The notes: generated from the sequence alone by a model not told the origin. Shown: positions 1-64,000, numbered from the stretch's first letter. The stretch is 64,000 bases of DNA from Mobula hypostoma (GCF_963921235.1 NC_086101.1:164920001-164984000); one strand, 5' to 3'. Made by a program: numbers and translations.

Positions 1-229
1 GCAGATTCAGTGGAATGTAGAATCCATTTCTATTTTCCACCTCTGTGACTCTTGCTGAATCTGGAAATGTTTCATACTCTAACAACACTTGGATACCTGG
101 TTATTCTTCAAGTTCAACACAATATCTTCACTCCTCATACCTGCATCAGTAAACGTGAACATCTGCTCAATTTGTAAATACATTACATCAGTTTATTTCT
201 CATCTAAGAAAGGGAAGCAATGCAATAAA

Positions 230-1689
230 GAGAGCCTATAAAAAGTATTCACCATCCTGGGAAGTTTTCATGTTTTATTGTTTTACAACATTGAATCAGT
301 GAATTTACTTGTTTATTTTTGACACTGATTAATAGTCAAAGTGAAAACAGATCTCTACAAAGTGATCTAAATTAATTACAAATATAAAACACAAAATATC
401 TGTTTGCATAAGTATTCACCCCCTTTAAGATGACACACCAAACCATCATTGGTTTTAGAAGTCACATAATTTAGTTAAATGGAGATCTGGTTTTGGAGAC
501 CTGTGTGCAGTCAAAGTGTTTCAACTGATTGTAGTAAAACCACACCTTGGAAGACCCAACTATTGATGAGTCAGTACCCTGGCAAAAACTACAACATGAA
601 GACAAAAAAACACTCCAAGTCACTGAATATTGCTTGGATTACAGTTAAGTCAATCAAGACATGGAAAGAATATGGCACAGCCGTAAATCTGCCGAGAGCA
701 GGCCATCCTGAAAAACTGACTGACCATGCGAGCGGGGGACTAGTGAGGGAAGCCACCAAGAGACCAATAATAACTCTGGAGAAGTTACAAGCTTCAGTGG
801 CTGAGACGGGAGCTTCACCAGCTGCAGCTTTACGGGACCGTGGCAAAGAGAAAGCCTCTGTTGAAAAATCTCGCATGAAATCTCAGCTAGAGTTTGCCAG
901 AAGGCATGTGGGATACTCTAAAGTCAGCTGGAAGAAGGTTCTATGGTCCAATGAAACTAAAATTGAGCTTTTCGGCTATCAGACTAAATGTTCTGTTTGG
1001 CTGCATCATGCTGTGGGGATGCTTCACTGCAGCAGGCCCTGGAAGGCTTGTGAAGGTAGAGGGTAAAATGAATGCAGCGAAATACAGGGAAATCCTGGAG
1101 GAGAACCTGATACATTCTGCAAGAGAACTGTGGCTTGGGAGAAGATTTGTTTTCCAGCAAGAGAATGACCCCAAGCTTAAAGCCAACACTACACAGGAAT
1201 GGCTTAAAAACAACAAAGTTAATGTCCTGGAGTGGCCAAGTCAGAGTCATGACCTCAATCCAACTGAGAATTTGTGGCCAGACTTGAAAGGGCTGTTCAT
1301 GCACGATGCCCATGCAATCTGACAGAGCTTGAGCAGTTTTGTAAAGAACAATGGGGTAAAATTGCAGTGTCCGGATGTGCAAAGCTGATAGAGACCTATC
1401 CACACAGACTCAAGGCTGTAATTGCTTTCAAAGGTGCATCTACTAAATACTGACTTGAAGGGGAGTGAATACTTATGCAATCAATTATTATGCAAAAATT
1501 ATGCAAAAAATTAATCTAATTAATTTAGATCACTTTGAGGAGAACTGTTTCACTTTGACACGTCTATTTCTAATTATCAGTGTCAAAAAAAGCCAAATTA
1601 AATTTAAATCCACTGTGATTCAATGCTGTAAAACAATAAACCAAGAAAGCTTCTGGGGGGGTGGGGGTGAGTATTTTTCATAGGCACTG
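230..1689 (+). mobile_element. Tc1-family DNA transposon, IR/DR type, decayed
   Basis: About 200-bp inverted terminal repeats (left ...gcctataaaaagtattcacc, right ggtgagtatttttcataggcactg followed by TA). The internal direct repeat aagtattcacc occurs twice in the left arm. Transposase remnants lie inside. Confidence 0.92.
596..1453 (+). pseudogene. Tc1 transposase, frameshifted and with deletions
   Basis: ORFs 479-1066 and 894-1322 give LPRAGHPEKL, WKKVLWSNETKIELFG, MLWGCF, FQQENDPK and LEWPSQSHDLNPTENLW. The sequence ends GASTKY*. The catalytic DDE motifs are degenerate and split across frames. Confidence 0.9.
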
Positions 1690-3458
1690 TATGTAAATGC
1701 ATGACATCATTTATGCAGGTTGTCATGAATGTATTGCTGAGTGCAGGTCCAGAGTATAACCTTTTGTTTCTCACATGTATTAATTCAATATGTGCAGCAA
1801 AATACTTGTTAGAGATCAGGAACTCACTGCATATACACCTTTCATATTCTTTCTCTTATGATAGAATCTCACTTCTGTTTTACTCCACACTGATAACTGG
1901 TATTGATAAAAGTAGTTTTGTATTGACAGACTGACTCAGTGAAATTGAATAAGATGTTGATGTGAAGTAACTGATTAAATTTTAACTGAGTGCACACCAA
2001 TACACTTCATTAGTTTGTTTCGAGCAGACATCTGATCCAAGCCAGAAATCATGGTGTGAGTGTTACAATGATTAGTCCTAAGCACATAATTAAACTGAAT
2101 GTATGTCCACAATAATTACATAACCAGTTAAAATAACCCGAAAACCAAATCAGTGACAGTCTTTCAAAACAGTATTGCTGAGGTTTCTACAATTTTTTCC
2201 TTCTAGTTCCTCTTGGACTTGAACTCGGGTTTGCTGTTGGGTTCTGTGTGATGGTGTTAATTCCAGCACGGATTTACAAGCTAGAGGTAAGACCACCAAC
2301 TCATCAGATGATGAGTAGTATGATTTCCTTCATTCTGCCAGGTCATTTCTGAGCGCAAGGGTAAGAGTGGGTACAGACCAAGTGGTTCATTAGCTCTAGC
2401 CAACAAACAGGAACTCACCACAGTGGAAGGAATGGAACTACATCAATTTGCTAATCCAGCTAAAAATCAAAAGTTTATTTTGTACAATACTGTATTTAAC
2501 AGAGGCCAAAGTAAATGCTGCACCATACTGGGATATAATGCTTGCTGCCCCATAACCACAATTCATCTTCAATTTCCCAAAGATAGTGACTAATCCCGGA
2601 AAAGCACCAACAATAATCTGTTATCTTTGTGTAAACTTCTGCTGAATTCCTAGAATGCATTAAAAGACATCTTGGCCAAAAAAAAAATTCTGTTGCATGG
2701 TTGAAATTTTTACATTTAACATAAGAATTTTATCAAACTGTCTTCAGATACATGGACTTCCGGATACATTGCATTCAACTCCTCCAGATATCTAGAGTTT
2801 ATCAAGAGTTCAAGTGAGAGCTGTGAAAATTGTGGATTCAAATTGTAAAACAGAAAAGCTGCATAACAGTGAAAAGGTTCTCAGCCCCTCAATTGCTGAA
2901 TGTCTAAAACAGAAAGATTTACTTTTTGGAAATAAAACAATCAAGAGTCATCAGGCTTAGCTGGAAGCACGTGGTTCTTTCATGGGAAAAAAACACAGCT
3001 GCTGTACACTGAATCAAAAATGTGCAGCAATACATAAATTATTAAATGCTTAACTCATGAGGGCCCAGAAATAGTTCAGTGAATATTCACCATAGTGCCG
3101 TCAAGTACAATATACTCATGGTTACATCATGATTTTTCGGACGGAAAAAGCCTTTCCACAGCATCACAACTATCCCATAAGATCAAGTGTTTAATTGACA
3201 TGTTTATGAAAGGATGTTTAGCTACAGTGCAAACTATTTGTCAAGCAAATGTGTTGAAATTAATAAAAAGCTCAGTAGCAGTTCAAAGTACCATGGAAGA
3301 AAGAATATTACTCACCCAGAAAACCCAAACAGAAATTGTTGTTTGAGACCAGGGAGCTCTCGTTATTAATGTTTACTTCCTCAATTAAAACCATCGAAGA
3401 AACACCGTCAGACCTTCCCATCTCAGTGAAAGGAATACCTGTGGTAGGGTTGCTGTTC

Positions 3459-3767
3459 AGAACATAGAACATAGGACACTACAGCACAGTACAGGTCCTT
3501 CAGCCCTTGACATGCCGAATTTTTAATACGGTAAGATCAATTTAACCCTTCTCTCCTACATAACATTCCAATTTTTCAATCATCCATGTACCTATCTAAG
3601 AGTTTCTTATTTGCCCTTCTTCTTCTACCACCATTCCTGGCAGGGTGTTCCACACACCCATGACTCTTTGTGTAAAGGACTTACTTCTGAAATCCCCTCA
3701 CCTATGCTTTCCTCCGGTCACCTGAACATTTGGCACTCTTGTATTGGCCATTTCTGCCCTGGTGAAC
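3459..3767 (-). mobile_element. CR1 LINE 3' end fragment
   Basis: Reverse-strand CR1 tail (agaacatagaacatag...acagcacagtacagg) followed by decayed ORF2 C-terminal sequence resembling the copies at 16400 and 19380. Confidence 0.7.
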
Positions 3768-4179
3768 AAGGGGTTATTTTGTGACTTTGCAAGACAAGCA
3801 GGTGTTCTTGTGTTTAATATGGTGGATGAATTGTTAGGACAGACAAAGAGGACTTGTTCCCTCCGATGGGAGAATAAAGAACAAGGAGCAGGATATTAAA
3901 ATTACAATCAGCCTGCTCAAGAATGAAATTGGGACATTGATAGGGGAGAAATTCATCGGCACTCACCAGCATTAGATGCACGAGAGAATATCAGCCAATA
4001 GTTTTACACACAGAAGGCACTGACTTTAATTAGGTTAAAGTATAGTCTCAGTACATTATGACAAAATTGTTGAGAAATAAATACGCACAGGTCATCAAAC
4101 TAAAAAGCTTGAAGCATGTTCTTTTTTGTTTCTATCAACTATTGAGACTAGACCGCAAGTTTTTTTTAAACCACTTTTG

Positions 4180-4922
4180 AAACTCGAAATCCATGACCTG
4201 TCACCGAGGAGGAGGACAGAAGGACCAAAGGAACACTACCATCTGGTTGGCCCTATGTGGGAGTGCAATACTCCTCCAAGTGACAGCACGCCAGTAGTGC
4301 TTTCATGTGGAGTCCATTAATGAAGAGTGGGGCAGATGATCCATTAGCAAACCTTGGATTTCTGCCATTACCAACAAACCTGTGGATGTCAGAGATTTCC
4401 ACAGTTTCAGTGACTGAGAGCTGGGGATCAGAACTTCTTGATTTGATCACTAAGATCTGACTCACAAGGCAATTTTGCTTAATATACTTCACTCTGGAAT
4501 TTAATTCAAATTCAACACATTAATACCAGTACTTATTGCTCGTCAATAAATTATAAGCACTATCACCTTTCATGGCACTGCTCTGGGCCTATGCGAATGT
4601 GGACACGTAGGACACATTAGCTGGAGTGTCACACACAAAATGCTGGAGGAACTTAGCAGGCCAGGCAGCATCTAAGGAAAAAAGTACAGTCGACATTTCA
4701 GGCCAAAACCCTGCCCAAGTCCTGTCGAAGGATTTCAGCCCAAAAAGCCAACTAATTCAAATATGAGAATAAGGATAAACCCAGCATTTACTGTAAGTGA
4801 TAATGAAGGGTGAGCAATCTTATTTCCAAGTCATAATGTAACTTGGAGAGAATGGGCAGATGGCAGTGTTCCTTTGGTCCTTCTGTCCTCCTCCTCGGTG
4901 ACAGGTCATGGATTTCAAGTTT
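4180..4922. repeat. 66-bp inverted repeat pair (4180-4245 / 4857-4922)
   Basis: aaactcgaaatccatgacctgtcaccgaggaggaggacagaaggaccaaaggaacactaccatctg is reverse-complemented at 4857-4922 with 2 mismatches. Confidence 0.9.
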
Positions 4923-5017
4923 ACTTTTTTCCACAGATGCTGCCTGGCCTGCTGAGTTCCTCCAGCAGTTTGTGTGTGTTGCTCAGATTTCCAGCATCTG
5001 CGGGTTTTTCCTTGTTT
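4628..5017. mobile_element. Palindromic PLE-terminus element with decayed back-to-back hammerheads and an internal insert
   Basis: Left arm acacacaaaatgctggaggaacttagcaggccaggcagcatc is inverted relative to right arm gatgctgcctggcctgctgagttcctccagca. Confidence 0.8.
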
Positions 5018-6859
5018 GTTTAACTGGAGTCCTGGCTGGTTTACTGATCAAAACACTGCACTGCTCACTTACACCACGGTCCTCCGTGGGCAAAAGGAAC
5101 AGAAAGTCCTCCAAGTTCTGGCTGCAAGCCTGATAAAATCTGGAGAAAATTAAACACCTTCCAATCAGGTAATTACTAATGCTCTCTTACTTCGTCTATT
5201 TTATTTTTATTACTAAATGAAATAAGTGATTTGCTCCAGTGATTTACCCTAGTATGTCTTTAACCAACAATTTCAGTGCTCCTTCATTGAGCGTCAGAAA
5301 CAAAAGGCCAAAGTTGGTATGCAGTTTGAGCAATATAAACATGCCAAGCAAGAAGTCCAAAACCCCCAACTACGAAGGTGCCAACAGGCAAAACACTAAC
5401 ACCTAGCAAGCAGAGGGCAGCTAACTCCATTATTTCTTTTCTAAATAATGACAGATGTCATGGACAGGAACTGATCCTATTTGGGTTTTCTTCATGACAT
5501 AATTCTACAACATAAAAAAAACTCATACCTAGAAAAATGGAGGGTATGTGGGAGAGAAGGATTAGGTCAATCTTGGAGTAGGTTAAAAGGTCGGCACAAC
5601 ATGGTGGGCCAAAGGGCCTGTACTGCACTGCACTGTTTTATTTTCCATGATCTACTCCTCTCCACTTCATCTTGTACATTTCCGTTGCTAATTCAAGGGA
5701 GGGTGGGAACCTATGGGAACAAGAGTTAAAACTGCCCTGCCTCTGCTACTGAACACAGTTAATAATGAGCAGCTGAAGTGTTTATCTGGCTGATACTTGG
5801 AGTTAAACATTGTTCTGTTATTCACTTGGTATTCTGAGGCCACTTTAATGGCCAACTTTGGGCACTTCATCTCATAAATCCAACCGGACACACAGCAGAG
5901 ACAGCAAAAGAAAGCACAAGGAATTAAAATTATTATGGATGGAGGCGCAGAAATGAGAGAGAAGGGTTGTGTTACTCTAGATTACATTTGGATGGTTGAT
6001 ACGTAAAATAAAACTAATCTCTCAGAATACATCATCCTGCCAACTATAAGAAAACTGGCTAAAACTCCCTTCAGATATTACAGTCATTTTCAGCTTCATG
6101 GGAACAAAGAAGGAATGAATCAGATAAACACCATTTCCAGTCACGCTGTGTCATTCCAGAAACTTAACCAGACATGAGTCACCTTTGTGCTCCTGACAAG
6201 ATTGCTACATCAAACACACAGGATGATTTCTTTCCCTTTGGCGTGTTGTGGGGAAACTTGAATCACTATCTCCTGGGAACAATCATCTTTGGGTACTCAC
6301 AGGAAAACATGGGAGTCAAAACTGGCTGCCAACTTAGCTTCATTTTTTTTTAAGACTCTTCTCAAAATGACAGTTGATTCTCTTACCAAATACTGATCCA
6401 CCACCTCATATGATTCTTCTGTTTGTACAGCACTGACCACAAAATGGCATTGCACCACACTGCCCAATATCCTTCCCCCATCCATTCATTATTAATGATA
6501 TAGTGAACTCACCCAGCATCTCCTTGCAAATCCAAATACTACTGCCCTTCCAAATACCACTGTTCCAATTCTCATCTGTTCTATCTAACCATTGCTGCCT
6601 CTACTGTCTATATTCATCAATGTGTGCCAGGGAACAAGGTTTCTGCTACACCCTCCACTTCACAGTTAAGCATCAATCAGGCCTGTAATCACTGGTCACT
6701 CTAATTTTCTCAATGACTACTGGGAAGCACATTCAGATGTCAAGAATGTGCAGTACTCAAATGGTTTCCATGGTTTTAGGCCTCTGGTGCACGTTGCAGA
6801 TGCAAACGGGGGATGGGAGCTGGAGGGGTCATTGCTTTCTACTGCTACAGCCACAAGAG

Positions 6860-7775
6860 TGCGCTAGTTTCTCCGCAACCTTTGCTATCTTCAATGGAAC
6901 GCTATCACCAAAAGCATCTTTACCCCACCCCCCGCCCAACTCTCTGCTTTCCACAGATATCTCTCCTCCTATGATTCCTTTGTCCATTTGTCCCTCCACT
7001 AAATCTCCCTGCTGGCACTTATCCCCGTAAGTGGAAAAAGTGCTACACCTGCCCATTCACTTACTCCCTCACCTGCATTCAAGGGCCCAAACAATCCTTC
7101 CAGGTGAGGTAACACTTCAGCAGTGAATCTGTTGGGGTTGACTCCTGCGTCCAATGCTCCCAATGTGGCCTCCTCTCACTGGTGAGATCTGACATAGAAT
7201 GGGGGACTGTTTTGTCGAGCACCTTTGCTTATCTGCAAAGGGCAGGATTTCCTGGTAGCCAACTATTTCAATTCTAACTCCCATTCCCATTCCATCATGT
7301 CAGTCCACGGTCTCCTCTTCTGCCATGATGAGACCACTCTCCGGTTGGCAGAGGAACATCCAGGTAGTCTCCAGTCCGATGGCATGAACAACGATTTCCC
7401 CAACCTCCAGTATATTTTCCTCCTCCTCCTCCACACCTCTTCTTCATTTCCCACTCAGGCCCTCCTCCTACCTCCCCTGGTGCCCCTTCTCCTTCCCTTT
7501 CTCTCATGATCCACTCTCCTCTCCTATCAGATCCCTTCTTCCACAGACCTTTACCTTTTCCACCTATCACCCCCGACCTTCTCATTCCATCCTCTCCCAC
7601 CCCCCCCAACTTTGCTTCACCTATCACTTTCTAAGCTTGTATTCCTACCCCTCCCCCCAACCCCAACTTCTTATTGTGGTATCTTCCCCCTCCCTCTCCA
7701 GTCCTGACGAAGGGTCTCGGCCCGAAACATCAACTGTTTATTCCTTTCCATAGATGCTGCCTGACCTGCTGAGCA
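6860..7775 (+). mobile_element. Penelope-like element 3' part (GIY-YIG remnant, pyrimidine tract, hammerhead terminus)
   Basis: Homologous to 47137-47700 (SHSHSIMSVHGLLFCHDETTLRL). Ends with the hammerhead and the gatgctgcctgacctgctgag terminus. Confidence 0.88.
7699..7736 (+). ncRNA. Minimal hammerhead ribozyme motif, CpG-decayed
   Basis: CAGTC-CTGACGA-AGGGTCTCGGCCC-GAAA-CATC-AACTG. The core is intact, but CGTCGAC has mutated to CATCAAC. Confidence 0.7.
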
Positions 7776-8299
7776 TTTTATGAGTGCTGCACCAGAGAAC
7801 ATTAAAATTTCTAAGCTCATATATCCCAATTTGAAGTATGCAATTCCACAAAAGGTCAACTACGAATACAGAATCTGTTGCATGTTGTCAGCCTGTGTAC
7901 TTCGCCCATTATATAAATTCCTATACATTTATAACATTAGTGGTCCACACGCACTGTCTCAGGCTCTGACAATTTCTGTTGTCATGTGACAACTTTTGTA
8001 ATATAAATGTGACAACATTTCCAACATAAATTTTGAGATAAGGATTGACGTTGGTTGCCACACGTGTGCACAGGTGCATATTTTAATTAGTTTCCCTGCA
8101 GCCTGGGCCAGTGGTTTCTGCCTTCCAAATAGCCTTCACCGGAACAGTGGTCCTTAGCTTGAGGGGATGTAGCAGATAATTGAGGATCATACAACTGGAC
8201 AACAAAACCAATCTTCACCAGTCATCATAAACTACCTACCAGTCAGAGCATTCCAATGCCAGTTTAATTGTTCTGCTTTAAGAATAATTCAACCATCTA

Positions 8300-9278
8300 C
8301 CTCAAAGTAAATTTATTATCAAAGTACATATATGTCACCATATACAAGCCCGAGATTCTTGTTCCCACGGGCCTACTCAGCAAATCTATGGAATAGAAAC
8401 TATAACAGAATCAATGAAAGATCAACTGGAGTGCAGAAGACAATAAACTGTGCAAATGCAAATATAAATAAATAGCAATAAAATAATGTTATGTCTGCCC
8501 TCTCGCTGTGAAAACGGGGATACCTCTTTTTCCCTTATTAGGGAGAGAGGGAGCCTGTGGTATGTCGAATTACTGGGTGAGTGAGTAGTCTTTGGGGTAC
8601 TGCAAGTCTGTGTCTTTATTGAAGCTTTGCTGCATGCTTCAGTGCTCGGTGGGGGCGCCGATGTTTTTTTGCTGGTGGGGGGATGGGGATCGTCATTTTG
8701 TGGCTGTTTACACGTGGAAGGGGGTTGCTGAGGAGGGTTATGGGGTTCAAACGTTTAACTGTCATTCATTCTTTGGGGCACTCCCCTGTCTGCATGGATG
8801 GTGTGAAGAAAAAGGAATTTCACGACGTATATTGTACACATTTCTCTGACATTAAATGTACACTTGAAACCTTTGAGAACATGAAATAACACTCCTTCAA
8901 GTGAGACAATTGGTTGTGGAAACATCTCAATGGATGTGCAAGTGAGTGTAGTTAATCCTTTTGTTCAAGAGCCTGATGGTTGAGGGTAGTAACTGTTCTT
9001 GTACCTGGCGGTGTGAATCCTGAGGCTCTTGTACCTTCTACCTGAAGGCAACAGCGAGAAAAGTTTTTCATGTAGATGTGCTCAGTGTTTAGGAGGGCTT
9101 TACCTGTTATGTACTGAGCTAAATCCACTACCTTTTGTAAGATTTTCCATTCAAAGGCATAGGTGTCAAGGCACACCAGGCTATGGTGCAGCCAGTCAAT
9201 ACACTCTCCACCACACATCTGTAGAAGTTTGTCAAAGTTTTAGATGTCATGCCGAAACTCCGCAGACTCCTAAGGAAG
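8300..9278 (-). mobile_element. Rex/Babar-type LINE 3' fragment, interrupted
   Basis: ORF 8952-9218 (KILQKVVDLAQYITG) is homologous to the RT C-terminal regions at 24541 and 45316. The tail caaagtaaatttattatcaaag is on the reverse strand. Confidence 0.75.
8490..8876 (+). mobile_element. Non-autonomous retroposon (SINE-like), same family as 28150-28682
   Basis: Shares cctctttttcccttattagggagag...ctgcaagtctgtgtcttt...tcattctttggggcactcc...gacattaaa...cctttga with 28350-28682. Nested in the Rex tail. Confidence 0.75.
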
Positions 9279-12116
9279 GGGTATGTGAACGTATATGAAG
9301 AATTTAAGGCTCATGTCTTTCGTAAAATAAGGAGGCTAATTGTTTTGCACATTTTAACTTCACCTACATAAAATAAGTTAATGATTACTGCAGTTATAAA
9401 ATTTAAATAGAAAATACATTGCAGAATTCCCCTTTACAAATGCAGTACTGACCTTTGTAACTTTAGATTGACCGTAATAGCTGTGGAACACATTTCACAA
9501 CCACTCCAGAGCACACCCAATACTCAGGAGCAACATGGTTTGCATATACTGGGCATATTGGAACATGAACTAACACACCACACTGCATTATAACAGAGTC
9601 AGGAATAAGAGTCAATATTATGTGGTGGATTCCACCTATCCCTGCGGGCACTGGGAAAGTGGAAGCACAGATTCAGTGGAAGGCCCTTCTCTCTGCTTTA
9701 AATAGAGATCCTATCCAAATCGAGTGCTGGAGTGGTACAAACTGTAGGAAAGATGTGTCCTGGTTCTTGGGTTAGGCTGCATGTGTGAACTCATATAATG
9801 AATGCCGATTTATTCAGGGCATAATGGTGAAAAATAATCCTGTTCATCAGTTTCTCAGTAGGGGTCCTCTCCTAATGAACACTCACTGTTATTACTCTTT
9901 GGGAAGTCATTAGGTGCTGATGTTAATTGCAGCACCCATGTCTTCACTATGACTTAGGTTAGCTAACTCAACATAAGTTTAGAAATTAAAACAAGGAAAT
10001 GTCTAGTTCTGTAAACTATTAAGCAACTGAGCTATCAAAACAGAAAGTAACACAGAATTATTTTTTCACCACTGCACACAGAGCCACTGCAGAACATCTG
10101 ATTCCTTTGCGTAGCTTTCTGGCTCCTGAACCAGCGTAGACAGAATAACTTCAGTTACCTCAACACAGAACTGGTTCCACAGCCCATGGACTCACTTTCA
10201 AGGATTCATCGACTCATATTCACAGATTTAATTAATCTGTTTATTTATTCATTTATCTATTATCTGTTTTTTTTTGTATTTGCACAGTTTGTCTTGTTTG
10301 CCAGTCTTTGTGCGTAGTTTTTGGTTGATTACATAGAACAGTACAGCACAGGAAACAGGCCCCTCGACTCACAATATTGTGCCAAAATAATTAAATTAGT
10401 AATCAAATGGCCAACTCACTGACTTCCATTTTGTCTAGACAATGTCCTTGAATTTCTTTGTTTAACGATGTATGGCTGCAAGAAACTGAATCTCAGGGGA
10501 TTATATGGTGGCATACATGTAAATTGATAAGACATTTACTTTGAACTTTGATGTGGACCTCACCAAAGCAAAAGAGAGATGAACAGTATTCATGCCATCC
10601 AGGTTAAGGGTAGCTTTAAAAAAAAACCTGGATACGTATTGGGCTCCCTAACTTTCCAAATGCGTTTTCACCTCCCTCTGATCAGCACTGGAAAAGTGAT
10701 AGGAAGTTCAACAGATTGATCCCTTTGGAAATGCAACATTAGGCAATAAGCCACACCACAATTGTGAAGAATAGATTAAAGCTAATAGTAGCTAATTACC
10801 CAGACTAATGGGTCAGGGTATTCAAGTAGATGAATTGGATTGGTTTCACCCACCACGCCTGAAACAAAGCAGTGGTTTGTCTACATTTACTTCCTTGGTT
10901 TCTATGTGAAGGCTACCCCATGACTACAGCAGTGAATGGTCTTGCTGTGACCTTCCTTTTCTACATGATGTCTGGTCGTTAGACTTTCCCTGGTCACTGT
11001 CACTTCTCCACTTCCTTGATAGAAAATTCTGAGTCATGTTGTTGTCATAGATTAGGCTACCAATTTAGAAACACAATCTGGGAAATATTCTCAAACCACA
11101 CAAGATTTATACTAATCCTACTGTTCCCATATAATTTTATATCTTCACAAAGGAAGTTGTCTTTCTTCATTATGTTAGCCCACTGGGCTGAGCATTTATC
11201 TACTGCTGGCATTGTTCTATTCACTGTAAGCATATTCAGCCACAGTACCCCTTTGCCCATTGGGATTAGTGCTTTACCTTGCTGTGTATTCCTGGCACAA
11301 ACACATAAAAGCTCTCCAGTTATACATGCTGCATTCATTTTCATTCTCTGGGGGCAGATCCATTTCAAGTATCTCTGCTCCATTGCAATTCCCAAGTATT
11401 CATGTACATTACCTCTATACAATGATATTTGTCTCATTTCTTGCCCCTGGTGACATTATCTTTCTGAATCACGGTCAGTTGATCACCCCCCTCCCCTTCT
11501 TGGCCTGAAATTCAGTCTAGCGTAAGATCGAATTTCCACCTTACTCCCCATAGTCCCATCTTTTTCATGGCCTCAAGGTTTTTTCTGATTGTTCCCACTT
11601 TGTGTACATTTAGCTTATCTCTGTTGTACCTATTGGTCCTGAATATACTCCCTGTTATTTATGACAGCATTATTACTATTTTCACATCAGACTGCCATTC
11701 TCAAATTCCCTTGATGAACTCCTTCCTTCCCAAATATCAGAGGACCACAAGATAAATGAATTTTTAAGCCTTATTATTATCATTTGCTTTCATTTCTCAA
11801 GGTAAGTTGCTCCAGCCCCAGAGACAATTTACTATCTTAGTGTCCTTTCAGCATACAAGCCTATCATCCATCCTATGTGCAATCATTATCAGCGTTAAAA
11901 ATCACTGCCTTTTGAACACAACGCAGGCAATCAACACTGTTTGCTCTAAGCATAGTGTAGTGTCTAATGACACAGAGGGAGATCCATCTACAAGGACTGC
12001 GATACAATGCCTGAAAAGGCTTTTTGAAAGTCACTCTTTGTTTTCTCACAGAGCTTTCTGCTTCAAGCATTCCAATGAAAAGGTACTATTCAATCTAAAA
12101 TGAAGGATTTGCATTT

Positions 12117-12211
12117 GTACCTCTTCCTATAGATGCTGCCTGGCCTGCTACGTTCACCAGCAATTTTTACGTGTGTTGCTTGAAATTCCAGCATCTGCAG
12201 ATTTCCTCATG
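12117..12211 (+). mobile_element. 95-bp PLE terminal fragment with 9-bp TSD
   Basis: Reverse complement of the PLE end at 46711-46808. Flanked by tttgcattt at 12108-12116 and 12212-12220. Confidence 0.85.
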
Positions 12212-12664
12212 TTTGCATTTTTAAAGGTTCTTTCACAACTTCAGAATGGCCCGGTAACTTCAGAATTTTTTTTGGATTAAAAAAAACATTGTTTTCGTAG
12301 ATGATCTGATTTCTCAAAGCAAAGTTTACTTGGAGTCCTTTTTTTTAAAACGGGGGACACACATCCTAGGTTCACTGTAACGCCCTCACCTCTGCATTGA
12401 AAGTTATGAACTCAAGTTCCACTCCAGAGACTCCAGGGCCTTCTCTCAAACTGAGTATCAGTCCAGTAATGAGGGAAGCTGCACTGTCAAAGTTCTGCAG
12501 AACAAGATATTAAAATTCAAGGCCCATCTTTCTTTAAGGTAGCAGTAAAAGTTCAAGGGCACTTGAGTATACCAACATAATAAAAAATATTTTTAAAAGC
12601 TTGTTTGTATGAGGATTTGTTTGGAACAGACAGGACTAAATGCCCAACTTGAATTCCAGAGTGA

Positions 12665-13596
12665 GGCTCCCTCACCTCTGCCCCTCAATGCAGGAGCCCC
12701 TCAGGGCTGTGTCCTAAGCCCCCTCCTTTACCCATGACTGCATCGCCACCCACAGCTCCAATGTGCTAATTAAATTTGCTGATGATACTACATTGATTGG
12801 TCTTATCTCAAATAATAACAAGGCAACCTACAGAGAGGAAGTCATCACCCTGACACAGTGGTATCAAGAGAACAACCTCTCCCCTCAATGTCGCAAAAAC
12901 AAAGGGGCTGGATGTGGAGGAATGGAGACAGTCTAACCCCTATTGATATAAATGGATCTGGGGTTGAGAGGGTGAACAGCCTCAAGTTCCTTGGCATACA
13001 CATCACCGAGGATCTCACATGGTCTGTACATACTGGCTGGGTGGTAAAAATGGCACAACAGCACCTCTTTCACCCAGATGGTTGAAGAAGTTTGGTATGA
13101 GTCCCCAAATCCTAAGACTTTCTGCAGAGGCACAACTGAGAGCATCCTAACTGGCTGCATCACTGCCTGGTATGGGAACGGTAATTCCCTCAATCACAGG
13201 ACTCTGCAGAGTGGTGCAGACAGCCCAGCACATCTGTAGATGTGAACGTCCCACTATTCAGGACATTTACAGAGACAGGTGTGCAAAAAGGGCCCGAAGG
13301 ATCACTGGGGACCTGAGTCACCCCAACCACAAACTGTTCCAGCTACAACCATCTGGAAAACAGTACTGTAGCATTAAAGCCAGGACCAACAGGCTCTGGG
13401 ACAGTCTCTTCCACCAGGCCATCAGGCTGATTAACTCACGCTGATACAATTGTATTTCTATGCTATATTGATAGTCCTGTTGTACATACTATTTATTACA
13501 AAGTACTATAAATTGCACATTGCACATTTAGACAGAGACATAATGTACAGATTGCTTAAGTACTTGAATGTAAGAAATAAAGTCAATTCAATTCAA
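12665..13596 (+). mobile_element. Rex/Babar-type LINE, 5'-truncated RT region
   Basis: GAPQGCVLSPLL, KFADDTTLIGLI, KFLGIHITEDLTWS and ESILTGCITAWYG, split across frames. Ends aataaagtcaattcaattcaat. Confidence 0.88.
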
Positions 13597-13930
13597 TGTG
13601 AAACACTCTGAGAAAAGATCAGATCCTACCTACAGTGCAAGATTCAACTTTCAAATGTTTGAAGAGCAGTATTTGATATTTTACAAACTATAGCTCTACT
13701 ACTCCTAGAATATCAGTGTTAAAACATTGTAGAAATTTTAAATGTACAACTCAAACTCTTTAAAAGTATAAATGCACTGACCACTAGGTGAAAAACCAAC
13801 TCCAGATGTTTGAAACACAGTTGGCAAAATGAAAGACAAAATATCTTTAAACTCCTGGGAGCTACAAGTTTGGACACAATGACAGCAGCAATGGGCAGAA
13901 CTGCCACTCAGCTGTCATCGTGACACAAGA

Positions 13931-14420
13931 TTCAAGCAACACACATCAAAGTTGCTGGTGAATGCAGCAGGCCAAGCAGCATCTCTAGGAAGAGGTGCAG
14001 TCGACGTTTCAGGCCGAGACCCTTCGTCAGGACTAACTGAAGGAAGAGTGAGTAAGGGATTTGAAAGTTGGAGGGGGAGGGGGAGATCCAAAATGATAGG
14101 AGAAGACAGGAGGGGGAGGGATAGAGCCGAGAGCTGGACAGGTGATTGGCAAAAGGGGATATGAGAGGATCATGGGACAGGAGGTCTGGGAAGAAAGACA
14201 AGGAGGTGGGGGGACCCAGAGGATGGGCAAGAGGTATATTCAGAGGGACAGAGGGAGAAAAAGGAGAGTGAGAGAAAGAATGTGTGCATAAAAATGAGTA
14301 ACAGATGGGGTACGAGGGGGAGGTGGGGCCTTAGCGGAAGTTAGAGAAGTCGATGTTCATGCCATCAGGTTGGAGGCTACCCAGACAGAATATAAGGTGT
14401 TGTTCCTCCAACCTGAGTGT
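13931..14420 (-). mobile_element. Young PLE 3' fragment, near-identical to 46741-47226, with TSD
   Basis: Very high identity by eye to the 46.7-47.2 kb copy. acaagattcaag is duplicated at 13925-13936 and 14421-14432. Confidence 0.92.
13999..14034 (-). ncRNA. Minimal type I hammerhead ribozyme, intact
   Basis: Minus strand reads AGTC-CTGACGA-AGG gtctcgg CCT-GAAA-CGTC-GACT: stem I AGTC/GACT, stem II AGG/CCT, palindromic ACGT in place of helix III, GUC triplet. Confidence 0.85.
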
Positions 14421-14817
14421 ACAAGATTCAAGTGCTGTGATTCATGTGTTCTCAATCACCAACTTGCTGGAATTCTAGGCAATACTGCAAAGAGTTAAAG
14501 AAATATAGCGTTTTTCCTACAACACCCCGCATTATCTCGACAACTAGTCACTGTTGTTTTCATAACACTCAAACATAAAAATGCTAAGAGCTTATCTTTT
14601 ACTTTTCCGGTGGTTTTATCTTTCCTGAACTTCAGTGAAAGTCTCCTGATTTAACCAATTGGTGTCTGAATTTTTTCATCATATTTTTATAAAATGAACA
14701 ATATTATTAGATGCGAAAACTCAGAAAATTCAAAATAACAACAGCTCATATTATGAATGGCTTGCATTCACCATGGTTTAGTCTTTATATGCAGTTATTT
14801 TATCGTATTTGGGTATA

Positions 14818-15555
14818 CAGTGGATTCCAGTTATTTGGGCCAACAGTTAATCAAAGCAGCTGCTTACTTGGGACAACTCTTAAAGAAAAATGAATTGATA
14901 AAATAGCTCGGTTTCTCTTCGTTTATTTGAGAGACTATGCTGCTTAACTGGGACAGGCGACTATTGGCGAACTGTTTCTAATTAGCGTCAGTCACATGCC
15001 CTTGTATGGCCATTAGACATCACACCGAGCTTAGAGCAAACAGTTTGTAAATAGCGTTGGCTGCATGTGTTCATGTTCATAAACAGTGATTTTTGATGCT
15101 GATAGTTGGTGAGAAATAAGCAGTAAGAAAACTCAAAACTGTTTTGCTCACTGCGGTTTCAAGCATTCAGGCTTGGAGATGCCAGAAATGGCTGGGAGTG
15201 AAAATGAAACCATTTCCCTACTTCAACAAGTTAGATTTGGATGATGCAATCGTCAAAAGCTTTGTATGGAGGCAGTCTGCTATCTTCACGAGGTGCAGGC
15301 GCTGACTTTTTAAATTCCCAGTCAATCAAAAGAACACGCCAGCACACTCTGGATGAATGCCTCTGTCAATAACTAGTCAGAACATAGCACTGTAGTAGTA
15401 GTAGTACAGTTCTAATTTATGTGTTTCATAATTAATATATAATTTGTTACTCAGTTAAATGGTAGATTGTCTTTTTTTATATCTTTTAATTATTTCCATG
15501 AAGCTCTGACTAATTGGGACACAATGTACTGGCCCCGATTAACCAGAATCCACTG
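14818..15555 (+). mobile_element. Tigger/pogo-family internally deleted DNA transposon
   Basis: TIRs cagtggattccagttatttgggcca / tggccccgattaaccagaatccactg with TA on both sides. Internal remnant DSW*EISSKKTQNCFAHCGF resembles a Tigger transposase C-terminus. Confidence 0.85.
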
Positions 15556-15809
15556 TAGTAGTACTTCCAAAGGGAAAGCAGTGTCATATAGCGAATGTGT
15601 ATATAGCTTTAAGAAGTATGTCTTCTGTGTGGTACGCCATTAATACAGTGCTCTAACTGCCAATGCAGTCAGTTAGTTGAGTGTTGTTCGCTGTTAATGA
15701 AGTACTTTGAAAATTAGCTCACTCCTTGTTACTTCTCATGCTAACCGCCCAGAGCTATAAACACCCACCAAAAGATAAAACAGATAGAAAAAGCAATAGG
15801 AAAGTATGT

Positions 15810-17311
15810 TGCTTCCAGCCTGTCAGGCACCAAGATCATGGCTGATCCTTAACGTCGAGGTTTTCTAATCCGATTTCCCATACATACATACATATATGTC
15901 CCACCCACTGTGCTTATGTGCTTAGGAAAGAGGCTATGCAGCATCCAACACCACGACCACTAGATTGAAAAACAGTTACCTCCCTCAAGCTGTCAGGCTG
16001 ATTAACACCTCCACCAGTTAGTCCACCCCACCAACCCCACCACCAGCACATACACCTAGTGTCACTGTATGTATACACAAACTGTATGCAAGTTATTTTG
16101 CATTTTGTTTTATAGGATTGCTTTTATATTTATTTTGGTTTGTATTGGATCCAGCATAATAGTCACTTTGTTCTCCTTTACACTTGTGGACTGAAGACTG
16201 GCAATAAAGAATCTTGAATTGTCACAAAAATCTGAGCCCCTGGATTCTTCTAAAGAGTGACAACCTCAAGAATGAAGGCTTTTCCCACATTGTAAAGAGC
16301 TGTGTTGCTATCAGGAAACAATGACCCTTAGGTCAAGACCCCTCATCATTACCCTGCTAACCACCTCATTGGTCCCTCATACCCCAGCTGGTACAACCGT
16401 ATAAACCATATAATAATTACAGCACGGAAACAGGCCATCTCAGCCCTTCTCGTCCGTGCCGAATGTTTACTCTCACCTCGTTCCACCGACCTGCACTCAG
16501 CCCATAACCCTCCATTCCTTTCCCATCTATATAGCTATCCAATTTTACTTTCAATGACAATATCGAGCCTGCCTTTACCACTTCAACTGGAAGCTCATTC
16601 CACACAGCTACCACTCTGAGTAAAGAAGTTCCCCCTTGTGTTATCCCTAAACTTTTGCCCCCTAACTCTCAACTCATGTCCTCTTGTTTGAATCTCCCCC
16701 ACTCTCAATGGAAAAAGCCTATCCACGTCAACTCTATCTATCCCCCCTCTTAATTTAAAATACCTCTACCAAGTCCCCCCTCAACCTTCTACACTCCAAA
16801 GAATAAAGACCCAACTTGTTCAACCTTTCTCTGTAACTTAGGTGCTGAAACCCAGGTAACATTCTAGTAAATCTTCTCTGCACTCTCTCTATTTTGTTGA
16901 CATCTTTCCTATAATTCAGTGACCAGAACTGTACACAATACTCCAAATTTGGCCTTACCAATGCCTTGTACAATTTTAACATTACATCCCAACTCCTATA
17001 CTCAATGCTCTGATTTATAAAGGCCAGCATACCAAAAGCTTTCCTCACCACCCTATCCACATGAGATTCCACCTGCTTCCAGCCTGTCAGGCACTAAGAT
17101 CATGGCTGATCCTCAACGTCAAGAGGTTTTCTTACCCGATTTCCCATACATACATATCCCACCCACTGTGCTTATGGACTGTCCATCCCACTCCCCTCAG
17201 GGAAGAGGCTACGCAGCATCCACACCACGACCACAAGATTCAAAATCAGTTATCTCCCTCAAGCTGTCAGGCTGATTAACACCTCTACCCGTTAGTCCAC
17301 CCCATCAACCC
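15810..17311 (+). repeat. Diverged ~230-bp direct duplication (15810-16038 / 17074-17311)
   Basis: tgcttccagcctgtcaggcac(c/t)aagatcatggctgatcc...ctccctcaagctgtcaggctgattaacacct...gttagtccacccca is present twice. Confidence 0.85.
16400..17073 (-). mobile_element. CR1 LINE, 5'-truncated
   Basis: ORF 16755-17072 (LYKALVRPNLEYCVQFWS...ERVQRRFTRMLPG...RRLRGDL) is a typical CR1 ORF2 C-terminus. Confidence 0.93.
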
Positions 17312-17389
17312 ATTGTAGGACAATGGAAACCTCTTATTGCAAAGAAAGTTCCATTTTAGCTTGAACTAACAACTTCAAATTCATTATGA

Positions 17390-17570
17390 AAGCAACACAT
17401 AAAATGCTGAAAGGTCTCGGCCCAAACCATCGATGGTACTCTTTTCCATCGGTGCTGCCAGGCCTGCTGAGTTCCTCCAGCACTTTGTATGAAACATCAA
17501 AATGTCAGGCAACATCTATGGAAATGAATTAACAGTTGATGTTTTGGGCTGAGACCCTCCTGCAGAACTG
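17390..17570. mobile_element. Scrambled inverted PLE-terminus fragments
   Basis: Alternating orientations of the aaaatgctg / ggcctgctgagttcctccagca terminus, with two decayed hammerhead halves. Confidence 0.65.
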
Positions 17571-17929
17571 ACTTCTGAATGACTTGTTAGCTAAAGTCCT
17601 TTGGTAATTGGAGTGAAATTCCCTTAATTATATTTCCCTCAGGCACTCTAATACAGGAGAAACTGGTAACTACTATACTTCTCTCTTCACGGAAATGATT
17701 TATAAGATTGTTTAAACAGGTAGAAAACGCGAGGACTCTGAAGAGATCACCAAAGCAAAACAGCAAATGTAGTAGGAACTATGAAAACAATAATACATAA
17801 TTTTAAAAATGTAAACCAAGTTTTGCAATTACACTGTTACTCCTTAACAGATGAAAATTCTTAGGGATAATTATAATCAATATTTTTGGTTGTGGTAAAG
17901 AATAGGGTGATATAGGGTCTTTTCATGAT

Positions 17930-18683
17930 TGTAGGGCACTGCTGGTTATCCAGCACACCAAGTATGTCAGGTCTACCCCACTAGTAAGCTGCCCGATAGC
18001 AGTGGTGCTGGACTTGCTGCAAACCGTGTTGCAGCCTGCTTCAGCCACCCAGGGAAGAAGATGTCGGGTTGGTGCACGATCCAACAAACAGCGGAAACGA
18101 TTGGTTTGGCCATTCTTAATGTGTTGGACATCAGTAATGCAGAAAACTGCGAGTCTGATTCACCGGTTCAATTGTGAAACCGATGGCGGGGGAGCTGCGT
18201 GGCCTCGGCTGTGGCGTGGACAAGGCCCGCATGCCTTAGGGTTGCCCGTTGCAGCCACCAGAGAAGGAGACACCGGTGCTGGCTGTGGGCTACTGGATTC
18301 TGTACCGGGTTGGGGCCGGCCCCTCCCATCAGGGCTATCTTCCAATGTTCGCTCGGTAAAAGACAACCTGGAGTGCATTCGTCCGCAGCTGCACCTACGT
18401 GAGATGAGGAACTGCTGCGGGCCTGTTCTTGCCAAAACGTGGCTCCACGACACCATCCATGCACCATCAGTCTACAGGCCATGACATTCAGGACCTGGGC
18501 TACATAATTATTTTTTAGTTTGTTTTTTCGTAACTTATGTTTTCTGCAATCATAATTATATGTGCTACGTGTGTTGTGTGACTGTTGGTTCTGTGTTTTG
18601 CACCCTGGCCCCAGAGGAACGATGTTTCGTTTGGGGCTGTATTCATGTGTGGTTGAACGAGAATTAAATTGCATTTGAACTTG
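17930..18683 (+). mobile_element. Internally deleted Rex/Babar-like element (endonuclease N-terminus joined to 3' tail)
   Basis: SNVRSVKDNLECIR...REMRNCC..VLAKTWLHDTI (AP-endonuclease start) is followed directly by a TG-rich tail ending attaaattgcatttgaacttga. Confidence 0.6.
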
Positions 18684-19379
18684 ATATTGCCAATGAACGA
18701 CTAACTGCTACAATATTACTATTCCAAAGTTATCTGGCTGTAACTTGGCAGAGGCTTGCTCTGATAGTGTAATCAGTGGGAACCCACACACAGACAAATT
18801 CTCAATAGTATTTAAGCTCTCTGCTTCCTTATCCTGCATAGTTATAAAAGTACTCCACACTCTCTCTGCCTGAACCATTGTAGTAGCCTGACAGTAAGGC
18901 TGGGAATGACAGTATAGCAGATAAATAACTGGACTGCAATCCAGAATCCCAACTACCAATCTGAGACACGAGTTTGAATTCCTTCACATCAACTGGGAGT
19001 CATCACATAAATTTACAATAACAAACCGGCATCTGAAATGGTGACTCTATCGAATCATTGACTAAAACTTCCAGTTCACTGAGGTCAGTGAGGGAAATCA
19101 CCCCTCCCTACCATAATGGCCCATGTACAATTTCCAAATCAGCAGTGTGGTTGACTTTCAACTGCACTCTGAAATGGTTTAGTAAACCATTCACTTTAGT
19201 AGCCAGACACAGATGAACAATAAATGCTGCCCTGGCCAGTAGCATGAAAGCCCCACAGATGAATAAAAAAAACTCCTGAGGGAACAGTAAAGATTTGAAA
19301 GAGCTCAACAAACACACAAAATAGAAACAGGAAATAGGAACTATTCCCTTTAAAGCCCATTCTGTCAATCAATACAATC

Positions 19380-19908
19380 ATATAACCATTACAGCACGGA
19401 AACAGGCCATCTCGGCCCTTCTAGTCTGTGCCGAACTCTTACTCTCACCTAGTCCCACCGACCTGCACTCGGCCCATAACCCTCCATTCTTTTCCTGTCC
19501 ATATATCTATCCAATTTAACCTTAAACGACAACATCGAACCTGCCTCAACCACTTCTGCTGGAAGCTCGTTCCACACAGCTACCACTCTCTGAGTAAAGT
19601 TGTTCCCCCTCATGTTACCCCTAAACTTTTGCCCTTTAACTCTCGAGTCCTCTTGTTTGAATCTCCCCCATTCTCAATGGAAAAAGCCTATCCACGTCAA
19701 CTCTATCAAGCCCCCTCATAATTTTAAACACCTCTATCAAGTCCCCCTCAACCTTCTACGCTCCAAAGAATAAAGATCTAACTTGTTCAACGTTTCTCTG
19801 TAACTTAGGAGATGAAACCCAGGCAACATTTTAGTAAATCTCCTCTGTACTCTCTCAATTTTATTGACATCTTTCCTATAATTCAGTGACCAGAACTGTG
19901 CACAATAC
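19380..19908 (-). mobile_element. CR1 LINE, 5'-truncated, same subfamily as 16400-17073
   Basis: YCAQFWSLNYRKDVNKIERVQRRFTKMLPG. The tail acagcacggaaacaggccatct is shared with the 16400 copy. Confidence 0.92.
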
Positions 19909-20081
19909 ACAAAGACACAGAAGATGTCCTGGTCATCCACTGCGCCTAGTCCCATCTCCAGCCGTCTCGACTCTTGTCTTGCCACTGGATCCAGATGGGA
20001 ATTGGGAAGAGAGAGTGAGGCTGACGCCGTGCAACTCTCCCTCACTTAAATCCAAATCAAGCGCTAGTTTCAGCACCATCA
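19909..20081 (+). mobile_element. 3' fragment of an unclassified retroposon related to 40948-41410
   Basis: Shares gccgtct...gccactggatc...gaggctg...gtgcaac...ctcac(t/c)taaa(a)tcca with 41205-41345. Confidence 0.5.
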
Positions 20082-20918
20082 GCCGGCTGGTGGAATAGCT
20101 CATTCCTTATCAGATTCTCCATTATCTCAGCAACTCTGCATCCACATGTTTAGAATTCCAAAGATTTACAATCCTCAGGAACAAAGACGTGATTCCTCAT
20201 TACAACAAAACCAGGACCCCTTTATTTTACATTCTCTACATCTACCCTGACAATCCATCAGAATCTTGTGTTCACATCTCGTTCTCCTAAAATTCCAAGG
20301 TGTTTCGTCCACCATCCTCGATAACATCTTGGGGTTCATCACAGGTCCGGATGCCACATTTACACAAGTTATTAATCTACAGACCCTATAGAGTCATAGC
20401 GGAAACATTCTAAAAGACCGGCATATAACTTGAATCCATAAGAAAATGTTTTAAAATTACATTAAGGAAAAAAATTGAACAAACGTGGACTTAGTCCATA
20501 TTTATACAATGAATCATCAAATTAAAAGTGGGATGTTTGTTATCATGGAGATGGTTCATGAATGGAAAACTGGAGGATCTATGACGAAATGTGGATCTTG
20601 AGCTTTAACCTGTGCTTAGTCATTTCCTTTGCACAGTTGATTATGTGGCATTTTATGGTTGCAATCTGAGCAAAAAATGTTCTTTAAAGCAAACAGTTCA
20701 TGTAGAACTTAGAACATAGAAATCTAAAGCACATTACAGGCCCTTCGGCCCACAATGTTGTGCTGACCATGTAACCTACTGTAGACACTGCTGAGAATTC
20801 CCCTACTGCAGAGCCCTCTATTTTTCTAAACACAAAATAATCTGCAGGTGCTGGAGTCAAAGCAACACTCACAACACGCTGGAGGAACTCAGGTCAGGCA
20901 GCATCCGTGGAAAAAATG

Positions 20919-20954
20919 AGTCGACGTTTCGGGCCAGAACCCTTCGTCAGGACT
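20919..20954 (-). ncRNA. Minimal hammerhead ribozyme, intact core
   Basis: Minus strand reads AGTC-CTGACGA-AGGGTTCTGGCCC-GAAA-CGTC-GACT. Confidence 0.82.
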
Positions 20955-21893
20955 GCAGAGGGAAGGGGCAGAGGCCCTATAAAGAAGGTGGGGGGAGGGT
21001 GGGAAGGAGAAGGCTGGTAGGTTCCAAGTGGAAAACCAGTAAGGGGAAAGATAAAGGGGTGGGGGAGGGGAAGCAGGGAGGTGATCGGCAGGAAAGGTGA
21101 AGAAGGAATAGGGGAAAACACAATGAGTAGTAGAAGGAGGCGGAACCATGAGGGAGGTGATAGGCAGCTGGGGGAGGGGGCAGAGTGGCATAGGGATAGA
21201 GGAAGGGAGGGGGATGGAATTACCAGAAGTTGGAAAAGTACTACACCTGTCCCTACACCTCCTCTCTTGTCACCATTCAGGGCCCCAAACAGTCCTTCCA
21301 AGTGAGGCAACACTTCACTTGTGAGTCTGTTGGGGTCACCTATTGCATCCGGTGCTCCCGGTGCGGCCTCCTCTACATCGGTGAAACCCGACGCAGATTG
21401 GGGGACCGCTTCGTCGAGCCCCTCCGCTTCGTCTGCCACAACAGACAGGATCTCCCAGTAGCCACCCACGTCAACTCTGCTTCCCACTCCAATTCAGATA
21501 TGTCCATACATGGCCTCCTCTACTGCCATGATGAGGCTAAACTCAGGTTGGAGGAGCAACACTTCATATACCGTCTAGGTAGTCTCCAGCCCCTTGGTAT
21601 GAACATAGAATTCTCCAACTTCCGGTAATTCCCTCCCCCTCCCTTCCTCTATCCCTATGTCACTCTGCCCCCTCCCCCAGCTGCCTATCACCTCCCTCAT
21701 GGTTCCGCCTCCTTCTACTACCCATTGTGTTTTCCCCTATTCCTTCTTCACCTTTCCTGCCTATCATCTCCCTGCTTCCCCTCCCCCACCCCTTTATCTT
21801 TCCCCTTACTGGTTTTTCACCTGGAACCTACCAGCCTTCTCCTTCCCACCCTCCCCCCACCTTCTTTATAGGGCCTCTCCCCCTTCCCTCTTC

Positions 21894-21929
21894 AGTCCTG
21901 ACGAAGGGTTCCGGCCCGAAACGTCGACC
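21894..21929 (+). ncRNA. Minimal hammerhead ribozyme, intact core
   Basis: AGTC-CTGACGA-AGGGTTCCGGCCC-GAAA-CGTC-GACC. Confidence 0.8.
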
Positions 21930-23899
21930 GATCTTTTCCACGGATGCTGCCCGACCTGCTGAGTTCCTCCAGCGTGTTGTGAGTGTTCCTCTATTTTTCT
22001 AAGTGTAATTAGAATAACAGAAGGAAAACTTGGAGAAACACATATATTTCATTTAATTGTTCAGTTATTAGAAATTAGTCCCCTATAATTTGACACAGAA
22101 AACTTATTCTGCTCTAAAGACTGAAATAAACATGGAAATATTCTTTCATACATTTATATATTTGTATTATAAAAAGGCAGTTATTAGGACCAATTATAAA
22201 ACTGCCAAAGACCAATGAGAAACAAAATAGATTTATACTGACGTTGTCACAATCAATTCCAACACCGCAGGCATTCTGCCTTCTCCCCCACTCACAAAGG
22301 GCAGAAGATACGAAGAGCCTGACAGCATGCACCAGTGGGCTCAGGTACAACTTGTATCCCGTTATCTCAAGAATATTAAATGGTCCCTTACATGATAAAG
22401 TGGACTTTTGACCTCACAATCTGCAGTCTTTTGGCCTTGCACACTTCCTCTGATACTATAATAATTTATTTTGCATTCTGTTATTGTTTTACCTCGGGCT
22501 ACCATTGCTATAATGAGTTGATGTGTATGGACGGTACGACAGCCGAACTACCCACAGTACCTCAGCATATGTGTCAATAATACACCAAGTTACCAATATT
22601 CAAGATACAATACGCTGAAAACAACTCTGTCAATTTCAGCGCATTGCTTATCGACACTGCATGGCATTTTCACACAACTTTACAGCACTTGCATCCAACC
22701 AGTCCATCTCAGTCATCTATTCCAACTTCCATGCTGAAAGTTGTTGCAACTTAATAGCCTCCCATCTCCTCCAAAAAGGTGGTAGTTCTGCATGGAAATG
22801 TTAGTTTGAAAAGTTAATGATGGGATGGGTGTGCAGGTTGTCAAGATTAGGTTGTCGTGGCCTGCAACATGGACAAGTCAGGGTGGCGTGCTGGAGATTA
22901 GAATGGTGTAAAGATAATGAATACTTTTAGATGGCAGACATCCCGTCCTGTGTTGCTGGGGAAACCAGGATGCTCCAGGAGTCACTGATGGCTGATCCAG
23001 GGAAAACGTGGCTTATACCGTCCTGAAGAACTCCAAATGGAGCCTTGAACAGAGAAATATGCCCTGAAGTGGACATTGTATCAGCTGTGCAGCACTGACT
23101 CCAGCCTCAAAGTAACTGAACACATTTCTGAAATGGAAATTGTTAATGCATTTTGCATCAAAAATGTGTTTTACTTCTTAATTATATAATATTGAGAAAC
23201 AAACAATATGTTAATTACTAGTCACACATTTTAAAACTACTTCTTATAGAACATACCACATTTGGTACCCCATTCCAGGCACCTACCATCGTCTGTGTAT
23301 AAAACTTGCCCCCTATATAATTATATATTATGGACGTGTCTCTGTTCTGGCAGTGCAAGTGTTAATCCACCAGATTTATGAAGTGCATTATTTGCGTTCT
23401 GGACAAAATCATCCGGTATCCTCAAATACCACTGCCAGATAACTTGCTGGAACATTACTTTTTCGTGGCACTTCACCCTGTGCTGGAGTACTTGACCGAC
23501 AGCTTTGCACCCGCCGGAGACTTGGTCACAGACAAACTGAAGCAGAGTCCATGCTCTCGGTCAGGTGTGTGGCGCACATGCTCTCAGCTGGTATGTAGAG
23601 GGATTAACCCAGGGAGGCAAGGGAGAGAAATAAGCTGCAACTGATCCAGGAAAGGGGCTGGGAGTGGGGGAGGGGGGTGGTTTAGACATTGTTCATATTG
23701 CCTGCTGCAAACTCAGGTGTCAAGTAGATCCAGTTTCAATATACTGAGGCCACAAACAATTGGCACAACTCAGTACTATACCTGGCTCTGAATTCACCTA
23801 CTGAGAAGCTGAATTCTGAACAGTTAATAATTAACAGTTAGCATCTTTTATGATGAAGAAAAAAGGCTCCCGATAAAACAAGTGTAATTTTTATATGCA

Positions 23900-24082
23900 G
23901 CACACACACAAAATACTGGAGGAACTCAGTTAGCAAGGCAGCATCTATGGAGGGGAATCAGACTCTCGGTGTGAAACATCGACTGTTTATTCCCCTCCAT
24001 AGATGCTGCTGGACTTGCTGAGTTTCTCCTGCATCTTGAGCACGTTGCTCAAGGTTTCTAGCACCTGAAGAATTTCTTCTCT
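23900..24082. mobile_element. Short palindromic PLE-terminus element
   Basis: cacacacacaaaatactggaggaactcag...gcagcatctatggagggga is inverted against tcccctccatagatgctgctggacttgctgagtt. Confidence 0.78.
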
Positions 24083-24184
24083 TGGCAATATTCATAAGTA
24101 TGAATATAATAATAGAGTGGGAAACACACACTGTACTGATGGAGGAGGGCTGTACACGTTATACCAATGGAGCAGGGCAAGTCT

Positions 24185-24915
24185 CAGTGGGAGCAGAGCA
24201 GCTCCAATGCCATACTTAAATTTGCTGACGACACCACGATCATAGGCCGAATCAAAGGTGGCGATGAATCAGCATATATGAGGGAGATTGAAAATCTGGC
24301 TGAGTGGTAGTATAAAAACAACGTTTTACTCAGTGTCAGCATGTCCAAAGAACTGATTGTTGACTTCAGGAGGAGGAAACCAAACATCCATGAGGCTGTC
24401 CTCATTGGGGGATCAGAGGAGGAGAGGGTCAGCAACTTTAAAATCCTCAGTGTTATCATTTCAGAGGACCTGTCCTGGGCCTGGCACCCAAGTGCAATGA
24501 TGAAGAAAACACGGCAGTGCCTTATCTTCCTTAGAAGCTTGTGAAGCATGACATTTACAACTCGGACCAACTTCTACAGATGTGTGGTGGAGAGAGTATA
24601 TTGACAGGCTATATCACAGCCTGGTATGGAAACAGCAATGCCCTTGAACAGAAAATCCTACAAAAAGTAGTGGATATGGTCCAGTCCATCCTGGGTAAAG
24701 CCCTCCCCACCATTGAGCAAATCTACATGGAGCATTGTTGCAGGAAAACAGGGCCCCCATCACCCAGAATATAGTCTCTTATCACTTCTGCCATCAGGAA
24801 GGTACATGAGCCTCAGGATTTATACCACCAGGTTCAGGAGCAGTTATTACTCCTCAACTATCAGGCTCTTGAACCAGAGGGGATAACTTCACTGAACTTC
24901 ATTAGCCCCATCACT
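24185..24915 (+). mobile_element. Rex/Babar-type LINE RT fragment
   Basis: KFADDTTIIGRI, KELIVDFRR, ISEDLSW and ESILTGYITAWYG. Confidence 0.85.
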
Positions 24916-25413
24916 TTAAAAATTCTGTTTCAGGCACTGCTGTCTATGGAATCACTAGGGAGAGGCATGACATGTTGAAAATACATACATTAGAGACCTT
25001 ATGTCTTAAGGTCATTTTATCTTTCAAGGAAGGAACCATGAACAATGCACATTGTATACAAGATCAGGTTAGCAGTGGAGTGCTGCTCTTGAAAAAGAAA
25101 CGCACATGTTTTGGAAATCTTGACAGCCTGTGTAATGATGAGAGCAAACTTCAACAAGCCCCACAAATCACCTGAGGGCAGTCCTGGATACAAAACAATC
25201 GGGTAGTAATTTGCTGCTGAGTTGGTTTAAACGGATGTATATACGATACCACCTTACAACAGTTGTTCTGATTGAATGACAGCAGAGTTACTATCAACGT
25301 GGACAACAGCAGAATTTAAAATTGCATTACCAAGTTTATCCTTCCTAAAAAATAAAGCATTCCTAAGTGGTCTATGGAGGTATAGTGACTAATCCCCATG
25401 AAGTAAAACTTAC

Positions 25414-25843
25414 CTGCAATTCCTTGTAGTAATCCACAAATGTTAAAAATACTTTTCTTCAGGAAACTCTGTACGCACATGGTAAAGACAGACACAAAAG
25501 CCACAGTGCATAGAATGAGAATCCCCGTCGCCAGGAAAATAGCAGTGGCTCGCCAGAATCCACTGGCAATTTCATTAAAGCTTTCGGCGTACGGACCGCA
25601 CAGACTCCCTCGCTTTGAGTTGACCTGGTGGGTCACCTTGATGCAGCGGCTGTATATGCCCAGAGTGGGGCGGTAAGGATCGTTGGAAGTGCTGGAGCGG
25701 TTTGCCGGAGCAGGGCTGCCATTCGCCCTTGGCCTGCCCACCAGCCAGTCTGCACTCATGAAGGCAATCAGTTCAGCAAAGGCCACCACAATACTTAGCA
25801 GGGTCCATAGCATTGAGCGGCAGGTAACAATCACATGACACAT
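25414..25843 (-). CDS. LHFPL2: LHFPL tetraspan subfamily member 2, first coding exon (430 nt, phase-1 donor)
   Basis: [34 protein letters not shown]...PTLGIYSRC...[17 protein letters not shown]...[16 protein letters not shown] matches vertebrate LHFPL2. Similarity stops at GCAG|GTAAGT (cttac at 25409-25413 on the + strand). Confidence 0.96.
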
Positions 25844-25976
25844 GATTTAATCCCAACAGGTGCAAGGCACTTCTGCACAAAAAAAAACTAGGAAAGTATT
25901 TTTCAGCTAATGAAAAAAGAATCAGAATTGAATGTCCTCCAATAGTTGAGATGTCAGTGACAAAGTAAATCCTTAC

Positions 25977-26199
25977 TTCAACAGAATTAAATCAAATGCC
26001 ACAAATTTCTTCAGCTATGTTCATTGACCAACTGGATCGTCTTTCGATTTGGTGCTCACTGCTTGATTCTTCCTCTGATCCTTAGTTTCCGGAGGTCTGT
26101 CTCTTTATCAGCATGCAGGCTGGTACATGACGTGATATTCCACGACAGAATGTTTCAAGGTCTGCCCACAATTCCGTTCATTATCTGTAATAAACACAC
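25977..26199 (-). other. LHFPL2: Candidate LHFPL2 5'-UTR exon or exon segment
   Basis: Acceptor tctctctctctctatttgtttgtag| at 26200 (alternative ttacag| at 26185). Donor GAA|GTAAGG at 25977. Second acceptor tttttttttgtgcag| at 25873. Confidence 0.45.
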
Positions 26200-26947
26200 C
26201 TACAAACAAATAGAGAGAGAGAGAGATAACACGTTACATTGGTATAAACCCCGCCCAGAAAGGGAAATTGATCCAACTTTCTATTAAATTCTAAAGTACT
26301 ACTCCATGAGGTTTAATGAGAGGTTAACAAGAAAAACTGACTAGAAACCTGTAACACTAAATTGTTTGTATTCCATGCTTCCTTGTTGCTTGGAAACAAG
26401 TCTCTGTTGCTTTAGGGATTAGTACGCTTCAGAAACATAATTCAATGGACAGAGTTTTCCTTATTGTTCTCAGCACAGTATTTTTAAGATAAATTGCTGT
26501 ACATAATCAGAGAATGAATGAGTGAACGTTTCTCCTCTTCGTGACCCGGGCTTGGGGACTTCCTGCCTTCTTAGTGATCAGATTCGGTGGAAAGCACTAG
26601 ACTTGATGAATGGAAAGTCCCTCCAGGCTTCATCTCATTCATACTTAGAGGAAGGCAAAATACAGGCAAGTATTCTGTATTTAAAGCCCTCACATTTTAA
26701 AAATATTAACTTCAACCATTTGTTTGCAGGGATTTTCATCCAGCCAGTAGTCTTATTTTACAAGCTTCTTCCATATCCAGGGTTTATAACATGGCAGTGC
26801 CTGCCAGATGGAATAGCACGAGAATTTGAGGATCATACTGTTGATTCCATTGGATAACTAATCAAGGTGAAAGACTCAACTTAGCATGCATAATACAAGT
26901 TAGAAATCAAACATTCCAGTTTGAAATGAGTAATGTTAAATAAGGTA

Positions 26948-27140
26948 TGTTGTTGTTCTGTCATTAAGTCGAGTCTGACTCTTCATGACTTCATGACCTC
27001 ATGGACCATAGATTTTTCATAACAAGATTGCCAGGCCTTTCTTCTGCACAGATACTGCTGCTGCCCAGGCTGGGACCCGGCTGGGTTTGAACTCAGAACC
27101 ATCTGCCCTGAAGTCCAGTGCTGATGCCACTGCACCATCG
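26948..27140 (-). mobile_element. tRNA-derived SINE with RTE/BovB-like 3' tail
   Basis: Minus strand shows A box tggtgcagtgg, B box gagttcaaacc, and tail gagtcagactcgacttaatgacagaacaacaaca. Confidence 0.72.
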
Positions 27141-27557
27141 TCCATATAGTTTTGCTAAATATATCCATGGAAGTCAATTCTTTGAATATCTATTTGGATT
27201 ATACCTTCCTTTCCACCCAAAGAGACACTGAATGAGACTGGGTCATATCATCCTTGGTACAGGTTCATCATCTTGTATCTCACCTAACTGTGTCTCAGAC
27301 AATCGGGATTTAAAAGGGTCATTCAGCTGTGAAGGCGATCACAGCTGAACCCACTTGCTAATGCAGGTCACTAGACAATATTCAGGAGGATGCCTGACCG
27401 ACTTTCTCCCAACAACCAATACCACTTCCAGCTCAGTTCAGATGAGCTAACTGCATACAGAGCAGATTAGTCCTGAGACACAGGAACATAGAAACATAGA
27501 GACCTTGAGTAATGAGGAGAACTAGATTCAGAAATCAGGTTTATTATACTGACATAC

Positions 27558-28041
27558 CATCAGTGGCAGCTTTATTAGTACACCTGCTTGTTAATGCAAA
27601 TATCTAGTCAGCTAATCATGTGGCAGCAACAATGCAGAAAAGCATGGCCACAAGATTCAATTGTTGTTCAGACCAAACATCAGAATAGGGAAGAAATGTG
27701 ATCTTAGTGACGTTGACTGTGCCAGTTGGGGTGGTTTGAGTATCTCAGAAACTGATCTCCTGGGATTTTCACACTCGACAGTCTCTAGAGTTTAGAGAGA
27801 AAGGTACGAAAAATAACATCCAGTGAGCAGCAGTTCTGTGGGCAAGAACATTTTGATAATTTTGAGGAGAAAGGCCTGACTAGTTTAAGCTGACAGGAAC
27901 TGAAATAGCCATGAGTTACAACAGTGGTGTGCAGAAGAGCATCTCGGAATGCACAACACATTGAACCTTGAAGTGGATGGGGTACAGCAGCGGAAAAGTG
28001 CGAACATACACACAGTGGCCACTTTATTAGGTACTCCTGTA
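27558..28041 (+). mobile_element. Tc1-derived non-autonomous element (5' half of transposase)
   Basis: End motif cagtggc(ca)ctttattag(g)tac. Decayed GKKCDLSD...GLSISET.DLLGFSH.TVSRV helix-turn-helix start. Confidence 0.75.
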
Positions 28042-28149
28042 TATTGTGAAATTTGTTTTGTAGCAGCGGTATAGTGCAAGAAATAAAAAATTACTATAAT
28101 CTACAAAAAAATAGTACAAAAGAGGCCTTGTTCTGAGATCTTAGGCTCA

Positions 28150-28682
28150 GATTAGGCAGTCTAAGGTCTCGGGGCTCTGGAGACAGCCAGATCCAGGGCT
28201 GGTGACACAGCAGGAGACCCATGTGTCATCGGGGGAGTCAGAAAATCTTCTGCAGTATGTCCAAAGACCCGGGATCTTTGAGACCTTTGGGAACAGAGCT
28301 CGGAAAAAGTGACGTAACGGACTTCCAACATCGTAAACCAATGAGTTGTCTGTTATGTCTCCTCGCTCGCTGGGAAAACGGAGACACCTCTTTCTCCCTT
28401 ATTTAGGAGAGAGTGAGCCTGTGGTATGTCATATACTGGGTGAAATGCAAAGTCTTTGGGGTAACTGCAAGTCTGTGTCTTTGCTATTGCTTTGCTCACG
28501 CTTGAGTGCTCAGTGGTGGGTGCTGATGCTTTTTTGGCTGGTGGGGGGACTGGGGATTGTTACTTGCTGCTGGGGGGGTACTTTGGGGTTCTTACATTTA
28601 TCTGTCGTTCATTCTTTGGGGCACTCCTCTGTTTTCGTGGATGTTTATTGTACATTTGTTTGACATTAAATTGGACCTTTGA
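28150..28682 (+). mobile_element. Non-autonomous retroposon, longer copy of the 8490-8876 family
   Basis: Direct sequence similarity to 8490-8876. Confidence 0.72.
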
Positions 28683-28839
28683 AGCTTTCTCCCTGGAGTG
28701 AAGGAGAAGCTGAAGAATGATGTTGTGGAGGTACCGTACATAAAATCACGAAGAGCACAAAGTGAATATTACAGTATAGTACTGGTGCTGCAGCTCAATG
28801 ACCTTTGGCTCATGAGGGAGAGTGAGGAGGTGGTAAGAC

Positions 28840-31800
28840 AGGAGCTACAGGAAGTAGTTACCCCTAGGTTGCAGGGGACAGGTATCTGTAAGGAGGAGGA
28901 GGGAAAATGTACACCTGTGGCTATGCCCCTCACTAATAAGTACATAACTATAGATACTATTGAGGGGACAAACTACCAGGGGAGAGTCACAGTGACCAGC
29001 TGTCTGGCACTGAAGGAGATTCTTTAGGTAGAGGAACAGAGATGAGGTTCTGTGGGCGAGATATTCAGATGATATATTACCTCCCCGCTGCTGGGATCAG
29101 GAAAGTCTCTGATTGTGTCCATGGCATTCTCAAGGGCGAGGGTGAGCAGCCAGAAATCTTGGTACACATTGGCACCAATGACATAGGTAGACAAGGCAAG
29201 GTGGTCCTAAAGAGAAATTTTAGGGAGCAAGGTAGAAAGCTGAGAAACAGGACCTCCAGGGTAGTAATCCCTGGACTGCCGCCTGTGCCATGTGCCAGTA
29301 AAGGCAAGAATAGGAATGATTTGGCAGGTGAATGCATGGCTGAGGAAATGGTGCAGGGCAGAGGTTCAGATTTACGAACCATTGGGATCTCTTCTGGGGA
29401 AGGTATGATATGTACAAACAGGATGGAGTACACCTGAATCAAAGGGGGTCCAATATCCTTGTAGGCAGGTTGGCTCGAGTTGTTGGCTAGGTTTAAACTA
29501 ATTTGGCAGGGGGACGAGAACTGGAGTGATAGTGCTGAAGAGAAAGTGGTTGGTTTACAAACAGCCACAATGTGTGGTGAGACTCCTAGCAAGGAGAGGC
29601 TGATAACAGGGAAAAATTGTATCAACAAGATGAGTTGCATCGTAAAAGGGGGACAAAATTGAAAAGGGTGAACACAGGACTGAAGGTGTTAGTTGAATGC
29701 GGGCAGTATACAGAATACGGTTGATGAACTTGTAGCACAGTTACAGATCGGCAAGCATTATGTTGTAGGCATCACTGAATCATGGCTGAAAAAAGATTAT
29801 TAATGTCCAAGGATACACACTGTATCAAAAGGACAGGCACGAAGGCAAAAGGGGTGGTGTGGCTCTGTTGGTAAAAACTGAAATTGAATCACTAGAAAGA
29901 GGTGACATTGGGTCGGTAGGTGTTGAATTATTGTGGATAGAGCTAAGGAACTGTAGGATAAAAAGATCCTGATGGGAGTTATTTACAGACCCACAAACAG
30001 CAATAAGGAGGTGGTCTACAAGTTATAACGGGAGATAGAAAATGCATACCTAAAGGGCAATGTTACAATAGTTATGTGGGATTTCAACATGCAGGTAGAT
30101 CGGGAAAATCAGGTTGGTGCTGGATTCCCAGAGGGGGAATTTCTAGAATGCCAATGAGGTGGCTTTTTAGAGCAGCTCGTGGTTGAGCCCACTAGGGGAT
30201 CAGCCATTCTGGATTGGGTGCTGTGCAATGAACCAGAATTGATCGGGGAGCTTAAGGTAAAAGAACCTTTCAGGGCAAGTGATCATAATATGATCCAATT
30301 CACCTTGAAATTTAAGAAGGAGAGGCTAAGGTCAAATGTATCAGTATTACAGTGGAGTAAAGGGAATTACAGAGGCATGAGAGAGGAGCTGACCAGAACT
30401 GATTGGAAAAGAACACTTGCAGGGATGACAGCAGAGCGGCAATGATTGGAATTTGTGGAAGCAATTCGGACACCACAGGAGCAACACATCTCAAAGAGGA
30501 AGGAGGATTCTAAAGGCAAGAGGGCACAACCATGGTTAACAAGGGAAGTCAAAGCCAACATAAAGACCAAAGAGAAGGCATACAATATAGCAAAGATTAG
30601 TGGAAACTTAAGAGGATTGGGAAGCTTTTAAATACCAACAGAAGACAACTAAAAAAGTAATTAAGAAGGTAAAGATGGAATATGAAAGTAAGTCAGCCAA
30701 TAATATAAAAGAGGATACCAGAAGTTTCCTCACCTTCATAAAGTGTAAGAGATGGGAGTGGGTATCGGACCGCTGGAAAACAATGCTGGACAGGTAATAA
30801 TGGGGGACAAAGAAATGGTGGACGAACTAAGTAAGTATTTTGCATCAGCCTTCACTGTGCATGACACTAGCAGTATGGTGGGAATTCCAAGCATCAGGGG
30901 TCATGAAGTGTGTAAAGTTACCATTACTGGGGAGAAAGTTCTTGGGAAACTTAAAGGAAAAGGGTAGATAAGTCACCTTGACCAGATGGTGTACATCCCA
31001 GAGTTCTGAAAGAGGTGGCTAAAGAGATTGTGATGGCATTAATATTGATCTTTCAAGATTGGTTCTGGAAGGCTGGAAATTTGTAAATGTCACTCCACGC
31101 TTCAGGAAGGGAGAGAGGCAAAAGAAAGGACACTATAGGCCAGTTAGTCTGACCTCAGTGGTTGGGAAGATGTTGGAGTCGATTGTTAAGGATGTGGCTT
31201 CAGGGTACTTGGAGGCACATGGTAAAATAGGCCGTGGTCAGCATGGTTGCCTCAAGGGAAAATCTGGCCTGAAAATCTCTTGGAACTTTTTTTGAAGAAA
31301 TAACAAGAAGGACAGAAAAAGAAGAATCGGTCGATGTTGTGTACTTGAATTTTCAGAAGACCCTTTGACAAGGTCTAACACATGAGGCTGCTTAACAAGC
31401 TACGAGCCCATGGTAGTACAGGAAAGATTCTAGCATGGATAAAGCAGTGGCTGATTGGCTGGAGGCAAAGAGTGGGAATAAAGGGAGCCTTTTCTGATTG
31501 GCTGCTGGTGACTAGTGGTGTTCCACAGGGGGCTTTGTTGGGACCATTTCTTTTTATGTTATATGTCAATGATTTGGATGATGGAATTGATGCGTTTTGT
31601 TGCAAAGTTTGCAGACGATACGAAGATAGGTAGAGGAGAAGGTAGTTTTGAGGAAATAGAGAGGCTACAGAAGGACTTAGACGGATTATGAGAATGAGCC
31701 AAGAAGGAGCAGGTGGAATATAGTGTCAGGAAGTGTATGGTCATGCATTTGGTAGAAGAAATGAAAGAGCTGACTATTTTCTAAATGGAGAGAAAATACA

Positions 31801-32470
31801 AAAATCTGAGGTGGAACTTGGGAGTCCTTGTGCAGGATTCCTAACAGTTAATTTGCAGGTTGAGTCAGCAGTGAAGGAGGCAAATGTGATGTTAGCATTC
31901 ATTTCAAGAGGACTAGAATATAAAAGCAAGGATGTAATACGGAGGCCTCACTTACAGTACTGTGAGCAGATTGCACCGCCCCTTATCTAAGAAAGGACGT
32001 GCTGACATCGGAGAGGGTTCAAAGAAGGTTCACAAAAATGATTTGGGGATTGAAAGGCTTGTCATAGGAAGAGCGTTCGATGGCTCTGGGCCTGTACTTA
32101 CCGGAATTCAGAAGAATGAGGGGTAACCTCACTGAAACCTATCAAATGTTGTAGGGCCTCAACAGAGTGGATGTGGAGAGGATGCTTCTTTTGATGGGAA
32201 AAGTCTAGGACCAGGGGACACAGTTTGAGAATACAGAGATGAACTTTTAAAACAGAGATGGGGAGGAATTTCTCTAGTCAGAGAGTGGCCAAGTCATTGA
32301 GTATATTTAAGGCAGAGGTTGACAGATTCTTGATTAGTCAGGATGTGAAGAGATATGGGGAGAAGGAAGGAGATTCGGGCTGAGGAAAATGGATCAGCTG
32401 CAATGAAATGGCGGAGCAAACAATCGGCAAAAGGGCCCAATTCTGCTCCTACATCTGATGGTCTCATGGT
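28840..32470 (+). mobile_element. Near full-length decayed CR1 LINE (ORF1 SGNH esterase, ORF2 AP endonuclease + RT)
   Basis: ORF1 PEILVHIGTNDIGR and VVIPGLPPVP. ORF2 VGITESWL, PTRGSAILDWVLCN, SDHNMIQF, YRPVSLTSVVGKMLESI, VTSGVPQG and KFADDTK. Many stops and frameshifts. Confidence 0.93.
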
Positions 32471-32489
32471 CATATATTGCATCCAAGTT

Positions 32490-33737
32490 GCTATTGTAAC
32501 CGGTTACATCACTGTCTGCTATGGAGGAGCCATTGCACGGGATCGGACGTTGCTGAAGGTTGCAAATTCAGTCAGCTCCATAATAGGCATAAAACTTCTC
32601 TGCATCGAGGACATCTTCAAAAGGTGATGCCTCAAAAAGGCAGTATCCATCATTAAGAACCCCACCACCTTGGACATGCCCTCTTCTCTACATTACTATC
32701 AGAGAAGAGGTACAGGAGCCTGAGAACACACACTCAATGTTTTAAGATCAGCTTCTTGTGTAGGATTCCCTGAAGTTTAATTTGCAGGTTGCGCCTGTGG
32801 TGAGGAAGGCAAATGCAATGTTAACATTCATTTCAAGAGGACTACGATATAAAAGCAAAGATGTAATGTTGAGACTTTATAAAGAATTGGTGAGGTCTCA
32901 CCTGGAGTATTATGAGCAGTTTAAAGCAGTTTAATCTTAGAAAGAATGTGCTGAAACTGGACAGGGTTCAAAGGAGGTTCACGAAAATTATTCCCGGATT
33001 GAATGGCTTATCATATGAAGAACCTTGATGTTTCTGGGCCTGTATTCACTGGAATTCAGAAGAATGAGGGGTGATCTAATTGAAAGCGATCAAATGGTGA
33101 AAGGCTGTGATAGAGTGAATGTTGAGAGGGTGTTTCCTATGGTGCGAGTGTCTAAGACCAGAGTACACAGCCTCAGAATAGAGGGGCGCCCTTCTAAAAT
33201 GGAGATGAGAAGTAATTTCTTTAGCCAGCAAGTAGTGAATCTGTGGAATTCTTTGCCACAGGCAGCTGGGAGGCTGTCTTAATGTATACTTTATGTATAT
33301 TTAAGGCAGAGGTTGATAAATTCTTGATTAGTCAAGGCATGAAAGGATATGGGGTGGGGGGGGAGAGAGTGCAGTAGGGAGGAGATTGGGGCTGAGAGGA
33401 AGATGGTTCAGTCATGATGAAATGGCGGAGCAAACTCCATGGGCCAAATGGCCCAATTCTGCTCCTATGTCTTAAGGTCTTAAAGGGGGCCTGAGGAGTA
33501 AACCTTTCACACAGAGGGGTTGGTGGGTATTTAGAATGAGCTGCCAAAAGAAGTGGTAGAGGTGTGTACAATTACAACCTGACATTTATACAGGTACGTG
33601 GCTGGGAAAGGTATAGAAGTATATGGGCCATGCTGGTAAATAGGACTCGTTTCGAAGACACCTAGGCTAGGATGCAAGATTTGGGCCGGGGTGGGGGCCT
33701 GGGTGGCCGGTTCTGTGCTATATGCCTCTACAATTCT
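32490..33737 (+). mobile_element. Stacked LINE 3' fragments: Rex/Babar (~32490-32757), CR1 (~32758-33482), CR1 (~33483-33737)
   Basis: GYITVCYG (Rex-like). LGLYSLEFRRMRGDLIE and FFSQQVVNLWNSLP (CR1). Three separate tails. Confidence 0.8.
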
Positions 33738-34314
33738 GAATACAGTTAATTCAGAACAGTAGAGATAGCAAACATTTAATTTTACAAAATCTATTGTTAC
33801 TTTCACATCAGCTATGACCTGATAAGGTCAGATAAATGGATAAACAGAGGAACACAGTTCACAATTGCAAGGGAGAACACCAACATTAAAAAACAAACAT
33901 ACAACAATGAGTTCAAATCAGACCATGGGAAAAAAATCATCACCCTTTGTTGCTCAGAGAATAGATCTCGAAAGGGAATGACATACTCATAAGTAGCAGA
34001 CAAACAAGTGGATTTGTCCATCAAATCCCAAGGGCAAGTGCACGGTCACAAATAATCATTGTCTAATGAGGTCAGTGCTTATCAGCACTTCCTACTGCCT
34101 ATAAACAGAAAACAAAAAAAGTGTAGGAGAGAGGGACACCACAAGTGATGAATAAGTGGGCACAGCGAAAGTTGTAAATCACTGGCTAATGTCATCAAAA
34201 AGCCCCTAAATAGAGTGTATAACACTGTCCAGAACAGAATGTCATTTCCATACAACTTTACCAACTTGGGAAAGAGAGGGTGATGGTTTGTTTAACCTGA
34301 CGGCAAAGGCAATA

Positions 34315-34442
34315 AACAACAGGAATTCTGCAGATGCTGGAAATTCAAGCAACACACATCAAAGTTGCTGGTGAATGCAGCAGGCCAGGTAGCATCTCTA
34401 GGAAGAGGTACAGTCGACGTTTCAGGCCGAGACCCTTCGTCA
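34315..34442 (-). mobile_element. 128-bp PLE terminus with hammerhead core and 13-bp TSD
   Basis: Near-identical to 46711-46841. ggcaaaggcaata occurs at 34302-34314 and 34443-34455. Confidence 0.9.
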
Positions 34443-34539
34443 GGCAAAGGCAATATTTTATTTTATAAGTTACAACATTCTCTCTCGTGACCAATGCTGG
34501 CCAAACTCCTGCGTGTTTCTAGTGGTGTCTGTTTATATC

Positions 34540-37300
34540 AACATCGACTTCATTGAACATATTTGCAACTGAACAAAACCAGGTTCCTCCCTACATGATG
34601 CACCCACAAAACATATCACACAGATCACATAAAATATAATTCAAAGTTAATGTAGTACAGCACAGGTAAACAGCAAAACAGCTCACTGTCCTGGTGACGA
34701 GACCTCGGTGGTGGCAGGGTATTCATTAGTCTCACAGCCTAGGAGAAAAAGCTGTTACCCAGTCTGGCAGTCCTTGTCCTGATGCCCCTGTACCTCCTTC
34801 CTGACGGTAGTGAGTCAAAGAGATTGTGGGATGGGTGGTAGGGATCCTCAACAATGCTTTGGGCCGTTCATGTACTAAAAATGTCAAAAAGGTGGGAGGG
34901 AGACCCTGGTGGTCCTCCTGGTGGATTTTACTATCCTCTGTAGGGTCTTGTGGTCTGCTGCCTTGCAGTTTTGGTGCCACACAATGGTACAGCCAGAGAG
35001 GACACTCTCGATGATACTCCTGCAGAAAGTTGTTAGAATGGGGGTGGGGAGCCTTGCCTGTCTCATTCTCCTCAGAAAGTGTAGACACTGCTGTGCCTTC
35101 TTGACTAGCGAGGAGGTGTTATAGGACCAGATTAGATTGTCTGTTATATGCAGACAACGCACCTCTGCCAAAATGTAACTGCGCGTCGCAGCAATGCAGA
35201 CCGCAACAACTGTGCTTGGTCCGCTTGGTAGCATCGCATTTCATCCTACTCTGCAATAGCTTCCCATTGGCCGACTGAAGGGCAGGGAAGGAACTCTGGC
35301 TGCAATGCTTTCCATAAAGCTTTACAGACCTCCGAAATATGGAGGACACATTTCGCTTTTACAAAAACAGACGCTCGCTTTAAACTTGTTTACCCCGAGA
35401 AAGACTACCATGACCATGAAGCCTTGCGCGGGCAGGTGTGTGCGCATGCACGACATGCCCGAATTGCAGAGCGACACAGACACACCAACGCACAAGTATA
35501 AATGCTGACAATGCGTGTAGGCCACTTGCATAGGTTACGGCGTCGAGCTGACATACAAATATAAATCAGCCTTTAGTGCTCTTCACTCTCTCCACTGTAG
35601 AGTCATTGATGAGCAATAGAACATGGTCAGGATTATGGTATCATCAGTGAACTGGCTTGAGCAGTAGGCAAACTAGAAAGGGACCAATGTAGCTGGCAGG
35701 TGGGATTTTATATGATCCCTTACTAACAGCTCAACGCGCTTCATGATTGTTGAAGTCAGTGCCATCGGGCGGTAATTATTTAAGCCAGTTACCATCGTCC
35801 TCTTGGGTACCGAAATAATAGTGGCTACCTTGAAGCCTGCAGGGACAGTGTACTTATCAGAGATATTAGAGATGTCCATTAAGCTCTTTTAGCTGGGCCG
35901 CAGAGTCCTCAGCATCTGACCTGATATGTTGTTCGGCCCCGTAGCTTTGCATGAGTTTACCCTGGCCTGGACCCTTCTCATCTCTGCTGGGGCCAGTCAG
36001 GGTGCCTGTTCCTCAGGGGCAGAGGGGTTTTTTCCTCGATATCAAATCATTTGTTGTATTAAATCTTGTATAGAAAGCATCCAGCCTTTCAGAAAGGGAG
36101 GCGTCACTGTCATTGATGCACAGGGTGGACTTATAATCTGTTATAGTTTGTATACCTTGCCACGTGCACCATGTGTCCCTGGTGACACAAAGGTGTCTGT
36201 GGATTTTCTGTCCATACTCGCACATTGCTTCCCTGATGGCACGGGAGAGTGCAGCTCTTGCTGACCTTAAAGTCATCCTATCTCCCGATCTGAAGGCAGC
36301 ATCCTGATTCCTAATTAGTGCATGAACCTCTGAAATCAGCCATGGTTTCTGGCTTGTCCTGGTAGTGTAGTGTTTAATCACGGTAACATCTTCAATGCAT
36401 TTTCCTATGTAGCCAGTCACCGATCCCGCATTTTCATCAATGCTGACGTGATGATCGTAGGCAACTGCCTCCCTGAATATACACCAGTCCTGCAGCACTG
36501 TGGTGGTATCTTCTGGCCAAGTCCTGATCTCCCTGTAAAATGGTGTATGCATAGATTAGCAAAATAGATATACACTCTGAGTATCCAAGGTGAGGGAGGG
36601 GAGCCTTGCACGCTCCATGAACATTGGCATTAACCAATACATCGCATATATTCTCTCCTCTAGTTGTGAAGTTGACATGCTGGTTAAACTGACAGGGCTG
36701 TTTTTAAGTTGGCATGATTGAAGTCACCGGCAACAGTGAAGACACCATGGAGGTGAGTGGCTTCAAGGTTGTGGATGGTGGTGCAGAGCTCCTTGGAGTT
36801 TGGGGGGGGGGGGTGTAAACTGCAACTGTCACAATAGCAATGAACTCCCTTGTAAGTAGAAGGGCCTGCACTTCACTATTTAAATCTCTAACTATGGTGA
36901 GCCATTACTACAGAGGCAGTCACAAAATAGTTCTTATTGACGTAGACACACAGTCCCCCTCCATGAGTCTTGCCCGAGGTCACACCAATTCTGTCTACCC
37001 AAAAGGAGATTAGGCTTTCTAGCTGGATAGCTGAGCCTGGAATGGTTCCTGGCCATGTTTCTGTCAGGATGAGTATGCAGCAGTATCTCCTCTTCTGCTG
37101 GTTTAGACACGGACACAGGTAGTACATCTTAGCGTGTAGAATCATTGGGAGTGCAGACATGCAAAGATCTGCTTTAAATCTCACTACCAAATACCAAAGT
37201 ATTTATTGTGTTTCTGTGTTCTCGTAGGCCACTTCTAATGGTCGCTTCCCCGAGTAGCTGTTGGAGGCCGTAGCACGGAGTGAAGGCCCACTCCATGCAA
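34540..37300 (-). mobile_element. Long decayed Rex/Babar-type LINE (endonuclease + RT)
   Basis: ILILTETW...GGGLCVYVNK (endonuclease), QKPWLISEV, NNYRPMALTSTIMK and IESVLSGCTIVWH in successive minus-strand ORFs. Confidence 0.88.
35155..35572. mobile_element. PIF/Harbinger-like MITE, one end missing, nested in the Rex LINE
   Basis: CpG-rich block interrupting Rex homology. The right end tataaatcagcct is followed by TTA, resembling Harbinger termini (aggctgatttata) with a 3-bp TWA target. Confidence 0.55.
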
Positions 37301-37424
37301 TAACTATAACTACACAGCACTTTTGTTATCCCACTCGCTAGCAAGGTAAACTTACAAATTTTAAGTGTTCTTTATGATCAGCAGTGCTTAATGATCATAA
37401 AAAAGACAAACAGGATAAGAAATT

Positions 37425-37554
37425 TCACCAACGCAAGAAATTCTGCAGATGCTGGAAATCCAAAGCAACAGACACAAAATGCAGTATGTCAGGCAGCATC
37501 TATGGAAATGAATAAACAGTCAATGTTTCAGGCTGTGATCCCTCTTCAGGACTG
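37425..37554 (-). mobile_element. PLE terminus with hammerhead variant
   Basis: Minus strand 37554-37517 reads CAGTC-CTGAAGA-GGGATCACAGCCT-GAAA-CATT-GACTG. Confidence 0.75.
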
Positions 37555-38194
37555 TTGATTGGAGCCGGAGAGGCTGCTGTGACCATGCACGCTGCCATCT
37601 TGTGATCAATGGCCACAGAGTATCCAGGCAACAACCGTGGCATTCAGTGTTATTACTACTATCTCTGAATCTCCCATGATCAATACCATGGGGAGATGAT
37701 GTTGACGAGTGGGGAGATGTAAAGACCATCACTGACCAGAAACTTACTTGGACCTTCTGCACAAGTCCTGCAGCCACAAGAGCGAGTCAGAGCCTGGGAA
37801 TTCTACTGCAATGATTCAAATTTGACTCATTAAAATCCACCAAAATTCTTCAAGATGACCCAGATTCCACCTCAACAGGTCATGTGACCTCTAACTGGCA
37901 AATGAAATTCAAAAGTTTCAGACGCTGGAAATCTGCACCAAAACCAAGAAAATGCTGGAAGCACTCAGCCGGACAAGCATTCTCAGTGGAAAGAGAAACA
38001 ACTCCCATTTCAAGTGGAAAACCCTTAATCAGAATAGAGAAGGACAGTTATCCCTAAATTGTGGAGGATGATGATTGGATAAAGAGATAACTCTGAAAAT
38101 GTGAGGTCATGGATTGCCATGGGGATAAAATTGTGGGTGAAGTCACCTAGTTACCAGATTAATGAAAAGAGGATTAGTATTAGTGAGTGGAAAA

Positions 38195-38601
38195 TGTCAC
38201 AACCACGGACTCCGCAGCGCAGTACATACGGCAATTGCATTTGTGAATTTGCACGTGTAAGTTACAGTAATTATTATTTAATCATGATAGTATTTAACTC
38301 CATTCTTGTTGTCGTAGTGCTTGTCGAGACTTGGACAGAGCATAGCAACGCTACTGCTGTTTTGCATTCAGTCTTCCCTGAGATATTGGACTTTCAAATC
38401 AACTGACTCTGAAGACGAGCGGTATTCGTTTAATGTTCTTTTCAGCTGCAGCGTGGGCTTCATTTTCCTTTTGAGAGTTTTGGTTAACGGCCCTGTTTGG
38501 CCTATTTTCCCTTTAACACTGTTCGTATTAAAGTCTGTGAACTATCGACCTGCTTCAGTGTCTCTCGCTCCACACTTGGGCCATATCCCAACACGGTAAC
38601 A
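38195..38601 (+). mobile_element. Probable solo LTR
   Basis: Begins TGTCAC, ends GTAACA, has attaaa about 70 nt from the end, and is relatively CpG-rich. No clean TSD seen. Confidence 0.5.
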
Positions 38602-39170
38602 GAAGTGGTCAATTCAGGTTGATTAGGTTCCTCGGTATGGGGATGAATGTGAAACTTACGGGGAAGCATTGTGTCAATAAAATGCTTGGGAGGTAGAAGG
38701 CTGTCCTTAATGTGCTTTGGAGTTTGGTGGAATATGATTTGGGGGGGGGGGTTAATAGGGTACCTATGATTACTTTGTATTATGCATTGATTAGAGCAGT
38801 GTTCGATTATGGCTGTGTTGCATATGGGTCTGTTGTGCCCTCACCGCTGGGCGTTGTTCAAACCCAGGCTTTATGTCTATGTTGTGCTGCTGTTAGGTCT
38901 TCTGTCTCTGCTCTGCAGGAGGAAATGTCAGATGTCATTGTATTTGCAAAGATTGCAGATGGCTATGAATTATTGGGTACATCTCAGTGGTCACGAGGAT
39001 GATCATCCAACTATAAACATATTGAAAGATTATCAAGAACATTAAGATCACAAGATTTGCAGTTTTGGGTGGGAAGGAAATGATAAGGTAGCGAACATGG
39101 TTCTGTCGAATACTGCCTATGTTCCTCCCGTGGCTTTATCCATTATTTTTCCCTGGCTATGTCCTTTACT

Positions 39171-39433
39171 TAGGGTAGACTTAACTCTTCAGGAGAGACT
39201 GTCAGAACATTTACCTAGGGTAGATTTGACCCTTTGGGAGAGAATGTCAGAACATCTACCTAGGGTAGATTTGACCCTTCAGGAGAGGCTATCAGAACAT
39301 TTACCTAGGATAGATTCGATTCTTCATGACAGGCTGTCAGAACATTTATCTAGGGTAGACTTGACTCTTCGGGAGAGGCTGTCAGAACATTTACCCAGGG
39401 CAGATTTGGCTGTTTGGGAGAGACTGTCAGAAC
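39171..39433 (+). repeat. 45-bp tandem repeat, about 6 copies
   Basis: Units start at 39171, 39216, 39261, 39306, 39351 and 39396 (tagggtagacttaactcttcaggagagactgtcagaacatttacc). Translates as RVDLTLQERLSEHLP repeats. Confidence 0.95.
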
Positions 39434-40149
39434 GTGCCCGGAGTGTATCTTAGCAGGTAGTGGCGAACATACCTGCACCAGCAATATTATGGAATGGTTC
39501 CAACGTTTGCAGGTGGCTCTAAAGACCCAGTGTCACATAACACCAATGCAGCAGGATTTCAGATGTCAATTAGAAAAATGTCATCTAGTATACTTTACTT
39601 AGACCATTGAAATGGTCTTGTTCCTTCTTGCACTGCAGTGGATAGAGGATGTGCAGCCTAACTATGTTGTTGTCTGTTCTGATTTCCTCTCTGTATTGAC
39701 AGTCTTAAGGTGGCTGTGTCCAATAGCTGTCCAGATGTTTTGTCGTAAGTTAGACAACCAGTATATAGGAGTGTATGTCTACTTTTTGTGGATCTCAGCT
39801 CATGTAGGGGTAGAAGAAAGTGCAGTAGTCAATACGCTGGCTAATCAATCTATGAAAGTCAGTGCTGTTCATATTGATATTCCACTAAGAAAGTGGAAGG
39901 CAGAAGTTTTAATTAAGGACCATGTTCTCTCAATCTGGCAGGGACTGTGGGACACACAATTGAAGGAGAGACATTCATATGGAATTTAGAAAAAGGTTAC
40001 TTCACATTGGAGGAGAGAAGGGCCAGAAGGAAGTTATAATTTCTCAGCTTAGACTTGGCCATACTGTTTTAAATGCCACATTGGTAAACATTCTTCAGGT
40101 GAATGCGGACAGTCTCATCTTCTAAAGCCAGTCTCACAAGTGTGATTAA

Positions 40150-40741
40150 AAACAAGGGCAAATCTACAGATGCTGGAAATCCAAGCAACATATACAGAAT
40201 GCTGGAAGAACTCAGTAGGCCAGGCAGCAACTATGGCAAAAAGTACAGAAGCCGTTCCTGGCCAAGACCCTTCAACAGGACAGAAGAAAAAAAGATGAGG
40301 AGTAGAGTTAAGAGGTAGGGGGAGGGGAGGGAGAAAACAAGGTGATAGGTGAAACTGGGAGGGGGAGGGGTGAAGTAGAGCTGGGAAGTTGATTGGTGAA
40401 GGAGATATACGGCTGGAGAAGGGGGAATCTAATAGGAGAGGAGAAGACAGAAGGCTATGCAAGAAAGAAAATCAGGGAGAAGTACCAGAGGGAGGCAATA
40501 GACAGGCAAGGAGTTAAGTTGAGAGAGGGAAAAGAGGATGGGGGCTTGTGATGGGGGGAGGGAGGGACATTACCAAAAGTTCGAGAAATGGATATTCATG
40601 CCATCAAATTGGCGGCTACCCAGACGGAATACAAGGTGTTCCTCCTCCAACCTGTGTGTGGCCTCATTGCGAAACGTCGACTGTACTCTTTTCCATAGAT
40701 GCTGCCTGGTCTGCTGAGTTCCTCCAGCATTTTGTGTGTGT
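40150..40741. mobile_element. PLE fragment with inverted short terminus
   Basis: Minus-strand PLE 3' end to about 40668, then plus-strand gaaacgtcgactgtactcttttccatagatgctgcc...tttgtgtgtg. Confidence 0.82.
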
Positions 40742-40947
40742 CACATGTATCATTGGAATGTAGGGTATACGAGTGGGGAAGAAAGCAAACCCTGGGAAGT
40801 AATATTGTTACTTTTGGATAGTTTAGTTGGATAAGGGCAAAAAGCACAAGAGAGGCGTAAGCAAGTATTTAAATTCTTGGGTTGATTAATACAATTTAAG
40901 TCAATAGCATTGGGTGTTTATATATTTATTTAATTGGTTATTATTAC

Positions 40948-41410
40948 CCTTGTTGTGACGGGTGACGAGGTCAGGTCACTCGTCTGAGTGCTACTGGTAG
41001 CATGTAACCCAGTACTACCTGTCCCATGGTCGGGTGGTCGGTGACTAAACCGGCTCCCCCACCAGGCTTGCCTGCTCAGGAGGGTGGCTAGACACCCTGC
41101 AGGACGAAAAACAAGACCTGTCAAAGGGCGGACGAACCCTCTCGTAGGGTCAACGGCCATCTAGCAAACACGTGCGGTGAAGCGTGGAAAGGGCATCCCT
41201 TGCATCGAAGCTTGGTCTGGCCATTCACTGCAACAGAACTTCCCCCGGCCGTCTTGGACCCCACCATGCCACTGGATCTGGGAGGGGATGTGGAGAGGCT
41301 GGGTCTGGACCTGTGCAACCCCCTACTCACCTAAAATCCACTCACGCACACGCTGTTCCTTTCTGAGGAGTACCACCCCACCAAATGTCTGAAAGAAACT
41401 ATCATCATCC
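40948..41410 (+). mobile_element. GC-rich ~460-bp non-autonomous retroposon, unclassified (RTE/Ingi-like?)
   Basis: Sharp GC/CpG-rich block in AT-rich flanks, 5' hairpins and an (atc)n tail. The 3' half is related to 19909-20081. Confidence 0.55.
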
Positions 41411-41579
41411 TATGGGATGGATAGCCAGAGAGAGAGATTATCCTTATTATATGTATTATTTCTTCTTGGTGGGTGTTGGTCGTAGATGTTAGAATCACTC
41501 TCCTGAATCCTCCTCCAGGGGTCAGTAGGTGGCAGTAATGCACCTTTTTAGTTGGTTTGCCAACCACAAGTAAAAGCAA

Positions 41580-43556
41580 TAGCGGGAGGTCAGATCCGGT
41601 CATTTGGGGGAGAGACAAACAAAGTCAATATTACAATAGATGACTTGCAGTGGAACTAGTCAGTTCCGATTCTAAAGGGAAAACAAGTTACCCAAGTTCA
41701 GAAGGCTGCATTATTTGTAGATGGGAGATGAAAATCGGATCTTCATGCTTGTATTAGGCCTCGTTACAATACAAGAGATCACAGATGGAAAGTTCAGAGA
41801 GGGAACTGAATAGAGAACTAATTGTGAATAAAAGTCTAGAGAAGTGTAAAAAAAACCTTAAAGCACTTAGATGGGTGTGATTGAGGTGCAAGTAGGAGAT
41901 CACTTCAACAAATGTAAATTGCTTTAATAAAATCTATCCTTAATTATGGATGTATTGCTTATGGATCAGCCTCAGCAGTGGTCTTAAAGACCCTAGATAA
42001 AGTTCAAGCTCAGGCATTGAGATTGTGGTGCTATTAAATTATCAGCAATTTCAGCATTACTGGTAGAAATCAGTTAAGAACCTTTATATGTAAGCAACGC
42101 ACACAACATGCTGGAGGAACTCAGCAGGCCAGGCAGCATCTATGGAAAAGAGTACAGTCAACATTTCTGGGCAGGACGGCTGAGTTCCTCCAGCATTTTT
42201 TATATATATTACTTGGATTTCCAGCATCTGCAGATTTTCTCGTTTGTGATTGGATTACCTTTATACCTATGCAAGTTATAGTTAGCAACGGTTTATTGGG
42301 TTAATGCAAGAGGACATAAAGTTGATCATCCAATATTGGCAATCTTAGTAAAGTGCTGGGAGTACTGTAATTAAAAGGTCACCAGTTTTGGGTGGATTGG
42401 AAATGAACGGGCACAAAATCTTGGGTTGTTTAATGTGGAATATGGTCCCAGTGTACCCTGTTCTGTCACTCCTCCATGGCTTTTCCCATTGCCTGTGGCT
42501 GGTTTAAGCCTTCAAGAAAAGATAACAATGAAGAATGATTGTATATCAGTGACACAGGAAGTTCAGTAATATATGGAAGGCTAATATAATGGCTTCTTAC
42601 ATATCTGCACAGATTATTCAAAAGATCCAGTGACAGGTCTTACAGGTGTTTCTGTTTATGTTCCAAAATTTCAGGTGTGTATTCAGAAAAGATTATCAAA
42701 GTATCAGTATTCACATCAGAGACGGTTGATATCATTTTAGCCTTGGAATGGGTTGAAGTAGTACATCCTGATTATGTAAAGTACTTCCATGGTCTGATTC
42801 ATTGTCAGTTTTGACATCTATTAAAACATATTTGAAACTGTAGGCCAGTCATTCTTCTGGAGATTGAGCATGCAGGGTCTGGGCTTGTGTATCCAGTTCT
42901 TATGGGTTCCTTCCCATATCGAGGCTGAAGGAAACGAGGTGGGAGACAGGCTAGTCAAGCAATCACTTAAAATTAATGATACAAATATAGTGGTGCCTTT
43001 GCATAAGGGTGTGGAGGAGAAAGCTATAATTAAAAATTCTATTCAATCACTGTGGCAACAAAGTTGGGATCAGAAAAAAAGAATGACATTCACATAAAAT
43101 TGAGAGGATGGTGGGAACTCAACTGGAAGTTGGGTATAAAAAAGTTATACATTTATATATTGGACATACTAGGTTGAATAATTTCTTGTTCAGAGTTAAT
43201 AAGTAGGATACGACATTAATAGGGAGTTTACTTGTCAAGAAATGTTGCAGCATAAATTGTTTGAATGCCATTCATATGACGTGCCAGGGAAACCTCGAAT
43301 TGTTGAATTAAGATTTTTGGGGCAGACACTGATTAAATGGAAAATTTGCAAGAATATCATCACCATCATATTATAAATAGTGTGTATTTGTCTTTCTGAA
43401 AAGCATTAGACTTTTTGATGTTATTTTAATTGTTTCAGGGGAGTTGGGAATTTAGTGGGTATACGTCCTTGTCTCTTTGCTCCATGCTCCAACTCAGTGG
43501 GTGGTGGTAATGCACCTTATGTTGGTCTGCCAACCACCATTAAACTTTACAAGAAC
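41580..43556 (+). mobile_element. Second Nimb/I-clade LINE, decayed
   Basis: LIKSILNYGCIAYGSA and IQFLWVPSHIEAEGNEVGDRLVKQSL (RNase H). The 3' end is ggtggtggtaatgcaccttatgttggtctgccaaccaccattaaa. Confidence 0.75.
42092..42246. mobile_element. Short palindromic PLE-terminus element nested in the Nimb LINE
   Basis: atgctggaggaactcagc is inverted against gctgagttcctccagcat, followed by ggatttccagcatctgcag. Confidence 0.8.
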
Positions 43557-45299
43557 TAACGTGGCAAACAACAGCAAGCTCAGTGTGCCCTGTTTAAGTG
43601 CTCCAAAAAGCATTCACCCAATTAATATTTGGATTCTCCCATGTAATATTTGCTCATGTTTTTCTCTCTCTCTCCACTCACACTGTCAAACCTGGGCACT
43701 TCCTACAGCTCAGTATTTTTCAACTGTTACATTCCTTTGTGTGCTCTCTACAGCCCTCATTCATCTAATGACCTTTGTAAACCTGCTCTCACATTATAAA
43801 GATACTCATTTTGCCCTAGCCATTCAGTGATCAATAACCAATTTACCTCCCTCCCCCCACAGTTCTGAGTATCTTTGATGTGAAAATTTAACTCTGTTTC
43901 TTTTCCCACAGAAACCACCCAACTCGCTCAGTATCTTCTGTTTTTATTAAAAACACCAAAGACCACTTTTACTTTTTCTTGTGTAAGATTTTACTACCCA
44001 TGTGATGTCGTCATATACATGATCAGGGTCCTCATGCTCATCATCGGAGAATCCTGGTGTTGATGCTGAAGATTGAAACCCAAAGGTCAACTGGAAGTCC
44101 AGCAGCCAGAAGCCCGGATCTGCAAGTCCACTAGGGAGGCCAAAGACCCAATGACTGAGTCCACAGATTGAACGGAGGTTGTAGACCACAGATCGTGGGA
44201 TTGGAAGGCTGTCTGGATGGGTGGATGGGAGGGAGAAATGAGATTTGTGTTGCCGTTGCTCGTATTGTTCTGTGAACACTACAGGAAAGCTTTGTTGACA
44301 TGGAATGTGTCCCAGCACATCCTTAGGTTGTGTTGGTTGTTAATTCACTGCATGAACACAGAGTGCATGTTCACTGCATGTTTTGCTCTACATATGGTAA
44401 ATAAATAAATCAGAATCTGTTGAACTTCTTGACCTGGTTGAGTGATAGGCAGCTGCTGATTCATTATGCACTGGGACAAAGCTACCTTGCCTACTGGTCA
44501 TCTATTGCCTGTTCATTTTGCTATTTGGCAGAGGTTATTGTGGTACAAAGAATAGAAAATGAAAGACTGCTTCATACTGTTGCTGTTGAAAAGGCAAATC
44601 TCCAGAACGGCTGTAGTAAATACAACAAGAACCTCCACTTCCTGATATGATCAATACTATTAGGTCTAAAAAAGTCAACAATCCCCATAAAATATATATA
44701 ATCTCTTGAATTCCCATCTTCATATTTAAGCTCAAAGTTCAAAGTACATTTATTATCAAAGAATGTATAAATTATACAAACTTGAGATTTGTTTGCTTAC
44801 ATGCTGCTGCAAAGAAAGAAATCCGAAAACCCAGTTAAAAAAAAAGACCAAAGCCAGCAGAGAAAGAGGAAAAAACACAAATCATGGAAACAATAGAATC
44901 GAGCAACAACAGCAGCATTCCGAACCAAACGGAGTCCTTAGATCCAAATCCTTGGAGCAGCCCAAAGTAGGCCCAAAGCCTCGCTTCATCACATCACATT
45001 GGCGGGGCAAATTGCCACATTCAGGAGTTCTAGCAGCTATCTGCTCATAGGCAAACTATCAAAAGTGAGCCAAATCTAATTTTATTTAAAACACAATCAC
45101 TCCATTGCAAGGGTTGTTAATGCCAATTGAACCCAAATTGATCACTGCCTTGAAGACTAGCTATATGCAGGCAGGAAATTCTTTCCCTTTCTTTCTTAAT
45201 GGCAGAATGCTTCTCCTTAAAATCAACCCTGCCTGATTGAATGTGTTGGATAGCTTGCTACTCTGATCATGTGACCTCTATATTGATGTTGAGATGAAG

Positions 45300-45937
45300 G
45301 ACTAGGGTTGAGAGGGTGAACAGCTTTACGTTCCTTGGCATACACATCACCGAGAATCTCCTGTGGTCTGTACATACCGGCTGCGTGGTGAAAAAGGCAC
45401 AACAGCACCTCTTTCATCTCAGACGATTGAAGAAGTTTGGTATAGCCCCCCAAATTCTAAGAACTTTCTATAGGGGCATGACTGAGAGCATCCTGACTGG
45501 CTGCATCACTGCCTGGTATGGGAACTGTACTTCCCCCAATCACAGGACTCTGCAGAGAGTGGTGCGGACAGCCCGGTGCATCTGTAGATGTGAACTTCCC
45601 ACTACTCAGGACATTTATAAAGACAGGTGTGAGAAAAGGGCCTGAAGGATCACTGGTGACCCGAGTCACCTCAACCACAAACTGTTCCAGCTGCTACGTT
45701 CCGGGAAACGGTACAACAGCATAAAAGCCAGGACCAACAGGCTCCGGTACAGCTTCTTCCACCAGGCCTTCAGACTGATTAATTCATGCTGATGCTACTG
45801 TAATTCCGTTATATTGACTATCCTGTTTGTACATAATATTTATTATAAATTACTATAATTGCACATTTGAACAGAGACATAACATAAAGATTTTTACTCC
45901 ATGTATTTGAAGGATGTAAGTGATAAGGTCAACTCAA
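45300..45937 (+). mobile_element. Rex/Babar-type LINE 3' fragment, same subfamily as 12665-13596
   Basis: ORF 45316-45645 (FLGIHITENLLWS...ESILTGCITAWYGN) and a shared tail. Confidence 0.9.
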
Positions 45938-46808
45938 TATGTGCGTAGTGTTCTCTGATTGTGTGTGAGCTTGGAGAAGGCGACTCGTTGGATGAGATTA
46001 AGAATCTGGCACCCACACATTGCCCAGTGCACTGGTCCTAATGTAACATAAGTGGAACATCGCTTCACTGAACAGACAGGCAGCAGGGCGATCAATAATC
46101 TCCCATATTGTGAAGGATCTTCCTAAGTCAGTGATCGTAAATGATGCAGCATGGAAACAGGCTTCTCTGCCCACAAAGTCCACTCCGACCAGTAGAAGCA
46201 ATAATGCATTGCTCGGGGTTTTGTTGGGAGGTGAACCAAGCTTCACATTGATAGGGCAATGTAGGGATGACCTGAATCTAGACGTCTTTCTGTCAGCTGC
46301 TGGCAAAGATTCAAAGTTTCAAAGTGCATTTATTATCAACAAATGTATAAATTATACAACCTTGAGATTTGTTTGCTTAACAGGCAGTCGAAAAGCAAGG
46401 AACCCAGAAGAACCCAGTTAAAAAAAATAAGACCAACACCATGTGCCCCCCCCCAAAAAAAAAACACAAAACAGATCATGCAAACAATAGAAGCAAGCAA
46501 CAACAGGCAGTGGATGAACCTCTGAAGTCTCACAAAGGCATTAACTCTTTGAGAGGACTAGCTACTGAAGCAAAAGAAATGCTCAATTGTTTTCAAGGTC
46601 TGCACTTGGTAGACTTATGTCGAACTTCTGGTCCTGCGGTTTGCATGGTTTGCCTGATGATACGACTTGCTCTCTTTTGGACAGGAAAAGGTGGGTCTTC
46701 AGCAAGTAACAAACAACAGGAATTCTGCAGATGCTGGAAATTCAAGCAACATGCATCAAAGTTGCTGGTGAACGCAGCAGGCCAAGCAGCATCTGTAGGA
46801 AGAGGTGC

Positions 46809-46844
46809 AGTCGACGTTTCAGGCCGAGACCCTTCGTCAGGACT
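46809..46844 (-). ncRNA. Minimal type I hammerhead ribozyme, intact
   Basis: Minus strand reads AGTC-CTGACGA-AGG gtctcgg CCT-GAAA-CGTC-GACT, identical to 13999-14034. Confidence 0.85.
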
Positions 46845-47136
46845 AACTGAAGGAAGAGTGAGTAAGGGATTTGAAAGTTGGAGGGGGAGGGGGAGATCCA
46901 AAATGATAGAAGACAGGAGGGGGAGGGATAGAGCTGAGAGCTGGACAGGTGATAGGCAAAAGGGGATACGAGAGGATCATGGGACAGGAGGTCCGGGAAG
47001 AAAGACGGGGGGTGGGGTGACCCAGAGGATGGGCAAGAGGTATATTCAGAGGGACAGAGGGAGAAAAAGGAGAGTGAGAGAAAGAATGTGTGCATAAAAA
47101 TGAGTAACAGATGGGGTACGAGGGGGAGGTGGGGCC

Positions 47137-48498
47137 TTAGCGGAAGTTAGAGAAGTCGATATTCATGCCATCAGGTTGGAGGCTACCCAGACGGAATATA
47201 AGGTGTTGTTCCTCCAACCTGAGTGTGGCTTCATCTTTACAGCAGAGGAGGCCGTGGATAGACATGTCAGAATGGGAATGGGATGTGGAATTAAAATGTG
47301 TGGCCACTGGGAGATCCTGCTTTCTCTGGCGGACAGAGCGTAGATGTTCAGCAAAGCGGTCTCCCAGTCTGCGTCGGGTCTCGCCAATATATAAAAGGCC
47401 ACATCGGGAGCACCGGACGCAGTATATCACCCCAGTCGACTCACAGGTGAAGTGATGCCTCACCTGGAAGGACTGTTTGGGGCCCTGAATGGTGGTAAGG
47501 GAGGAAGTGTAAGGGCATATGTAGCACTTGTTCCGCTTACACGGATAAGTGCCAGGACGGAGATCAGTGGGGAGGGATGGGGGGGACGAATGGACAAGGG
47601 AGTTGTGTAGGGAGCAATCCCTGTGGAATGCAGAGAGAGGGGGGGAGAGAAAGATGTGCTTAGTGGTGGGATCCCGTTGGAGGTGGTGGAAGTTACGGAG
47701 AATAATATGTTGGACCCGGAGGCTGGTGAGGTGGTAGGTGAGGACCAGGGGAACCCTATTCCTAATGAAGTGGTGGGAGGATGGAGTGAGAGCAGATGTA
47801 CGTGAAATGGGGGAGATACATTTAAGAGCAGAGTTGATAGTGGAGGAAGGGAAGCCCCTTTCTTTAAAAAAGGAAGACATCTCCCTCGTCCTAGAATGAA
47901 AAGCCTCATCCTGAGAGCAGATGCGGCGGAGACAGAGGAATTGCGAGAAGGGGATGGCGTTTTTGCAAGAGACAGGGTGAGAAGAGGAATAGTCCAGATA
48001 GCTGTGAGAATCAGTAGGCTTATAGTAGACATCAGTGGATAAGCTGTCTCCAGAGACAGAGACAGAAAGATCTAGAAAGGGGAGGGAGGTGTCGGAAGTG
48101 GACCAGGTAAACTTGAGGGCAGGGTGAAAGCTGGAGGCAAAGTTAATAAAGTCAACGAGTTCTGCATGCGTGCAGGAAGCAGCGCCAATGCAGTCGTCGA
48201 TGTAGCGAAGGAAAAGTGGGGGACAGATACCAGAATAGGCACGAAACATAGATTGTTCCACAAAGCCAACAAAAAGGCAGGCATAGCTAGGACCCATACG
48301 GGTGCCCATAGCTACACCTTTAGTTTGGAGGAAGTGGGAGGAGCCAAAGGAGAAATTATTAAGAGTAAGGACTAATTCCGCTAGACGGAGCAGAGTGGTG
48401 GTAGAGGGGAACTGATTAGGTCTGGAATCCAAAAAGAAGCGGAGAGCTTTGACACCTTCCTGATGGGGGATGGAAGTATATAAGGACTGGACATCCAT
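47137..48498 (-). CDS. PLE reverse transcriptase / GIY-YIG endonuclease, N-terminally truncated
   Basis: DVQSLYTSIP (motif A), QTKGVAMG (motif B), RYIDD (motif C), FLDL, YKPTDSHSYL, Cys linker CKRNKCYIC and VIYCVRCSRCGLLYIGETRR. Confidence 0.93.
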   Translation of the reverse strand: MDVQSLYTSIPHQEGVKALRFFLDSRPNQFPSTTTLLRLAELVLTLNNFSFGSSHFLQTKGVAMGTRMGPSYACLFVGFVEQSMFRAYSGICPPLFLRYIDDCIGAASCTHAELVDFINFASSFHPALKFTWSTSDTSLPFLDLSVSVSGDSLSTDVYYKPTDSHSYLDYSSSHPVSCKNAIPFSQFLCLRRICSQDEAFHSRTREMSSFFKERGFPSSTINSALKCISPISRTSALTPSSHHFIRNRVPLVLTYHLTSLRVQHIILRNFHHLQRDPTTKHIFLSPPLSAFHRDCSLHNSLVHSSPPSLPTDLRPGTYPCKRNKCYICPYTSSLTTIQGPKQSFQVRHHFTCESTGVIYCVRCSRCGLLYIGETRRRLGDRFAEHLRSVRQRKQDLPVATHFNSTSHSHSDMSIHGLLCCKDEATLRLEEQHLIFRLGSLQPDGMNIDFSNFR

Positions 48499-48720
48499 GG
48501 TGAAAATAAAGCGGTGGGGGCCAGGGATTGCTCTTCAGAGCGTAGAGGGATGAATCAATGATGATATCTGTAGCAGTTGAATCTGGATCATTCAATAGTG
48601 GCTCAAAACATTTCTTCCATCTGGCTCTGGAATCTTTCCTGAAGGAGCATCAACCTATTCGCTTGGCGTGCTGTGGGCGCTAAATGGTGGTCTGAGGAAA
48701 GCACCTCACGTCACACTTAC

Positions 48721-48816
48721 CTATGCAAAGTTTTAGCTGCCACCACTTGCCTTTGATGAAAAGGAATCTTTTTGTGCTTCAACCTATATTAGACAAGGAG
48801 CCCAGGTACTTGCACT
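48721..48816 (-). other. Candidate non-coding exon (96 nt)
   Basis: Acceptor ctctgtgcctttcag| and consensus donor TAG|GTAAGT in repeat-free DNA. Confidence 0.25.
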
Positions 48817-50398
48817 CTGAAAGGCACAGAGTTCCAACTTACAGACTGACAGGTCTGCAACAGCTTTGTTAATGGTTCCTTGTTCACAGCCGAGGAAAAA
48901 AATAATTTAATCTGAATTTGTCCCCTATGCATTGCTACTAGATGAGAAACTCCTGCAGCTCACACACACTCACAAAGAAAGGAGCCATTGTCTTGTTATT
49001 CCACAGACACTGAAACAAAGGCAAAGGCATTTTCTAATAGTTGCTGAATGAACATAGAAAATTACCACCCAGTACTGTATCCAGCCTAAACTATTTTCCT
49101 TTAAAGTCAGAAATATTAATCCTCAATTCATTAAGCTGTCCATTCTTTGGCCAAGGTCAAAGTGAATGACTTCCCAGTTGTAACAATGAGTGCTATTTTG
49201 CAGCTTTAGTGTATTCGAGTGTAGAGTGTTGTGTTCTGCCAATTTTGAGACTCTAGACAAAGAACAGCATATGACTATCAATGCTACTCTGTCAGCTGAC
49301 TTACAGTAAATCACATTCCATTTGGTGGTATGGCAGGTTGTCAGTCTTAACCTCACTGAACACCCTTTCACTTCAATGCACCCAGTCAAGTTGCCCAAGT
49401 CACAAAGAAACTCACTCAGCAAGAACCAGAATATGGGACTTAATATTCAGAACTTTCTGGTTGAAGATAAAGCGCACAGTGTCATAAAATCAATGAAAAG
49501 AGAGCTCACGGCATCAATAAATCAACCAGGCAGCAAACCCAGCAAATAGAAGACAAAGGGAGGATGTTTTCCGTGTGCATTTCCTCAAAAGGTGAATTAT
49601 CAAGAACTGTGGAACTGATTTAGAATTAGGATCCCAGAAATTCAAATGCACACAATATAGAAATGAAAAACAAAATAATGACCATTATTTCACAGGGGCT
49701 GGAATTCCTGTCTTCAAACCACTTTATCTTGGTGCAAGACAGTGGCACCTTGCTAAAAAGGGAGAGAATGAACCTGGATATTCTCTCAAAACTGTATTAG
49801 CTCAGGTAGCTCAAAGCTGAACATCCATGAGGTGTAGTGAGCCATCAACAGCAGTAAAAGATATACCATACCACAATCTGTAACCTTATGATAGATATGG
49901 TAGAGCATATCCCCTGCTCTACCATTGCTATCAACCTCAGAAATACTTCTGATTCACTGAGGGCAGAATGGCAAGCCAGATGCAGCATCCGATGTACCCA
50001 AGATTGAGGTGCCATCCGGTAGAATAGCATGTATTATACAACATTTACTGAGAGGAGGTGGTGGCTCCAAAGACATCCCCATCCTCAATGGTGTCAAGGC
50101 TCAGAATTCCTGTGCAAAAGCTGCTGAAAGATTTACACAGCCAGGTTCAGCTAAAAGTGCCATATGGATGAACCATCTTGGATTCTTCCTATGATCACCA
50201 CCATTTCAGGGGCCACCCTCCAGCCAAACCAAGTGACATCAAAAGATGGTTGAAAACACTGGATAGAGCAAGGGCTAAGGGAGCAGGTAACATGCTGACT
50301 GTGGTATATTGAGGAAGTGCTCCTGAACTCTCCATGCTTCTAGCCAACTATTATCCTGGAATTACCAAAACAATGTGCAAAAGTGCAGTTCCTTCAAG

Positions 50399-50462
50399 AC
50401 TCAACCTTACTGATCAGCAACCTATTCACTACTCAACCTTATTGATCGGCAACCTATTCACT
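50399..50462 (+). repeat. 32-bp tandem duplication
   Basis: actcaacctta(c/t)tgatc(a/g)gcaacctattcact x2. Confidence 0.9.
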
Positions 50463-50571
50463 CCAGTGGCTGTAGTGTGCATAACATTTGCAAAATGCAC
50501 TGTAGTTGTTCACCAAGCTTCTCTTACAGTACTTCCCAAATCAGACATTGGCTTTGTGAGAGAAGCCAGAG

Positions 50572-51569
50572 AGTATTAGCAGATGGTTGCCTCTCTGACT
50601 GGAGGCCTGTGTGACCAGTGGAGTGCTGCAGGGATCGGTGCTGGGCCCGTTGTTGTTTGTCATCTCCATCAACCACCTGGTCAATAATGTGTTATCAATG
50701 ACACCAATGTTTGGCGGGGGGGTGGGGGGTAGGAAGTCTATCATGCCTTGCAGCTGGATCTGGTCCAGCCGGAAAAATGGGCTGTAAAATGGCAGACAGA
50801 ATTTAATGTAGACAAGTGTGAGGTGCTGCACTTCAGTAGGACCAACCAGGGTAGCTCTTACACAGTGAATGGTAGGGCACTGAGGAGTGTGGTAGAACAA
50901 AGTGATCTGGGAATATAGGTCCATAATTCATTGAAAGCTATGTCACTGGTAGATAGAGTTGTAACAAAACCTTTTGGCACATTGGCCTTCATAATTCAAA
51001 GTATTGAGTACAGGAGATAGGATGTTATGTTGAAGTTGTATAAGACGTTGGTGAGCACTAATTTGGAGTAGTGTGTCCAGTTTTGGTCACCTACCTACAG
51101 GAAAGATGTAAATAAGGTTGAAAAACTACAGAGAAAATTTACAAGAATTTGGCTGGGTCTGGAGGATCTGAGTTATAAGGAAAGATTGAACAGGTTAGGA
51201 CTTTATTCCTTGGAATGTAGAAGATTGAGGGGAGACTTGATAGAGGAATACAAAATTATGAGGGGTATAGATAGGATAAATGCAAGCAGGCTTTTTCCAC
51301 TGAAGAAGGCGGGACTATAACCAGAGGTCATGGATTAAGGGTGAAAGGTGAAAGGGGGAACATGAGGGGAAACTTCTTCACTCAGAGGGTTGTGAAAGTG
51401 TGGATTAAGCTTCCAATTTAAGAGAAGTTTAGATGGGTACATGGATGGTAGGGGTATGCAGGGCTATGGTCCCAGTGCAGGTCGATCAGAGTGGACAGTT
51501 TAAATGGTTCGGCATGGACTGGATGGGCTGAAAGGCCTTTTTCTGTGCTGTACTTTTCTATGTCTCTAT
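50572..51569 (+). mobile_element. CR1 LINE 3' part, inserted into an older LINE remnant (~49930-51830)
   Basis: VTSGVLQGSVLGPLLFV, WQTEFNVDKCEVLHF and RRLRGDLIE. Tail ttttctatgtctctat. Confidence 0.9.
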
Positions 51570-52505
51570 CGGCTACCTCTACCACCCAAGGCTAAGGCCT
51601 TCAGGTACGTGGGAACACCATCATGAGTGGATTCCCCTGCAAGTCACAAACTGTCCCAAGTCAGAAATACATCACTGGTGTTTCATATTTTATCATCACT
51701 GGGTCCAATCCTTGGAACCCGAAACCAACAGCACTATGGGAGTACTTTCACCAGAAGTTGAAGATAGCAGCTCACCAATACTGGGAGGGGCTCAGAATGT
51801 TGGCATAAAAGCAATGGCTACATTCCGAAAAATATTATTTTTAGAAACTATTATTTTATAGTGGAGAGCCTTTCATTTGTTTTTTGACACCAAACCTCAG
51901 AAACAATGTATGGGCTTGTGCCCATTCACAAGTATAATACGAGAGCTTTAAGTGTTAAGTTATGAGGGTATTGCACAAAAATGCTGGCATTCTCTTTCGT
52001 TTGCAAGGTCAAGGGGTGGTCTTAAGACATTTTAAATAGTGAAGCATTTATTAAAGTTCTTTGTAGTTCTCTATTTTCCATGGCAAAGGGATCCTGAACA
52101 TGACAGCATAGCATTAAGCACAGACTATTCATAACCAAATCTCTGTTTTCACATGAAGGCAATTAAAATCTGGCACACACATACTTCTAAAATACCACTG
52201 TTACTGAGTTAACTAGAGCTTTCAAAGGCCACATCAATGCAGATCTGGTGATGTGGAACAAAGGCAAGAAAATGCTATTGAGAGACACACTAGACAAGAT
52301 CTCTTGAAAGGGCAGAATAGGCCAAGGGGGCTGAAAAGTCCATTTCAGCACACACAGTGGAGAGGTTAATTCAATCACATTCAACGTCAAGGTGCAACTT
52401 CTAACCAACATTACACAGGTCTGTGAGAGCTAAGTCAGTCCAGAAGGAAAGCCACTCCAATGTTCATAGAGCAGTGCTCCCTCGGCTGTACGAATCTGCC
52501 TGGCT

Positions 52506-52559
52506 GCAGCCTGCCTGTGAATGATAGTCCTCGCAGCCTGCCTGTGAATGATAGTCCTC
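52506..52559 (+). repeat. Perfect 27-bp tandem duplication
   Basis: gcagcctgcctgtgaatgatagtcctc x2. Confidence 0.95.
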
Positions 52560-55158
52560 TCTCACTGCACCAAATCAAAGTTTGTTAACTGTTCAGTCCA
52601 GCAGCCACATTCTCGCAACATGCCTTATGCTCAATAAATGCACATACATTTCACGGAGTACTGACTTGCAGGAAAATAAAATTCTAAACAAGACTGCATC
52701 GCTTGCCAGTGTGGTTTTATCAGCATGAAACAGCTATTTATTTTCCATTCTCATGTAATCCAGTTTTGGGATACATATGGCTCACACTTACATAATTGAC
52801 AGCACAACTAGAGCTTGACCATTCGGAATGCCAAGTGGTAAATATTCAGGATTAGACAATACAGCTTCACTACATCATTGAGTCAGAGCTCGAGGGCAAA
52901 GGAGCAATTTACCGAGACTCAGTCAGCTGGAGACGGTGCATGAGCTGTTGCGCTCAAATCCGAAGCAGGACGAGTTTATGATGCCGTCTGGTTTCATTAC
53001 ACATCATCAGATAACTCAGCTCAGAGATGGTTCACCAAAGGAGCATGAATATTCAAGACGAAACCACTAACCCTATGCCACATGCATTACATTAAAGCAC
53101 CACTCCAGTTCACAGTTTATTGATGTAAATTTGAAACAACTTCAAATACCAACAAGGACAGAAGCTCTTTAATCAATTATGTACTGTGCAGTGTAAAAAA
53201 AAGCTGTCTAGGAGTAGCAATGGACCATTATTCACTCCGGTTCATTGGTTGGTGGGGGAGGGGTGCAGATGAATCAGAATTGGCAATTTTGAATTCACAC
53301 TGCAAGTTCAGTATATTGATTTACTGAGTTTAGCAGTTTCCCTAGCAATGAGGAAGGGATCAAGGAGTAGATCCAAAACATCTGTACTTTTCCCAGCATA
53401 GTGAGAGTGTGTGAAACCTGCTTAAAGATGGGCAATCTTCCCCCAGGTTCCTGTGATCCCTTTAACCCCATGCAGTAACAGGTTGTCTGTAGGTGCCAAA
53501 GACATGAACACATCTTTATTTCTGTAACTCAAGTTAGGAGAACAGCTTGTGAAAATCAGGACAGGACAGGAGGGAACAGACAAACCAAGCAAATACCGAT
53601 AAAAAAAGGATAAATAAATAAATAACTAACGTGGAGGACTTTAGCTGTAGAGTCCTTGAAAACAGTTCTATAGGTTGTGCAATCAGTTCAGTGTTAAAGT
53701 GAGTCAAGTTATCCACACTAGTTCAGGAGCCTGATGGTTGAAGTGTAATAACTGTTCCTGAATCTGGAGGTCTGGGATCTAAGGCTCCTCTACCTCTTTC
53801 TCAAAGGCAGCAGCAAGATGAGAGCATGGGTGGATGGTGAAGGTCCTTGGTGACGGATGCTGCATTCTTGTGGCATGTGCTCCTTGTAAGTGTGCTCAAA
53901 GGTGCTAAGTGCTACCGAACAGTCCTGAACTGGGAAAGGACCACTCATGTGGCCTGGAATCCCACAAATGCCTCACAAGCATTATACGTTAGCAACATGA
54001 AGCACCTCGGACCAAAACGTCAACTGTGTACGTTTTGCTTTGTAACTCCAAAACTAATGGGAAGAAAAACATGAGAGCAGCGGTGAAGTCCCAGCACCTC
54101 CTCCATGGTGGTTGTAGGAGCTGATGCTGGTACTGCAGGAAGAGCCTTTCTTTTGTAACAATTTACTCTGCCCTCCTCAGCTGATCGATGCATCATCTCC
54201 AGCTGACATCATATGCAATCTCCACCGTGTAGGACAGTGGTCCAGTTGTGTCCTTAATCTTTCCAATTACCAACTTCTGATCACCTCTGTAGTTCCTTAC
54301 CAGGACTGCTTGTCCAGAAGTAAAACATCAAACCTCCTTGCTTGAGGAGCCGTCAGTTTGCTCAGCTGTTTGACTGGCATAGTCCTTCTGAGATTGTGTT
54401 TGAGGAGGTCCAAGCATGAACACAAAGGATGACCCAGGAACAACATAGCTGAGGAGTTACTGGTTGTGGAATGTGCTGCATTGTGAGATGCAGAGAGGAA
54501 ATTGGCGAGTTTCTGATTCAGTGTCACTGTAGTGTGTTCTTTAGACTCTAGACAAATCTTTCTCCCAAGCCATTTGCAGCTGGATGGTACGGTGCAGATG
54601 TAAAATGCCTTATTCCATTCATTTTCAGGAATGACCGAAACTGTTTCAAAACAAACTGTGGTCCATTGTCACTAACTAAGTGTTCTGGAACACCAGTACT
54701 TGAGAAGAGGCTGCTCAACACATCAACAGAGTGTGAGGCTGTAGTGCAGGCAATTAGGAACACTTCTGCATCTACTACCAAGAAATTTGTGACCATGAAT
54801 CGTCCGGAAGAATCCACATGAATCTTCTGCCAGGGCAATGCAGGGTGTTCCCAGTGATGGAGAGGCATTGCTCTTGGCTTCTCCTGGATGTGTTGGCATC
54901 CCAAATGGTGCAAGGCAAGCTGCTCAGTCTGCTGACCACACCTATATGACTGGCATGTAGCTCCTCTAACACTTCAGCTCGCTGCTTAGATAGTACAACA
55001 ACTCTCAATCCCTTCATAAGGCAGCCCCCCTCAAGGGCAAGTTATCCTTGGTGCTGGTAGAAATGGGGCAACTGGAACTTCTGCTGCACTTTCCAACCAT
55101 TTTTGGTGGCCATGTAGACCTGAGACAGTGTGGAGTCTTTTCCGGTTTCCCTTTGGAC

Positions 55159-55381
55159 CATCCAGAGAGTGCTGAGTGCGTGGAATGGGCTGCCGGCAGT
55201 GGTGGTGGAGGTGGAAATGATAGGGTCTTTTAAAAGACTCCTGGATGGCAAGATGGAGCCTGGAAAAATAAAGGGCTATGGGTAAGCCTAGGTAGTTCTA
55301 AGGTAAGGACACATTCAGCACAGCTTTGTGGGCCGAAGGGCCTGGATTGTGCTGTAGGCTTTCTATGTTTCTATGTTTCTA
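55159..55381 (+). mobile_element. Short CR1 3' end nested in Gypsy
   Basis: gagtgctgagtgcgtggaatgggctgcc...gggccgaagggcctg...ttctatgtttctatgtttct tail. Confidence 0.8.
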
Positions 55382-55520
55382 TCCTTGCCGTAATAGGGAG
55401 ACTTTCAATTTGCATTAGAGAGAATATGTCAAGAGAAGTGTCTTTTTTGTAAAATTTTTTAAGGTATTTCCTTTTCCAAGGGTAAGTGGAACAGCCCATC
55501 AGCATTTCCAAGATTAGTCA

Positions 55521-56316
55521 CGAACACAATAAAGTCTGCAGATGCTGGAAATCCAAAGCAAGGCACACAAAATGCTGAAGGAACTTAGCAGGTCAGGCAG
55601 CATCTATGGAAAACAGTAATGAGTTGATGTTTCAGGATGAGACCCTTCTTCAGAACTGGAAAGGGAGGAGGAAAATGCCTGAATAAAAAGGTGGGAAGGA
55701 GGGGAAAGAGGCTAGATGAAAGATGAAAGGTGATAGGTGAAGCCAGGTGGGCAGGGAAGGTCAGGGACAGCACGAAGAAAGAATCTGAGAAGGAACAATA
55801 GGAGAAAGGAAGGAGGAGGGGACTCAGGGAGAAGTAATAAGCAGATGAAAAGAAGTAAAAGATCAGAGTGGGGAATAGAGGAAGGGCAGGGGATAAATTG
55901 GTAACAGGAAGGAGAAATTGATATTCATGCCATCAGGTGGGAGGATACCCAGATGGAATACAAGGTGTTGCTCCTCCACCCGGAGGGTTGCCTCATCTTG
56001 GAACAAGAGAAGGCCATGGATAGACATGTCAGAATAGGAATGAGAATCGGAATTAAAATGTTTGGCACCGGGAAGTCACACTTGTGGCAGATGATGCAGT
56101 GGTGCTCGACGAAGCAGTCCCCCAATTTGCGATGGGTCTCACCAACGTAGAGGAGACCGCATTGGGAGCACTGGGCACAATAGATGATCCCAGCAGATTT
56201 GCAGGGGAAGTGTTGCCTCACCTGGAAGGACTGTTTGGAGCCCTGAATGGAGGTGAAAGAGGTGGTGTACGGGCAGGCATACAACTTAGGCTGCTTGCAG
56301 GGATAAGTGACCGCGT
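55521..56316 (-). mobile_element. PLE 3' part nested in Gypsy pol, with 9-bp TSD
   Basis: ORF 55925-56332 reads IIYCAQCSQCGLLYVGET. gattagtca occurs at 55512-55520 and 56317-56325. Hammerhead at 55622-55657. Confidence 0.88.
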
Positions 56317-58539
56317 GATTAGTCATCCTCATGAATTCAATCTTGCTAATTGTGTCCTCCAGGGAACAGAGCCCATCTCTGCATTCGAGCTGCTGCTGTT
56401 AGTGGAACACCCTTCTGTGGAATGAAAATGGACGATAGTGGTTGATGATCAGCAATGAGGGTAAACTCACTTCCATACAAGTACTGGCTGAAACGTTTTA
56501 TACCCCAAACCAGACTCAATGTCTCTCTATCAATCTGCGTGTAAGTTTTCTCTGCAGCAGTAAGGGAACATGATGAAAAGCTATGGGGCATTTACTTCCA
56601 TCACCCATAACATGTGACATGACTGCACCTATACCATAAGATGAGTCGTCACAGACAAGATTCACTGGATGACGTGGATCATAATGTGTGAGTAGTGTCT
56701 GATGGCACTATTTTCTTTGCATTTTGGAAAGTCACCTCACACTGCTTTGTCCATTGCCATTTCTTTCCGATGTATAGTAATGAGTTCAAGGGCTAGAAGA
56801 GTAGCCAGATTTGGCACGAACCTGGTATAGTAATTGACAAATCGTAAAAAGGACCACAACTATGACACATACTTTAGCCTTGGGACATCTTCCTCTCAGC
56901 TCACTTGTGTAATCCTTGTGCTTTGATGGTCTGACTACAGTAAGTGAAGCTTGATTTAAAGAATTCACACTTGTTACGTCATGCTCAGAGCCCATAATCT
57001 TCTAATATTTTTAATGCTGTCTCGAGATTTTGGAGATGTTCCTTGTCATCGGCACCACTATCAATGATGTCATCCATGTTACACTGAGGGCCAGAACAGC
57101 CCTGGAGCACTTGGTCTATAGCGTTCTGCCAGAGTGTAGGTGCAGAAGCTACTCCAAATATAAACTTATTAAAGCGATAAACCCCTTTGTAACTGTTTAT
57201 GGTGAGAAACACTTTGGACTCTTCTTCCATCTCCATCTGTAGGTAGGCCTCACCTTAGTACACTTTACTGAAGTGTTTCGCTCCAGAAAGTTTTGTAAAG
57301 ATATCCTCTAACTTTGGCAGAGGGTATTGATCTACTTTCAGTACTGAGTTGATGGTTACCTTAAAATCACCACAGATCCTGACCGACCCATTCTTCATTG
57401 CCCATGGGCTCCACTCAACCTTGGAAAGAATTTCTTCAGCCTCCATGCAATCTAGCTCACTGGCTACTTCATCATGGATGGTATATGGAACCAGGCGGCT
57501 AAAGTAAAACTTGGGGTGGCATTTTTATTTAACATAATTTTACCCTTGATATGTTTGAGTTTTCCAATGCCATCCTTGAATATTGCTATGGCATCATCCA
57601 GTACCTTTCTTAATTTACTTTCAGTCAACTTTATTGCAGGAAATGTGGCATGCAAATGGTGGATGGATCTCCAATAATGTTGTAGTTGTCTCAGCCAATC
57701 ACAGCTCCACAATGCTGCCCCTCCTGTTTTTAGCACATGCAAACCCAATGTGGCTTGCTAGTTATCCCATTTCACTATTATGAATGTTATTCCCACAGGA
57801 GTTATTTTTTTCTCCAGCACAAGTTCTTAGTTGGATATCTGCAGGCTTCAGTTCAATATCTTTGAAATGCCATTCAAACGCATTTTGTGGAATGACTGAA
57901 GCAGACAAGCCAGTGTCCAATTTCTTTTTAATAAATATGATATTCTTTGTCCATATTGTTTGTCTACTGTTAGTTTTCACATTGTAAATCACAAAGCTAT
58001 CCAGTCCTGAGTCACTTTCATCATTATTAGATTTCTGATCAACAGTATGCAGATTAGGGCTCTTTTTTGCAAGTTAATGTAACTTGACTTTTTATCTTTT
58101 TCTCTTCCCTGTGCAGTCTATCTATCAGGGTCTCAGTTGTGTTCCTTGATCCCACTGCACTTTGAACTTTCAAAATTTTCATGGCATTTCCCTGTCATCT
58201 GTTCACTCAAATATTAAGATCAACATTCAAGGAATCTACTTTCTGAAGCTTCACGAAGTCTCTTTAATTACTGCTCAAACAATGGACTCTGCTGGAGTCT
58301 CATAATTAACCAATAAGGAATGGTTTTGTGAAAAGCTCTATTAGCCAATCAGAGACTCTTTTTTTTAAGCTTCCCATTGCTGCCCTGCCTCTTGCTTCTC
58401 ACGACCATCTGTAGAAGAATCTGCGGTTTCCAACTTGGTTTCAATAGTCACTTCAAAAACCCAGAAAACTAGAGTGAAAGTAATTCCAAGGAAGAATTTC
58501 CATGAGAAAGGCCAAGAACCTCTTGATGACCTTCATCTC

Positions 58540-58850
58540 ACTACTGACAAGACACTTCAGGCAGATGAGGCTTGTCAGCCATAGCTGGCAGCTCATCTAG
58601 GAGGAGGAAAACCCTGATCTCAAACCTCTGCTGCCTTGCAACTATACCTGCTCATGGGGCAGGCTTTGGGAGTAAATCACAAGGAACAGTCAGAAGCTGG
58701 AGTCCCTAAGGCAGATCAGTGCCTACTGGCAACTCCTACAATGTCTGTCGTTCCTTGGGATTCACCAGCTGCATGGAGACAACAGCTTCTCTCCATACTG
58801 CACTGCTCTGCCTTGCGTATCATGTAGGCACAATACCCATGGTTGACCAC
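58540..58850 (+). mobile_element. RTE-derived non-autonomous element (tentative)
   Basis: ggcagctcatctaggaggaggaaaaccctgatctcaaacc resembles the conserved RTE 5'-UTR motif. Confidence 0.45.
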
Positions 58851-60617
58851 GAGCAATGGAGAGTCTCAAAAACACATATTATATAAAGATTTGTGAATAG
58901 AACGCATGAACATTTAAGCTGGCTCTACCCATACAAAAAGATAGAGATCTTATGATAATATCTTCATAACAGGATTCAATACCTCTGTGACTTAATTAGG
59001 AATTGAGACTTCGTGGAAAGCAATGGGATTATATCATTACTAAAACGCTTCAAATTATGTTAATTATAGCACCTGGAACCTTCCCAACTTGTACTCTGAG
59101 TCATGTGATATAAAGTAATACTCCTGCAGTTAATCTTCCATTGGTTTAAAAACAAAGTACAAAGAATGAAGCCATAAATCGTTTCAATGGCCAAGTGTTT
59201 TTCTGCAAGAGTATGACAAAGGAAAATTCTCTTCTCGTGAGCTTAGAAATGTAGCACAGTAGATTGTCAGTGAGAGCCAATGTAAAAAAAATCATTCTTG
59301 GCACTCGAAAGCTAGTGGAAACATATTTGAATGGTCAGCACTTGAAAAGTACAGGATATGTTATTAAACATGGCAAGAGGAAATGGGTTCTAAAAGTTTC
59401 CATAATATCCGGCAGCACCTACAGCATTTACTTCCTGATCACTGAACCTATTCTGTACGTAACAGTTAGGTTTTCTTTATCACAGCAATCTAATTGGAAA
59501 AGATGACCAGCTGACAGAAAGGAAGGTCAGCTTCTCAAATCCTGTAGTACAAGCAAGTTTTATTTCCAGTGACACCAGTCTAGAATATTTCCCAGAGACA
59601 ACTGCTCTCCAGGCTCTCTACTATTAAATACCATACCTGGCCAAAGGTTCTGCCTCCCATCAGCTCTTCCACAGCAATTAAATAGACTGACTGATCTCAT
59701 TGTCATATGGCTCTGTGTGGCGGGAGTTACGAAGGCAATACAGAATGGTAGTCAGTGCCAATGAGTGTGTTATCATAGAGGAACCACCTCCAACAAGAGG
59801 TGACGGAAGAGCCTAGAGGATATCAGCTGTCTGTCAATACAAGAAGCAGGTGGCGTCAGTGCCCAGGAATTGGCACACTGGCTAGGGAGCAGCTGTTAGC
59901 CTCACAGCTCACTGCCTGGTGGCGACGTTCCTCACCACTCAGCCGACACCAGCCGCTTCACAATGTTTAGTCTGAGTTTTCAGACAAGATGAGTGGAGGA
60001 GAAGAGTTGGAGACAACAATATTAAAGAAAAAATATTGCAGCTGTGAGACGGGATGAGATTTTAGTGGAACAAAATGTTACTGGTTGAATTAATAATGTG
60101 AAGTTATCCTCTTCAATAGAAAACAGAGAAGCAGATTATTTTTGAAGCTGTGAGAGATAGACAGTGCTGCATTCAGTAGGACCACGTTGCTGTTGTACTC
60201 GACTCACCAAAAGCTAACGTGCAGGTGTAGCAAGCATTGAAGACAGACAGTAAGTTTGCCTTTATTACAAGGATATTTGCATAAATGAGTGGAGATATCT
60301 TGCTCCTGTTATTAATGGCTCCAACGGTGGCATCACGTCTAGAATACTGTGTACAGATTTGGTGTCTCCACCTTAGGATGAATAAACTTGCAAAAGAGGG
60401 AATTCGGTAATGGTTCAGCAGGTTGATTGCTGGGATGGAAGATGTGCTCCCAGACTAAGCAGACTGGGCCTCCACCATCTGGAGTTTAGGTGAATGAGGG
60501 ATGATCTCATTGAAACACAAATATTTTAAAAGTGTAACAGGCTAGATACAGGGATAATGCTTCCCTGACTGATTTGTTTTATATTGCAGTATTAAAGGGT
60601 CAACTACTCAAATCTGA

Positions 60618-60911
60618 CCACAAAATAATCTTCAGATGCTGGGGTCAAAGCAACACGCGCAACACGCTGGAGGAACTCAGCAGGTCGGGCAGCATCCGTG
60701 GAAACGAACAGTCAACGTTTCAGGCCGAGACCCTTCATCAGGACTGAAGAGGGAAGGGGCAGAGGCCCCATAAAGAAGGCGGGGAGAGGGTGGGAAGGAG
60801 AAGGCTGGTAGGTTCCAGGTGAAAAACCAGTAAGGGGAAAGATAAAGGGTTGGGGGAGGGGGTAGGCAGGAAAGGTGAAGAAGGTATAGGAGAAAGCACA
60901 ATGGGTAGTAT
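60618..60911 (-). mobile_element. PLE terminus, same subfamily as 20830, with ~10-bp TSD
   Basis: Matches 20830-21130. tcaaatctga occurs at 60608-60617 and 60912-60921. Confidence 0.88.
60709..60746 (-). ncRNA. Minimal hammerhead ribozyme, intact (GUU triplet)
   Basis: Minus strand reads CAGTC-CTGATGA-AGG gtctcgg CCT-GAAA-CGTT-GACTG. Confidence 0.82.
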
Positions 60912-61059
60912 TCAAATCTGAGATGAGAACTTTCAGAATTACTGAATGTTTGGAATTTGGTCACTGATTAGATTCAAAAAGAGATCACTAGGGTTTTCCA
61001 CATGAAGGAAATAAAGGAAAATCGAGACTGGAGGGAAATGTCATCAAGGAAGATCAGCC

Positions 61060-61320
61060 ACTCTCCTCTCCTATCAGATTTCTTTTTCTTCAGCCCTTTA
61101 CCCATTCAATCTACCGCCTTCCAGCTTCTCACTTCATCCCCTCCTCCATCCACCTACCTTCCCCCTCTCCTGGTCCCACCTATCATCTTCCAGTCTCCTG
61201 CTGCCCCCTTACCTTTCACTCCTGATGAAGGGTCTCAGCCCAAATATCGACTATTTATCCCTCTCCATTGATGCTGCCTGACCTGCTGAGTCCCTCCAGC
61301 ATTTTGCATGTGTTGCTCTG
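61060..61320 (+). mobile_element. Older PLE terminus with decayed hammerhead
   Basis: cctgatgaagggtctcagcccaaatatcgact...gatgctgcctgacctgctgag. Confidence 0.75.
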
Positions 61321-62439
61321 CAAAAGATCAGCCAGGACCTCACAGAATGGTGATTCAGTCACAAGGCCTATTCTGCAGCTGGTTTTTATGCTTGCACACC
61401 AGCTTTGTCCTCATGACCTGGGTTAAGCAAACTTCTTTCTTTGAGGCAAAAAAAATGGGAATTGCTTGAAATACCCAGCGAGTTATGCAGTGCCCACGGA
61501 GAGGGAAAAAAAAAGAGTTGATATTTCATGTCAATGAGCAATCATCATGCTTTTTGATTTTCAAACCTGGACCTCTGCCAGGACAGGCTAGTGAAGACAG
61601 ATCAGATCAGCATAATTCTTTAAATCGTCCTCTGAGACTTCCTCGGCAGAGCCACATTGCCGAGTCAAATCTTATAGAAATGAGCAGAATTCTGTTTACT
61701 TTGGGACTCATGTTTGTCAAACTAAAGTGTAAACTGCCAGTAAATCTCGTAGAATTAACCCTACTCAGCCCAAATGCTTTATGTTGATGTTTAGATTCCT
61801 CCAAAGCCTCATCCCTCCTTACTTTATTTTACCCTTCTATAGCATTCCTGCTGATTTCCTCTTAAATACATTCAAATAACCACCTTCATTACTCCACTTG
61901 GCAGCAAATTACAACCTAACACCCTCACTGGGTAAATGCGTTTACCCTCTGGATTCTATTGCATGTTTTCACAAGTAAAATGGTGGAGGCATTTTATGTT
62001 TAAGAAAAAACTATAGCAACACATTTATTAAAGAGCGAATACTAAATACAAAGTGCTGTAAAAATCCTTTACCTTCGCATCAGACCAGCCTCTTAAAGTG
62101 AACCCCAACCCAATGTCAGTGGTTGTGAATTCTGTATGTTTCCACCAATTACATTACCCAACACTATAATCACCTATCTGAATGGAAACTTATTTGCTAC
62201 TTATGATTTTATTATTCTGCTTTGCAAATATTGAAATTATACCTCTAACTCTTGGTGCCTAGATTGCACAATATTTCATTGTAGGCACAACTCTCAGTCC
62301 TGGTAAGTCTATTTTCCCCCAATTTCACCAATGTCTCTGCACAAAATTGAGACTCTGTTTAATAGTAATTGTCCCAGCAGAGGTCCTTTGAACACCCCAC
62401 TTCCCATCTTCCCCAGTGTATGCAATGACTTTTGACCCA

Positions 62440-62690
62440 AAGCAGAAAATGCTGGAAACATTCAGTAGTTCTGTCAGCATCTGTGGAAAGAGAAACAGTT
62501 AATGTTTCAGATCGGGATCATCAGAATTGGTTCTATCCATCTATTCACCAGCTTCTCTCTACTGAAAACCAATTCAATTTTCTCTTTCCCAGTTGTGATC
62601 AAGGGTCTCAGACCTGAAACATTCACTGTTTGCTTTTTCAAAAATGCTGCCCAACTTGCTGAATGTTTCCAGCATTTTCTGTATTTACTT
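62440..62690. mobile_element. Old palindromic PLE-terminus element
   Basis: cagaaaatgctggaaacattcag is inverted against ctgaatgtttccagcattttctg. Decayed aagggtctcagacctgaaac. Confidence 0.7.
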
Positions 62691-63121
62691 TTGACCCCGA
62701 GAGCCCATTTTGTTGGCAGCTAGCGATTCATTCCATGACTTGGTCTCTAATCCACTCGCTAATGACTTTAGCTACATGTGCCTTAGAGACCTTTGAAAGA
62801 TCTAATTACACACCACATCCACTTCACCACCTTATCTGTAATTTCTGTTGCAAATAATACAGAAAGGTAAGTGTAGGATTCCTTCTTTCCCATTGATAAT
62901 GACATATAAAGAACTATATCCAAATTATATCAAGTTAATTTAACATTTTATGAGTAAGCCATAAGAGTTCAGTCAGAGTTATCCTACAGAACCTGGAACC
63001 TAGCCAGGTATTTTTGCCCTGTCTAAAATTAAGGGAGTAGATTTCAAATACCTTGTAGTTAATAAGTTTCATTTGAAATAATTTTGATTTAAGCATTTAA
63101 ATGATAAGCATACAGCCATAC

Positions 63122-63229
63122 CTCAGGAGGTTCACACAGTACAGACCACTGCAGTACACTGTTCCTCAGGGCAACCAGTTGCCATTAGAGTCTATAGGTC
63201 CACCGGGCTCAACTGATACGATGCTCAAT
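63122..63229 (-). other. Candidate LHFPL2 5'-UTR exon (108 nt)
   Basis: Acceptor tttgtctctgtttatgcttcaaacag| and donor GAG|GTATGG around a GC-richer block in AT-rich, repeat-free DNA. Confidence 0.4.
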
Positions 63230-64000
63230 CTGTTTGAAGCATAAACAGAGACAAATAATATCAGATCTTTATTCGGATGAAAGGCTACCAAGTAGAAATA
63301 TTAACAGTTAATCTGCATGGAAATGCCACATATTTGCATTAATTTTAAAATAAAATCAAAGATGCCTTGGGATATTGCTTTCTTCTGACCTGCCTGGACT
63401 GGTTCAGATTTACCCCCTTAATATCCTTTAGACAAAATGATGTTCATCAAATGATTTTGCAAACTAAGCCCATGCTCATATTCCTTAACTCTGCACTAAA
63501 AGCTTCCTGCTTGCTCAAAAATGTAGCATCTACTTTGTATGTCGACTATATTCCCAATTCATGAAGTTTTTAAGTCTTGTCGAGCTGTTTCCCTTAACCT
63601 TGTGCAACACACTTATGCCAGCTTTACTCTTTACAGAATGTCTTCCTGATCCATATCAATGGAAGCTGAGCATTGACATATAATGAGTTTGTTTTTAAAA
63701 AGCATCCCTGACCAAGTAACGAGAGCGAGAGAGAAAGAGCGCATGAGAGAAAAAGAGAGCACGAGAGCGAGACAGACTAAACTTAAATGGAAAAGAATGT
63801 GTGGTTTAATACTGTAGAATTCAGTGATATCAAACGAGTTGGGACATGGGGGAATGATGATAGATAGCAACGCATTAAAGCAATTCACCGCATTAACCAC
63901 CTGCACAACACAGCATTTTATGTACAACTTCAAAAGATATTCAATGTCTTTTTTTAAAAACGTGTTGCATGACTTCTGTTTGGGTATACTTTTCTAGAAG

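What the first reader, a model, noticed from the sequence alone, without database searches (positions are those of the whole stretch)
4628..62690. Dense population of minimal hammerhead ribozymes carried by Penelope termini (about 15 motifs in 64 kb)
Seen: a 36-nt motif, stem I-CTGAnGA-stem II-GAAA-CGTC-stem I'. It is intact at 13999, 20919, 21894, 46809 and 60709. It is nearly intact at 7699, 34411, 37517 and 55622, and decayed near 4680, 4720, 17410, 17540, 40250, 61220 and 62595. Established: CUGANGA/GAAA/NUH is the hammerhead core, and PLEs are known to carry minimal type I hammerheads whose helix III is a short palindrome (here ACGU), thought to act as dimers. Inference: at this density the genome would carry a very large number of ribozyme motifs, mostly in short non-coding PLE derivatives.
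Basis: partly seen in the sequence, partly recalled or inferred. Interest (0 to 1): 0.8.

Follow-up and report, generated by a model that had tools for sequence, protein, structure and literature searches.

The report
Hammerhead ribozyme motifs in Penelope retroelements
The window holds 17 copies, five of them complete, of the tiny hammerhead ribozyme motif that Penelope-like retrotransposons carry near their ends; the kind is already known, but this ray genome has more than 80,000 intact-looking copies.

Summary
A covariance model and direct reading find 17 copies of a 36-nt motif, AGUC-CUGACGA-A-GGGUCUCGGCCU-GAAA-CGUC-GACU. Five are complete. Four keep the catalytic core but have damaged helices. 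Eight are decayed, mostly at CpG sites. Chance predicts 0.02 strict matches; five are seen.

The motif lies in the 3' part of 5'-truncated Penelope-like elements. Their single ORF encodes a reverse transcriptase and a GIY-YIG nuclease joined by a Neptune-type CxxC linker. The motif sits about 290 nt after the stop codon and about 100 nt before the element's end. A long copy elsewhere in the genome shows the usual partial-tandem (pseudo-LTR) layout.

Genome-wide there are 80,831 intact-core copies against 11 for the control. Both helices covary, including in a coral element.

Cleavage itself is not shown. No raw RNA reads were available. Copies starting exactly at the cut site are rare. A subfamily with a dead core still amplified.

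One side observation may be new. About half of the element tails sit in single-event head-to-head foldbacks, and the inner ends cluster at the ribozyme's 5' edge.

The parts
46809..46844 (-). Complete minimal hammerhead. The predicted cut is after C at 46813, between 46813 and 46812 on the minus strand.
   Evidence: (63.1 bits)
47137..48498 (-). Penelope-like ORF of 453 aa. It covers the C-terminal part of the reverse transcriptase, the CKRNKCYIC linker and the GIY-YIG nuclease. It is 5'-truncated at about residue 341 of full-length relatives.
46711..48525 (-). The longest Penelope-like copy in the window (1.8 kb, 5'-truncated). Its 3' end is at 46711, next to A/T-rich flanking DNA.
   Evidence: loose ends at 46710/46711 in three runs
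13999..14034 (-). Complete minimal hammerhead in a 0.5-kb 5'-truncated copy (13930-14429). That copy is 96.5% identical to 46740-47226.
20919..20954 (-). Complete hammerhead with a G10.1-C11.1 pair. It is the left arm (20825-21237) of a head-to-head pair.
21894..21929 (+). Complete hammerhead. It is the right arm (21227-21990) of the same head-to-head pair; the two arms are 94.7% identical.
60710..60745 (-). Hammerhead with CUGAUGA and a GUU cleavage triplet; the core is intact. It lies head-to-head with 61218-61252.
34412..34447 (-). Intact core, but the copy starts at C3, so the 5' strand of stem I is missing. The copy is 134 bp long (34311-34444).
7700..7735 (+). Intact core; helix III palindrome decayed to ACAU; position 1.1 changed from G to A. 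It lies in an older copy, 6912-7773.
37518..37553 (-). Intact core (CUGAAGA); helix III decayed (ACAU, position 17 is U).
55622..55657 (-). Intact core. Stem I reads AGUU/AACU, so pair 2.1-1.1 is kept as U-A. Helix III is decayed. It lies in the copy 55516-56365.
4688..4753 (.). Two decayed hammerheads, 4688-4716(-) and 4718-4753(+), that abut head-to-head. The junction lies inside the motifs.
17409..17569 (.). Two decayed copies, 17409-17431(+) and 17534-17569(-), lying tail-to-tail.
40250..40282 (-). Decayed hammerhead in the copy 40150-40671.
61218..61252 (+). Decayed hammerhead; G12 is lost.
62497..62627 (.).
12116..12215 (+). Fragment made of the tail only (the sequence downstream of the cut site). 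Similar fragments lie at 4922-5017(+), 40671-40741(+) and 42092-42173(-).

Best explanation
Shown: these are genomic copies of the minimal type-I hammerhead motif of a Neptune-like family of Penelope-like retrotransposons in a ray genome. The closest proteins are from Mobula (93% identity).

The unit is about 3.5 kb. It holds one ORF (reverse transcriptase, CxxC linker, GIY-YIG nuclease), then about 290 nt, then the 36-nt motif, then a conserved tail of about 100 nt that ends the unit. In partial tandems the motif of the upstream partial copy therefore also sits about 100 nt before the next unit, which is the pseudo-LTR layout. The copies in this window are dead-on-arrival products of reverse transcription, either 5'-truncated or folded back, and they decay mainly at their CpG sites.

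Inferred: in the element's RNA the motif forms helices I and II. Helix III cannot form within one motif, because A15.1-U16.1 would have to close a 2-nt loop. The motif therefore needs a second copy, either another RNA or the other pseudo-LTR copy on the same transcript, so that the two ACGU stretches pair with each other. It probably also needs the element's own protein. It would then cut after GUC and trim tandem or read-through transcripts.

Cleavage is probably inefficient and is not needed for insertion: every copy here spans the cut site.
For: - The motif is far more frequent than chance: 5 matches against 0.02 expected in the window, and 80,831 against 11 in the genome.
- RT and GIY-YIG domains lie on one ORF just upstream of the motif, with hundreds of homologues that carry RT, GIY-YIG and PF26215. 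All protein-coding copies in the window are 5'-truncated. The linker reads CKRNKCYIC.
- The pseudo-LTR layout is seen in L086: an upstream partial copy ends at 612, its motif is at 479-514, and the full unit follows.
- Covariation on 67 motifs: 87.3% of cells are paired. There are 15 cells changed on both sides, against 4.1+-1.7 in shuffles (0 of 500 reach it). All four helix I pairs change on both sides, and slid controls pair at 55% or less.
- The same motif sits in the same place in a coral element (L002 3112-3146, with stem I UACA/UGUA and helix II GGGC/GCCC) and in other invertebrate-type loci.
- Between subfamilies the motif stays 0.5-0.9 identical while the upstream flank drops to 0.1-0.4. 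N7 is the least conserved position of the core box.
- In two other organisms' runs, contigs match only across 46809-46844.
Against: - No Rfam hammerhead model matches, even at E<=10 on a 96-nt stretch.
- No raw RNA reads were available, so neither expression nor ends at the cut site could be seen.
- Predicted folding prefers inactive forms. In the monomer, GACG pairs with CGUC (-10.0 against -6.0 kcal/mol for helices I+II). Between two copies, ACGU.ACGU gives only -1.7 kcal/mol, while a competing GUCGAC duplex gives -10.3.
- The dominant subfamily has G10.1.U11.1 rather than G-C (27 GU against 29 GC).
- A subfamily with A6 changed to C, a dead core, has 1,181 or more copies with its own helix II spectrum.
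- Copies that begin exactly at the cut site are rare: about 110 among some 30,000, against about 30 at a control position.
- Published work on a lizard element found that the hammerhead needs protein and is dispensable for insertion in vitro (PMC11167929).
Confidence: 0.85

Rival explanations
1. The motif is a hammerhead by descent, but in this lineage it no longer works as a nuclease. It would be kept because the same stretch serves another purpose, such as binding the element's protein, starting or stopping reverse transcription, or acting as a promoter or splice acceptor. Alternatively it simply rides along with the element.
For: - A dead-core (A6 to C) subfamily amplified.
- There is no marked excess of copies starting at the cut site, and all copies span the site.
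- Predicted folds favour inactive forms.
- The ends of cDNA cluster at the motif's 5' edge, which points to a structural role.
- A pyrimidine tract plus CAG directly precedes the motif in all subfamilies.
- Hammerhead mutants of the lizard element still insert in vitro (PMC11167929).
- Related elements without hammerheads proliferate well (PMC8557442).
Against: - All core bases plus covarying helices are kept from corals to rays. A non-catalytic role does not explain this easily.
- N7, the one free core position, is the most variable.
- The young, dominant subfamilies carry intact cores.
Confidence: 0.2
2. The motifs belong to non-LTR retrozymes: tandem arrays of short hammerhead-bearing units that give circular RNAs and are mobilised by Penelope-like elements.
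For: - Retrozymes are reported in one cartilaginous fish and are related to Penelope pseudo-LTRs (bioRxiv 10.64898/2026.07.22.740005).
- A few direct pairs 275-493 nt apart appear among the first 100 genomic hits.
Against: - The window has no tandem array of hammerhead-bearing units.
- The copies are dispersed, 5'-truncated from an ORF-bearing element, or inverted.
- The motif lacks the canonical helix III and the loop contacts of retrozyme hammerheads.
Confidence: 0.03
3. The matches are chance occurrences of short core strings within an unrelated repeat.
For: The core boxes are short, and Rfam models do not detect the motif.
Against: - 5 matches against 0.02 expected, and 80,831 against 11.
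- The helices covary.
- The same motif sits at the same place in distant phyla.
Confidence: 0.01

Closest known systems
Minimal hammerheads of Penelope-like elements (Cervera & De la Pena 2014, PMC4209133)
   Same: They lie in the pseudo-LTRs. They are type I with a short open helix I, an unpaired nucleotide after A9, and no real helix III, only a palindrome (ACGU). They occur mostly as single motifs in truncated copies, sometimes as close pairs on opposite strands. They are massively abundant in some animal genomes.
   Different: - Helix II here is 4 bp, not the 7-8 bp described for Schistosoma.
- The dominant subfamily has G.U at 10.1-11.1.
- The count (80,831 strict intact-core matches) is roughly ten to twenty times the 'remarkable' coelacanth (about 4,000) and Xenopus (about 9,000) counts of that paper, although the descriptors differ.
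Hammerhead of the Anolis Poseidon element PAc (PMC11167929)
   Same: The motif lies between the end of one unit and the start of the next ORF. The element ends at a site downstream of the motif, which fits reverse transcription that starts at an internal site. The insertion ends carry a 'tail'. Genomic copies span the cut site.
   Different: In PAc the ORF starts inside the motif and the cut site is 26 nt after the start codon. Here the cut site is about 100 nt before the unit boundary. The clade is also different: Neptune-type linker here, Poseidon there. Activity was tested for PAc and not here.
Non-LTR retrozymes of animals (PMC7229834; bioRxiv 10.64898/2026.07.22.740005)
   Same: They carry type-I hammerheads related to Penelope pseudo-LTRs, and the hammerheads are thought to act between neighbouring copies.
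   Different: Retrozymes are head-to-tail arrays of short non-coding units with canonical hammerheads, and they yield circular RNAs. The copies here are dispersed, truncated from a coding element, or folded back.
Canonical type-I hammerhead (Rfam Hammerhead_1 and relatives)
   Same: The CUGANGA and GAAA boxes, the U16.1-H17 cut site, and helices I and II.
   Different: There is no helix III hairpin and there are no loop-loop contacts. No Rfam model scores it.

Membership tests
Hammerhead ribozyme (core definition) | C3-U4-G5-A6-N7-G8-A9 box | tested here: met
   Intact in 9 of 17 window copies. There are 80,831 genomic copies with an intact box plus GAAACGTC.
Hammerhead ribozyme (core definition) | G12-A13-A14 followed by A15.1, and U16.1-H17 at the cut site | tested here: met
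   GAAA-CGUC in five copies (four complete, plus the 5'-truncated 34412), GUU in 60710, and AUC or AUU in three CpG-decayed copies.
Hammerhead ribozyme (core definition) | Helices I and II supported by compensatory changes | tested here: met
   87.3% of cells are paired. There are 15 cells changed on both sides against 4.1+-1.7 in shuffles. All helix I pairs covary. The coral copy has UACA/UGUA and GGGC/GCCC. Caveat: the alignment was fitted to the model, and few independent lineages are represented.
Hammerhead ribozyme (core definition) | Helix III closing the three-way junction | tested here: not met
   Within one motif, A15.1-U16.1 would enclose only C and G. Pairing is possible only between two copies (ACGU.ACGU, -1.7 kcal/mol). 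This is the defining departure of the 'minimal' class.
Hammerhead ribozyme (core definition) | Site-specific self-cleavage | not testable with these tools
   Only assembled contigs of public runs were available; they show no molecule ends.
Rfam hammerhead families | Score at or above the gathering threshold of a hammerhead covariance model | tested here: not met
   No hammerhead hit at the gathering threshold or at E<=10, either on the whole window or on 46780-46875.
Minimal hammerhead of Penelope-like elements | Location in the terminal repeat region of an element with an RT plus GIY-YIG ORF | tested here: met
   About 290 nt after the stop codon of ORF 47137-48498. In L086 the motif lies upstream of the next unit. 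It is also downstream of the ORF in L002, L003, L005, L006 and L007.
Minimal hammerhead of Penelope-like elements | [quoted passage not shown] | tested here: met
   An A in nearly all copies, including the coral and other foreign loci.
Minimal hammerhead of Penelope-like elements | Conserved G10.1-C11.1 pair | tested here: inconclusive
   G-C in 29 and G.U in 27 of 59 distinct sampled motifs. The most abundant subfamily has G.U.
Minimal hammerhead of Penelope-like elements | Palindromic positions 15.2-16.2 | tested here: met
   ACGU in all intact copies. It is lost only through CpG decay, to ACAU or AUGU.
Penelope-like element, Neptune-type | [quoted passage not shown] | tested here: met
   RVT_1 and GIY-YIG lie on one ORF, each below Pfam's own cut-off. 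Homologues at E down to 1e-226 carry PF00078, PF01541 and PF26215. The linker CKRNKCYIC precedes the nuclease. The linker criterion is taken from PMC8557442. No phylogeny was made.
Penelope-like element, Neptune-type | 5' truncation, partial tandems (pseudo-LTRs), adjacent inverted truncated copies, and a tail at one end | tested here: met
   The antisense arm of foldbacks lacks the last 35-40 nt of the tail.
Non-LTR retrozyme | Head-to-tail arrays of short hammerhead-bearing units | tested here: not met
   No such array in the window. Close pairs are mostly head-to-head: 8 head-to-head, 2 direct and 0 tail-to-tail within 1 kb among the first 100 genomic hits.

The most novel reading that the evidence does not exclude
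The ribozyme's 5' edge may be a preferred end point of Penelope cDNA synthesis.

About half of the sampled element tails are single-event foldbacks, flanked by target-site duplications. In 17 of 23 scored pairs the longer arm stops at motif positions 1-6. In addition, 10 of about 26 simple copies also begin at positions 1-11.

Either the template RNAs start there (by transcription or processing), or the folded, protein-bound motif stops the reverse transcriptase. The enzyme would then turn back on its own cDNA.

On this reading the hammerhead shapes the inverted-repeat architecture of these elements, besides or instead of acting as a nuclease.
Probability: 0.3. Interest if true: 0.6.

Novelty: new member of a known kind. 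Interest (0 to 1): 0.35.

Why it matters
It shows that the 2014 picture of minimal hammerheads in Penelope-like elements holds in a ray, at an unusually large scale: about one intact-core motif every 43 kb, which makes the motif a visible fraction of the genome's repeats.

This matters for annotation. Public gene models fuse these ORFs to host genes, and one even translates the ribozyme.

The large, young population also gives a natural record of how these elements insert. That record argues that RNA uncut at this site is the usual template, and that a catalytically dead core does not stop amplification. It also shows that insertion often yields foldbacks whose junctions sit at the ribozyme. 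These points bear on the open question of what the hammerhead does for these elements.

Tried and rejected
- Rfam scans at the gathering threshold and at E<=10, on the whole window and on a 96-nt stretch, gave no hammerhead hit. This is expected for a motif without helix III.
- The G3/C8 double change in 62591-62627 looked like core covariation. Genome-wide it is at control level (39 against 49), so it is decay, not a family.
- Public runs were all assembled contigs of uncertain kind. Laying four of them showed only that the element is highly repeated, where its 3' end lies, and some head-to-head joints. They gave no evidence on transcription or on RNA ends.
- I looked for a footprint of cleavage among the 5' ends of copies. 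Ends exactly at G1.1 number about 110, against about 30 at a control position 3 nt downstream, out of some 30,000 copies. This is a weak excess. Nearly half of it is one junction type explained by the AGTC/GACT microhomology of stem I, so it is not evidence of cleavage.
- A promoter start at the CAG before the motif was considered as the cause of the 5'-edge hot spot. In the subfamily where the CAG lies 4 nt further upstream, arms still end mostly at motif position 1, which speaks against it. A Pol III box-like match in helix II has the wrong geometry.
- Three protein look-ups returned no DNA. The snail locus L004 gave no motif within 1.2 kb.
- A nested dimer fold cannot represent the active dimer, so only the energies of its pieces were computed.


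Full report
**Observation.** The strict pattern CTGANGA-N4-30-GAAACGTC occurs five times in the window, where 0.02 is expected from dinucleotide-preserving shuffles. Reading all 16 listed sites on both strands shows the same 36-nt unit at each one: AGUC-CUGACGA-A-GGGUCUCGGCCU-GAAA-CGUC-GACU.

A covariance model built from nine copies was run over the window without filters. It gives 15 hits at E<0.01. Two further remnants are recognisable by homology in their flanks.

Base-by-base comparison sorts the 17 copies as follows:
- Four are fully intact: 13999, 46809, 20919 and 21894.
- One is intact with GUU at the cut site (60710).
- Four have an intact core but damaged helices. 34412 starts at C3. 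In 7700, 37518 and 55622, ACGU has decayed to ACAU.
- Eight have lost core bases.

Most of the damage consists of CpG transitions, at C7-G8, C15.2-G16.2 and C17-G1.1.

**What carries the motif.** ORF 47137-48498(-) has reverse-transcriptase and GIY-YIG matches. It also has hundreds of homologues with RT, GIY-YIG and PF26215 domains. The closest are from Mobula hypostoma (93% identity), then Hypanus sabinus (76%). The genome is therefore that of a ray.

The linker before the nuclease reads CKRNKCYIC. This is the CX2-5CxxC motif that PMC8557442 gives for Neptune and Nematis elements.

tblastn with full-length relatives shows that every protein-coding copy in the window is 5'-truncated. The longest, 46711-48525, begins at about residue 341. 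The motif lies about 290 nt after the stop codon. A conserved tail of about 100 nt follows it, and the element ends at 46711 next to A/T-rich DNA.

One long copy elsewhere in the genome was used only to read the anatomy. In it, an upstream partial copy ends at its tail (position 612 of L086), with its motif at 479-514, and a full unit of about 3.5 kb follows directly. This is the partial-tandem, pseudo-LTR layout that places a motif on both sides of the ORF, as published (PMC4209133, PMC8557442).

**Is it a hammerhead?** The core boxes, the open 4-bp helix I, the 4-bp helix II, the unpaired A after A9 and the ACGU palindrome all fit the published minimal descriptor. Three lines of comparison support the structure.
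- Covariation. On 67 motifs from this genome and from foreign loci, 87.3% of cells pair. Fifteen cells are changed on both sides, against 4.1+-1.7 in shuffles (0 of 500 reach it). All four helix I pairs covary, and slid controls reach at most 55%.
- Distant relatives. A coral element whose protein is about 50% identical carries the motif 160 nt after its stop codon. Stem I there is fully exchanged (UACA/UGUA) and helix II reads GGGC/GCCC. Other loci show GCU/AGC, UUC/GAA and CUUC/GAAG.
- Conservation between subfamilies. The upstream flank is 0.1-0.4 identical and the motif 0.5-0.9. The least conserved positions are N7, 11.1 and the CpG sites.

No Rfam model detects the motif. This fits the absence of a helix III hairpin.

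**Scale.** The pattern CTGANGAAGGG-N4-10-GAAACGTC matches 80,831 times in the 3.48-Gb assembly, against 11 for the reversed control. That is one match per 43 kb. A 17-nt tail anchor matches 62,679 times. The protein search gave 25,105 first-look candidates for the N-terminal half, many of them with long open frames. The family is therefore young. I single out no copy.

**Function.** Nothing here shows cleavage. The only public runs are assembled contigs.

Predicted folding favours inactive forms. The ACGU.ACGU helix is worth only -1.7 kcal/mol.

The record of genomic copies argues that the usual template is uncut at this site, for two reasons. All copies span the site. Copies that start exactly at G1.1 number about 110, against about 30 at a control position, among about 30,000.

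A lineage with A6 changed to C has 1,181 strict matches and its own helix II spectrum. By contrast, U4-to-C variants (956) mirror the main family and are scattered point mutants. A dead core therefore did not prevent amplification.

This agrees with the lizard element, whose hammerhead needs protein and is dispensable for insertion in vitro. My reading is a weak processing module for tandem or read-through transcripts that depends on a partner copy and on protein. The main rival is that the motif is kept for a structural role.

**Side observation.** Head-to-head pairs are common.
- In the window: 4688/4718, 20919/21894, 60710/61218 and 62497/62591.
- Among the first 100 strict genomic hits: 8 head-to-head, 2 direct and 0 tail-to-tail pairs within 1 kb.
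- Among 61 tail-anchored copies fetched from one contig: at least 31 are tight foldbacks.

Their junctions differ in detail, so they are separate events. Target-site duplications of 9-15 nt flank whole foldbacks: 10 of 31 foldbacks and 20 of 61 copies overall, against 1.2% in controls. Each foldback is therefore a single insertion event.

In 17 of 23 scored pairs the longer arm ends at motif positions 1-6. Ten of about 26 simple copies also start at positions 1-11. One junction type alone occurs 1,009 times. One pair is a perfect palindrome centred on ACGT.

Inverted truncated copies are a known Penelope trait. I did not find their concentration at the ribozyme's edge in the papers read. The sample is small, comes from one contig, and was partly classified by eye.

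First-stage notes of this scan report similar foldbacks elsewhere in this genome.

Noticed in passing
G000 loci L008-L016 and L021-L080; in the window 4688-4753, 20825-21990, 60613-61320 and 62497-62627: About half of the element tails lie in tight head-to-head foldbacks flanked by 9-15-nt target-site duplications. The longer arm mostly ends at positions 1-6 of the hammerhead motif. Many simple copies also begin there. The cause is unknown: an RNA 5' end, or a stop of the reverse transcriptase followed by turn-back.
   Followed up: partly
window 46845-46860(-), 7680-7699(+), 21877-21893(+), 60746-60762(-), 55658-55675(-): In every subfamily a pyrimidine tract plus CAG directly precedes the motif (for example CCCTCTTCAG|TCCTGA and CTTCCTTCAG|TTAGTCC). 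It looks like a 3' splice site. In Drosophila virilis Penelope the intron is reported to end at the 5' end of helix I (PMC4209133). No RNA data were available to test this.
   Followed up: partly
window 46711-46808(-) and the equivalent tails (for example 55516-55621, 37425-37517): The conserved tail holds a 9-bp inverted repeat, CAGAUGCUG...CAGCAUCUG, enclosing about 50 nt. It is predicted as a stem in 8 of 8 tails, but without compensatory changes. It may be the site where reverse transcription starts.
   Followed up: partly
G000 genome-wide; examples L027, L039, L046, L077: An older subfamily carries CUGCUGA (A6 changed to C, a catalytically dead core). It has 1,181 strict matches and its own helix II variants.
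   Followed up: partly
L001 3179-3214, L005 3577-3612, L006 3443-3478, L007 3712-3747: Four of six Penelope loci from other organisms have CCGANGA (U4 changed to C) in an otherwise good motif. In this genome that variant is only 1.2% of copies. Whether it is a family-level state elsewhere was not examined.
   Followed up: no
proteins P0002, P0004, P0012: Public annotations name Penelope ORF fragments as isoforms of host genes (divergent protein kinase domain 1C; chitinase domain-containing protein 1). The C-terminus of P0012 is a read-through translation of the hammerhead (…LMKGLRPKRQ…).
   Followed up: no
window 25316-25843(-): An open frame of 175 aa matches the LHFPL (lipoma HMGIC fusion partner-like) family strongly (E 8.6e-37). 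It is probably a host-gene exon, so the repeats lie around or within an LHFPL-type gene.
   Followed up: no
window 57445-57585(+): A full-length but sub-threshold match to the H/ACA snoRNA family SNORA66 (31.7 bits; gathering score 45).
   Followed up: no
window 39165-39433: A tandem array of six copies of a 45-bp unit, 83% matching.
   Followed up: no
window 479-1066(+): An open frame with a weak match to the Tc3-type transposase helix-turn-helix domain. It is probably a Tc1/mariner remnant.
   Followed up: no
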